A DNA stretch of 44,943 bases from Vulcanimicrobiota bacterium (GCA_003135555.1 PLCF01000031.1:576-45518), one strand, 5' to 3'. Counted from the first letter of the stretch, positions 1 to 44,943 are shown. Notes: generated from the letters alone by a model not told the origin. Program-made: numbers and translations.

Positions 1-61
1 GGCGGGTGCGCCCGTGGGGTGGGGCGGCGGGATGGTGGAGTTGCCCGCACGGGCGACCGGG

Positions 62-511
62 TTAGGGGCCTTGGATTTGGCAGTGGGTGGGTTGGTTGGT
101 TGAGGCCGGCATGGTTGCTAGGCCGTAGACGAGGAGGGCGATGGCGGTGAGCGCGGCTAGCGCGCATTCGACGAGCACGACTTGGCGTCCGCGCCAGAGC
201 GCGAATCCGAATGCGAGGACGGCGACGAAAAGCGGGATGAGCACGCCGCCGAGTTCGAGTGCGATGAGGCCCTGTTCGAAGCCGAACTCCAGACCGCAGG
301 AGCCGGCAACCAGGAGACAGATGAGTGCCGTGGCGATAGCGAACGCGAGTATCGGCGCGACGATGGCGTAGACGACGCGCAGAGGCCATTTTTCGGGCGG
401 CCGTTCCGGTCTGGGCCGACCCCTGCGGATGTAGCGCAGGCCTGCGACGCTTCCGACGACGGCGAGCGTCACGATCGCACAGACGATGATCACGAAGAAG
501 CTGAGGCTCAT
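62..511 (-). CDS. Hypothetical multi-pass membrane protein (149 aa)
   Basis: ORF with about four hydrophobic segments; TAACCT -10-like hexamer just upstream; no family recognised. Confidence 0.6.
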   Translation of the reverse strand: MSLSFFVIIVCAIVTLAVVGSVAGLRYIRRGRPRPERPPEKWPLRVVYAIVAPILAFAIATALICLLVAGSCGLEFGFEQGLIALELGGVLIPLFVAVLAFGFALWRGRQVVLVECALAALTAIALLVYGLATMPASTNQPTHCQIQGP

Positions 512-545
512 GATGGGTGTAGGTTAGCGCGGGCATGCGCGGCGC

Positions 546-564
546 GCGTCCGTAGTTCTACCGA
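546..564 (+). repeat. 19-bp direct repeat copy 1 (GCGTCCGTAGTTCTACCGA)
   Basis: Exact match to 1828-1846. Confidence 0.9.
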
Positions 565-583
565 CGGAAGCGCGCGTCGCGCG

Positions 584-916
584 CTAGGGGACTACTGCGG
601 TGCCTACCGTGGTGCCCACAGGGGTGGTGGTGAAGGTTAGTTCGACGCCGCCCGTCCAGTTTGCGGCCAGATTGTAGATTAGCCCGCCGATGATGCCCGC
701 GATGAATAAAAGGACGGCATACATAATTGAGATCAGGATCGGAAAGAGGATGATCGAAAACCAGCCTAGACTGGGCATCTGCGTTCCCACTATCGAGCCG
801 GCGAGCAACGAAATGAGCGCGGCGCAAAGCCCGATTATAATTCCGACAACGATGCCCTGCGCGGCATAGACAATGCCGAGCTGTAGCGGGTTGATGTTAC
901 GAATCCGCGTTGTCAT
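584..916 (-). CDS. DUF3566-like small membrane protein, paralog 1
   Basis: MTTRIRNINPLQLG...YNLAANWTGGVELT pattern; ATG at 916 preceded by GGAGG. Confidence 0.7.
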   Translation of the reverse strand: MTTRIRNINPLQLGIVYAAQGIVVGIIIGLCAALISLLAGSIVGTQMPSLGWFSIILFPILISIMYAVLLFIAGIIGGLIYNLAANWTGGVELTFTTTPVGTTVGTAVVP

Positions 917-946
917 TGAAATTGAACCTCCAGTTGAAGCGAGCAA

Positions 947-976
947 GTTGAACCAGCCTTCTTTTGCAGCGTCAAC
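947..976 (-). promoter_or_regulatory. Putative promoter/operator GTTGAC-N18-TTCAAC of paralog 1
   Basis: TTGACG-N17-TTCAAC on minus strand; same spacing upstream of paralog 2. Confidence 0.5.
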
Positions 977-1173
977 GACTCCCCTGGCGGGGATCAGTCA
1001 GTCTGGTAAAGGGGAAGCAGGTATCCGCGAGCATTCACATTGCGGGAGCGCACGAATTCGTGTCGGCTCAAATACACTAATTTGACGTAGTGCGACTATC
1101 GGGACGCGCAACATTTCGCCCCGCATTTTTTGCGGTGCATTTTTCCGATTTCGTTCGCGAGTTGCTTCGGAAC

Positions 1174-1482
1174 CTAAGGGGCGGCAGTTGTTCCGGCGGA
1201 AACGGTGGTTAAGGTCAGCTCGATGCCGCCGGTCCAACGCGCTACGAGCTTGTACCAGAAGCCGCCGATGATCCCGGCGAGGAAGCCCAGTACGGCGTAA
1301 ATGATCGGAAGGACAATGATCGACGGCCAGTTGAGCATCGGGACGCTCATCGTGGCGACTGGGCCCATGTATAGCCCCACGATTACGAGGCCGACGCCGA
1401 GGAGCAATCCAACGAGTGCATACATTAAGGCGACCACCATCGCGAGCTGGAGCGGGTCGACACTCGTAATCCGCGTGGTCAT
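1174..1482 (-). CDS. DUF3566-like small membrane protein, paralog 2
   Basis: MTTRITSVDPLQLA...YKLVARWTGGIELT aligns end to end with 584-916; GGAGG upstream. Confidence 0.7.
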   Translation of the reverse strand: MTTRITSVDPLQLAMVVALMYALVGLLLGVGLVIVGLYMGPVATMSVPMLNWPSIIVLPIIYAVLGFLAGIIGGFWYKLVARWTGGIELTLTTVSAGTTAAP

Positions 1483-1513
1483 GGGAAATGGGCCCTCCGG
1501 GAGAGGCGAGCAG

Positions 1514-1543
1514 GTTGAATGAGCCTTTTTGGGCATTGTCAAC
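1514..1543 (-). promoter_or_regulatory. Putative promoter/operator GTTGAC-N18-TTCAAC of paralog 2
   Basis: TTGACA-N17-TTCAAC on minus strand, matching 947-976. Confidence 0.5.
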
Positions 1544-1578
1544 CGCTCCCCTGGGAGAGGGCTCAGGGCAGGCGCCTT

Positions 1579-1794
1579 TTAGGGGCAACCGCCGTGGGCG
1601 GCGCACCACAGCGGGATCGCCGCGGGGCTGACGGCCATCGCGGCCAGGGCCGCGAGCGAGAGGATCACCCCGCCGGCCAGCGCCACGACGGCGGCGACGC
1701 CTGCCGGATGCTCGTCGGCATCCGCGCGGCGGCGGGCGGCGCGGGCGATCGAGGTGGCGGTGGCGAGTGGGTCGGCGCTGGCGTGCATCATCAT
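1579..1794 (-). CDS. Small hypothetical membrane protein (71 aa)
   Basis: One hydrophobic segment; TACCGT hexamer 7 nt before ATG, consistent with a leaderless start. Confidence 0.5.
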   Translation of the reverse strand: MMMHASADPLATATSIARAARRRADADEHPAGVAAVVALAGGVILSLAALAAMAVSPAAIPLWCAAHGGCP

Positions 1795-1827
1795 GGACCC
1801 TACGGTACCGCGGCGCCGCTTGGCCGG

Positions 1828-1846
1828 GCGTCCGTAGTTCTACCGA
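1828..1846 (+). repeat. 19-bp direct repeat copy 2
   Basis: Exact match to 546-564. Confidence 0.9.
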
Positions 1847-1849
1847 AGC

Positions 1850-3562
1850 TCAGCGAATCGCGAAGAGCGTTACCGGCTCGGCTTTGCCGCGGATCTTGGC
1901 GATGAGCTTCTCGGCCGGCGGCGGTGTGATCGCCCGCGCGTAGGTGCGCCCGTCGGCATAGGTGCGGCCGGGCGGGGCGGCGCCCTGCAGCCGGCTGGCG
2001 AGGTTCGCGGCGTCGCCGACGACGGTATAGTCCATGCGCTTGGGGCTGCCGATGTGGCCGGCGACGACCTCGCCCGTCGCGATCCCGATCGCCAGCTGCA
2101 ACGGTTTGCCGTCGGCCTCGATCGTCGCGGCGGCGCGGTGCAGCGCAGCGGCGACGGCGAGCGCGCGCGACGCGTCGTCGTCGCGTACCCGCGGCGGTCC
2201 GAAGACGACCATCAGCCCGTCGCCGTAGAACTTGTCGAGCAGCCCGTCGTGTTCGAACACCGTCTGCACGGCGGCGCTGAAGAACCCGTTGAGGATCTCG
2301 ACGACGGCCTCGGCGTCGAGCCGCTCGGCGAGCTCGGTGAAACCGCAGATGTCGGCGAACAGGATCGTCGCGACGGCACGTTCGCCGCCGAGCGTCAAGC
2401 CGCCCGGAGCGTGCATCAGCTGCTCGACGACGTGCGGCGCCAGATAGCGCGAGAACGCGTCGCGGATGGCGCGCCGCTGCTCGACGTCCGCCGCGTGCAG
2501 CCGCTCGAGCTTGCGGCGTTCGGTCAGGTCGGTCACCGCGATCGCCCAGCCGTGCTTGCTGCCGCCGTCGGGAAGCTCGATCGGCGCGGCGCGCACCTCG
2601 AGCGCGAGCGCGCCGCGCGTCGGATGATGCGCCTCGAGCTCGGCCGGTTGGGACGGCAGCACATTGTCGGCAAGCAGGGTGGTGATACCGGGGATGAGTG
2701 CTTCGAGCGCGCGCGCGGGTCTGCCGATCATCGTCGCGCCGCTCACCCCGAACGTCTCGGCGGCGGCGTCGTTGAAGGTGGCGATCTGACCGCGACCGTC
2801 GACGGTGATCACGCCGTTGGTGATCGAGCCCAGAACGCGCGCCTGCAGCTGTTCGAGCCGGCTGATCTCGACGACTTGCGCGCGCTGCGCGTCGAACAAG
2901 CGCGCGTTCTCGATCGCCAGCGCGGCCTGGTTGGCAAAGGCGGTGAGCAGGTCGGGATCGTGCGGCGAGAAGAGCCCCGGCGCGACGCGCGAGTCGAGGT
3001 AGACGACGCCGATGGTACGTGCCTTGATCGCCAGCGGAACGCAGATGATCGACCGCAGGCGCAGCGCGCGCACCGAAAGGTTCACGTTGAAGCGCGGGTC
3101 TTGTTGGGCGTCGGTGGTGACGATCGGCTCGCCGGTTTCGAACACTCGCCGCACGGTGGTCTGCGAAGGCCGCATGTCGACGCCCTCGACGGTCGCGCGG
3201 TCGATCCCGTAGGTCGTCGTGAGCTCGAGCTTGTCGTCGGCGTTGGCGACCATGAGGAAGCCGCGTTCCGCTTTCATGACCTCCACCGCCGTGTCGAGCA
3301 CGCTGCGCAGCACGACGTCGAGCTCGAGCGAGGAGTTGACCGTCTCGGCGACGCGCCCCAGCGTGCGCAGCTTCGCCAGCTCGCGCTCGGCGTTGGTCGA
3401 CGATGCCGACAGGCGGCTCGTGACGGCGGCGCGTTCGAGCGCGAGCCGCTCGAAGGCCCGCTCTGCGCTCGCGACCGCTGCGACCAGGGTGGGATCGCCG
3501 CTCGCCGCCGCGCGAGCGCGCAGCGCCTCGAGCGGGTCGGGGGCGGCCTCGGCGGCGTTCAT
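1850..3562 (-). CDS. Class III adenylate/guanylate cyclase with GAF and PAS domains (likely adenylyl-specific)
   Basis: GAF (RSIICVPL...GVVYLDSR...FANQAALAIENARL), PAS (GVITVDGRGQIATFN), cyclase motifs ILFADICGFT, LDKFYGDG, DYTVVGDAANLASRLQ. Confidence 0.92.
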   Translation of the reverse strand: MNAAEAAPDPLEALRARAAASGDPTLVAAVASAERAFERLALERAAVTSRLSASSTNAERELAKLRTLGRVAETVNSSLELDVVLRSVLDTAVEVMKAERGFLMVANADDKLELTTTYGIDRATVEGVDMRPSQTTVRRVFETGEPIVTTDAQQDPRFNVNLSVRALRLRSIICVPLAIKARTIGVVYLDSRVAPGLFSPHDPDLLTAFANQAALAIENARLFDAQRAQVVEISRLEQLQARVLGSITNGVITVDGRGQIATFNDAAAETFGVSGATMIGRPARALEALIPGITTLLADNVLPSQPAELEAHHPTRGALALEVRAAPIELPDGGSKHGWAIAVTDLTERRKLERLHAADVEQRRAIRDAFSRYLAPHVVEQLMHAPGGLTLGGERAVATILFADICGFTELAERLDAEAVVEILNGFFSAAVQTVFEHDGLLDKFYGDGLMVVFGPPRVRDDDASRALAVAAALHRAAATIEADGKPLQLAIGIATGEVVAGHIGSPKRMDYTVVGDAANLASRLQGAAPPGRTYADGRTYARAITPPPAEKLIAKIRGKAEPVTLFAIR

Positions 3563-3603
3563 CGGCGATGCCGCCGGCGGCCGGCCATGGCGGGACGCGC
3601 GGG

Positions 3604-3619
3604 ATCACATCGCGGCAAC
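3604..3619 (+). promoter_or_regulatory. Shared motif copy (ATCACATCGCGGCAAC) upstream of the basal-body operon
   Basis: Resembles 9828-9843 and 13472-13487; starts 49 bp before ATG 3653. Confidence 0.45.
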
Positions 3620-3652
3620 CCGAGGGTCATGCGCGAAGCGGACCATGGGGCC

Positions 3653-3844
3653 ATGGCCTTGGATCCCATCTCTCCAATCATCGGCACGGCCCTGGCCGCG
3701 CGCGAGCACGTCGAACGGTTGGCCCCCGAAGCGGCACGGGACGAGCGCGCCGCGGCTCGGCTGGCCCGGGCAGCGCTCTTCGAAGAGGCGCTCCTGGGCG
3801 CGGTCAAAGCGCACCTGGGCGAGCTGCACACGGTGGCCAAGTGA
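3653..3844 (+). CDS. Minimal FlgB-like rod protein (63 aa)
   Basis: Directly before flgC with GTGA overlap; C-terminus ERAAARLARAALFEEALLGAVKAHLGELHTVAK resembles the FlgB C-terminal helix. Confidence 0.5.
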   Translation: MALDPISPIIGTALAAREHVERLAPEAARDERAAARLARAALFEEALLGAVKAHLGELHTVAK

Positions 3845-4212
3845 GCGAGTTCGACCTGCTGTCGATCGCCGCCGACGGGATGAGCGTCCAGCGGACCCTC
3901 CTCGACGTCGCCGCGCGCAACGTCGCCGCGGCGCAGGCCTCGACTCCGGACCACCCCTATCCGCGTTTCGTCGCGCGCTTCACGGCGCGCGCTTCGGATG
4001 ACGGTTTCCCCGGCGTTCCGGACGACGAGGATGCCGGCGGCGACGACGCGCGCAGCGACCTCGTGGTGGCCGCACGGTCGGGCGAAGGCGCCGACGCGCT
4101 CACCGAGATGATCGCCGTGCTCGAGGCGCAGCGAGCGTATGAGACCAACGCCAGCGTATTCGACGTCGGCAAGAAGCTGGCCGAGCGCACGCTCGACGTC
4201 GGACGGCTCTGA
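3841..4212 (+). CDS. flgC: Flagellar basal-body rod protein FlgC, divergent
   Basis: LSIAADGMSVQRTLLDVAARNVA and EMIAVLEAQRAYETNASVFDVGK; GTG start. Confidence 0.85.
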   Translation: MSEFDLLSIAADGMSVQRTLLDVAARNVAAAQASTPDHPYPRFVARFTARASDDGFPGVPDDEDAGGDDARSDLVVAARSGEGADALTEMIAVLEAQRAYETNASVFDVGKKLAERTLDVGRL

Positions 4213-4484
4213 TGCAGGTCGAGTTGCTCGTCCCCGACGCGCCGGCACCGCGCGGACCGCGGCCGGCGACCGGCCCGGCGAACGCCTTCGCGCAGCTCGT
4301 CGACGCGGCGGGCGCGCTGCTCGAAAACGCAGACCGGGCCGAGGCGGCGTTCGCCGCGCACCGCGGCGGCTTGCAAGAGATGGTCGTCGAGCGTGCGCGC
4401 GCCGATATCGCGGTGCAGGTGGCGGCGACCGCGGCCCAACGCACGGCGCAGTCGCTCGCGACGCTGTTGGGAATGCAGATCTAA
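4212..4484 (+). CDS. fliE: Flagellar hook-basal body protein FliE
   Basis: FAQLV...LQEMVVERARADIAVQ...LLGMQI C-terminus; synteny flgC-fliE-fliF. Confidence 0.85.
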   Translation: MQVELLVPDAPAPRGPRPATGPANAFAQLVDAAGALLENADRAEAAFAAHRGGLQEMVVERARADIAVQVAATAAQRTAQSLATLLGMQI

Positions 4485-4487
4485 CCC

Positions 4488-5945
4488 ATGCCGGCGGCGG
4501 CGTTCCTCGCGCGGCTGCGTGCGGCGTCGCCACGGGCGCGCCTGCTGGGCGCGGTTGCCGCTGCCGCGCTGTTGGCGGTCGCGGCGTTCGGCTTCGTCGC
4601 GTCACGCGACACCCGCGTCGCGCTCTTCGCCACGCCGTTGCGCGCAGATCAGCTGGCGGAAGTCGAAGCGCGGCTCGCGGCGTGGAACGTTCCCTATGCG
4701 GCCGCCCCCGACAATCTGCGCGTCGACCGAGCCAAGCGCGGCGAGCTGTTGCTCAAACTCTCGCTCGCCGGCGTCCCGCACCCGCACCTCGCGGGCAGCG
4801 ATGAAGCCCTCGCGCATCTGGGTGCGCTGACGCCGCAAGCCGTCCTCGAAGCGCAGACGCGCGACGCGCTGGCGGCGGATCTCGCGCTGGGCCTGCGCGG
4901 TTTGGATCGTGTCGCCGACGTGCGCGTGGTGATCGCGCCGTCGAGCGGAGGCGTGTACGCCGACGAGACTCGTCGTGACGCGAGCGCGAGCGTGCGCGTA
5001 ACGCTCGTTGCGGGGACGCGGCTCTCGGCGCGCGCGGTCGCCGGGATCAAGGCCTTCGTCGCCGGCGGGGTACCCGGCCTCGACGCGGAGCGCGTGACCG
5101 TGCTCGACGACCGCGGGCTGGCGCTCGACGCGGACGGCGGCGAAGACGCGCCCGACGTGCAGGCAGCGCTGCAGAGCGCGCTCGACGCGGCGTTCGGCCC
5201 GGGCGCCGCCATCGTGCGCGTGCACCGCGAGCCGGTGGCCGAACGGCGCGACGTGCGCGACGTGCACCGTGCGGCGCTGGGCGGCAGCATCGCGCGGAGC
5301 AGCAGCGACGAGCGCTACGCGTCGACTGCGAAAAAGTACTCCAAGAACAGCACGACCGAGGACCGCGGCAGCGAGACGCGCGAGGAGCGCCGCGTCACCG
5401 CCGCCGGCGCAACCGCGCGCTTGACGGTGGCGATTTTCGTCGACGCGTCGCGCGGACTCGATCTCGCCAAAATCCGCGCGCTCGCCGCCGCGACGGTCGG
5501 GACGCGGCCCGAACGCGGCGACGTGCTGAGCGTTGAAGCGGTGGCGTTCGGCGAGGTCGCGCGAGCGCCTCAAGCGCACGCGCCGGGTTGGGTGCTCGCG
5601 TTGGCCGGACTCGTCCCGCAGGTGCTCACCGCCGCTGCGCTCGTGCTGGTGGTCGCGCTCGCGGCGAAACCCTTGACGACGGTCGCGCTGCGCATCGTCG
5701 AGTCGGCGTCGGCGCGCAGCACGGCGCGCGCCGTCGCCGGGATCCCGCCGGCGCGCGTGCGCGGCGCGCTCGACGGCGAGCCGCCGCACGTGGCGGCCGC
5801 GATCATCTCCGCGCTTCCGGCTTCGACCGCGGCGGCGGTGCTGGAACTCTATCCGGCCGATCAGCGCGCCGCGATCGTGCGGCGTCTCGCGCGTGACAAT
5901 GCGTCGCTGGTCCCGCCGGCCGAGGAACTCATCGGTGAGTGCTGA
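4488..5945 (+). CDS. fliF: MS-ring protein FliF with fused FliG-middle-like C-terminal domain
   Basis: N-terminal TM, YscJ/FliF ring motifs (ASASVRVTL, VAGGVPGLDAERVTVLDDRG), RLTVAIFVD, second TM, then EPPHVAAAIISAL...AAVLELYPADQRAAIVRRLA. Confidence 0.85.
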   Translation: MPAAAFLARLRAASPRARLLGAVAAAALLAVAAFGFVASRDTRVALFATPLRADQLAEVEARLAAWNVPYAAAPDNLRVDRAKRGELLLKLSLAGVPHPHLAGSDEALAHLGALTPQAVLEAQTRDALAADLALGLRGLDRVADVRVVIAPSSGGVYADETRRDASASVRVTLVAGTRLSARAVAGIKAFVAGGVPGLDAERVTVLDDRGLALDADGGEDAPDVQAALQSALDAAFGPGAAIVRVHREPVAERRDVRDVHRAALGGSIARSSSDERYASTAKKYSKNSTTEDRGSETREERRVTAAGATARLTVAIFVDASRGLDLAKIRALAAATVGTRPERGDVLSVEAVAFGEVARAPQAHAPGWVLALAGLVPQVLTAAALVLVVALAAKPLTTVALRIVESASARSTARAVAGIPPARVRGALDGEPPHVAAAIISALPASTAAAVLELYPADQRAAIVRRLARDNASLVPPAEELIGEC

Positions 5946-6417
5946 CTTCGTGTCGCTGGCCGACGTGCTGCGCGCCGCGGCCGTCGCCCCGCCTGCGCCG
6001 GGCGTAGCCGATCCGGAGCGCGACGCAGCGGCACTCGCGACGGTTCCCGAGCCGCCAAGCGCGGCGCCCGATGATGTATACACCGCAGTTCGCGATGCGC
6101 GCCTGTTTCGGGCGCGGCTCGCCGATGCATTCGACGCTGCGTCGGCGCGGCTCATCCGCGAACTCGCCGCCGAGGTGCTCGCGCGCGAGCTGCGCTTGGC
6201 ACCGTGCGATCTCGAATCGCTGCTGCGGCGCGTGCGCGAACGCGTGCCGGTCGTGCGCGTGCGGGTCGCCCCCGCCGACCTGGCGCACGTGCGCGCCGCA
6301 CCGTGCGTCGCCGATCCCGGCCTGGCTGCGGGTGACGCGGTGCTCGAGCTCGACGGCGGCACGCTCGACGCGCGGTTGGGCGTCCGGCTCGCGACGGTCC
6401 TGGACGGGTTCGCATGA
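5935..6417 (+). CDS. fliH: FliH/SctL-family ATPase regulator, shortened
   Basis: VRVRVAPADL...DPGLAAGDAVLELDGGTLDARL C-terminal FliH motif; lies between fliF and fliI. Confidence 0.78.
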   Translation: MSADFVSLADVLRAAAVAPPAPGVADPERDAAALATVPEPPSAAPDDVYTAVRDARLFRARLADAFDAASARLIRELAAEVLARELRLAPCDLESLLRRVRERVPVVRVRVAPADLAHVRAAPCVADPGLAAGDAVLELDGGTLDARLGVRLATVLDGFA

Positions 6418-7655
6418 TCGGGCGTCCGAACGGACGGGTCCTCGCGACGCGCGGTCTGCTCATCGAGGCCGAGCTGCCGTTCGCGCGCATCGGCGACGGC
6501 GTGCGCGTCTGCGCCCGTGACCTCACGGTCGGTGGCCGCGTCGCCGCGCTGCACGGATCGCGCGTCGTCGTCTCGCCGTTCGGCGCCGTCGACGGCGTCG
6601 CGACCGGCGACCGGATCGAGTCCGATCCGGCGGTCCTCGCCGCCGCACTGGGAACGCCGCTATTGGGTCGCGCCGTCGATGCCGCGGGCGCACCGCTCGA
6701 CGGCCTGCCCGCGCCGCCGGGACGACGCCGCCGAGCCGCGCTCGTCGCGCAGCCGGTCGGCCGGCGGCGGCCGTGCCGCGAGGTGCTGTGGACCGGCGTG
6801 CGCGCGATCGACGGCCCGCTGGCGCTGGGGCGCGGCGCGCGCGTCGGGCTCTTCGGCGCCGCCGGCGTCGGCAAGTCCACGGTGCTCGACGCGATCGTGC
6901 GCGGCGCTGCGGTGGATGCGGTCGTGCTCGCGCTCGTCGGCGAGCGCGGTCGCGAGGCGGAGCGCCGCTGCGCAGCCGTCGATGCGCGCACGTCGATCGT
7001 GTGCGCGACGAGCGATCGCGCGCCGGCCGAGCGCGTCCGCGCCGCCGAACTGGCGTTCGCGCAGGCCGCAGCGTTGCGGGACCGCGGGCTGGACGTGCTA
7101 CTGGTGGTCGACTCGCTGGCGCGGATCGCCGCCGCCGCCCGCGAGCTGGGACTGGCGGCCGGCGAGCCTGCCGGCCGAGCGGGATACCCGCCCAGCGCGT
7201 TCGCGCTGCTGGCCCGTTTGCTCGAAACCGCCGGACCGTCCGGCGACGGCAGCGTCACGCTCGTCGCGACGGTGCTCTCGGACGGATCCGAGCAGCACGA
7301 TCCGGTCTGCGAGGCGGCGCGCGCCATGCTCGACGGCCACCTCGTGCTGAGCGAGCGCCTTGCGCAGGCCGGCCGGTTCCCCGCGCTCGACGTCGCGCGC
7401 AGCGTCAGCCGCACGCTGGCCGAGGTCGCCGGGGCCGAGCATGCCGCCGCCGCTGCCGTGCTGCGCGCGGCGACGGCAGCGCTGGAGGACTCTCGCGATG
7501 CGCGGTCGCTGGGGATCGTTTCGGCCGACCCGTTCCTGGCCCGCTGCGTCGCCGCCGAAGCCGCGATCGAGCGGTTCTTGCGCCAAGGGCCGGCGCCGTC
7601 GGCGTCGGGGGAGACCCTCACGGAGCTGCGCCGACTCGCCGATATCCTCACATGA
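6414..7655 (+). CDS. fliI: Flagellar/T3SS export ATPase FliI/SctN
   Basis: Walker A GAAGVGKST, VGERGRE, LLVVDSLAR, GYPPS, DGHLVLSERLAQAGRFPALDV. Confidence 0.92.
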   Translation: MIGRPNGRVLATRGLLIEAELPFARIGDGVRVCARDLTVGGRVAALHGSRVVVSPFGAVDGVATGDRIESDPAVLAAALGTPLLGRAVDAAGAPLDGLPAPPGRRRRAALVAQPVGRRRPCREVLWTGVRAIDGPLALGRGARVGLFGAAGVGKSTVLDAIVRGAAVDAVVLALVGERGREAERRCAAVDARTSIVCATSDRAPAERVRAAELAFAQAAALRDRGLDVLLVVDSLARIAAAARELGLAAGEPAGRAGYPPSAFALLARLLETAGPSGDGSVTLVATVLSDGSEQHDPVCEAARAMLDGHLVLSERLAQAGRFPALDVARSVSRTLAEVAGAEHAAAAAVLRAATAALEDSRDARSLGIVSADPFLARCVAAEAAIERFLRQGPAPSASGETLTELRRLADILT

Positions 7656-8263
7656 TGGACGTCTTCGCTGACATCGCCGCGGTTCAGAACCGGATCGCGG
7701 AGATCACCGGAGCCTTCGCCCCGGCGAATCCGCCGGCGGCGGCCGGGCCGCGTTTCGCGAGCGCCCTCGCCGACGCGCTGCGCCCGGCGAACCCCGCCTT
7801 GGGCCTCCAGCCCGGCGGCTCGGATGCGCCGGGGAGCGGCGTCGCGCCCAGCGCGGCGGCACCCGTCCCGCCGGCCCAGATCGACGCGCTGGTCGAGCAG
7901 AACGCCCAGACGTGGCAAGTCGATCCGGCGCTGATCAAGGCCGTCATCGCCAACGAATCGGGTTTCAACGCCAACGCCACCTCGAGCGTGGGGGCGCAAG
8001 GCCTCATGCAACTCATGCCCGCGACCGCGGCGTCGCTGGGCGTAAAAAACGCCTACGATCCGGCGCAGAACGTCGCCGGCGGCACGCACTATCTGCGCGG
8101 CCTGCTCGACCGCTTCGGCGGCGACAAGCGCTTGGCGATCGCCGCCTACAATGCAGGTCCCGGCGCGGTAGAGAAGTACGGTGGCGTTCCACCGTATGCC
8201 GAGACGCGCAACTACGTCCAAAACGTCCTGGCTTCGTTCGAAAAGTACAACAGCGGTCGCTGA
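7652..8263 (+). CDS. Lytic transglycosylase (SLT domain)
   Basis: LIKAVIANESGF, GAQGLMQLMP, AIAAYNAGPGAV, PPYAETRNYV; ATGA overlap with fliI. Confidence 0.93.
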   Translation: MMDVFADIAAVQNRIAEITGAFAPANPPAAAGPRFASALADALRPANPALGLQPGGSDAPGSGVAPSAAAPVPPAQIDALVEQNAQTWQVDPALIKAVIANESGFNANATSSVGAQGLMQLMPATAASLGVKNAYDPAQNVAGGTHYLRGLLDRFGGDKRLAIAAYNAGPGAVEKYGGVPPYAETRNYVQNVLASFEKYNSGR

Positions 8264-9818
8264 GCGCCTCGGGCACGCCGCTCTCGTTCTGACGATCGCA
8301 GTCGCACTGGCGACGCCCGCTGCGGCGAAGCGTGCGGCCGAAGCGACCGTGCCGGTCGCGACGATCCTGCGCGCGTACGACGGTGCCACCCACGCCGACG
8401 ACGTGAAGACGTTCGTAGCCGAAGGAACGCTCAGCGGTGAAGGCCTGACCGGCACGTATCGCATCGTGCGCGACGGGACCAACGAACGCGAGGACGACGT
8501 GCTCGGACCGCGCCGCGAAACGTCGTTGCGTCTGGGCGACAAGCTGTACTTGCGCAACTCCAACGGCAACGTGCGCGAGCTACGGGGCTACTTGCGCCGG
8601 CGCGCGCTCACCGAGGAGCTGCTCGATTCCGGCGAGTTCGTCAAGCACCCCGAGCTGGCGCGGTTCGCCGGCTGGGGCGATTTCGGATCGGCCAGGGTCT
8701 GGCGGCTCGAAGTCAACGCCCAAGGCGGCGAGCCCGAGACGCTGTGGATCGATCCTGCGAGCGGCCTGCCGCTGCGGTTGGAGTACCTCGACGGCGACGG
8801 CCCGTCGTTCGTCGACTACTCCGACTGGCGCGACGTGCAAGGGCGGAAGATCGCCTTTCGCAACGTGGTCAGCGACGGCGACCATCGTTTCGATACCGTG
8901 CAGCAGACGACGTCGGTGATCCTCGACGGTGCCGTCGATCCGGCGACGTTTGCGGCGCTCGCCCCGCGCCTGCTCGCAACCGACCGCGTCCACGTCGTGC
9001 CGCTGATCGAGCGCGGCGGGCACGTCGGTGTCAACGTGCGCATCGCGGGCAAGGATTGGTTCTTCATCCTCGACACCGGCGCGCAGTCGATCCTCGTCGA
9101 CACCGCCGTGCTCAAGGCCGCGGGCGTCGCCGGGCAGGGAGCGATGGAGGTACGCGGCGCGTCGCGCAGCGGCGGGCTCACCGCCGCGACGCTGCCGCAG
9201 ATCGACGTCGACGGCGCGCACGTCGACGACGTGGTCGTGTCGTCGCTCGACATCGCCCAGAATTTCGGCGGTGGAATGAAGATCGACGGCATCTTGGGAT
9301 ACCCGTTCTTCGCCTGGGCGATGGTGGAGATGGACTTCGCCAAGCACGTGCTGCGCTTCGGCCCGCCGGGATCGTTCGCGCCGCAGGGCACGCGCATCGA
9401 CCTCGACGTCGATCGCGAGTTGGCCGAGGCGACCGTGCGCGTCAACAACCGGCTCGACGCGCCGTTCATCGTCGACACCGGAAACAGCGGCGAGATGCTG
9501 CTGTACCGCCCGTTCCTCGACGCGCATCCGGGGGTCGTCCCGTTCTCCGCGACCTCGTCGTGGAGCTACGGTTTGGGCGGGGCGAATGCGACGTACCGCA
9601 CCTCGCTCGACGCGGTCAAGCTCGGCGGCTACGAACTCTATCACCGCAGCGTCGACGTCGTCCTGGCCAACAACGGCGCTTTCGCCGATCGCGTCGATGC
9701 GGGGAACGTCGGCTTGGGCGTGCTGCGCAATTTCGTCGCGACGTTCGATCTGGCCAATGCGTCGCTGTACTTGGCGCGCGGTGCGAGCTTCGACGACGGG
9801 CGGAGCCGGACGCGCTAG
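8181..9818 (+). CDS. Secreted aspartyl protease with two retropepsin-like domains; start uncertain, probably near 8256-8291
   Basis: FILDTGA and FIVDTGN motifs, DGILGYPFF and GNVGLGVL closures, signal-peptide-like segment ALVLTIAVALATPAAA. Confidence 0.85.
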   Translation: MAFHRMPRRATTSKTSWLRSKSTTAVAERLGHAALVLTIAVALATPAAAKRAAEATVPVATILRAYDGATHADDVKTFVAEGTLSGEGLTGTYRIVRDGTNEREDDVLGPRRETSLRLGDKLYLRNSNGNVRELRGYLRRRALTEELLDSGEFVKHPELARFAGWGDFGSARVWRLEVNAQGGEPETLWIDPASGLPLRLEYLDGDGPSFVDYSDWRDVQGRKIAFRNVVSDGDHRFDTVQQTTSVILDGAVDPATFAALAPRLLATDRVHVVPLIERGGHVGVNVRIAGKDWFFILDTGAQSILVDTAVLKAAGVAGQGAMEVRGASRSGGLTAATLPQIDVDGAHVDDVVVSSLDIAQNFGGGMKIDGILGYPFFAWAMVEMDFAKHVLRFGPPGSFAPQGTRIDLDVDRELAEATVRVNNRLDAPFIVDTGNSGEMLLYRPFLDAHPGVVPFSATSSWSYGLGGANATYRTSLDAVKLGGYELYHRSVDVVLANNGAFADRVDAGNVGLGVLRNFVATFDLANASLYLARGASFDDGRSRTR

Positions 9819-9827
9819 CCTCCCTAC

Positions 9828-9843
9828 GTAACATTCGCGCAAC
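9828..9843 (+). promoter_or_regulatory. Shared motif copy (GTAACATTCGCGCAAC), followed by TAGGGT -10 at 9866-9871
   Basis: GTAAC-N6-GCAAC direct repeat; near-identical to 13472-13487. Confidence 0.55.
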
Positions 9844-9891
9844 ACGCGGGTCGTAGCCGGCGCGGTAGGGTCGGGGCGGAGGCACCGACTC

Positions 9892-10420
9892 ATGCACGAT
9901 TCCACCGGCGTCGCGGTCGTCGCGACGCACCTTGCCGCCGCCGACCGCCGCGCACTCTCCCAAGCGTGGTACAGCGCGCTGCACCTCGCCGAACGAGCCG
10001 CGCCGCGGCGGCCCCGGTTCGCGCCTGCGACTCGCGCGCCCGGGCTCGCACCGCCGTTGCGCAGCACTGCGAGCCCCGCGCCGGCGCCGGCCGCTGCGGC
10101 GCGCATCGTTCGCGCCGCATGCTCGGCCGCGCCGGGATCGCGCGGCAAGCCGGAACCCGGCGGAGCGGAGCGGCGCGCGCCGGCCAGCGAGCTCGCGCGC
10201 CGCATCGAGACCGCGGTTGCGCCGCCGACCCAACGCGGCGAGCGCCGGCTTCGTGTTGCGCGCCGGCGGCGGACGCGTACACGTCGTGGTGCGCTGCATC
10301 GGCGCGCGAACGCGCATCGTGGCCGTCTGCGCGCCGTCCTTGCGCGAGCGTGTCGAGCGCGCGCTGGCGCAGGCTCGTTTCGCGCTGGCGGGTCGCGGCG
10401 TCCCGGCGGAGGTCGCATAG
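9892..10420 (+). pseudogene. FliK-C/T3S4-like protein split by a +1 frameshift near 10222 (pseudogene or sequencing error)
   Basis: GGAGG plus ATG 9892 reads to ...RIETAVA; removing one base near 10222 continues RRPNAASAGFVLRAGGGRVHVVVR...RERVERALAQARFALAGRGV to stop 10420, adjacent to next ATG 10422. Confidence 0.55.
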
Positions 10421-10421
10421 C

Positions 10422-11147
10422 ATGCACGGAGCGTCGCCGCTCGACGCCTACGACCGCGTGCTGTCGCGCGCAACGGATCTGCGCGAGATCTTCCGAGCCG
10501 GCGCGCTGCCGCTCAACGACGACGTCGGCACCGGCCCGCGGCTCGTGCCGTCGAGCGATCCGCTCAGCGTCGTACCGCCGCCCGGCGCGTGGCTGGTGAC
10601 GCGCGCCGCGGATGGCCGCCGGGCGTACGAGCGCGACGGGACGTTTTCGCTCGCCGACGGCGTGCTGCGCACGCGCGACGGCGCCGAGGTGTTGGGGTAT
10701 CCCGGCGGCGACGCGCGCGGCGCGGTTCCCGTCCCGCTGCGCGTGCCGCCCACCGATCGTGCGCTCGGACGCGGCGCAGACGCGCGCGTCGAGAGCGACG
10801 GCACGGTCGCGTACACGCGCGCCGCGATCGACCCACGCACCGGAACGCGCGCCGACGAGCGGATCGTACTGGGTCGCCTGGCGCTGGCGCGCTTTCCGGC
10901 CGGCACGCACCTCCAGCGCCTCGACGCAGCCCGCGCCGCCGCTCCGCCGGGCGTCGTGCCGCACGTTGGGAAGCCCGGCGACGACACGTTTCCGGTGCTG
11001 GCGACGTTCAGCCGCGACGCCGGCGGCATCGACGTCGCCGCGGGGGTCGCGCGCTTGGACGAAGCCTATCGCGCCTTCGAGGCGCTGAGCGCTGCGCTCA
11101 AGTCCCGCATGGCGGTCCAAAAGACGACCGTCGACCTCGTCAAATGA
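10422..11147 (+). CDS. FlgF/FlgG/FlgE-family rod/hook protein, divergent
   Basis: YERDGTFSLADGVLRTRDGAEVLG, VESDGTV, LGRLALARFP, C-terminal DEAYRAFEALS...VDLVK. Confidence 0.8.
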   Translation: MHGASPLDAYDRVLSRATDLREIFRAGALPLNDDVGTGPRLVPSSDPLSVVPPPGAWLVTRAADGRRAYERDGTFSLADGVLRTRDGAEVLGYPGGDARGAVPVPLRVPPTDRALGRGADARVESDGTVAYTRAAIDPRTGTRADERIVLGRLALARFPAGTHLQRLDAARAAAPPGVVPHVGKPGDDTFPVLATFSRDAGGIDVAAGVARLDEAYRAFEALSAALKSRMAVQKTTVDLVK

Positions 11148-11953
11148 TCGCCTCCGCGACCTTCGGCCCGCGCCGCGGCGGGGTCCGGCCGCTGCGTTTC
11201 GCCGTGCGCGCATCGATCCCGATCGAGGCCGCCTGCGTGGTCGCCAACGGCGTCCGCGAGACGCTGCGCGAGCTCTTCGGCGAAGCCTGCGAACTCGTGC
11301 TGGGTGAGCCGGCGGCGCTGGGGGCCGACTGCTGGCCGGCCCTGGCCCGCGAGGCGCTGCTCTTTCTGAGCCGCGGCCGGCAGACCGACGTCATCCTCGT
11401 TCTGCCGCGCTCCGACGCACGGCGGCTCGTCTTAAGGGCGTTCGGCGAGGCCGACGGCGCCGGCGAAGACGGTCGAGCCGACGCCTGCAGCGCGCTCGAG
11501 CTACTGGCGCTCGAGCGCATCGCGGCGCGCTGCGCCCGCGCCTTCGACCCGCTCTACGCCGAGCAGCGCGACCCGTGCCGGGCCGTCCAAGCCCACGAGG
11601 TCCCGGCGTGCGTGGCCTACTTCGACCTGCGCGTCGGCACCCCGATCGCGCTGACGCTGGGGATCGGGATCGTCCGCGACCTCCCGCAGGCGGGCCCCGC
11701 GGGGGCCCTTCCGGCCGCCGTGCTGGACGAGGTGATGGTTGAAGCGCACGCCGTTTTTGCCGAAGGTACCATTGACGCTGCGTCGTTCGTGCACTTGCGC
11801 CCGGGCGACGTGGTGAAGCTGGATACCAAGATCGGTGCTGCGGCAACCTTGAGACTCGGGGACCGGCGCCTTGCCGCAGGCGCTCCCGGCGTCGTCCGAT
11901 CGCGCACCGCCCTTCTGATCCACGACGTCGCGTTGGGAGCCCACCACCCGTGA
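11144..11953 (+). CDS. FliM-like C-ring protein with C-terminal SpoA domain
   Basis: [12 protein letters not shown]...[10 protein letters not shown]...RLAAGAPG SpoA pattern; directly upstream of fliN. Confidence 0.7.
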
Positions 11954-12207
11954 TCATGTCCGAGCAAGGCAAGAACCTCGACCTCTTGATGAACGTGCCG
12001 CTCAAGGTGACGGCGGAGCTTGGCACGTGCAAGATGCTCGTGCGCGACATCCTCAAGCTGGGCACGGGCTCGGTGGTCGAGCTCGACCGCCAAGCGGGCG
12101 GCCCGGTCGACCTGCTCGTCAACGACCGGCTCGTCGCCCGCGGCGAGGTCGTCGCGATCGACGAGAACTTCGGCGTGCGCGTAACGGAGCTGATCGAAAA
12201 GGTCTAG
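11950..12207 (+). CDS. fliN: C-ring protein FliN
   Basis: [17 protein letters not shown]...GSVVELDR...[19 protein letters not shown]. Confidence 0.95.
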
Positions 12208-12217
12208 CATCGCGGGC

Positions 12218-12234
12218 CCCGCGCCCAGCGCGGG
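12218..12234. terminator. GC hairpin between convergent fliN and fic
   Basis: CCCGCGC-CCA-GCGCGGG stem-loop; no U-tract. Confidence 0.3.
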
Positions 12235-13362
12235 CTACGGCGTAGCCCAGTCGTCAAAGCTTCGTAACGAATAGCTCGTTTTCTTACTGCCGCCGGGGTT
12301 GCGCACGATGAGCTGTTTTAGCGCGAGGTCAGCGATGTCGCGCTGTGCGGTGTCGAGTGAAACGTTCGCGAGCTTTGCGTATTTCGGCGTGGTGAGAAAG
12401 CCTTGCCAGTCATCTTCAAGCAACCGTTCTAAGACGTACTTATTGCGCGCCGATATCCCGGCCTCATGCGCGTGGCTCCAGAATTTGGACCGCGCCAGAA
12501 CGTTGTTGATGGTTTCCAGTGATCTTTGCGTTGCGCGGTAGTAGCATTCGAGAAACCATTTCAACCAGGGTGTTACGTTGAGATCGCCTCGTTGCGCGCG
12601 TTCCAGATGTTCATAGTAGGCGTTCTTCTCGCGCGCGATCTGTGCGGTCATGCTCACGTAGCGAAAGGGTGACTGTTCGGCCCGTGAAAGCGCCGTGTCG
12701 GCAATCGCGCGTGCAATCCGGCCATTGCCGTCGTCGAATGGATGGATGGTCACAAACCAGAGGTGCGCGATCCCGGCGAAAACCAGACCGTCGATCGCCG
12801 GCGGTCCGTTGAACCAGGTGATGAAGTGCTCCATCTCGTCGCGGAGGCGCCCGGCCGGCGGCGCCTCATAGTGGACGATTGGAGCATCGACTCTGCCGGA
12901 CACTACTTGCATAGGCCCGGAAGCATCGTCACGAAAGGCGCCGACCGTGGTGCGCGAACTCGCGCCCCGAGCCCTGGGAAACAGGCCGGCCTGCCAGCCG
13001 AAAAGACGCTCGAGCGTGAGCCCTTCTGCGTGCTTTCGCGTTGCGTCCAGAATCATCGAGGTCACACCCTCGGCGTACGGATCCGTTGCGGCCCCGGCTC
13101 CGGCAGCCTCCAGCCGCCGAGCGACCGATGACCGAACGCTCGAGCGACTGACCGTAGCACCCTCGATCGCCGATGTTTCGACGGCATCCTCGGTTCGGGC
13201 GTCCACCTCGATATTCTGGCGCTGGACGAAGCCGAGGTTACGGACCGCACCCTGAACCTCACCCTGCCCATATCGAGCGCGCCCGAGAGGCCCGACCAGG
13301 GGTTCCGAGTCGAAGGCCAGGACTGGCCAAGCCGGCTGCTCCCAGACATAGATTCGCCGCAT
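12235..13362 (-). CDS. Fic-family protein with DUF4172-type N-terminus and C-terminal HTH
   Basis: HLWFVTIHPFDDGNGRIAR Fic motif; YVWEQPAWP N-terminus; YAKLANVSLDTAQRDI. Confidence 0.93.
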   Translation of the reverse strand: MRRIYVWEQPAWPVLAFDSEPLVGPLGRARYGQGEVQGAVRNLGFVQRQNIEVDARTEDAVETSAIEGATVSRSSVRSSVARRLEAAGAGAATDPYAEGVTSMILDATRKHAEGLTLERLFGWQAGLFPRARGASSRTTVGAFRDDASGPMQVVSGRVDAPIVHYEAPPAGRLRDEMEHFITWFNGPPAIDGLVFAGIAHLWFVTIHPFDDGNGRIARAIADTALSRAEQSPFRYVSMTAQIAREKNAYYEHLERAQRGDLNVTPWLKWFLECYYRATQRSLETINNVLARSKFWSHAHEAGISARNKYVLERLLEDDWQGFLTTPKYAKLANVSLDTAQRDIADLALKQLIVRNPGGSKKTSYSLRSFDDWATP

Positions 13363-13374
13363 ATCGTGCGGTGA

Positions 13375-13403
13375 ATCGTAGCATGGGCGCGGCCGGATGA
13401 CAA
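13375..13403 (-). promoter_or_regulatory. Sigma70-type promoter of fic
   Basis: TTGTCA-N17-TACGAT with TGn extension on minus strand. Confidence 0.6.
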
Positions 13404-13471
13404 GCGATTCGCCGCAAGGAGTGCGGCAAACCGTGGCGCGATTCGCCGCACCGGCCCGGCCGACCGGCGCC

Positions 13472-13487
13472 GTAACATTGCGGCTAC
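13472..13487 (+). promoter_or_regulatory. Shared motif copy (GTAACATTGCGGCTAC) upstream of fliP
   Basis: Starts 49 bp before ATG 13521; followed by CAAGCT-N6-ATG. Confidence 0.55.
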
Positions 13488-13520
13488 GCGGTGCTCGCCG
13501 CAGGGCCGCAAGCTGGTCGC

Positions 13521-14180
13521 ATGGACGACTTGCTGCGGATCGCCAACCACGGGCACTCGACGCTGCCGCTCGACGTGCTCGCGGCGCTGACGCTGCTCTC
13601 GCTGGCGCCGTTCGTGCTCGTCCTCTCGACGGCGTTCGTGCGCATCGTGGTGGTGCTCTCGCTGGTGCGCTCGGCGATCGGCGCCCCGATGCTGCCGCCT
13701 AACGCCGTGCTCACCGGCCTCGCACTGGTGCTGACGTTCGTCATCATGACGCCGACCTTCGACGCGTTGCAGCGCGACGCGATCCGGCCGTACGCGGCGG
13801 GAAGGCTCACCCAGGCGGCGTTCCTGGACCGAGCGAGCCGGCCGCTGCGCGCGTTCATGCTGCGCCAAACGAAGTCGCGCGATCTCGCCGTGTTCGCCCG
13901 CGTCGCGCGCCGTGCGCCGGACGAGCCCGCGGCGGATGTGCCGCTGACCGTGCTCATCCCCGCCTTCGTCGTGGGTGAGCTGCGCTCGGCGTTCGCGATC
14001 GGGGTGGCGCTCTATCTCCCGTTCGTCGCGATCGACCTCGCCGTCGCCGCGATTTTGATGGGCCTCGGCATGGTGATGCTCAGCCCGCCGATCATCTCGC
14101 TGCCCTGCAAGGTGCTGCTCTTCGTGATGGTCGACGGCTGGGCGCTGGTCTGCAACGGCGTCATGCAGAGCTTTCGGTAG
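13521..14180 (+). CDS. fliP: Export gate protein FliP/SctR
   Basis: TAFVRIVVVLSLVRSAIG...PPNAVL, PAFVVGELRSAF, YLPFVAIDL, SLPCKVLLFVMVDGW. Confidence 0.95.
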   Translation: MDDLLRIANHGHSTLPLDVLAALTLLSLAPFVLVLSTAFVRIVVVLSLVRSAIGAPMLPPNAVLTGLALVLTFVIMTPTFDALQRDAIRPYAAGRLTQAAFLDRASRPLRAFMLRQTKSRDLAVFARVARRAPDEPAADVPLTVLIPAFVVGELRSAFAIGVALYLPFVAIDLAVAAILMGLGMVMLSPPIISLPCKVLLFVMVDGWALVCNGVMQSFR

Positions 14181-14287
14181 ACCGGAACCAGCTCTTGGGA
14201 AGGAACGGATGCCGCCAAAAGGAGGCATTCAAGTGGCCGCAGGAACTGGATGTCCGATATGCGGGCAACGCGCCGCGGGAGTTGAGA

Positions 14288-14437
14288 ATGAACGGACCAA
14301 AGCGTGCGACGGGCAAGCCGTCAAAGGTCCTTATTACGGCGTTGGTCGTATCCGTAATGCTCCTCGTCGGGCTGCCGCTCATTCTCTTCGCGTACGTCAT
14401 CACTCGCGTGGACAGGATGCTACTTCCCGGGCACTGA
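14288..14437 (+). CDS. Putative small single-TM protein (49 aa)
   Basis: Basic N-terminus followed by VLITALVVSVMLLVGLPLILFAYVI. Confidence 0.35.
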   Translation: MNGPKRATGKPSKVLITALVVSVMLLVGLPLILFAYVITRVDRMLLPGH

Positions 14438-14646
14438 CGCGCCTGCGCAACGCACTCTCTGTCGGCCTTCTACGAGGACCGGCAGCCCGAGTTCCCGGCC
14501 CTCGATGCGTCCGCCGCCCACATCCACGCGATCACCCAAGCACTCTGGCGATCGTAAATCATGCCGTGTCCAAACCCGCCGGTCATCCGGATCGTGGACA
14601 CCAAGAAAATGGTCTTCCGCGCGCCCTCGGGGAATGGTGCCTAATC

Positions 14647-15525
14647 ATGCGCATCGCGGAGAAGATTGGGACCCGGCGGCCGTTCTTTTCGTTCGAGTTC
14701 TTTCCGCCCAAGGACGACGCGGCGGAGAAGAACCTGTTCGCGACGATCGAGGCGCTCAAGCCGCTCGACCCGGGCTTCGTCTCGATCACCTACGGCGCGG
14801 GCGGATCGACGCGCACGCGCACGGTGGAGTTGGCCAAGCGGCTGCGCAGCGAGATCGGCTTCGACGTGATGGCGCACCTGACGTGCGCCGGCGCCACCGC
14901 CGACGAGCTGCGCGCGCTGCTCAACGACCTGCGCCGCGGCGGGATCGAGAACATCATGGCGCTGCGCGGCGATCCGCCCAAGGGGACCGAAGCCTTCGTC
15001 ACCGCGGCGGGCGGTTTCGCGCACGCCAGCGACCTGATCGCCCTCATCAAGTCGGAGTTCGCGTTTTGCGTCGGCGGCGCGTGCTATCCCGAGAAGCACC
15101 CCGAGGCGACGAGCCTCGATGCGGACCTCGCCGCGCTGTCGACCAAGGTGCGCGCCGGCGCGGAATTCTTGGTCACGCAACTGTTCTTCGACAATGCGCG
15201 CTACGTCGAGTTCGTCGAGCAGGCGCGGCGCTGGGGGATCACGGTGCCGATCCTGCCCGGGATCATGCCGATCACCAACTACGACCAGATCGACCGCTTC
15301 ACGCGCGGGTGCGGCGCGGTCATCCCGCCCAGCCTGCGCGCCGAGCTCGAAGCGCGCCGCGACGACTCCAACGCGATCGTCGACTTGGGCGTCGCCTACA
15401 TGACGCTGCAAGTCGCCGACCTGCTCGCCCGCGGCGCGCCGGGCGTGCACTTTTACACCCTCAACCGCTCGCCCGCGACGAGGGCCGTCGTCTCCGCGCT
15501 CAAGGCGGCCCGGCGCGCGTGGTGA
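14647..15525 (+). CDS. metF: 5,10-methylenetetrahydrofolate reductase
   Basis: FSFEFFPPK, FVSITYGAGG, AHLTC, ALRGDPP, YPEKHP, TQLFFD, HFYTLN. Confidence 0.97.
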   Translation: MRIAEKIGTRRPFFSFEFFPPKDDAAEKNLFATIEALKPLDPGFVSITYGAGGSTRTRTVELAKRLRSEIGFDVMAHLTCAGATADELRALLNDLRRGGIENIMALRGDPPKGTEAFVTAAGGFAHASDLIALIKSEFAFCVGGACYPEKHPEATSLDADLAALSTKVRAGAEFLVTQLFFDNARYVEFVEQARRWGITVPILPGIMPITNYDQIDRFTRGCGAVIPPSLRAELEARRDDSNAIVDLGVAYMTLQVADLLARGAPGVHFYTLNRSPATRAVVSALKAARRAW

Positions 15526-15526
15526 A
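15484..15526 (+). repeat. 43-bp direct repeat A (3' end of metF)
   Basis: 42/43 identical to 16748-16790. Confidence 0.95.
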
Positions 15527-15540
15527 GAGACGATCCGACG

Positions 15541-16629
15541 TCAGCTGTTCTCCGGCGGCGTCATGATGGCGCCTATGACCGTCTCGTCACCGAAGTAGTA
15601 CGAATGTGATCTCCCCGTGATCCGATCGGGCAGAGAGACTGTGGGTACGGCGCTACGCGCTGAATACTTCACGCTCGGCCTGCGGATCGGCGTCGTCGTC
15701 GCGATCCAGTCATTTGAAGAATTGAAGTCTTGCCAGCGGGTGACGTCCGCATTTGCAAGGCAGGAGTCGATCAAGGGGTCGACGAGCGCGGGGTTCTCGG
15801 CCGACAAAAACTTCAGAAAGCCGCCGAGCGTTACGAGTCGAATCGGATGGCGTAGAGCGTCCTCGTGGTCGAGATAGTCCAGAGCCATCACGCACCCGAA
15901 ACTATGAGCTACGAGAGAGACGTGTCGGTACCCAGCGTTGGTGACGCGCGGCACGACTTGCGCTAGCGTCTGACGAAGTTGGGCGCGCATCGTCACGCCT
16001 GTTCGATCCGTGGCTCCGAAGAGATAGCGGCGCAAAAGGTCCGCGAGATCGATGCTGCGATCGACGTCGACGTTCAAAACCGTCAGGACCGCAGTTGCCC
16101 AGATCAATGGTTTGACTTCCAACATCGACGCCCCTAGGTCGCTCACTCGCTTGTCCCAGTCGGTGCCAAACGCTCCTGAGTGACCTATCGCCGTCAACGC
16201 GATCGCAACGGTGCCATACAGCCACAACACGATGAGCGAGAGACTCAGCACGATCGCGACCGCCCAAAACGGAGACTCGCGAAACGACTTCACGAGCCGG
16301 AGATTGAGAAACGAGAAGAGCAGAAGGAAACCCGTTGGCAACTTCTGCCACCATTTCCCCGCACTCGCGAAGTCGAACTTGGCTTTCCACTCGACTTCGA
16401 AGATATCGGTCGAGGTGACGACTTCGGTTTTCGCGTCGCGCACGGTGACCTGCGTACCGCTTAGGCCTTCGATCGTCGCCGTCGCTTCGGCGTAGCCTAC
16501 GCCGCTGTTGTACTGACGGATTCCTGCGAGGAGCAGCGTCAGCGACGCTTCGCGCGTTACGGATGTCTCAAATCCAGGGACCAGGATGATCGCGTTTGCT
16601 TGCGCTCGCTGTGCCACACCGTCGGTCAT
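15541..16629 (-). CDS. Membrane-anchored alpha/beta-hydrolase (lipase-like), foreign composition
   Basis: IILVPG, TM segments, LVAHSFG nucleophile elbow, LVTLGG, NDWIA, HSYY; AGGAG upstream; visibly more AT-rich than flanks. Confidence 0.7.
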   Translation of the reverse strand: MTDGVAQRAQANAIILVPGFETSVTREASLTLLLAGIRQYNSGVGYAEATATIEGLSGTQVTVRDAKTEVVTSTDIFEVEWKAKFDFASAGKWWQKLPTGFLLLFSFLNLRLVKSFRESPFWAVAIVLSLSLIVLWLYGTVAIALTAIGHSGAFGTDWDKRVSDLGASMLEVKPLIWATAVLTVLNVDVDRSIDLADLLRRYLFGATDRTGVTMRAQLRQTLAQVVPRVTNAGYRHVSLVAHSFGCVMALDYLDHEDALRHPIRLVTLGGFLKFLSAENPALVDPLIDSCLANADVTRWQDFNSSNDWIATTTPIRRPSVKYSARSAVPTVSLPDRITGRSHSYYFGDETVIGAIMTPPENS

Positions 16630-16696
16630 GGAGGTTGCTCCTAGCAGTATCGAGGTTTGCCGCCTCTGTTGCATGCTTGAGCAACCGATCCATCCT

Positions 16697-16729
16697 TCGC
16701 CGCGACGCGCGGCGGCAAGATCCCGGCGC
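16697..16729 (+). repeat. 33-bp repeat B' (degenerate copy of fliQ upstream region)
   Basis: 29/33 identical to 17597-17629. Confidence 0.85.
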
Positions 16730-16747
16730 GACACAGGCCGCGTAGAT

Positions 16748-16790
16748 GCCGTCGTCTCCGCGCTCAAGGCGGCCCGGCGCGCATGGTGAA
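16748..16790 (+). repeat. 43-bp direct repeat A' (orphan copy of metF 3' end, AVVSALKAARRAW*)
   Basis: 42/43 identical to 15484-15526. Confidence 0.95.
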
Positions 16791-16799
16791 ACGGTCGAG

Positions 16800-17564
16800 A
16801 TGACCACGACGCTCCACGGCACGGCCGCGCTCGTCACGGGCGCCAGCTCCGGGATCGGTGAAGCGACGGCGCTCGCGCTGGCGCAGCACGGTGCCGCCGT
16901 GGCGCTGGCGGCGCGGCGCAAGGATCGCCTCGAGGCGCTCGCCGCGCGCATTCGCGCCGCGGGCGGGCAGGCGCTGGTGCTCGAAGCCGACGTCACCGAC
17001 GAGCGCCAAGCCCGCGCGATCGTCGAGCGCACCGTCGCCGAACTCGGCCGGCTCGACATCTTGGTCAACAACGCCGGCCTGATGCTGCTCGGGCCGATCC
17101 CCGACGCCGACGTCGACGAGTGGCGCCGGATGCTCGACCTCAACGTGAACGGGCTGCTGTTCTGTGCCCACGCAGCGCTGCCGCACTTGCTGCGCGCCGC
17201 GCAGGACGGACCGCGGCGGGTCGCCGACATGATCAACGTCAGCTCGGTCGCGGGCCGCAATGCGCGGGCCAATGCGGGCGTCTACAACGCCACGAAGTTC
17301 GCGGTCGGGGCGTTCAGCGAGGCGCTGCGCCAAGAGGTGACGCGCAAACACGTCCGCATCGCGCTGATCGAGCCCGGCCTAGTCGAAACGGAGCTGCGCA
17401 GCCACAACCGGCCCGAGGTCCAAGAGCAGCTCGCCCGCGCCAACCCCGTCGACGATCCGCTGCAGGCGGCCGACATCGCCGATGCGGTCGTCTACGTCGT
17501 GACGCGTCCGCGCCACATGGCCATCAACGAAGTGCTGATTCGCCCGACCCAACAGGAGCGCTGA
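16800..17564 (+). CDS. SDR-family NAD(P)-dependent oxidoreductase
   Basis: VTGASSGIG, ILVNNAG, YNATK, AINEVLIRPT. Confidence 0.95.
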   Translation: MTTTLHGTAALVTGASSGIGEATALALAQHGAAVALAARRKDRLEALAARIRAAGGQALVLEADVTDERQARAIVERTVAELGRLDILVNNAGLMLLGPIPDADVDEWRRMLDLNVNGLLFCAHAALPHLLRAAQDGPRRVADMINVSSVAGRNARANAGVYNATKFAVGAFSEALRQEVTRKHVRIALIEPGLVETELRSHNRPEVQEQLARANPVDDPLQAADIADAVVYVVTRPRHMAINEVLIRPTQQER

Positions 17565-17596
17565 CCGCTCCGATGCCCGCGGCGTAAGCGCCGTCA

Positions 17597-17629
17597 TCGC
17601 CGCGACGCGCAGCGGCAACATCGTGGCGC
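17597..17629 (+). repeat. 33-bp repeat B (fliQ upstream region)
   Basis: 29/33 identical to 16697-16729. Confidence 0.85.
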
Positions 17630-17641
17630 CAGGCTGGTCGC

Positions 17642-17908
17642 ATGGACGCCTTCGAAGGTCTGCTGCGCGACGCGCTGCTCGTTACCGCGGTGCTGGCGTT
17701 GCCGGTCCTCGTCATCGCGACGCTCGTCGGAGCGGTCGTCGCGGTGCTGCAGGCCGCGACCCAGGTGCAGGAGCAGACGCTCACGATCCTGCCCAAGGTG
17801 CTCGCGGTCGGCGCGATGGTGGCGCTGTTCGGGCGCTTCGGAATGGCGCTGTGCGCGCAGCTGTTCACCGAGGTCGTCGCGCGCATCCCGCTGGTGACGC
17901 GCGGTTGA
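17642..17908 (+). CDS. fliQ: Export gate protein FliQ/SctS
   Basis: LQAATQVQEQTLTILPK motif. Confidence 0.95.
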   Translation: MDAFEGLLRDALLVTAVLALPVLVIATLVGAVVAVLQAATQVQEQTLTILPKVLAVGAMVALFGRFGMALCAQLFTEVVARIPLVTRG

Positions 17909-18612
17909 CGCAGACGACGTTGCTCGTGCTGGCCCGATCGGCGGGGATGATCGCGCGCGCGCCGGGGTTCGCGCACCCGTCGGTGCCGCCGTTGGTGCGC
18001 GCCGGCCTCGCGCTGGCGCTCGCGGTTGCCGTCGCACCGCAGGTCCCGCACGCCCCCGCGCTGGGCTTCGCCGCGTTCACGCTGGCGCTGGCCGGGGACT
18101 TCGCGCTCGGTGCGGCGATCGGGTTGGGCGCAGCGCTGCTCTACGACGGCGCGTACTTCGCCGGCCGGACCATCGACGACTATCTCGGCGTGCGCGGCAG
18201 CGTGCCGGGCGCGAACGTCGCCGGCGCTCAGGCCTTCGGACGGTTGTGGTCGTCGGCGTTCCTGATCGCGTTCTTCCTCCTCGACGGCTGGGTGCCAGTG
18301 GTACGCGCATTCGCCGGCTCGTTCGCGCACGTCGGCGCCGGCGCGTTCGCCGCAACGCACGGGTGGACGCGCTTCGCATACGCGCTCCCGGCCACGATCG
18401 TCTCCGCCGCGTTGCTCGTCGCGGCGCCGGCGATCGCGGTGGCGGCGACGCTGCAGCTGGCACTCGCGGCGGTGGCGCGCGTCGTGCCGCGTTTCGCCAG
18501 CTTCGCGCTCGCGTTTCCGCCGGTCTTCGCTGGGGCGCTCGCGGTCACGTTGGCGATGGTGCCGCTGGTCGCCCCGCTGGGCGCGCGGCCGTGGCTGCCG
18601 CTGCCGTGGTGA
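17905..18612 (+). CDS. fliR: Export gate protein FliR/SctT, divergent
   Basis: ARSAGMIARAPGF...VPPLVR, AGRTID, AAPAIA...ARVVPRFASFALAFP; TTG start overlapping fliQ stop. Confidence 0.85.
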   Translation: MTQTTLLVLARSAGMIARAPGFAHPSVPPLVRAGLALALAVAVAPQVPHAPALGFAAFTLALAGDFALGAAIGLGAALLYDGAYFAGRTIDDYLGVRGSVPGANVAGAQAFGRLWSSAFLIAFFLLDGWVPVVRAFAGSFAHVGAGAFAATHGWTRFAYALPATIVSAALLVAAPAIAVAATLQLALAAVARVVPRFASFALAFPPVFAGALAVTLAMVPLVAPLGARPWLPLPW

Positions 18613-18628
18613 CGACCGGCGACGCACG

Positions 18629-19639
18629 GTGAGCGCCGGCGCAAAGCCCTTCGACGCGACGCCGGCGCGGCGGGCGCGGGCACGCCGCGAGGGCAACGTG
18701 GCGCGCTCGGCCGAGGCGACCAGCGTCGCGGCGTTCGGCGCGGCGATCTTGGCGACGCTGGTCGCCGTGCCATTGGCCGCCGGCGTCGCCGCGAACACGC
18801 TGCGCGTCACGGCGCGGCGGGGGACCGACATCGAGCCGTCGGCGTATGCGCTGCTGGCCGTCGCGGCGTTGCTGCCGGTGGCGGCCGCGGCGACTGCGGG
18901 CTGTGCCGTCGCGCTGGCGCAGTCGGGCGGGCTGCACGTCACGCCGCTGCGGCTGGATGGGGGTCGGCTCGAACCGTTCGCCGGCCTCAGACGCATCCTA
19001 GGCGGGGAAGCGGCGGTCGCCGCGTTGCGCGGCGCGTTGGCGTTCGCCGTCGCGCTGCTCGCCGTCGCGCCGGTGGTCCGCGACGCCGTCGCTTCGGGTG
19101 CCGCGTCGGCGTCGCCGCTCGCCGCCGCGTCGCTCGCCGGGAGCGCGGCGTTGCGCGCCGCTCTGGCCGCGGCCGCGGTCGGCGCGGGCTTCGCGCTGGC
19201 GGATTATGCGCTGGCGCGCCGGCGCTGGCTGCGCAGTCTGCGCATGTCGCTCGAGGAGCTCAAGCGCGACGCCAAGGAACACGACGGCGATCCGCAGGCG
19301 CGGCTGCGCCGCAAGAGCGCGCATCGTGCGCTGGTGCGCGGCTCGATCTCGCGGCTGCGCGAGGCGTCGTTCGTGGTGGTCAACCCCGCGCACGTCGCCG
19401 TTGCGATGCGCTATGCGCCGCCCGCCGTGCCGGTCCCCGAGGTTCTCGTGCGCGCGCTCGACGCGGCGGCGCTGCGCGTGAAGTCGATCGCGCGCGAGCG
19501 GCGCATCCCGGTGGTGGAAGACGCCGCCCTCGCGCGGCTGCTCTACGCCCGCGGCGAGAGCGGGCGGCCGATCCCCGCGCAAGCCTACGTCGCGGTCGCG
19601 CAGATAATCGCCGCGCTGGCGCGCGAGGGCGTGCTGTGA
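18629..19639 (+). CDS. flhB: Export switch protein FlhB/SctU
   Basis: ATPARRARARREGNVARS, LRMSLEELKRDAKEHDGDP, VVVNPAHVAVAMRY, IPVVEDAALARLLY. Confidence 0.9.
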   Translation: MSAGAKPFDATPARRARARREGNVARSAEATSVAAFGAAILATLVAVPLAAGVAANTLRVTARRGTDIEPSAYALLAVAALLPVAAAATAGCAVALAQSGGLHVTPLRLDGGRLEPFAGLRRILGGEAAVAALRGALAFAVALLAVAPVVRDAVASGAASASPLAAASLAGSAALRAALAAAAVGAGFALADYALARRRWLRSLRMSLEELKRDAKEHDGDPQARLRRKSAHRALVRGSISRLREASFVVVNPAHVAVAMRYAPPAVPVPEVLVRALDAAALRVKSIARERRIPVVEDAALARLLYARGESGRPIPAQAYVAVAQIIAALAREGVL

Positions 19640-21696
19640 CGGGCTCGCGACTGGCCGGCTCGTTCGCCGTGCTCGTGCTCGGCGTCGTCGCCATCCTGAT
19701 CGTGCCGCTGCCGCCACCGCTGCTCGACGCGCTGCTGGCGCTCAACATCTTCGGCTCGGCGCTGGTGCTGCTGATCAGCCTGCGTGTCGAGGAACCGCTG
19801 GAGTTCTCGGCCTTCGCACCGGCGCTGCTGTTGGCGACGCTGTTCCGGCTCTCGCTCGATGTGAGCGCGACCCGGCTGATCCTCACGCAGGGCCACGATC
19901 CCGGCGGCGTCGGCGCGCTGATCCCCGCGTTCGGCGCCTTCGTCGTCGGCGGTAACGTCGTCGTGGGGTTGATCGTCTTCGCGATCCTGATCACCATTCA
20001 ATTCGTGGTGATCGCCAGCGGCGCGCAACGCGTCGCCGAAGTCTGCGCGCGGTTCACGCTCGACGCGATGCCGGGCAAACAGATGGCGATCGACGCCGAC
20101 CTGCACGCCGGGCTGCTCGACCCCGACGTCGCGCGGCGCAAGCGTGCGCGGGTGCAGCGTGAAGCCGACTTCTACGCCGCCATGGACGGCGCCGGAAAGT
20201 TCGTCAAAGGCGACGCGATCGCCGCGCTGGTAATCGTGGTCCTCAACCTGCTCGGCGGCGTCCTCGTCGGGACGGTCTACCACGGGATGGGGCCGCTCGA
20301 GGCGATCGAAACGTTCGCCATCCTGTCGATCGGCAACGCGCTGCTCACCACGCTGCCCGCATTTTTGATCTCGACCGCGATGGGGCTGATGGTCACGCGC
20401 GTCGCCGGCGACGGCGCCCTCGGCGCCGATCTCGCGGCGCAGCTTTTGGCGCGGCCCGACGTCTTGCGCATCGCCGCGCTGCTCGTGCTCGCGCTGGCCT
20501 GCGTGCCGTCGTTACCGGGGCCGCTCTTCGCCACGTTGGGGATCACGGCGCTGGGCGGGGCACAGCTCGCGCAACGGCACCGGCGGCGCGTCGACGAAGC
20601 AGCGCACGCGGCGGCGGAGCAGCGGCGCCGCCAATTGGTGCGGCGGCCGGAGACCGCGTTCGGCCTCGTCGGCGTCGACGCTCTGGCGATCGAGGTCGGC
20701 GCCGACCTCTATCCGCTGCTCGCCGCGCCGAACTGTGACACGCTGCTCGACCGCATCGCCGACGTGCGGCGGGCGTTGGCGGCCGAAACCGGGATCGTGA
20801 TCCCGGGCGTCCGGCTGCGCGACGACCCGCTGCGCGATCCGCGCAGCTACGCGCTGCGCGTGCGCGACCGCGTCGCGGGCGAAGGGATCCTGCGGCTCGA
20901 GCGCCTCGTCGCGGTCGGCGACCCGGAGCGCTTGGAGCGCATCGGCGGCGAGCCGACGACCGAACCGGTCTACGGTTTAGCCGCACGCTGGATCACCTAC
21001 GAATCGCGCGAGCGGGCCGTGGCCGCCGGCGCGCTGACCTTCGATGCCATCTCGATCGTGGTCTCGCACCTCGCCGAGACCGCACGCGCGCATGCGGCCG
21101 ACCTATTTGGGCGTCAGGAGTTTGCAACGCTCGTCGAGCACTTGCGCGGCTCGGTGCCGGCGGTCGTGAAGGATGTCGGTGAGGTTCTTCCAGTCGGTGT
21201 CGCGCACCGCGCCTTCGTCCACCTGTTGCGCGAGCGCGCGTGGCCGCGCGATCCGGTCGCCGCCTTCGAAGCCATGGTCGACGCCGCGGCGACGACGCGC
21301 GACCCGCGCGAGCTAGCCGAGGCCGTGCGCCGCGTCATCGTCCCGCAGCAGCTGCGCCGGGACGGCGTCCGTGCATTGCGACCCTTGATCGTCGCGCCGG
21401 CGTTCGAGGCCGAGCTGGCGCGAACGTGGTCGCCTGAGGCTGGACCGGCGCCCGATCCGCGCACGGCGTTGCACGTGCGTACCGAGATCGCGCGCTACGC
21501 CGCCGACCCGAGTTGCGCGCCGCATGCGATCGTCGCAACCGCGGCGTTGCGCCCGCTGCTGGCCGAGCTGCTCGAACGCAGCGTCCCGGCCGTCGCGGTC
21601 TACTCCTATGCCGAGCTCCCGCCCGAGGTCGCGCTGGAACCCGTCGCCGTGCTCGACGCGCCGGCGGCGGTCGCGGGGGCGTTTCCGGCGGTTTAG
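19636..21696 (+). CDS. flhA: Export gate protein FlhA/SctV
   Basis: RVAEVCARFTLDAMPGKQMAIDADL, DFYAAMDGAGKFVKGDAIA, FGRQE, VYSYAEL. Confidence 0.95.
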   Translation: MTGSRLAGSFAVLVLGVVAILIVPLPPPLLDALLALNIFGSALVLLISLRVEEPLEFSAFAPALLLATLFRLSLDVSATRLILTQGHDPGGVGALIPAFGAFVVGGNVVVGLIVFAILITIQFVVIASGAQRVAEVCARFTLDAMPGKQMAIDADLHAGLLDPDVARRKRARVQREADFYAAMDGAGKFVKGDAIAALVIVVLNLLGGVLVGTVYHGMGPLEAIETFAILSIGNALLTTLPAFLISTAMGLMVTRVAGDGALGADLAAQLLARPDVLRIAALLVLALACVPSLPGPLFATLGITALGGAQLAQRHRRRVDEAAHAAAEQRRRQLVRRPETAFGLVGVDALAIEVGADLYPLLAAPNCDTLLDRIADVRRALAAETGIVIPGVRLRDDPLRDPRSYALRVRDRVAGEGILRLERLVAVGDPERLERIGGEPTTEPVYGLAARWITYESRERAVAAGALTFDAISIVVSHLAETARAHAADLFGRQEFATLVEHLRGSVPAVVKDVGEVLPVGVAHRAFVHLLRERAWPRDPVAAFEAMVDAAATTRDPRELAEAVRRVIVPQQLRRDGVRALRPLIVAPAFEAELARTWSPEAGPAPDPRTALHVRTEIARYAADPSCAPHAIVATAALRPLLAELLERSVPAVAVYSYAELPPEVALEPVAVLDAPAAVAGAFPAV

Positions 21697-21732
21697 CGAA
21701 GCGGGTCCGAGCGCCGCCACGAGGGAGTTTCG

Positions 21733-22905
21733 ATGATCGCTCCGAGCCCGCCGGGAATCCCGCGTACGATCTTCGAGCCCGAGCACGCGACGTTGCGTGA
21801 CGCGATGCGGCGTTTCTGCGAACGCGAGATCGCCCCGTTTCATGACGCGTGGGAAGCGCAGGGCGTGGTCCCGCGCGCGATTTGGCGGCGCGCCGGTGAG
21901 CTGGGCTTTTTGTGCATGTCGCTGCCGGCGGAATACGGCGGCGCGGACGCCGACTTCCGAGCCTCGGCCGTCTTCTCCGAGGAGCTGGCGCGCGTCGGCG
22001 CGACCGGTCCGGGCTTCTTGCTGCAGACCGACATCGTCGCGCCCTACATCCTGCACTACGGAACAGCCGAGCAGAAGCAGCGCTGGCTGCCGCCTCTGGC
22101 TGCAGGCGAGCTCATCAGCGCGATCGCGATGAGCGAGCCCGGCGCGGGGAGCGACCTCGCGGGGATCAAGACGCGGGCCGACCGCGTCGCCGGCGGCTAC
22201 GCGATCACCGGAGCCAAGACGTTCATCACCAACGGCGTCCTCGCCGATCTGATCGTCGTCGTCGCCAAGACCGATCCCGGCGCGGGCAGCCGCGGGGTCA
22301 CGCTTTTCGTGGTGGAGCGCGGCGCGCCGGGCTTCTCCGGCGGGCGCCCGCTGCGCAAGGTCGGCCTCAAGGCGCAGGACACCGCGGAGCTGACCTTCGA
22401 CGGCGTGCGCGTCGGCGACGATGCGGTGCTGGGCGCCGTGGGCGGCGGATTCAAGCTGCTCATGAGCGAGCTGGCGCAGGAACGGCTCTCGATCGCCGTA
22501 ACCGCCGTAGCTGTCTGCGAAACGGCGCTCGAACAGACGATCGCCTACTGCGCCGGGCGCGAAGCGTTCGGCGAGCGCGTCCTCGATTTCCAGAACACCC
22601 GCTTCACGCTCGCAACGTTGCGAGCGCAGGTCGCGATGGCTCGCGTCTTCGTCGACCGCTGCATCGAGCTGCACTGCGCGGGCGGGCTCGACGCGACGAC
22701 GGCGGCGATGGCCAAGCTCGAGACGACCGAGTTGCAGTTCCGCGTCCTCGACGCCTGCGTCCAGTTGCACGGCGGCTACGGTTACATGCTCGAGTACCCC
22801 ATCGCACGCGCCTGGGCCGACGCGCGGGTGGCGCGCATCTACGGCGGCTCCAACGAGATCATGCGCGAGATCATCGGCCGCTCGCTCGAGGGCGGACGTT
22901 CGTGA
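21733..22905 (+). CDS. Acyl-CoA dehydrogenase (LCAD-like)
   Basis: AMSEPGAGSDL, GAKTFITNG, QDTAELTF, QLHGGYGYMLEY, IYGGSNEIM. Confidence 0.96.
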   Translation: MIAPSPPGIPRTIFEPEHATLRDAMRRFCEREIAPFHDAWEAQGVVPRAIWRRAGELGFLCMSLPAEYGGADADFRASAVFSEELARVGATGPGFLLQTDIVAPYILHYGTAEQKQRWLPPLAAGELISAIAMSEPGAGSDLAGIKTRADRVAGGYAITGAKTFITNGVLADLIVVVAKTDPGAGSRGVTLFVVERGAPGFSGGRPLRKVGLKAQDTAELTFDGVRVGDDAVLGAVGGGFKLLMSELAQERLSIAVTAVAVCETALEQTIAYCAGREAFGERVLDFQNTRFTLATLRAQVAMARVFVDRCIELHCAGGLDATTAAMAKLETTELQFRVLDACVQLHGGYGYMLEYPIARAWADARVARIYGGSNEIMREIIGRSLEGGRS

Positions 22906-24635
22906 TCGCGGAGAAGTCCGCACCCGTGCTGGCCGGGCTGATGATGGACCGCTCGCTGCAGATCTCGCGGCTGATCGACCACGCCGCGCTGTGGCACGGC
23001 GACGTCGAGATCGTCACCCAGCGAACCGGCCTGCCCGATCAACGCTCGAACTACCGCGAAGTGCGCGCGCGCAGCGCGCAGCTCGCGCACGCGTTGTGCC
23101 AACGGCTCGGCGTCGTAGCCGGCGAGCGCGTCGCGACCTTCGCGTGGAACACGCAACGTCACCTCGAGCTCTACTACGGCGTCTCGGGGATCGGCGCGGT
23201 GCTGCACACGATCAACCCGCGGCTGTTCGCAGCGCAGATCGCGTACATCGTCAACCACGCGCGCGACCGCTTCATCTTCCTCGACGCCGACCTCGTGCCG
23301 GTGCTCGAGCCGCTCGCGGCGCAGCTGCCGCACGTCGAAGGCTACGTCGTGCTGTGCGCCGAGAACGACTTGCCGCCGACGTCGCTGCCGGGCGCGCTGG
23401 CCTACGAGACGCTCATTGCCGGATTCCCCGACGACATCGTCTGGCCCGAGCTCGACGAACGCACGGCGTCGTCGCTGTGCTACACCTCGGGGACGACCGG
23501 CAACCCCAAAGGCGTGCTGTACGCGCACCGCTCGACGCTGCTGCACACCTTCGCGCAAGCGGCGTCGTGGCAAGCCGGCGCGGGTTCGCAGACCTCGATC
23601 CTCCCGGTGGTTCCGCTGTTTCATGCCAACGCGTGGGGCCTGCCGTATTTAGCGCCGATGCAGGGCTCGAAGCTCGTCTTCGCCGATCCGCACCTCGACC
23701 CGGCGGCACTCTACGACGCGCTCGAGCGCGAGCAGGTGACGCTGTCCTGCGGCGTGCCGACCATCTGGCTGCGGCTGCTCGAGCACCTCGAGCGCAACGA
23801 CTTGCGCTTCTCGAGCCTCAAGCTGCTGGGCGTCGGCGGGGCGGCGCCGCCCCGCTCGATGATCGAGGCCTTCGAGGTGAAGTACGACGTGCGTGTGATG
23901 AACGCGTGGGGGATGACCGAGACCAGCCCGGCGTGCACGTTCGGGATACCGAAAGCGGAGCATGACGTGCTGCCGCAGCGAATCGACTACAAGACGTGCG
24001 CGGGGCGTTGCTTGTTCGGCGTCGAGCTGCGCATCGTCGACGACGCCGGCGTCGCGCAGCCCTTCGACGGCGTCGCGCAAGGCGAGATCCACGTGCGCGG
24101 GCCGTGGATCGCCTCGGGTTACTTCGAGGACGAGGAGGCGACGGCGCGCGGCATTACCGCCGACGGCTGGCTGCGCACCGGCGACATCGCGACGGTCGAC
24201 CCCGACGGCTACGTGGCGATCCGCGACCGCGCCAAGGACGTGATCAAGTCGGGCGGCGAGTGGATCAGCTCGATCGACCTCGAGAACGTCGCCGTTGCCC
24301 ATCCCGACGTCGCCGAAGCGGCGGCGATCGGCGTCCCGCACCCCACCTGGTCCGAGCGCCCGGTGTTGTTCGCGGTGCCCAAGGCGGGCCGCGAGCTCGA
24401 CCCCGCGGCGGTGCGGGCGTTCTTGGACGGGAAGATCGCGAAGTGGTGGATGCCCGACGAGGTGATCGTGGTCGCGGAGCTGCCGCACACCGCCACCGGC
24501 AAGGTTTCCAAACGGACGCTGCGCGAGCAGCACGCGGCCGCGCTCGCTTCGATGGAAGAGACGGTGGATTCGTTGGGGGACGAGGTCGGCAAGGCCAAGC
24601 TCTACTTCGAAAAGCGGCGCGAATTGTCGAGCTAA
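22902..24635 (+). CDS. Fatty-acid/3-methylmercaptopropionate-CoA ligase (AlkK/DmdB-like)
   Basis: YTSGTTGNPKG, PLFHANAWG, WGMTE, LRTGD, DRAKDVIKSGGEWISS; GTG overlaps upstream stop. Confidence 0.95.
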   Translation: MIAEKSAPVLAGLMMDRSLQISRLIDHAALWHGDVEIVTQRTGLPDQRSNYREVRARSAQLAHALCQRLGVVAGERVATFAWNTQRHLELYYGVSGIGAVLHTINPRLFAAQIAYIVNHARDRFIFLDADLVPVLEPLAAQLPHVEGYVVLCAENDLPPTSLPGALAYETLIAGFPDDIVWPELDERTASSLCYTSGTTGNPKGVLYAHRSTLLHTFAQAASWQAGAGSQTSILPVVPLFHANAWGLPYLAPMQGSKLVFADPHLDPAALYDALEREQVTLSCGVPTIWLRLLEHLERNDLRFSSLKLLGVGGAAPPRSMIEAFEVKYDVRVMNAWGMTETSPACTFGIPKAEHDVLPQRIDYKTCAGRCLFGVELRIVDDAGVAQPFDGVAQGEIHVRGPWIASGYFEDEEATARGITADGWLRTGDIATVDPDGYVAIRDRAKDVIKSGGEWISSIDLENVAVAHPDVAEAAAIGVPHPTWSERPVLFAVPKAGRELDPAAVRAFLDGKIAKWWMPDEVIVVAELPHTATGKVSKRTLREQHAAALASMEETVDSLGDEVGKAKLYFEKRRELSS

Positions 24636-24677
24636 GACCCGGCGCGTTACCGGCCCTTCCGGCGATTGGGCGGCGGG

Positions 24678-24698
24678 GTTACCGCTCGGCGCCAGACT
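24678..24698 (+). promoter_or_regulatory. GTTACC-N9-CAGACT promoter motif; leaderless start at 24705
   Basis: Same sequence pattern and spacing as 34243-34263. Confidence 0.5.
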
Positions 24699-24704
24699 GG
24701 GGGC

Positions 24705-25253
24705 ATGAAGCCCTTCTTCAAACCTCTCAGACGCGCCGCCACGGCAGCGCTCGCGCTCGGGATCCTGAGCTCCGCGCCATACCACGGTGCCCCGGCCTCA
24801 CTGGTGAGCGCCTCACAGGGCGACGAACAGGTCATCGCGATCTCGTTCATCAGCCCGCATGCCCCGCAGGCGCTCCCCGCTGAGCAAGCGGCCCTGGCGG
24901 CGGACGCGAACGCGGAACGGACGCGCCGCGGGCTCCCGGCGCTGGTCCGCGACGAAGCCTTGGACCGTTTTGCGTATGCCAAAGGTCTCGAGATGGCGTC
25001 GCGAGCCTATTTCGGCCATACCAACCCCGACGGCGTGACCTTCGGCGATCGCTTGCGCGCTTTTCATTGGCCGGCGGCCTACGCGTCGGAGAACATCGCG
25101 TTCGACCGCGACGAGCCGCACGCGCACGCGGCCTTCATGAACAGTCCCCCGCACGCGCGCAACCTGTTGGACCCGCGCGAGCGGCGCTTCGGCGTCGCCG
25201 TGGTCACCGTCCAAACGCACGAGACCTTCTACGTGCAAGACTTCTCGGAGTAG
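24705..25253 (+). CDS. Secreted CAP/SCP-domain protein
   Basis: Signal peptide; NAERTRRGLPAL, YFGHTNPDG, ENIA, FMNSPPHARNLL. Confidence 0.92.
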   Translation: MKPFFKPLRRAATAALALGILSSAPYHGAPASLVSASQGDEQVIAISFISPHAPQALPAEQAALAADANAERTRRGLPALVRDEALDRFAYAKGLEMASRAYFGHTNPDGVTFGDRLRAFHWPAAYASENIAFDRDEPHAHAAFMNSPPHARNLLDPRERRFGVAVVTVQTHETFYVQDFSE

Positions 25254-25258
25254 TCGCG

Positions 25259-25918
25259 TCAGTCTTGGGTCAGGATGTTGAGCAGCGAGCCGTGCACTCG
25301 CAACTCGTCCTCGCCGCCGTACTCGATCAATCCCAGCCGCCGAAATTTGTTCATGAAGAAGCTCACGCGCGAGCGGGTGGTCCCGACCATCTCGGCCAGG
25401 TTCTTTTGGCTGATCTTGGCGATCAGCGGGTCGGCGCCGCGGGCCTTGCCGAAGTCGGCGAGCCGCACGAGCGCTCGAACCAAACGCCGCTCGCTTGAGT
25501 TGAAGAGCTGATCCGTCAGATCTTCCTCGAAGCGCACGTTGCGCGCCAGCAGATGGCTGATGAAGCGCTCGGCGAACTCGGCGCGCTCGCGCAGCACGCG
25601 GTGCATCACGGCTTCCGGCACGCGCGCGATCGTGGCCGCCGAGAGGGTCGTCGCGGTCGCCATACGTGCCGCTTGCCCCGCTACCGCGCCTTCGCCGAAA
25701 AAATCGCCGGTCCCGAGGAGCGCGATGATCGCCTCCTTGCCGCGGTGGGACAGCAGCGACAGCTTGACCTTGCCGGTGCGGATGTAAAATACCGCGTCGG
25801 CTGGCTCGCCCTGCGAGAACACCACCATTCCCGGCGCGAACTCTCGGCTGGACGCCGCCTCGCCGGCGGTCGAAAGGTATTCGAACGGGTCGAGTCCGGA
25901 ATTGGCCGCCTGGTTCAT
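25259..25918 (-). CDS. Crp/Fnr-family transcriptional regulator
   Basis: FSQGEPADAVFYIRTGKVKL, GDFFGE, RMATA, SQKNLAEMVGTTRSRVS HTH. Confidence 0.95.
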   Translation of the reverse strand: MNQAANSGLDPFEYLSTAGEAASSREFAPGMVVFSQGEPADAVFYIRTGKVKLSLLSHRGKEAIIALLGTGDFFGEGAVAGQAARMATATTLSAATIARVPEAVMHRVLRERAEFAERFISHLLARNVRFEEDLTDQLFNSSERRLVRALVRLADFGKARGADPLIAKISQKNLAEMVGTTRSRVSFFMNKFRRLGLIEYGGEDELRVHGSLLNILTQD

Positions 25919-26024
25919 CGCGCGGCGCCTCCGAATGCTTTCGTCATAGCCAGAAAGAAATAGTCAATGTAGTATTCTAGCGTGCCGTCACCAAGAGGTC
26001 CAATGTCACCGAGCGTCGCGACCC

Positions 26025-26039
26025 ATGCCGCCAAGGTAT
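26025..26039. promoter_or_regulatory. Putative LysR T-N11-A box (ATGC-N7-GTAT)
   Basis: Imperfect dyad directly upstream of the likely LysR GTG start. Confidence 0.35.
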
Positions 26040-26048
26040 CGAACGGTC

Positions 26049-26993
26049 GTGTTTGAGCTGCGTGACTTGGAGCAGTTCATCGCGCTGGTCGAGCACCGGA
26101 ATTTCGGCCGGGCGGCGGCCGCGCTGGGCATGACGCAACCGCAGTTGAGCCGGCGGATCGGCGCCCTCGAGCGTGACCTCGGCGCGGTCTTGTTCTCGCG
26201 CGAGCACCGCCAGATCGAGTTGACGCCGGCGGGCGAACTGCTGCTGGGTGAGGCGCGCACCGTCCTCAAGCAAGCGGCCTTGACCGAACGATTGCTGCGC
26301 GACGCTGCGCGCGGGGCGACCGGGCACTTGCGGTTCGGGACGCGCAGCACGTCGCAATACGGGCTCGTCCCGGCGGCGATTCGCCGCTTGCGAGAGATGC
26401 ATCCGCAGGCGTCGGTGACGTTGACGGGTCCGCTGCAGGGACTGCTCATCGAGCACCTGCGCCAAGGAACGATCGACGTGACCATGGTGCGTGGGCCGGT
26501 GAATCTCGAAGGCGGACTGCAGTCGGCGACACTACGCAGCGAGCCGCTCGCCGTCGGTTTGCCCGAGAATCATCGCCTCGCGAGGCGCAGCGTCGTGGAT
26601 GCCGCGGACCTTGCCGACGAAGCTTTCGTCGAGATCGCGTGGTACCAAGCCTTCGGATACCGCGAGCTCACGCGCGGATATTGCGCGCGCGTCGGCTTCG
26701 TTCCGCGCGTCGTGCAGGCCGTCGACTCGAGCGATATGCTCGCGATCGCCGTCGCGGCGGGACTGGGCATCGCGCTGATGGTGGATACGAGCCGCGAGCT
26801 GCCGATCCCGGGACTCGTGTTTCGCGCGCTGCGTCCCAAGCCGCCCGCGGTCGATCTGCAAGCCGTCTGGCGCGCCGCCGACAGAAACCCGCTCATCCCC
26901 CCGTTCGTGCGGTGCCTCATGAACGAAGCGCACAGCACCGTGGCTGAAGCCGCTGCCGCAGCCGGGAGCGAAGGGCAGCCGAGGCAGCGGTAG
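26049..26993 (+). CDS. LysR-family transcriptional regulator
   Basis: ELRDLEQFIALVEHRNFGRAAAALGMTQPQLSRRI HTH, LTPAG, substrate-binding domain. Confidence 0.95.
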   Translation: MFELRDLEQFIALVEHRNFGRAAAALGMTQPQLSRRIGALERDLGAVLFSREHRQIELTPAGELLLGEARTVLKQAALTERLLRDAARGATGHLRFGTRSTSQYGLVPAAIRRLREMHPQASVTLTGPLQGLLIEHLRQGTIDVTMVRGPVNLEGGLQSATLRSEPLAVGLPENHRLARRSVVDAADLADEAFVEIAWYQAFGYRELTRGYCARVGFVPRVVQAVDSSDMLAIAVAAGLGIALMVDTSRELPIPGLVFRALRPKPPAVDLQAVWRAADRNPLIPPFVRCLMNEAHSTVAEAAAAAGSEGQPRQR

Positions 26994-27081
26994 GAGCCCG
27001 GCACAAACGTGCCGCAAATAGCGGTAAGCCAGGCTCCGGGTGGCCGTGCGGTTCCGCGTGAAAGCGAACTCACGTTCGCGC

Positions 27082-27097
27082 CGTGAGTGACGTCACA
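27082..27097. promoter_or_regulatory. CRP-box-like site CGTGA-N6-TCACA
   Basis: 9/10 match to TGTGA-N6-TCACA; overlaps the perfect palindrome GTGACGTCAC. Confidence 0.4.
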
Positions 27098-27330
27098 CAT
27101 GAACCGAACCTCACATTATGCATCCGCTTCGGCGGAATGGTACCGGTGCGGGTGTCGCCGGCACGCTGACCCAAACGGGCCAAGCGGGTGAGATGCCCGA
27201 TGCGGTTCCGCAGCAACGCAGACCGCCAACGAAGGGGCCCGCACCCATGCCTTTACCGTCACCGCCGCCGCGTGACAACGCCGCGCCGCAGCTCCTGAGA
27301 GCTTCCGGCGGCGAGCTGGTGTGGCCCGAC

Positions 27331-27942
27331 ATGCTGGCTGGAGAAGACCTCAAACCGTCGCCGAAACAACACCGCGGCCAGCGCGCACGCGAGTCCATCG
27401 TACGCGCGGCCCAAGCGCTCTTTGGGCAAAACGGGTACGAGGCGACGACCGTCGAGGAGATCGCCAAAGCGGCCGGCAGCGCGGTCGGCGGCTTCTACCG
27501 GCACTTCCGCTCCAAGCGGCAGGTGCTGCTCGTCGTAATGCGGTCGCTGCTCGACGAGTTCGACGCGCGGCACTCCGCACGGCAGTTCAACGAAAGCCCC
27601 GACGATGCGCTCGAGCGTTTGCGTCAAGGACTCAAGACGCGCTGGGTGAACGCCGGCGCGTATCGCGCTTGGCGTGAAGCAGTCGTGCGCGACCCGGCGC
27701 TGGCGGCGCTTCACGAGGCGATCGAGGCGGTCATCACCGCTCGCATCGGGAGTGCGCTTGCGATCGCGGCGGCGGCTCCGGGGTGCCGGGCGGACGTCGA
27801 CGTGTCGACGCTCGCGATGGTCGTCAACGTGCTCTTCTGGCGGCTGATCGACACTCCGCCGAGCGAGCGCCATGCGATCTCCGATGCGCTGATCAGGCTG
27901 GTTCACCACGCCTTGTTCGAGGACGCGTGCGAGGCGCGCTAG
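27331..27942 (+). CDS. TetR/AcrR-family regulator; start uncertain, ORF open from 27118
   Basis: RESIVRAAQALFGQNGYEATTVEEIAKAAG...FYRHFRSK. Confidence 0.92.
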   Translation: MLAGEDLKPSPKQHRGQRARESIVRAAQALFGQNGYEATTVEEIAKAAGSAVGGFYRHFRSKRQVLLVVMRSLLDEFDARHSARQFNESPDDALERLRQGLKTRWVNAGAYRAWREAVVRDPALAALHEAIEAVITARIGSALAIAAAAPGCRADVDVSTLAMVVNVLFWRLIDTPPSERHAISDALIRLVHHALFEDACEAR

Positions 27943-30485
27943 GCGGCCACCGGACGGCGCGACCCATTGGCGAGCGGCGCGTACTTGTCGGTGAACCGCT
28001 GGGGCGTGAGCCCCGCGGCGAAGAGGAAGCCTTGGCCTTCGTCGCACCCGATCACGTTGAGCACCGCTCGCTGCTCGACGGTCTCGATGCCTTCGGCAAT
28101 GACTTGAGACCCGATGCTGTGCGCGGTCGCGATGATGCCCACGGCGATCGCGCGGTCGATGCTGCTCGTCGCGATCCCGGTCACGAAACACATGTCGAGC
28201 TTGAGCGTGTCGACGGGGAGCGAGCGCAAGACCTCGAGCGAGTTGTATCCGGTGCCGAAGTCGTCGATGGAGATGCGGACGCCGGCCGCGCGCAGGCCGT
28301 CCAGCACGGCTACGGTGCGCTCGAGATCCAGCGACATCACTGTTTCGGTCATCTCGAGCTCGAGCAGTTCAGGCGGCAGCCCGGAGTCGCGCAGCGCGCT
28401 GTGCACGACCTGCGCGAAGTCGGGCTCGCACAGCTGCTTGCCCGAGATGTTCACGCTGACCCGCAGCCGCATGCCCAGCTTGCACCAAGCGGCATTCTGG
28501 GCGCACGCGGTCCGCAAGACCCAAGTCCCGATCGGGACGATGAGCCCGCATTCTTCCGCGAACGGGATGAAGGCGCCGGGTTGCACGTCCAGACCGCCGT
28601 CGCGGGGCCAGCGGATGAGCGCCTCGCTCGCGCGCAGCGTGCCGTCGCGTGAAAAGATCGGTTGGTACGCCAGCGTGAAGGCCTCGGTTCGGATCGCCTC
28701 GCGCAGCGCGGTGCCCATCCGCATCCGCTCGGTCGCGGCATCGTGCATCTCGGAGCGAAAGAATCGCGCGGTCGCCCGTCCGGCCCGCTTGGCCTCGTAC
28801 ATGGCCGTGTCGGCGTTGCGGATCAGCGTCTCGGCGTCGGTCCCATGCGCCGGAAACATCGCGATCCCGATGCTGATGCCGGCCTCGATGTCGCGGTCGT
28901 GCAGCCGGATCGGCTCGGCGACGACGCGGCCCAGGTGCCGCGCCATCTCGGCGGCGTGCGCCTCGTCGCCGATATCGGACAACACCGCGATGAACTCATC
29001 GCCGCCCATGCGAGCGATGCAGTCGGTGGAGCGCGTATTCTTGCGCAGCCGGTCGGCGATCGCGGTGAGCAAGCGGTCTCCGGCGGTGTGACCCATCGTG
29101 TCGTTGATGATCTTGAACTGGTCGACGTCGATGAAGAGCACCGCCGCAGCGGTGTTGTCGCGCGACGCCTTCGCGATCGCGGCCTCGAGCCGGTCGTTGA
29201 GCAGGGCGCGATTCGGCAGGTCGGTCAGGCGGTCGAAGTGCGCGTGATGTTCCAACTGGGCTTCGGCGTACTTTCGGCGGCTGATGTCCTGCACGGTCCC
29301 GATCAACCGAACCGGGTGGTTCTCGGCGTCATATTCCGCGAACACCTCGAAATGCACGCAGAGCACCTCGCCGTCGCTGCGCACGAGCCGATGGTCGACA
29401 CCGCGCGGCTGGTGTTCGCCGATCGCGCTTTCGACGGCGGCGTCGACGTCCGCGACGTCGTCGGGATGGATGAACGGCCGGTACGGCAGGTCGCCGGCGG
29501 GCACGCCGTCAGCCGGAGCGAGCCCCAAGATGCGGAACAACTCGTCGGACCAATGATGCTCGCGCAGGCCCGTGTCGTACCACCAGTCTCCGAACTTCCC
29601 GAGCGTTTGCGCGCGCGCGACGTTGGCCTCGCTTTGCCGCAGCCGGTCTAAGGCTTGATGGATGTCGGTGAGATCTTGAACCGTAATGATGTGGATATCG
29701 CGGCCATTGTACTTCATCGCGACGACCGTGATGTGTACGTTGATGCGCTGGCCCGCCGCCGTCATGTTTACCGAGTCGAAGGCGATGCTCCCGTCGCGTG
29801 TGAGGATTGCATCCGCATCCGGGAGGTCGTCGCGGGCTTCGGGAGCCCGCAATTCGAACGCGGTCATGGTCAAGAGCTGTTCGTGGGAGTAGCCGTATTG
29901 CGCGATTGCGGCCTTGTTGGCGCTGAGGTACCGGCCCGTCGCCGCATCCGCGATGAGCATCGCGCTGGGGTTCTCGTCGAATACCTGGCGATATTGATCG
30001 ACGACGCCGGAGAGGCTTTCCAGTTTCGTGGTGCGCCGCTGCGCCAATGCGAGAACGTCGGCCAGCGCCGTCATGAACTGGGCGTCCGCCGCGCTGAAAC
30101 CAGCCGGCGCCGAGGTGCCGGCGACCATCACGGTGACGGCCTTACGCCGCCCGTGGATGGCTGCCGTCAGCCGCGTCGTACCGAGCCCCGACGCGGGGTC
30201 GCCGGCGGCGTACGTCTGCGAGAGCGTGTCCGTACCCAAAAGGGTCCGTTGGATCTGCGGGTCCGCGCCCGCGATAGCGACATCCTCGAGCGTGCGTCCG
30301 TCGCACAGCCGGAGGAGCGGCGTGCCCGAAGGCCCGTCGAGATCGTATAGCGCAGCCACGTCGGCGCCGAGTATCCGCCGCAGATCCGAAAGCGCTCGTT
30401 GCCGCAGCGGCTCGAGGCTCGTAGCGCGCAGCGCTGCGCTTTCGAACTGCGCCAGGGCCAGGTCGTACGTCGACTGGGTCAACAC
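27939..30485 (-). CDS. GAF-PAS-PAS-GGDEF-EAL c-di-GMP protein
   Basis: DRLTDLPNR, FIDVDQFKIINDTMGH, RMGGDEF, YQP...SEALIRW, IDDFGTG, LKLD, AEGIE; GTG/TTG start overlaps tadE stop. Confidence 0.93.
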   Translation of the reverse strand: MLTQSTYDLALAQFESAALRATSLEPLRQRALSDLRRILGADVAALYDLDGPSGTPLLRLCDGRTLEDVAIAGADPQIQRTLLGTDTLSQTYAAGDPASGLGTTRLTAAIHGRRKAVTVMVAGTSAPAGFSAADAQFMTALADVLALAQRRTTKLESLSGVVDQYRQVFDENPSAMLIADAATGRYLSANKAAIAQYGYSHEQLLTMTAFELRAPEARDDLPDADAILTRDGSIAFDSVNMTAAGQRINVHITVVAMKYNGRDIHIITVQDLTDIHQALDRLRQSEANVARAQTLGKFGDWWYDTGLREHHWSDELFRILGLAPADGVPAGDLPYRPFIHPDDVADVDAAVESAIGEHQPRGVDHRLVRSDGEVLCVHFEVFAEYDAENHPVRLIGTVQDISRRKYAEAQLEHHAHFDRLTDLPNRALLNDRLEAAIAKASRDNTAAAVLFIDVDQFKIINDTMGHTAGDRLLTAIADRLRKNTRSTDCIARMGGDEFIAVLSDIGDEAHAAEMARHLGRVVAEPIRLHDRDIEAGISIGIAMFPAHGTDAETLIRNADTAMYEAKRAGRATARFFRSEMHDAATERMRMGTALREAIRTEAFTLAYQPIFSRDGTLRASEALIRWPRDGGLDVQPGAFIPFAEECGLIVPIGTWVLRTACAQNAAWCKLGMRLRVSVNISGKQLCEPDFAQVVHSALRDSGLPPELLELEMTETVMSLDLERTVAVLDGLRAAGVRISIDDFGTGYNSLEVLRSLPVDTLKLDMCFVTGIATSSIDRAIAVGIIATAHSIGSQVIAEGIETVEQRAVLNVIGCDEGQGFLFAAGLTPQRFTDKYAPLANGSRRPVAA

Positions 30486-31072
30486 ACGCCGCCGACGCCG
30501 TACACGCGGCCCAGCGCGGCCGCGACCGCCGTTCCCACGGTCGCCGTGCAGTACATGATGATCCCGGGCGGATCGCTGCGCACGTAGCCGAACGTTGCGG
30601 CCGCGGGCGTCGTCGAGCCCAACAGGCTCGTCAGCGCGAACGGCACGGCGACGTTGGCGGTCGCAGTCGACGAGGTGACCGTGAAGGTGTGAAACGCCGC
30701 CGTGGCCGGTCCGGCGAAACTCATGGTGCTTTGCGTGCAGGTCGCCGTTGCGCTGTCGGGACGCCAGTAGGGCGACGGCGTCGGGCCGGCGCCGTTCTGC
30801 TCGGACAGCGCGTTCTGGGTATCGCTTCCGACGGCGGCGGGGCAGGTCGTCGTCGCGACGGGACCACTGGCGATCGCGTCGTAGATGCCGCGGGCGCTGT
30901 AGACCGGCGCGGCGCCGTAGGAAACCAGCGCGCCGTAGCGGACCGCGCTCTGGGCGCGTTCGGAGAGCACCCCGTAGCGGCTGAAATACATGACCCCGAA
31001 GATGGCGATCAGGGCGACGGGCAAGAAGATGACGGTCTCGATGAGGGCCTGACCGCGCTGGCGCTGGCGCAT
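30479..31072 (-). CDS. TadE/TadF-like pseudopilin
   Basis: RQRG|QALIE prepilin motif with E at +5, then hydrophobic helix. Confidence 0.8.
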   Translation of the reverse strand: MRQRQRGQALIETVIFLPVALIAIFGVMYFSRYGVLSERAQSAVRYGALVSYGAAPVYSARGIYDAIASGPVATTTCPAAVGSDTQNALSEQNGAGPTPSPYWRPDSATATCTQSTMSFAGPATAAFHTFTVTSSTATANVAVPFALTSLLGSTTPAAATFGYVRSDPPGIIMYCTATVGTAVAAALGRVYGVGGVC

Positions 31073-31893
31073 CACGAGCAGCCGTACGTTCCGACGAGCG
31101 TTTTCGGTCGCGTCGGGCCGGCCGCAAACCACGTCATTTGCATCGACAGCGACGCGAAGTTGACGGCCAGATCAGCCGACGTGTTCACGCCGACGGGGCT
31201 CTCGGTCGGCTGGTACGGGAGTCCGGTCGATGGGTTGTTGGAAGCCGGTATGAAGGTCTCGGGGATCAGGGCCAGCGTCGCTGCACTCCGGCCGACGGCC
31301 TTGAAAGCGTTCGCCGTGCCCAGCCCCAGAATCTTCGGAAAGAGCGTCGCGACGTTCTTGCAGGCGACGACGTCGACGGTCTCGTGAGCGGTGTCGACCG
31401 TGGTGGTGTAGGTGAACCCGCAGTCGAGCACCGCGCAATGGCTCGCCGCCAAGGCGGTCGCGGTGGTGGGCGAGTTCGCCAGCCCGCCGCCGATGAGGCC
31501 GTCGACGTTCTTCATTTGCAGCGTGATGTTGGTGTAGTTCGTCGACGCGATCGTGTATGCGGCCGACAGTTTCGCTAGGTCGGCGTCGCAGGCGGTCTGA
31601 CCGCTGCAGGCTCCCGGGTCGTACACGAGGTTGGCCATCGCTTGGAGCAGGTAGCGTATCCGGGTCTCCTCTACCGCAGCGGAATAGACGAGCATGTTGG
31701 CCTGGTTGTTCATGTTGGCGTCGGTCGCGATGCCCGCCGACGCCGCGCTGTCGGCGGCGTTTTGGGCGCGAATGTGCCAGCGGACCATGTTCGCGTAGTT
31801 GACCGTGAAGAACATCAGCGCGAACATCGTCGCCAAGCCGAGCGTCCACAGGGGCAGCGTCTGGCCGCGCTCGCGGTGTTGCGCTACGCGCAT
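31072..31893 (-). CDS. TadG-like pilus protein
   Basis: RERG|QTLPL, hydrophobic helix, RAQNAADSAA Tad motif. Confidence 0.8.
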   Translation of the reverse strand: MRVAQHRERGQTLPLWTLGLATMFALMFFTVNYANMVRWHIRAQNAADSAASAGIATDANMNNQANMLVYSAAVEETRIRYLLQAMANLVYDPGACSGQTACDADLAKLSAAYTIASTNYTNITLQMKNVDGLIGGGLANSPTTATALAASHCAVLDCGFTYTTTVDTAHETVDVVACKNVATLFPKILGLGTANAFKAVGRSAATLALIPETFIPASNNPSTGLPYQPTESPVGVNTSADLAVNFASLSMQMTWFAAGPTRPKTLVGTYGCS

Positions 31894-32570
31894 GTCGTCC
31901 CCGTGTCCCAGTCGTAGATCGGGTCCATCGGGCTGAACGCCCGCATCGGGTCGAAGAAGCAGTTGAAGTCGAAGTAGCAGAACAGCGAGCCGTTCGCGGT
32001 GGTCGCCGGCGGCCGGATCGCCGCGTAGACGGCGGCGCGGCAGTACCACTCGGCGAAGCGGCTGCCGGCCGGTTTGCTCAGCGCGATGCTCTGCGCGAGC
32101 AAGATCGCCCGCGGCTGGTTCAGGCCGGAGACGGCATACGTGTCGCCGGGTGAAGTATAGTAGTTCTGCAGCGTGTCGGTCACGCTGAACGGATAGGCGG
32201 CTCCCGGCGCGGGGGTCGCTGCTCCGAGGGGTTCGTTGACGTGGGCATTCACCCCGAAGGTCGCCGGGCTTCCGGCGACCGGCAAGCCGTTCGCCGTTCC
32301 GGTGACGACGACCGAGACGCTCTTGGCCGAGGGCGTGAGCACGATCGCCGATGCCGCAACGTGCGTGAAGACGCCGTGCGCGGCGGTCGTGGCTCCGATG
32401 GTGCCGCCGGCCGGATCTTGAGCGTAGGTGCGGCTAGCTACGAACGCCGCGCCGTCCTGCGAGACTTGCGTGTAGGCCAGCACCGAGAGCTGGATCGATC
32501 CGAACAGGATCATCAGGACGATGCTCATCACGAATGCGGTCTCGACGAGCGCGGTGCCGCGAGCTCTCAC
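31884..32570 (-). CDS. TadE-like pseudopilin
   Basis: RARG|TALVE prepilin motif, AAFVASR. Confidence 0.8.
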   Translation of the reverse strand: MRARGTALVETAFVMSIVLMILFGSIQLSVLAYTQVSQDGAAFVASRTYAQDPAGGTIGATTAAHGVFTHVAASAIVLTPSAKSVSVVVTGTANGLPVAGSPATFGVNAHVNEPLGAATPAPGAAYPFSVTDTLQNYYTSPGDTYAVSGLNQPRAILLAQSIALSKPAGSRFAEWYCRAAVYAAIRPPATTANGSLFCYFDFNCFFDPMRAFSPMDPIYDWDTGTTCA

Positions 32571-32761
32571 GGCGGGCTCGTCCCGAGGCCGGTCAGCCCG
32601 GTCCCGGCCGCATTGAGCTGCGTACCGGTCTCGGTCTGGATGAGCTTCATCGTGACGAGCATCAGCACGCCGAGCGCCGAGGCGATCAGGGCGTATTCGG
32701 TGAGCGTCGCCCCGGCCTGATCGCGCAACATGCAGCGCAGGTCGGTCAGCGGGCGCATCAT
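32567..32761 (-). CDS. flp: Flp pilin (second copy)
   Basis: DQAG|ATLTEYALI. Confidence 0.88.
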   Translation of the reverse strand: MMRPLTDLRCMLRDQAGATLTEYALIASALGVLMLVTMKLIQTETGTQLNAAGTGLTGLGTSPP

Positions 32762-34173
32762 TTGATCACGATCTTGGGCGTCATCACGAAGATGACGTCG
32801 GTCTCGTTGTGCAGGTAGCGCGTCGATTTGAACAGGCTGCCGATGAAGGGGAGGCTGCTCAACAGCGGGATCTTGGTGATGTTGCGCTGCTCGATGCGGC
32901 GCAGCATCCCACCCAGCACGATCGACTCGCCCGATGCGGTGACCACGTCGGTGGAGAGCCGGCTCGTCTTGAGCGCCGGGATCACGAAGCCGTTGAGCGA
33001 GACGCCGTCTTGAAAGTCGAGGTCCGAGACCTCAGGGTCGATCTTCGTCTCGATGCTGCCGTTGCCCAGGATCGTCGGCGTGACTTTGAGACGCACGCCG
33101 AACTCCTTGAAGATCACCGAGACCGCTCCTAAGCCCGTCGAGATCGGAACCGGAATCTCGCCGCCGACCAGAAAGGTCGCCTCGGTTCCGGGCATCGTGA
33201 CGAGCTCGGGCTCGGAAAGAAGCTTCGCATTCCCGTTGGTCACGAGGAGATCGAGCGTCGGCGCCAGCCGCGTGGTGCGGAAGAAGCCGCCGACGTTGAG
33301 CGCTTTCCCCAACCCCTGCGCCGCCTCCAAGAGCGGAAACGACGGCGAGCCGAGGACGAGGTTGCCGCTAGCATCGGGGGTGGCCGACTGCAGTCGCAGA
33401 CCGATCTGATCGAGCGCCGTCTTGTCGACTTCGTAGATGCGCACCTTGACGTCGATCTGGCTGACGGTCGCGACGTTGAGGCGGTCGATGATCTTTCCGT
33501 CGCCGGCGAGGTAAGCGCCGGCCAGACCGCGGGCTTGCTCGAGGACCCACTGGGCGCGGGCGCGGTCGTTGACGTGGCCGCTCACGACGACGTTCCCTTT
33601 GGCGTCGGGATCGAGGTGGATGTCGTTGGGCCCCATGGCGGCGGTGAGGTTTGCGACAAGGTTGCCGAGCGGATGCCGTACGGTGACGGCGTTGACGACG
33701 CTGTACTTCTGCGCCGTCTCGAGCTTGTCGAAGCGCAACAGGATCTCTTTGAGCGTCGCGAAGTGGGCCGCGTCCTCGACGCTCCCCCGCACCACGATGG
33801 AGTGGTCGAAATTGACCAAGGAGACGTCCGGCTCCGAGAGCGAGACCCGGATCATCCCGGCGATCCGGTCCAGCGTTTGCTCGGTAACCGTCACTTCATA
33901 CGACGTGCGCGCCGTTCGGGTCCACACGATGACCGAGGTTCTGCCGGGGGCCTTCGCGCTGACGACGACTTGGATGTCCCCGACCGCCACCACGCTGGCG
34001 ATCCGGGCGTCACCGACGGCCAGCCGCACGAGCTGCGGCGCCTCGATGACCACCGAGTGGCCGGATTCGAGCGTCAACGCGGTGGGCGCGGACGCCCCGG
34101 CGCCGGCCGCGGCCGTACCCAGGAGCGTGGCGCTCAGCACGAGCGTAAGCAGAGTCCTCCGATAGCGGTTCAT
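32758..34173 (-). CDS. cpaC: Tad secretin RcpA/CpaC
   Basis: Signal peptide, AVGDARIA N-domain, BON-like repeats, LSEPELV...ATFLVGGEIPVP, KEFGVRL, KIPLLSSLPFIGSLF, IFVMTPKIV. Confidence 0.93.
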   Translation of the reverse strand: MNRYRRTLLTLVLSATLLGTAAAGAGASAPTALTLESGHSVVIEAPQLVRLAVGDARIASVVAVGDIQVVVSAKAPGRTSVIVWTRTARTSYEVTVTEQTLDRIAGMIRVSLSEPDVSLVNFDHSIVVRGSVEDAAHFATLKEILLRFDKLETAQKYSVVNAVTVRHPLGNLVANLTAAMGPNDIHLDPDAKGNVVVSGHVNDRARAQWVLEQARGLAGAYLAGDGKIIDRLNVATVSQIDVKVRIYEVDKTALDQIGLRLQSATPDASGNLVLGSPSFPLLEAAQGLGKALNVGGFFRTTRLAPTLDLLVTNGNAKLLSEPELVTMPGTEATFLVGGEIPVPISTGLGAVSVIFKEFGVRLKVTPTILGNGSIETKIDPEVSDLDFQDGVSLNGFVIPALKTSRLSTDVVTASGESIVLGGMLRRIEQRNITKIPLLSSLPFIGSLFKSTRYLHNETDVIFVMTPKIVIK

Positions 34174-34180
34174 GGGCTCC

Positions 34181-34212
34181 ATGCTGAGCGGTCCAGGTAA
34201 CCCCACGGTAAC
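34181..34212 (-). promoter_or_regulatory. Tandem GTTACC repeats and GTTACC-N9-CAGCAT upstream of cpaC
   Basis: Plus-strand GTAAC-N6-GTAAC at 34197-34212; same N9 spacing to a CAGnnT hexamer as the flp and CAP promoters. Confidence 0.5.
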
Positions 34213-34242
34213 GACGTCGGGGTGCTGTGGCCGGACCGGCTC

Positions 34243-34263
34243 GTTACCGCCGGGGTGCAGACT
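34243..34263 (+). promoter_or_regulatory. GTTACC-N9-CAGACT promoter motif upstream of flp
   Basis: Matches 24678-24698. Confidence 0.5.
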
Positions 34264-34332
34264 GTCGAGGTGGCTATGACCGCGGTTCCTCTATCGCGGC
34301 AAGCGAGCCATCATCCGCTCGAAGGAGCACCC

Positions 34333-34497
34333 ATGTTCAACGCTTTCACCTCGATGCTCCGCGACGACGAGGGCGCCACCCTCGTTGAGTACGCGCTCAT
34401 CGTGTCGCTCATCGCCGCGGTCTGCATCGTCGCGGTCAAGCTCGTCGGAACCAACGCCAGCGCATCGCTGACCAACGCCGCCGGCAACATCAAGTAG
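34333..34497 (+). CDS. flp: Flp pilin (probable major pilin)
   Basis: DDEG|ATLVEYALI; AAGGAG RBS. Confidence 0.93.
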   Translation: MFNAFTSMLRDDEGATLVEYALIVSLIAAVCIVAVKLVGTNASASLTNAAGNIK

Positions 34498-34498
34498 C

Positions 34499-35023
34499 AT
34501 GCTCCACGCGTCATGGATCGCGTGGGTCGTTCTGGGCGGCGCTTCGATCGCCGCCCTGTTCGACCTCGCGACTCGGCGAATCCCGAACTGGCTCATCGTG
34601 ACGGTCTTGGCCGCCGCGCTGATCTACCACGGCGGGCTTGGCGCGGCCGACCTGCTTCGATCGCTCGGCGCTGCTGCGCTCGTTCTCATCGCCGGAACGT
34701 ACGCCCATGCGCGCCACTGGCTCGGAGGAGGCGACGTGAAGCTCGCCGCCGCCGTAGCCGCAGTTTTTAGCTTACCAGAGCTGGTGAGCTTCCTTTTGTA
34801 CGCATTCGTCAGCGGCGGCGTGCTCGCGCTCGCCGCCATCGCCCTCGCCTCGCGCCACGATCTCGCGGCACGCGGCAAGAGCTTCGCGCTCAACCTCGTT
34901 ACCGGCACCCTGCAGCTTCCCAGCGGCGGGTCCGGCGCGATACCGTATGCCGTCGCCATCGCGTGCGGTGCGGCCTTGGTCGAATGCTCGTACGCCTTTC
35001 CGTTCTTGAGGCTGACATCATGA
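34499..35023 (+). CDS. cpaA: Prepilin peptidase CpaA/TadV (A24)
   Basis: DLATRRIPN, LGGGDVKL, IPYAVAI. Confidence 0.92.
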   Translation: MLHASWIAWVVLGGASIAALFDLATRRIPNWLIVTVLAAALIYHGGLGAADLLRSLGAAALVLIAGTYAHARHWLGGGDVKLAAAVAAVFSLPELVSFLLYAFVSGGVLALAAIALASRHDLAARGKSFALNLVTGTLQLPSGGSGAIPYAVAIACGAALVECSYAFPFLRLTS

Positions 35024-35886
35024 AGCAAAAACGTATCAGCCTGATCGTGGCCGTCGTCTTGGCCGTCGCGACGGGCCTGTTCACCCTGAACTACCTGTCC
35101 TCGGTGCGCCGCACCGCCGCGCTCGAAGTGCAAGCGCAGCGCGAGGTCGTCATCGCCGACCGGGACATCCCGGCGCGCGTGGTCATCAGCGCCGACATGC
35201 TCCGCCATGCCCAGCGCCGCGCATCCGAAGTCGAGCCCGGCGCGATCCTCGACGCCGCCAAGGCGGTCGGAACCTACTCGCTCATCAGCATCCCGGCCGG
35301 CAGCACGATCACGAGCTCAAAGGTCGGCCGCCCGCAGAACGTCGCCTTGTCCGTGGTACTCAAGCCCGGGATGCGTGCGATTTCGATCGCCGCCGACAAA
35401 GTCAAAGACGTCGCCGGCCTGATTCAGCCCGGCGACCGGGTCGACGTGATCGCCATCCCGGCTCGCGTCGGTGTCGAAACGCCGCAAGCGCGTACGATCT
35501 TGCGTGGCGCCCTCGTCCTGGCCTTGGGCGGACAGCTCGAGAACTCGGCGCCGGTGGCGGCGGCTGACGCGCAAAACGTCGCTACGGTGACACTCGGCGT
35601 GAGCCCCGCGCAAGCCGATCTGCTGGCGAGTGCCGACATCAACGCGACACTGCGCTTGGCCCTGCGCTCGCCGGTCGAGTCGCAGCGCTCGCTGCCGGTC
35701 GAAAAGCTTGTCCTGCCCGCACCGTTGCGCAAGGTTCCACCGCCGCCGCTGGCCGGATTGTTCGGCGCGCAGATGCCGCCCGCGCTCGCCGCCCTGCCGC
35801 GACTGCTCCCGGTTGCGCCGCACCCTGCGGCGCGAAAATCAGTGCAGCACGGCGTCGTCGTGATCGACGGCGCGACCGCGAACTAG
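35020..35886 (+). CDS. cpaB: Flp pilus assembly protein CpaB/RcpC
   Basis: SAF-like VVIADRDIP, PGMRAISI, VAGLIQPGDRVDV, LRLALR. Confidence 0.93.
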   Translation: MKQKRISLIVAVVLAVATGLFTLNYLSSVRRTAALEVQAQREVVIADRDIPARVVISADMLRHAQRRASEVEPGAILDAAKAVGTYSLISIPAGSTITSSKVGRPQNVALSVVLKPGMRAISIAADKVKDVAGLIQPGDRVDVIAIPARVGVETPQARTILRGALVLALGGQLENSAPVAAADAQNVATVTLGVSPAQADLLASADINATLRLALRSPVESQRSLPVEKLVLPAPLRKVPPPPLAGLFGAQMPPALAALPRLLPVAPHPAARKSVQHGVVVIDGATAN

Positions 35887-35888
35887 CC

Positions 35889-37952
35889 GTGCGCATCCTC
35901 ACCTTCATCGGCGCCAAGGGCGGCTCCGGAACCTCGACGCTGGCGCTCGAAGCCGCGCGCGAGATCCAGAAGCTCGCGCCGGCTGCGCTCGTCGACGGAG
36001 ACCTGTCGGGACGCCGCAGCATCGCGGTCCTGCTCGACGCGGTACGCACCTTCGACGGCTTGCGCCTCGAAGGCGCGCTCCCCATCGCGCTGGTCAACGG
36101 ACTGCGCGTCGTCGAGCTCGTCGACAAGCTGGCCTTGTCGTTTTCGTTGCGCGCGGAGCAGGTCGAGCAGATCGTGGCGGAACTCGGCGACGTGGAGACG
36201 ATCGTCGTCGACGCCTCGCAGGCGTTCGCCGGCGCCCTGCAGCCGCTGATGTCGCGCACCACCAAGTTCTTGGTCGTCGTCGAGCCCAACATGCTCGGCA
36301 TCACGGGCGCACGCGCGCTCATCGCCGACCACTTGCGCTCGGTCCCGCAGCACCGCATCGGCGTGGTGATCAACATCCGCGACCCCCGCGCCGTCGAGGT
36401 CTCGCGGCGCGAGGTAGAGCGCCTGCTCGAACTCCCCGTGCTGGCCGAGATTCCGGCCCGCAGCGACCGTGGCTACCTCAAAGCCGTGTCCGCGCTCGCG
36501 CAACAGATCGCACACCTGGCCCCCGACGCGGAGCTGCTCGATTTAATCGTGAGCAAGACCCCGATCGGCGAGCGCCGGACCGACGCCCGCCGCGACGAGA
36601 TGCGCGCCGCCGACCGCAAGGCCGCGCAACTCTCCGCCCTGGACGGCGAAGGTGATGACGAACGGCGAGCTTGGGAAGCCCTGAAGATCGAGATCCACAA
36701 CGATCTGGCCAAGCACGTCGACGCCGCGACGGTCGCGGATTCCGACAAGCGCAAGATCGCGGAGATGCGCGAGCACGTCCTCGACTTCGTGCAACGCCTG
36801 CTGATCGTTCAGCCGGGCCGCATCTCGATGGAGCTGATCAAACCGCTGTGCGACGAGGTCATGGACGAAGTCGTCGGCTACGGCCCGCTCGAAGGGCTGC
36901 TCGCCGATCCCGACATCTCCGAGATCATGGTGAACGGCCCCAAGAAAATTTTCGTCGAACGGTTCGGGAAGCTCCAGCTGACCGACAAGTCGTTTCTCGA
37001 CGAGCGCCAGCTCAGGCTCATCATCGAGCGCATCATCGCCCCCATCGGCCGGCGCGTTGACGAAGCCGTGCCGATGGTCGACGCGCGGCTGCCCGATGGC
37101 TCGCGCGTGAACGCCATCATCGAACCGGTTTCGCTGGACGGCCCCACGGTCACGATTCGCCGCTTCGGCACGAAGCGGCTCGAAATCGAAGATCTGGTCC
37201 GCCTCGGCGCCGTCTCGCCGGCGGTGGTCGAGCTGCTGCGCGCCGCAGTGCAAGGGCGCCTCAACATCGTCGTCAGCGGCGGAACCGGGTCGGGCAAGAC
37301 CACCTTCCTCAACGTCCTCTCCGGTTTCATCCCACCCGGCGAACGAATCGTCACCATCGAGGACGCCGCCGAGCTGCGTTTGATCCAAGACCACGTCGTG
37401 CGCCTGGAATCCCGGCCGCCCAACATCGAGGGGACCGGCGAGATCAAGATTCGCGACCTGGTTCGCAACGCGTTGCGCATGCGGCCGGACCGCATCATCG
37501 TCGGCGAGTGCCGCGGCGGCGAGGCCCTCGACATGCTCCAAGCCATGAACACCGGACATGACGGATCGCTCACCAGCGTGCACGCCAACTCACCGCGCGA
37601 CGCGCTCTCGCGCATCGAGACGCTGGTCATGATGGCGGGGTTCGACCTGCCCGTGCGGGCGATTCGCGAGCAGATCTGCAGCGCGGTCGACATGATCATC
37701 CAAACCGCGCGCTTGCGCGACGGCAGCCGCAAGATCATGAGCATCAGCGAGGTCGTCGGCATGGAAGGCGACATCATCACCATGCAAGAGATCGTCAGCT
37801 TCAAACAGATGTCGATGATCGACGAGCTCGTGGTGGGCGAATTTCAATACAGCGGCGTTCAGCCGCAGTGCATGCCGCGCTTCAGCGAGCTGGGCATACC
37901 GTTCGACATCACGCAACTCTCGGCGCTGCCGGCGGCGGCGGGACTCTGGTGA
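35889..37952 (+). CDS. cpaF: TadZ/CpaE-like MinD domain fused to TadA/CpaF assembly ATPase
   Basis: N-terminal IGAKGGSGTST deviant P-loop; C-terminal SGGTGSGKTT, TIEDAAEL, LRMRPDRIIVGE, AMNTGHDG. Confidence 0.93.
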   Translation: MRILTFIGAKGGSGTSTLALEAAREIQKLAPAALVDGDLSGRRSIAVLLDAVRTFDGLRLEGALPIALVNGLRVVELVDKLALSFSLRAEQVEQIVAELGDVETIVVDASQAFAGALQPLMSRTTKFLVVVEPNMLGITGARALIADHLRSVPQHRIGVVINIRDPRAVEVSRREVERLLELPVLAEIPARSDRGYLKAVSALAQQIAHLAPDAELLDLIVSKTPIGERRTDARRDEMRAADRKAAQLSALDGEGDDERRAWEALKIEIHNDLAKHVDAATVADSDKRKIAEMREHVLDFVQRLLIVQPGRISMELIKPLCDEVMDEVVGYGPLEGLLADPDISEIMVNGPKKIFVERFGKLQLTDKSFLDERQLRLIIERIIAPIGRRVDEAVPMVDARLPDGSRVNAIIEPVSLDGPTVTIRRFGTKRLEIEDLVRLGAVSPAVVELLRAAVQGRLNIVVSGGTGSGKTTFLNVLSGFIPPGERIVTIEDAAELRLIQDHVVRLESRPPNIEGTGEIKIRDLVRNALRMRPDRIIVGECRGGEALDMLQAMNTGHDGSLTSVHANSPRDALSRIETLVMMAGFDLPVRAIREQICSAVDMIIQTARLRDGSRKIMSISEVVGMEGDIITMQEIVSFKQMSMIDELVVGEFQYSGVQPQCMPRFSELGIPFDITQLSALPAAAGLW

Positions 37953-38806
37953 TGGATCCCATCCTCCTCATCGTCATCGGTTTGACGGCAGCGGTCGGCT
38001 TGGGCGCCTTCACCTTCGGCGGCGCGCTGCTCGATCCGGTGCGCAAGCTGATCGCGTCGTTCGAAGCCAAGGCCAAGGGCACCAACGTCTCGATGAACGT
38101 CACCAAGCTGGTGGGCATCGCGGCGGGGGTTTCGCTGTGCATCGCCGCGCTGGTGATCCTGTTCTTTCAACCGCCGATGCTCGTCGACGTGGGCGTGGTC
38201 GCGCTGTCGGCCGCGGGTGCGTACTGGGGCATGGGCACATGGTTGAAGCTGCGGTTCAAGGGGCGCCAAAAGGCGTTCTTGAGCCAGCTCGAGATGGCGC
38301 TGCGGATGATGTCGAGCTCGCTGCGCGTCGGCCTGGGGCTGCGCCAGGCGATCGTGATCGTAACCGAAGAGCTCGCCGACCCGGCCCGGCACGAGTTCTT
38401 GCGGGTCATCGGCCGGACCAACATCGGCATCGGCATCCTCGACGCGATCGATGAGGTCGCGGACCGGATGCCCAGCCCCGAGATGGTGTTGAGCGCGCGC
38501 GCGATCCGCGTGCAGTCCAAGACCGGCGGCGATCTTGCCAAGGTCCTCGAAGGCGTGGCCGACACGATCCGCGCGCGGCGCGGTCTGGTCGCCAAAATGC
38601 GCTCGCTGACCGCCGAAGGGCGCGCCAGCGGGATGATCATCCTCGCGCTCCCGCTGGTGATCGGCGCGTTCATCATGCTGACCCAACCGGCGATGGGGCA
38701 TGCACTGCTCTTCACCAAGATCGGACTCTCGTCGCTCGGCCTGGTGGCCGCGCTGGAGATCGCCGCCGGCTTGTCGCTCAACAAGATCATGGCGTTCGAC
38801 GTATGA
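37952..38806 (+). CDS. tadB: TadB platform protein
   Basis: FLSQLEMAL...LRVG, VQSKTGGDLAKVL, LTAEGRASG. Confidence 0.9.
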   Translation: MDPILLIVIGLTAAVGLGAFTFGGALLDPVRKLIASFEAKAKGTNVSMNVTKLVGIAAGVSLCIAALVILFFQPPMLVDVGVVALSAAGAYWGMGTWLKLRFKGRQKAFLSQLEMALRMMSSSLRVGLGLRQAIVIVTEELADPARHEFLRVIGRTNIGIGILDAIDEVADRMPSPEMVLSARAIRVQSKTGGDLAKVLEGVADTIRARRGLVAKMRSLTAEGRASGMIILALPLVIGAFIMLTQPAMGHALLFTKIGLSSLGLVAALEIAAGLSLNKIMAFDV

Positions 38807-39663
38807 CCATCATGACGTTGTCGCCGCTGGCGATGGTGCTGATGACCGTCGCCGGCGCGTGCGCGGTCTTCGCGCTCATCGCGGCCTTCATGCCCAAAGG
38901 CAACCCGGTCGGAAACCGCATGCGCGACCTGGCCGGAGGCTGGGAGATCGGCGCCGATCAGCGGACGGTCGAAAAGTTCATCACCTTCGAGCAACGCGGC
39001 AAGTTGCAGCACCAGCTCGCGCAGGCCGGATGGTACACCGTGACGCCGGCCCGGCTGATCGTGCGCTGCGTGTTGTTCGGCGTCGCCGCGCTGGTGGTCG
39101 GCGTCGGGTTCTTCATCCTGTTGCAGCTCGACGGATTCGTCTACATGGGGCTCATCGCGCTGGTGACCGTCGGCGCTGCCCAGCTTCCGCTGTCGCGCTT
39201 GAACGGCGCCGTCGCAAAGCGCAAGAAAGAGATCGCGCGGGCGTTGCCGGATCTGCTCGACATGTTGTCGAGCACCGTCCAGGCGGGGCTCGCGTTCAAC
39301 GCCGCGCTGGCGTACGCGGTGCCGGGTGTGAGCGGCCCGCTCGGGGACGAGCTGCGGGCGGTGCTGTCGGAGATTCGCGTCGGGCGCAGTCGCGCCGACT
39401 CCTTGCGCGCGATGGCGGAACGCGTCGACCAGGAAGAGCTCAAGACGACGGTGCGCGCGATCGTGCAGTCGGAACGCTTGGGCTCCAACTTGTCCAAAGT
39501 GTTGGAAGACCTCGGCACCGAGTCGCGCCAGCACCGCTTGCTGCGCGGCGAAGAGATCGCGGCGAAGCTGCCGGTCTTGATGGTCATCCCGATGGCGTTC
39601 TTCATGCTGCCGGCGCTGTTCACGATGATCTTCGGCGCCGTGCTGGCGGACTATTTCAAATGA
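38803..39663 (+). CDS. tadC: TadC platform protein
   Basis: LPDLLDML...AGLAF, QSERLG, EEIAAKLPV...P...F.LPALF. Confidence 0.9.
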   Translation: MTIMTLSPLAMVLMTVAGACAVFALIAAFMPKGNPVGNRMRDLAGGWEIGADQRTVEKFITFEQRGKLQHQLAQAGWYTVTPARLIVRCVLFGVAALVVGVGFFILLQLDGFVYMGLIALVTVGAAQLPLSRLNGAVAKRKKEIARALPDLLDMLSSTVQAGLAFNAALAYAVPGVSGPLGDELRAVLSEIRVGRSRADSLRAMAERVDQEELKTTVRAIVQSERLGSNLSKVLEDLGTESRQHRLLRGEEIAAKLPVLMVIPMAFFMLPALFTMIFGAVLADYFK

Positions 39664-40271
39664 ACGTCCTCATCGTGCTCGGCGTAGCAGCCGCGTTCGG
39701 CGCAGCGGCGTTGGGCGGCGTCTATCTGGCCCGCCGCATCTGCGCCGGCATCACCCCGTTCGAGGACGGCCCCCGCACGGGCCGCCCACCGGCCTCGCTG
39801 CTGGTCGCGGTCGCAGCCGCGGCGGGCGCCTTCGAAGCGTGGCGCGGCGTCACCGGCGCCGAACTCGTCATCGTCGCGGCCTTGGCTTGCGTGCTCGTTG
39901 CGATCTGGTGCAGCGACGTACGCTGCGGCATCGTCCCCGACGCCTTCACGCTCGTGCCGCTGGCAGCGGTCATCATCACCGCCGTTGCGCTGCAGCAATG
40001 GTGGGTCGTCGCCTCGGCGGCGATCGTGTTCGTGCCCTTCGCCGGCGCGGCCATCGCGTCGCGCGGCCGCGGCATGGGATGGGGCGACGTCAAGCTCGTC
40101 GCGCTCGGCGGTGCCGTCCTCGGCTACGAAGCCGCGATCTTGGGTTTCGGGCTGGCGTGCGCCGCGGCCGTGCTGGTCGCGCTCGCGCGCCGGCGCGGCA
40201 GCGAACCGATCGCGTTCGCACCGTATCTGGTCGCGGCGATCGCGATCCCACTCGTCCTTCGCAGCGGGTGA
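39660..40271 (+). CDS. Second prepilin peptidase (A24, PilD C-terminal type)
   Basis: SDVRCGIVPD, GMGWGDVKL, IAFAPYL. Confidence 0.87.
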   Translation: MNVLIVLGVAAAFGAAALGGVYLARRICAGITPFEDGPRTGRPPASLLVAVAAAAGAFEAWRGVTGAELVIVAALACVLVAIWCSDVRCGIVPDAFTLVPLAAVIITAVALQQWWVVASAAIVFVPFAGAAIASRGRGMGWGDVKLVALGGAVLGYEAAILGFGLACAAAVLVALARRRGSEPIAFAPYLVAAIAIPLVLRSG

Positions 40272-41728
40272 GCCGCGCCGCCTGGGCGCTGCCGCTGGCC
40301 GTCGTCGCGTTCTTCGCGGTGCGCTTCGGCATCGTCGCGGTGTACGGTCCGCCCGCCGACGGCGATCTGGCTTGGCAAACCTGGCTCGGCAATCAGATTC
40401 TCGCAAACGCACGCCTGCCGGCGGCATTGGGTCACGAAACCTTCACCGCGGCCGGCAGCGCATGGCTGCCGCAAGAATGGGCCTTCAGCATCGCCGCAGC
40501 GCTGGCGGGGCGTCTCGCTCTGGGCTGGCTGCTGGCGCTGGTGGCGGCGGGCTGTGCGAGTGCCGCGTTGGCCGTCGTCGTCATACGCGCGGCGCGTGCG
40601 CACGCAGCGGCGCCGGCGACGGCGCTCGTGCTGCTGCCCGTCGCGCTCGCGCTCGGCGCCTCGTTCGGCGTTCGCGCGCAAGTCGTCGCGTGGCTGCTGC
40701 TCGTCGTGTTCGTCGCCGCGCTCGAGTGGGAAGCCGGTTGGCTCGTCTGCGGCGCGATCGTAGCGCTGTGGGCCAACCTGCACGCCAGCGCCGTGTTGGC
40801 CCCGGTGCTCGCGTCGGCGTGGGCGCTCGGCGTCGTCTGGCGCGAGCGCCGGCTGTGCGCGAACGTCCGGCGCAGCGTTCTGTGCGCCGTCGCGGCGTCG
40901 ATCGCGGTCGGCCTCAACCCGTTCGGATTCGGTTTGGTCGGCTACGCCGCCGCGCTCACGCACAGTCCCATCAAGGATTTCATTCGCGAGTGGCAACCGT
41001 CGGCGATCTCCGATGCGTCGTTCGCATTGGGCGCGCTGCCGCTGCTGATCGCGACGGCGGTCTGGGCGTTGCAGGAAGGCCGCAGGTCGCCTGAGCGCTT
41101 GCTCCTGCTGGCCGTCGCCACGGCGCTGCTGTGCACCGCGGCGCGCAACGCTGCGGTGTTCGCACTCGTGGCCGCGCCGTATGCGGCGCGCGGGATCGGC
41201 CTCGCGCTCGCGCGCATCGGCGTCGCGCCGCGGCCGATCGGATCGTTCCCCGCGCTGGGTGCGGCGGCTGCGGTGCTCGCGCTCACCGTCGCGGGCGGGA
41301 TCGCCCTGTTGCGCTCTCCGGCGCCGGCGTCCGATGCGGTCACCTTGATCGCTCTCTTGCAGCGGCAGCCCGGCGAACATCGCTTGTTGTGCCAAGACTA
41401 TGCCTGGTGCGGGGGCGCCGTCGGCGCGCCGGGGATCCGCGTGTTCCTCGACGGTCGCGCCGATCCGTATCCCCTGGAAGTCTGGCGCGCCGCGTTTCGG
41501 ATCGCGCGCCGCGAGCCGGGCTGGCAGCAGACGCTGCGCGCCTACGCGGTCGACGCGGTCATCGCCGACGGGAACACGCGACTCGGCGCCGCGCTGCGCA
41601 CGTCGCCCCAGTGGCGCACCGCCGCCAGCGCCGGCGTCTACCGCTTGCTCCTACGCGGTGGGCAAGCGCCGGGAGCGCGTCCCGGCAATCCCAACCTTGC
41701 TCGGTTGCCAGGTATGATAGGAGAGTAA
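40268..41728 (+). CDS. Polytopic membrane protein, putative GT-C-type glycosyltransferase
   Basis: DGDLAWQTWLG after TM1, WLPQEW, WANLH, LNPFG, IREW, FLDGRADPY; many TM helices; coupled to tad operon. Confidence 0.6.
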   Translation: MSRAAWALPLAVVAFFAVRFGIVAVYGPPADGDLAWQTWLGNQILANARLPAALGHETFTAAGSAWLPQEWAFSIAAALAGRLALGWLLALVAAGCASAALAVVVIRAARAHAAAPATALVLLPVALALGASFGVRAQVVAWLLLVVFVAALEWEAGWLVCGAIVALWANLHASAVLAPVLASAWALGVVWRERRLCANVRRSVLCAVAASIAVGLNPFGFGLVGYAAALTHSPIKDFIREWQPSAISDASFALGALPLLIATAVWALQEGRRSPERLLLLAVATALLCTAARNAAVFALVAAPYAARGIGLALARIGVAPRPIGSFPALGAAAAVLALTVAGGIALLRSPAPASDAVTLIALLQRQPGEHRLLCQDYAWCGGAVGAPGIRVFLDGRADPYPLEVWRAAFRIARREPGWQQTLRAYAVDAVIADGNTRLGAALRTSPQWRTAASAGVYRLLLRGGQAPGARPGNPNLARLPGMIGE

Positions 41729-41736
41729 GCGAGCGA

Positions 41737-41757
41737 AGGGTTGGCCTTGGCAACCCT
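41737..41757. repeat. Inverted repeat AGGGTTG-N7-CAACCCT (operator or terminator candidate)
   Basis: Perfect 7-bp arms upstream of the antitoxin promoter. Confidence 0.45.
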
Positions 41758-41761
41758 CTAC

Positions 41762-41791
41762 TTGTCATGGAAAAACTTGATGGTATAAACT
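41762..41791 (+). promoter_or_regulatory. Sigma70-type promoter giving leaderless antitoxin mRNA
   Basis: TTGTCA...TGGTATAAACT, then 6 nt, then ATG 41798. Confidence 0.6.
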
Positions 41792-41797
41792 ATATTC

Positions 41798-42757
41798 ATG
41801 ACAGATGTGAGGGCGTTGCGAGGCGCCGGACGCCGTGAGCTGGCTCAGCTTGCGGGCAAGGGGAACGGCATTTTCACGGCCTCTGCCGCTCGGGCAATCG
41901 GCTTGAGCTCCAGCACGCTCGCTTATCACTCGCGCACGGGATCGGTCGAGCGGCTGGGGCACGGCGTCTATCGCATCGCCGACTACCCGTCGAGTCCTCA
42001 GGAGCCGCTTATTGCTGCAGCGGCTGCGCTGGGCAAGGACGCCATCGTCTCTCACGAATCTGCGCTCAAGCTGTACGGCGTATCGGACGTCGCACCCTCA
42101 CGGCTGCATTTCACCCTCCCGCGCGCTCGCCGCTACGTCACCGCACCGGCCGCCGATGTCGAGTTGCATACGACGACACGCCCGTTCGCGCCGGGCGACG
42201 TTGTGCAGCACGAAGGGTTCCGTGCAACCTCGCTGGCTCAGTCGATCGTTGACGCGGCACGCGCACGTACTGACCCCGAGCAAATCGCCATGGCCGTGCG
42301 AGAGGGCATGCGTCGCGGTCTCGTTACCAAACGCGATCTGGAACGCGCAATACAAACCGCACCCGCGCGCGTCCGCCGCCTCATCGAAGGCGGGCAGTCC
42401 GCGTACGTTGAGGTCATGAACGACCGCGTCGCGGATGCGACCCATCTCTATCAGACCAACGACCACATTGCTTTGGCTCTGGGCCGGCTTGCCGCGCAGC
42501 GCCTTTCACCCGACGGCATCGCCGCGTTTCGAAGATTTGTTCAGCGCGAGCAGAGGCTTCACCACGACAATAAGTACCTTCGCCTCTGGATCGACATCAT
42601 CAATCGCGGCGCGGACGCCCTCCGCCAAGCGCTTACGGAGTCGACCCAACGTGGCCAAGTTCTGCGTTCCGTCATCTCATTTCGCGCCTTCGTCAGCAAA
42701 GCCGAACGCGATGACATCTTCCGCCAATACACCCGCTCTTCGGGCGTCGCGCGCTGA
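41798..42757 (+). CDS. Type IV TA AbiEi-family antitoxin with extra C-terminal domain
   Basis: GIFTASAARAIG, ERLGHGVYR, IVSHESALKLYG, ATSLAQSIVD; about 113 extra residues from M at 42416. Confidence 0.82.
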   Translation: MTDVRALRGAGRRELAQLAGKGNGIFTASAARAIGLSSSTLAYHSRTGSVERLGHGVYRIADYPSSPQEPLIAAAAALGKDAIVSHESALKLYGVSDVAPSRLHFTLPRARRYVTAPAADVELHTTTRPFAPGDVVQHEGFRATSLAQSIVDAARARTDPEQIAMAVREGMRRGLVTKRDLERAIQTAPARVRRLIEGGQSAYVEVMNDRVADATHLYQTNDHIALALGRLAAQRLSPDGIAAFRRFVQREQRLHHDNKYLRLWIDIINRGADALRQALTESTQRGQVLRSVISFRAFVSKAERDDIFRQYTRSSGVAR

Positions 42758-43332
42758 TGCGCAAGAGAGACGTCTTCGACATCATCTTGAAGGCGGCCGA
42801 AGTTAGCGGATACACGGAGTTCGTCATAATCGGTTCCCAGGCGGTACATGGGACATTGCCTGATCCCGATATCGATGTGGTCATCGGTTCGAACGACGTA
42901 GACACATACCCGTCTCACGGATACGGCGAAACTAGCCTCGTCTACGAAGAATTGATGCTGCGTCTCGGACAGGACTCCGACTACCATATCGCCACCAACG
43001 TCTACATCGAGGCAGTGCCGGCGAACCTTGCACGATTCCCCGCGGACTGGCGCGGTCGCGCGATCACGGAAATTGTCGGGGCCGCGGAGATCAACGGCGA
43101 GTCATGCGACGTCAACGCCATCTTCCCGGAGATTCATGACTTGACCGTGTCGAAGCTGAGCATTCGACGCCAGAAGGATCTCGAGTTCTTGCAGGGTGTC
43201 GTCGACCTCAACCTGGTTGACCACGAGACGCTGTGTCAGAGGTTCCGGTGCGCACCCAATATCCCAAACGAACGGCTGATCGCAGGGCTAGCTGATATTA
43301 GCGAGGCGTTCGACCGCCGGAACCGCAGCTGA
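42757..43332 (+). CDS. DUF6036-like nucleotidyltransferase (putative toxin)
   Basis: FVIIGSQA...SNDVD, FPADWRGR, HDLTVSKL..RRQKDLEF; TGATG coupling. Confidence 0.75.
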   Translation: MRKRDVFDIILKAAEVSGYTEFVIIGSQAVHGTLPDPDIDVVIGSNDVDTYPSHGYGETSLVYEELMLRLGQDSDYHIATNVYIEAVPANLARFPADWRGRAITEIVGAAEINGESCDVNAIFPEIHDLTVSKLSIRRQKDLEFLQGVVDLNLVDHETLCQRFRCAPNIPNERLIAGLADISEAFDRRNRS

Positions 43333-43374
43333 CAATGGTCGCTTCCGGCAACTCCGCCGCCGCTACTGCGCCGC

Positions 43375-43815
43375 TCAGCTCAGGCCGATGCCGTGGCGGG
43401 CGAGGCCGGCGCAGCGCGCGCAGCGGCCGCTGATCACCAGGGTGGCGTCGACGCCGCTGTAACGGTTGTCCTGCGCCACCGCCAGGGCGATCGCGGCGAC
43501 TTGCGGCGCGGGGACGTTCACGATCTCGCCGCACGCCAGGCAGACCAGGTGATGGTGCTTGTCGAGGGCGGCCTCGTAGCGCGCCGCGCCGCCGTGGGCG
43601 AACACTTGCACCAGGCCGATCGCGCGCAGGATATCGAGCGTGCGGTAGATCGTTCCCAAGCTGACGGCAGGAAGCTCGACCCGGACGCGCTCGTGGATGG
43701 CCTCGGCGGTGAGGTGGGCACCGTCTTCGAGTGCGCGCAGAATCGCCGCACGCTGCTTCGTCAGACGGTAGCGTGTCTGCAGGAGTCCTGCGTCGACCCC
43801 CTTGCCGTCGGTCAC
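43375..43815 (-). CDS. Fur/PerR-family regulator
   Basis: RLTKQRAAIL, HLTAE, SLGTIYRTL, HHHLVCLACG, GRCARC; GGAGG before GTG 43815. Confidence 0.93.
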   Translation of the reverse strand: MTDGKGVDAGLLQTRYRLTKQRAAILRALEDGAHLTAEAIHERVRVELPAVSLGTIYRTLDILRAIGLVQVFAHGGAARYEAALDKHHHLVCLACGEIVNVPAPQVAAIALAVAQDNRYSGVDATLVISGRCARCAGLARHGIGLS

Positions 43816-43874
43816 GAACGTCCTCCGTGCATCCGGCCGTCGAGCCCCATCGGCGCGGACGACCACAGCGCCGT

Positions 43875-43903
43875 TTGACGCTGTCCGGCCCCCATGCTAC
43901 GAT
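43875..43903 (+). promoter_or_regulatory. Sigma70-type promoter of secD
   Basis: TTGACG-N17-TACGAT with TGn extension. Confidence 0.7.
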
Positions 43904-43981
43904 CCGGGGGTTCTCCCCTTCCCCGCCCTTTCGCCCGCTCAGCCTCACTGAGTGCGAGGGGCTCAGGCCTCATTTACTAAC

Positions 43982-44943
43982 ATGTGGAAAAAGCTCAAGA
44001 GGCCGGTTCAGTCGGTCTTTTTGTTGGTCTTGGTCGGCTTGTGCGCATGGGCGATCGTGCCAATCCAGACGAAGATCCATCTCGGCCTCGACCTCCAGGG
44101 CGGCGCGCGCGTCCTGCTTCAGCTCGAGCCGACCAAAGAGGTCCCACAGATCACCCGGGACGTTCAGAACCAGGTCGAGCTGGTGATCGACCGGCGCATC
44201 AATTCCGCGGGCGTCTCGGAGCCGATCATCTCGAAGGTCGGCGACACGCGGTTGCTGATCGAGTTGCCGAAGATCAGCCCGAAACAGGCCGACGAACTCG
44301 AGAACCTGCTCAAAGAGGTGGCCGTCCTCGAGTTCAAGATCTTGCCGCCGCAGGTGAGCCAGCGCGCGCGCAGCGACCCGAAATACGCCGGCACCGTCGG
44401 GCTCAAGCCCGGCCAGCCGAGCCAGGCGTATCTCGACAGCGGGCCCGTGGTCTACAGCGGTTCGGAGTTGAAGAGCGCGCATCCCGGCTTCGGGCAGGGC
44501 GGCGAGCCTCAGGTCGACTTCATCACCAAGAACCCGACCAAGTTCGCCGCCATGACGCGCGACCACATGCAGCAGATCATGGGGATCTTCCTCGACAAGA
44601 AGTGGGTCAGCGACGCGACGATCCAAGGCATCATCTCCACCGACGGGATGATCCACGGTTCGTTCACGGAAGACACGGTCGCTACGCTGGCCAACGAGCT
44701 CAACGCCGGCGCGCTGCCGGTCCCGATCACGATCATCTCCAAGGACAACGTGGGCCCGACCCTGGGTCATGAGGACTTGCAGAAGTCGCTCGTCGCTTCG
44801 ATCGTCGGGCTGAGCCTGGTCCTCATCTTCATGATCGTGATGTACCGGTTGCCGGGCCTGCTGGCCGACCTCGCGTTGTTCGTGTACGTGCTCATGCTGT
44901 TGGCGCTGCTCTCGGTCGCACACGCGGTGCTCACGCTGCCGGG
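43982..44943 (+). CDS. secD: Protein translocase subunit SecD (3' truncated by window end)
   Basis: Manual translation MWKKLKRP...HLGLDLQGG...RRINSAGVSEP...LNAGALPVP...VGPTLG...LTLPG. Confidence 0.93.
   Translation, partial: MWKKLKRPVQSVFLLVLVGLCAWAIVPIQTKIHLGLDLQGGARVLLQLEPTKEVPQITRDVQNQVELVIDRRINSAGVSEPIISKVGDTRLLIELPKISPKQADELENLLKEVAVLEFKILPPQVSQRARSDPKYAGTVGLKPGQPSQAYLDSGPVVYSGSELKSAHPGFGQGGEPQVDFITKNPTKFAAMTRDHMQQIMGIFLDKKWVSDATIQGIISTDGMIHGSFTEDTVATLANELNAGALPVPITIISKDNVGPTLGHEDLQKSLVASIVGLSLVLIFMIVMYRLPGLLADLALFVYVLMLLALLSVAHAVLTLP

Follow-up and report, generated by a model that had tools for sequence, protein, structure and literature searches.

Lateral flagella, Flag-2 and fla2 are secondary flagellar systems encoded beside a primary set in the same genome; each specifies a motile flagellum in full or survives as recent pseudogene remnants. 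In the endosymbiont Buchnera aphidicola, the sole flagellum underwent recent genome reduction that spared the genes for hook, FliG and rings, and filament-less basal bodies were reportedly observed by Maezawa et al. in 2006. The available excerpts of another source also describe filament-less flagellar basal bodies in Buchnera, with basal-body and export genes kept without flagellin and a suspected role in protein transport (PMC8109811). In Myxococcales, the available sections of Abby and Rocha (2012) present the 'Myxo' NF-T3SS as a secretin-less, needle-less intermediate of free-living hosts that lacks FlgBCDEK, FliE and FliG, falls in the NF-T3SS clade and was proposed to mediate protein translocation or to form a periplasmic structure (PMC3459982). 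The injectisome sorting platform (SctQ/K/L/N on SctD/J) is a non-rotating ring of SpoA-domain proteins with an ATPase that sorts substrates.

Here we describe a flagellar-type gene cluster on the + strand at positions 3632-21696 of the window, the 44,943-nucleotide stretch of DNA that was analysed (GCA_003135555.1 PLCF01000031.1:576-45518). The host is a soil MAG of the family Vulcanimicrobiaceae, in the little-known phylum Eremiobacterota. The cluster encodes FlgC, FliE, FliF, FliH, FliI, a FliM-like protein, FliN, FliPQR and FlhBA, a gene content verified, except for FliE, with Pfam over 54 window ORFs (Table 1). Its order, flgC-fliE-fliF-(fliG)-fliH-fliI-...-fliK-flgE-fliM-fliN-fliP-Q-R-flhB-flhA, is presumably colinear with the Bacillus-type fla/che operon. 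We consider it likely that the cluster is an old, vertically inherited, non-rotary basal-body and type III export apparatus and, jointly, that it represents an Eremiobacterota-wide set, hereafter 'type-2', which is one of two in the genome.

The cluster shares with the canonical flagellum the export gate, ATPase, MS ring, FliM/FliN ring, FliE, rod, a subunit of FlgE fold and a FliK-like ruler, and its FlhA lies within the flagellar clade. It differs in having no FliG N and C domains, MotAB, FlgD, FlgK/L, flagellin, FliD or FlgH/I, in that FliJ, FliO and FlgB are undetected in it, and in containing FliG_M fused to FliF, a hook subunit without outer domains, and an SLT transglycosylase and aspartyl protease. 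Like the Myxo system as described in the available sections (PMC3459982), it is a flagellum-related T3SS of free-living bacteria without motility parts, secretin or known extracellular conduit. However, type-2 retains FlgC, FliE, FlgF/G-like, FlgE-like, FliK and FliF proteins and a flagellar FlhA, and would be a separate, independent reduction. Compared with Buchnera, type-2 would be an old paralogous lineage of free-living soil bacteria with a remodelled FliF-FliG, and some members have it alongside a full flagellum. Unlike secondary flagellar systems, it appears to be without motor and filament by design and survives loss of the primary system. We propose the likeness to injectisomes as a working model, although type-2 is without SctD, SctK, SctC and SctF, and docking would occur via the FliG_M-like FliF tail.

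Table 1. Features of the type-2 cluster and its divergent neighbour, in window coordinates
Feature	Position	Strand	Evidence or setting
GAF-PAS adenylate/guanylate cyclase	1850..3562	-	Divergent neighbour; Pfam Guanylate_cyc, GAF, PAS
Small conserved ORF, ~70 aa	3632..3844	+	Orthologues in G007, G020, G147, G026, G027
FlgC-like proximal rod protein	3850..4212	+	Pfam Flg_bbr_C 26.6 bits; TIGR01395 49.8, below cut-off 102
FliE-like protein	4212..4484	+	Between flgC and fliF; C-terminus conserved in 7 orthologues
FliF MS-ring protein with C-terminal cytoplasmic FliG-middle-domain-like tail	4488..5945	+	Pfam YscJ_FliF, YscJ_FliF_C, FliG_M
FliH-like ATPase stator/regulator, short, 174 aa	5893..6417	+	Pfam FliH 18.9 bits, E 0.0015, below cut-off
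FliI-type T3SS ATPase	6414..7655	+	Pfam ATP-synt_ab 198 bits, T3SS_ATPase_C
SLT-domain lytic transglycosylase	7652..8263	+	Pfam SLT 108.8 bits
Retropepsin-like aspartyl protease	8181..9818	+	Pfam Asp_protease_2, two stretches
FliK/SctP-like ruler/switch protein	9892..10420	+	Reading frame broken near 10218 in this assembly
Mini hook/rod subunit, D0-D1 only, 241 aa	10422..11147	+	Fold; positional equivalent of FlgE
FliM-like C-ring protein, 269 aa	11144..11953	+	Pfam FliMN_C 45.5 bits only
FliN	11950..12207	+	Pfam FliMN_C 91 bits; TIGR02480 104.8 bits, above cut-off 84
Fic gene	12235-13362	-	Between fliN and fliP
FliP	13491..14180	+	Pfam FliP 238.7 bits; TIGR01103 231.9, above cut-off 217.45
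metF (methylenetetrahydrofolate reductase)	14632..15525	+	Between fliP and fliQ; Pfam MTHFR 304 bits
Hydrolase-like ORF	Within cluster	-	Unrelated to flagellar genes
SDR gene	Within cluster		Unrelated to flagellar genes
FliQ	17642..17908	+	Pfam Bac_export_3 69.5 bits
FliR	17905..18612	+	Pfam Bac_export_1 93.6 bits
FlhB	18629..19639	+	Pfam Bac_export_2 227 bits; NPAH at autocleavage site
FlhA, divergent Eremiobacterota-specific clade	19636..21696	+	Pfam FHIPEP 635.6 bits

The first-pass annotation of the window had listed an export core (fliP, fliQ, fliR, flhA, flhB, fliH and fliI), an MS ring, FliM-like, fliN and flgC genes, and a rod/hook-like gene. Profile and fold searches recovered all of them, fliH only weakly; the FliH-like gene is placed before fliI and has orthologues in nine genomes. 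FliI has the intact Walker A (GAAGVGKS) and Walker B (LLVVDS) motifs that had been claimed, together with GERGRE and the catalytic Glu motif, and scores 342.7 bits with FliI_clade1 and 337.7 bits with SctN, both below their own NCBIfam cut-offs. The FliM-like protein reaches 24 bits with TIGR01397 (cut-off 220), and an N-terminal FliM-family portion was not detected in it with Pfam or NCBIfam. FlhA scores 611.7 bits with TIGR01398, below the cut-off of 772, and matches the FlhA-type model (612 bits) better than SctV-type models (476 bits, NCBIfam). Overall, 13 of the 15 cluster proteins scanned fall below the curated NCBIfam cut-offs or have no match, the exceptions being FliP and FliN. The proteins have thus diverged strongly, possibly with loss of some functions. 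The autocleavage motif of 13 FlhB orthologues is NPTH in ten and NPAH, NPHH and NPSH in one each.

Among the axial genes, FliE is backed by its position and conserved C-terminus ('...LLGMQV/I'), without a family match in Pfam or NCBIfam. The ORF that precedes flgC, previously called 'mini-FlgB-like', is conserved, but the FlgB call is unsupported because the ORF matches no Pfam or NCBIfam family. The AF2 model of the mini hook/rod subunit (pLDDT 79.8) has 43 PDB matches at E <= 0.001 in Foldseek; all those listed are flagellar hook, rod or axial-assembly proteins, the best being FlgE D1 (9wwj_L, E 8.8e-8, TMt 0.78). Four parts had gone unnoticed: the transglycosylase, the protease, the FliK-like ruler and the FliG_M tail on FliF. 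In NCBIfam, the transglycosylase comes closest to the BB0259 flagellar-assembly lytic transglycosylase (95 bits, cut-off 234), and its gene is located in the cluster across the phylum, except in G079, where it was not found. The protease has a likely signal peptide, as judged by eye from the sequence. The FliK-like orthologues are intact (174-190 aa); Pfam Flg_hook matches three of eight (best E 5.1e-5), and Foldseek ranks the switch domain of PscP first (5cuk, E 0.045, prob 0.96). Seven gene junctions consist of 4-base ATGA/GTGA/TTGA or TGATG overlaps, which agrees with the translational coupling already proposed.

The host MAG contains two flagellar-type gene sets, a complete canonical flagellum and the stripped-down type-2 cluster. 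Contig C94 encodes FliF, FliG N/M/C, FliH, FliI, FliK, FlgD, FlgE, FlbD, MotA, MotB, FliM and FliN, its own export gate (FliPQR, FlhB and FlhA) and CheA/W. Flagellin, FliW, CsrA, FlgK, FlgL, FlgM, FlgI, FlgA and FlgG lie on contig C19, and a flagellin on contig C40. In the 54 window ORFs, Pfam detected no flagellin, FlgD/K/L, FliD, FlgH/I, MotA/B, FliG_C, FliA or Che domains, as the earlier reading had stated. Model flagella require FliJ, FliO, FlgB and FlgD, but searches with Pfam and NCBIfam found none of them for the cluster. The proposal of a non-rotating apparatus is supported for the cluster, which has no FliG_C, stators, filament, hook junction or L/P rings, but not for the organism, since the same MAG encodes a full flagellum. 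Motor and filament genes elsewhere, with this cluster as the only export gate, had been named as evidence against that proposal; such genes do occur elsewhere, but the objection fails because the MAG has two gates.

We compared the window's MAG (G000) with two genomes of the same genus (G020, G007), four from other genera (G127, G072, G079, G147) of the host's own family (f1), three of a sister family (f2; G025-G027) and the class-level genome G037. Genomes of a class-level family (f3) and a sample of 151 phylum genomes, each at least 85% complete, were also considered. In that sample, FlhA occurs in 144 genomes, flagellin above cut-off in 51, FliG_C in 86 and MotB_plug in 56. Clusters of f1 and f2 retain the aspartyl protease, which was not found in G127. 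In G037 the type-2 system is spread over three loci. In G000, type-2 parts unlinked to the cluster lie on contig C58, where a FlgF/FlgG-like pair adjoins a FliA-like sigma factor.

This MAG has both sets, as do f2 and, by hand tally, 27 of the 29 flagellin-positive f1 genomes sampled. Type-2 could therefore serve the canonical flagellum as an accessory module, for example as an additional basal body borrowing hook, filament and stators. This is extremely unlikely, as type-2 has its own rod pair and sigma factor, has no FliG C-domain for stator engagement, and is kept without the canonical flagellum. The latter is the case in G020 (one contig, 99% complete) and in 46 of 81 f1 genomes, which have window-type FlhA (best E <= 2.5e-184) without flagellin above cut-off (hand tally). 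In f3, window-type FlhA is present in 10 of 11 genomes, and flagellin and FliG_C in none; within the phylum sample, the f3 counts are 9 of 10 for FlhA and 0 of 10 for flagellin. Relatives without any flagellum retain only the type-2 set, which is therefore probably a non-rotating export machine. Where the canonical flagellum was lost or never present, FliG_C, MotAB, FlgH/I, FlgK/L, FlgD and flagellin are absent not just from the cluster but from the whole genome.

The presence of a FliK-like ruler and a hook-like subunit implies that a polymer of controlled length, external or periplasmic, is built before a switch to later substrates, and in other classes of the phylum a similar cluster keeps a full-length FliG (C-domain 66-100 bits). 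Type-2 might accordingly form a cryptic but complete motility organelle, with filament, junction and stator proteins too divergent for profiles. We judge this unlikely on the basis of Pfam profile searches over mostly draft MAGs. No FliG_C was found outside the canonical set in Vulcanimicrobiia, and MotB_plug was found in none of G020, G037, G127, G072 and G079 and once in G000, beside the canonical MotA. FlgI and FlgH are each absent from all five of a second set, G020 and four class-level f3 genomes, which have one FliF each and only three Flg_bbr_C matches each (FlgC and the FlgF/G-like pair). Sub-cut-off 'flagellin' matches in the genus g12 were located in four genomes, and the one examined is a HlyD-family protein. 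The only cultured member of the host genus is reported, in the available parts of its description, to move by type IV pili, with no flagella seen and no flagellin gene, and its Table S8 lists a fliN (PMC9758169).

We measured selection on 20 genes against two same-genus genomes and obtained dN/dS of 0.09-0.61 (NG86) without stops, in support of the purifying selection claimed earlier; the neighbouring genes cyc and metF have values of 0.18-0.25. For window-type and canonical FlhA, dN/dS is 0.21-0.22 and 0.15-0.19, respectively, in the same genome pairs. Window-type FlhA evolves faster than canonical FlhA, with identity to the sister family of 56-58% and 75-77%, respectively. In trees of FlhA alone, built with fast methods, the window-type clade (support 100) lies inside flagellar FlhA, apart from four SctV sequences, and has as its sister (support 99) the FlhA encoded within the clusters of seven other phylum families. 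The suggested link to the evolution of non-flagellar T3SS is thus reduced to an analogy. An AU test against within-lineage duplication gave p 0.035 for a group named after the tree was seen.

The faster rate, together with shortened proteins, scores below family cut-offs and variably missing accessory genes, might point to the slowly decaying relic of a second flagellar system that persists by chance or because its loss would have polar effects on genes embedded in it, metF for instance. Unrelated genes (Fic, metF, the hydrolase-like ORF and SDR) also break the cluster, with insertions at fliN/fliP and fliP/fliQ, and a frameshift affects the window's FliK-like gene. We find decay very unlikely. 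The frameshift is absent from the contigs of four of four other runs (three studies), where two extra bases behind 10218 restore the frame. Gene order is the same, with HSPs free of stops, in G020, G007, G127, G072, G079, G147 and G025-G027. Eight further genomes argue against decay, having the core set complete or almost so, in unchanged order and without stops, as does G018, covered only from fliN to flhA, where core order is kept without stops. In addition, dN/dS is well below 1 and near that of neighbouring housekeeping genes, and the FlhB cleavage motif, FliI catalytic motifs and FliF tail are all conserved. The FlhA clade tracks taxonomy from genus to phylum, and retention must therefore have been very long.

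The FliF tail spans approximately residues 405-485, with the FliG_M match at residues 423-469 (E 4e-8), and is kept in 13 orthologues with E431 invariant. Nearly all of the 120 database matches listed have the YscJ_FliF, YscJ_FliF_C and FliG_M make-up, and the sources named among them are all Eremiobacterota-type but one, whose name is truncated ('Candidatus Sulfote...'). The predicted complex of the FliM-like protein with this tail scored 0.68, compared to 0.27 for the best control; agreement between runs covered at least 97% of contacts, with a partner pLDDT of at least 81. Of 157 solved complexes, 116 reach the score mark for such predictions, as do 2 of 215 mismatched pairs. The score may echo solved FliG_M-FliM complexes rather than binding of these copies.

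According to the non-rotary reading that we favour, FliG would have been reduced to the middle domain alone, joined to the FliF C-terminus, and the FliM-like/FliN ring would dock straight on the MS ring and act there as a platform that sorts substrates without generating torque. The machine would export its own rod and hook-like subunits, with the SLT protein letting the structure cross peptidoglycan, and FliK with FlhB autocleavage would switch substrates. Late cargo might then reach the periplasm or beyond, or the machine might act as a static part of the envelope. No RNA run contained the locus. Its expression probably depends on the FliA-like sigma factor and on cyclic-nucleotide signalling, given the conserved neighbouring GAF-PAS cyclase, whose adjacency to the cluster is kept in the host genus, f2 and G037. 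This conservation, the FliA/WhiG-like sigma factor beside the FlgF/G-like pair in both G000 and G037, and the FliK and FlhB switch parts would also suit a regulatory checkpoint, in which a minimal exporter expels an inhibitor, such as the anti-sigma of that factor, on cyclic-nucleotide or envelope signals. We hold it improbable: the sigma match, at 109 bits, is below the NCBIfam cut-off of 189.6, Pfam and NCBIfam revealed no FlgM-like protein near the factor, and rod, hook-like subunit and transglycosylase seem beyond the needs of such a task.

Between fliP and fliQ, an interval without metF in f2, the gene is present in six of six f1 genomes compared.

The flagellum-like cluster belongs to a draft genome (G000) of 3.57 Mb in 98 contigs, 84% complete with 3.3% contamination and 68% G+C. 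Because simple GC3-based gene calls were wrong for several membrane-protein and minus-strand genes, we set them aside and took gene content from tblastn and Pfam. In Pfam and NCBIfam searches, the plus-strand ORFs comprise, in the first half of the cluster, a small ORF that matches no family, FlgC, a FliE-like protein, FliF, a weak FliH and FliI. The middle holds an SLT lytic transglycosylase, a retropepsin-like aspartyl protease, a FliK-like protein and a short rod/hook-family gene, and the last part a FliM-like protein with the FliMN_C domain only, followed by FliN, FliP, FliQ, FliR, FlhB and FlhA. FliPQR, FlhB, FlhA and FliI each score above the Pfam cut-off, so that the export gate and the ATPase of the flagellum are present; the Walker A, Walker B and catalytic-Glu motifs of FliI are intact. 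The majority of gene junctions in the cluster are 4-base overlaps. A Fic gene splits fliN from fliP, while metF, a hydrolase-like ORF and an SDR split fliP from fliQ (see the table). Pfam found no domain of flagellin, FlgD/K/L, FliD, FlgH/I, MotAB, FliG_C, FliA or Che in the window ORFs. This parts list confirms the first-pass annotation in its description of an export-core cluster lacking motor and filament genes in the window, and in the core genes it named. The same annotation had overlooked four parts, namely the transglycosylase, the protease, the FliK-like protein and a FliG_M-like tail on FliF, and its 'mini-FlgB-like' label for the small first ORF had to be dropped, as neither Pfam nor NCBIfam returns a match.

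Features of the window with their positions, from the cluster and its surroundings
Feature	Position	Strand	Remarks	Source
GAF-PAS cyclase	1850-3562		Divergently transcribed, beside the cluster	
Flagellum-like cluster	3632-21696	+	Small unassigned ORF to flhA	Pfam, NCBIfam
FliK-like ORF	9892-10420	+	Out of frame in the window	
Hook-like ORF	10422-11147	+	241 residues	
Fic/DOC protein	12235-13362	-	DUF4172 + Fic + HTH; inserted between fliN and fliP	
metF	14632-15525		Between fliP and fliQ	
CAP/SCP-family (cysteine-rich secretory protein) domain protein	24666-25253		Likely signal peptide; downstream of cluster	
Crp-type cNMP-binding regulator	25259-25918	-	Between cluster and Tad locus	
GAF-PAS-PAS-GGDEF-EAL protein	27939-31127	-	1062 aa; between cluster and Tad locus	
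Tad/Flp pilus locus, complete	31072-41728		TadE/TadG-like proteins, Flp pilin, prepilin peptidase, RcpC/CpaB, two TadB/C-like proteins; 687-aa T2SSE ATPase with CbiA/ParA-like N-terminal part; 629-aa ORF matching no family	Pfam
Secretin of the Tad/Flp locus	32758-34206	-	Only secretin in the window	Pfam
AbiEi-type antitoxin and DUF6036 nucleotidyltransferase	41798-43332		Likely a type IV toxin-antitoxin module; then Fur (-) and SecD	

A motor-less, filament-less reading holds for the cluster and fails for the organism, which has a full canonical flagellum elsewhere in its genome. In a whole-genome family search, a second FHIPEP protein on contig C94 outscores the window copy (875 vs 635 bits). 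According to Pfam and tblastn, C94 encodes FliF, FliG with its N, M and C domains, FliH, FliI, FliK, FlgD, FlgE, FliM, FliN, FliP, FliQ, FliR, FlhB and FlhA; Pfam, tblastn and a MotB_plug search add FlbD, MotA, MotB, a PilZ protein, CheA and CheW. Contig C19 contributes flagellin, CsrA, FliW, FlgL, FlgK, FlgM, FlgI, FlgA and FlgG (Pfam, tblastn), its FlgI being part of the canonical set. The sole FliG_C of the genome is the one on C94, and the whole-genome family search places the flagellins on C40 and C19. Since the C94 set has its own FlhA, FliPQR and FlhB, the genome has two export gates, of which the divergent one is in the window; the two FlhA proteins share 38% identity.

To place the window-type FlhA, which among named records matches a Vulcanimicrobiaceae MAG of Eremiobacterota/WPS-2 most closely (81% identity), we relied on FlhA/SctV trees from FastTree (65 rows) and IQ-TREE (LG+G4, quick search, 53 rows), that is, on a single protein and fast methods. 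The window type forms a fully supported clade whose internal order tracks taxonomy through genus, family, order and class. It lies inside flagellar FlhA and far from the four SctV sequences, hence it is not an SctV-clade gate; profile scores are 612 bits with TIGR01398 vs 476 bits with TIGR01399. Sister to it (SH-aLRT 99) stand the FlhA proteins of clusters in seven other families of the phylum. These clusters have the same layout, in which SLT follows fliI and a short FlgE-like gene precedes fliM, but they encode a full-length divergent FliG. Flagellin and a clear MotB are likewise missing from many of these sister-group genomes. In family f5, FlhA is found in 16 of 17 genomes, FliG_C in 14, flagellin in none and MotB_plug in two, both weak; in family f12, FlhA and FliG_C are found in all five genomes, flagellin in none and MotB_plug in three (weak). 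The canonical FlhA of Vulcanimicrobiales forms a separate clade among sequences of Chloroflexota, Thermoleophilia and Bacillota. A duplication within Vulcanimicrobiales could have given rise to both FlhA types; this origin is disfavoured, as joining them costs 49 lnL units (p-AU 0.035, for a group named after the tree was seen). The simplest reading of these sequences is that the window set represents the phylum's old and native lineage, which lost most of FliG in class Vulcanimicrobiia. A third FHIPEP gene, on a contig of G028 from the sister family (L148, G028:C346), groups with the SctV of Paracoccus (SH-aLRT 98) and could be either a real non-flagellar T3SS or contamination of this 90%-complete MAG.

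We compared the retention of the window-type set with that of the flagellum in 41 genomes, G000 and 40 relatives, most of them drafts. Window-type FlhA orthologues share 74-83% identity within the genus and 56-59% in the sister family (f2), whose genomes additionally have the canonical type at approximately 41%. In the class-level family (f3), identity is 46-52%, and the window type is the sole FlhA in 10 of 11 genomes. Profile searches in this sample returned neither FliG_C nor flagellin in any of the 11 f3 genomes, which are 94-98% complete, and neither is found in G020, a member of the same genus assembled as a single contig (99% complete). G020 and four f3 genomes have one FliF apiece and three Flg_bbr_C proteins apiece, corresponding to the FlgC of the cluster and a tandem FlgF/FlgG-like pair elsewhere; profile searches for L and P rings in these five genomes found no FlgI and no FlgH. 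As for the stator, the window contains no MotA or MotB, and MotB_plug is absent from all five genomes searched (G020, G037 of f3, and G127, G072 and G079 of other genera in the host family). Each flagellin-less genome has one MotA_ExbB match, which may be MotA or TolQ/ExbB. Gene-by-gene tblastn showed that the order of the cluster is kept, with no stops, in G020, G007, G127, G072, G079 and G147 and in three f2 genomes (G025-G027); G018 entered this comparison from fliN to flhA only. The divergently transcribed cyclase beside the cluster is kept as far as the class level.

The analysis was extended across the phylum to 151 genomes, G000 included, with a completeness of 85% or more. FlhA had a match in 144 of them, FliG_C in 86, MotB_plug in 56 and flagellin above the cut-off in 51. 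By hand tally, 73 of 81 host-family genomes carry the window-type FlhA, and 46 of these 73 are without flagellin above the cut-off. Nine genomes of genus g12 gave flagellin matches below the cut-off (21-23 bits), four of which were located; we rejected them as flagellins, the one examined being an HlyD-type protein. The one cultured member of the genus, Vulcanimicrobium alpinum, is described, in the accessible parts of its report (PMC9758169), as moving by type IV pili and as lacking both flagella and a flagellin gene; Table S8 of that report gives a fliN, and the accessible text makes no mention of secretion. One host-family genome, G108 (1.9 Mb), carries two FlhA copies on contigs C18 and C62, each 56% identical to the window FlhA, with FliG_C and MotB_plug matches on C62 and no flagellin match.

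To measure selection, we estimated dN/dS by simple Nei-Gojobori counting for 20 genes of the locus between G000 and its congeners G020 and G007, and the figures are rough due to the strong third-position G+C bias. Values range from 0.09 to 0.61 and no stops occur, hence the set is constrained. Among the cluster genes, we obtained 0.18-0.19 for fliP, 0.21-0.22 for flhA, 0.26-0.29 for fliF, 0.29-0.40 for the hook-like gene, 0.36-0.39 for fliI and 0.40-0.47 for flhB; the neighboring cyclase and metF gave 0.18-0.25 and 0.19-0.23, respectively. For the canonical FlhA, the same genome pairs return 0.15-0.19, and FlhA identity to the sister family is 56-58% for the window type vs 75-77% for the canonical type. 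These sequence comparisons indicate that the window-type set is under constraint yet evolves faster than the canonical one.

FliF (485 aa) carries, beyond its second membrane helix, an 80-residue cytoplasmic domain at about residues 405-485 that matches FliG_M (E 4e-8). This tail is the only trace of FliG in the cluster, where the C-terminal torque domain was not found. It is kept in 13 orthologues, with an invariant Glu, Glu431, within the motif 'EPPH..AAAIISALP', which resembles the FliM-contacting EHPQR region of FliG. Nearly all of the 120 matches listed are annotated with the three-domain architecture, under the plain label FliF in the sources, and among those matches the organism names shown are all of Eremiobacterota type bar one, the truncated 'Candidatus Sulfote...'. 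A predicted complex of the tail and the FliM-like protein passed its controls, scoring 0.68 vs 0.27 for the best of them; 116 of 157 solved complexes attained this mark, as did 2 of 215 mismatched pairs. Contact agreement across runs was at least 97% and partner pLDDT at least 81, and the predicted interface joins FliM-like residues 97-126 to FliF residues 428-439 and 466-481. Since FliG_M-FliM complexes have already been solved, the modeled docking indicates likeness to known complexes and is not proof of binding.

Structural models also helped to characterize the axial genes. The hook-like protein is modeled (pLDDT 79.8) with terminal helices, at residues 6-22 and 205-240, and a beta domain of D1 type in between, which are features of the FlgE/FlgF/FlgG family. 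The model has 43 PDB matches at E <= 0.001; those listed are all flagellar rod, hook or related axial proteins, FlgE D1 being the best. In Pfam, the protein matches LlgE_F_G_D1 weakly (22 bits). In the FliK-like protein, a variable spacer rich in Pro, Arg and Ala separates a conserved N-terminus from a C-terminal domain that is conserved as well and matches Pfam Flg_hook in three of eight orthologues (best E 5.1e-5). For the model of the protein (pLDDT 65.6), Foldseek ranks first the domain with which the needle ruler PscP switches substrates (E 0.045, prob 0.96). Aligned with the canonical FliK by hhalign, the FliK-like protein falls on the Flg_hook region (E 0.61), and a PDB profile search with the alignment gave no match. 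The gene is out of frame in the window, where two bases (GC) are missing behind position 10218. Contigs from all four peat-metagenome runs compared, which come from three studies and include runs of the study that may have yielded the MAG, carry two extra bases there that restore the frame. The break in the window thus probably reflects a rare variant or a mistake in the assembly. Of the listed runs that contain the locus, none is recorded as RNA. In G127, the FliK-like and mini hook genes share one frame with no stop between them (L153, G127:C1, 9913-11193, minus strand), so that they may be naturally fused or read through. The FlhB cleavage site N-P-x-H is kept: it is NPAH in the window, and the 13 orthologues have NPTH (10), NPAH (1), NPHH (1) and NPSH (1). 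Finally, contig C58 of G000 bears an FlgF/FlgG-like rod pair separate from the canonical one on C19, and next after it comes a FliA/WhiG-like sigma factor whose best-scoring family is TIGR02479 (109.2 bits vs a cut-off of 189.6). The same trio is found in the class-level G037.

Overall, the set has a defined list of parts, is conserved and is independent of a flagellum. In the mechanism that we infer, the tail of the MS ring would hold a ring of FliM-like protein and FliN, which may serve as a sorting platform for the FliH/FliI ATPase and the FliPQR-FlhBA gate. The gate would export FliE, FlgC, the FlgF/G-like proteins and the mini hook, with the transglycosylase opening peptidoglycan, and the FliK-like ruler and FlhB would switch specificity on completion of a short axial structure. 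After the switch, the machine might export late cargo or a regulator that acts on the linked sigma factor, or there may be no further step. With neither FliG_C nor stators, nothing can drive the structure as a rotor. Having no FlgH/I and no secretin of its own, it may or may not cross the outer membrane. We considered the nearby Tad secretin as an outlet and rejected it, as it is not conserved: behind the flhA of the relatives compared, we found none of the genes that directly follow flhA in the window, and in G037 flhA abuts secD.

The cluster shares the export gate and FliI with the motile flagellum but lacks the rotor C-domain, stator, filament, FlgK/FlgL and L/P rings. It also differs from the injectisome, having neither an SctV-clade gate nor the secretin SctC nor SctD/SctJ, and its ring protein is of FliF type. 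In its working, it would resemble a flagellar basal body put to use for secretion. The basal bodies of Buchnera are a recent reduction of an endosymbiont's only flagellum. The window cluster appears to differ from them in this respect, to judge from the accessible part of the report on these filament-less structures (PMC8109811). The secretin-less NF-T3SS of Myxococcales, as described in the accessible sections of Abby and Rocha 2012 (PMC3459982), falls within the NF-T3SS clade and is devoid of FlgBCDEK, FliE and FliG; on that description, the cluster is set apart by its FlgC, FliE-like, FlgF/G-like and FlgE-like genes and by the flagellar ancestry of its FlhA. A limited search of the literature on Eremiobacterota/WPS-2 flagella and type III secretion found no description of such a system, and nothing specific was found in the literature on reduced flagellar systems in general.

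Arguments on how a rotary flagellum could become a secretion machine draw chiefly on a single lineage, that of the injectisome with its relatives in Myxococcales. It is possible, if somewhat short of probable, that the flagellum was independently exapted in Eremiobacterota as a non-rotary envelope or export machine with neither filament nor stators, which is vertically inherited throughout the phylum and whose FliG is reduced, in Vulcanimicrobiia, to a middle domain joined to the MS ring. If so, this would be a living counterpart to the intermediate that has been hypothesized between flagellum and injectisome, in a culturable host open to cryo-ET and genetics; the existence of a cultured host in the genus is what makes the interest high. 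A second independent lineage without motor, filament and outer rings, which retains rod, ruler and hook-like tip and has its rotor protein cut back and fused to the MS ring, would allow the flagellum-to-secretion argument to be tested. It would show which parts are dispensable, whether or not the C-ring is a pure sorting platform, and what role such a machine has in free-living soil bacteria. For annotation, it also means that motility should not be read from the presence of 'flagellar' genes in an Eremiobacterota genome.

Several further features of the region are listed in the table. With the GAF-PAS cyclase, the GGDEF-EAL protein and the Crp-type regulator, it is rich in second-messenger signaling genes. 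The Fic/DOC gene has no match at the corresponding loci of G020, G007 and the other relatives compared. metF lies between fliP and fliQ in all six host-family genomes compared (G020, G007, G127, G072, G079 and G147), while in the sister family fliP and fliQ are adjacent with no metF between them; a housekeeping gene fixed inside the host-family cluster is odd.
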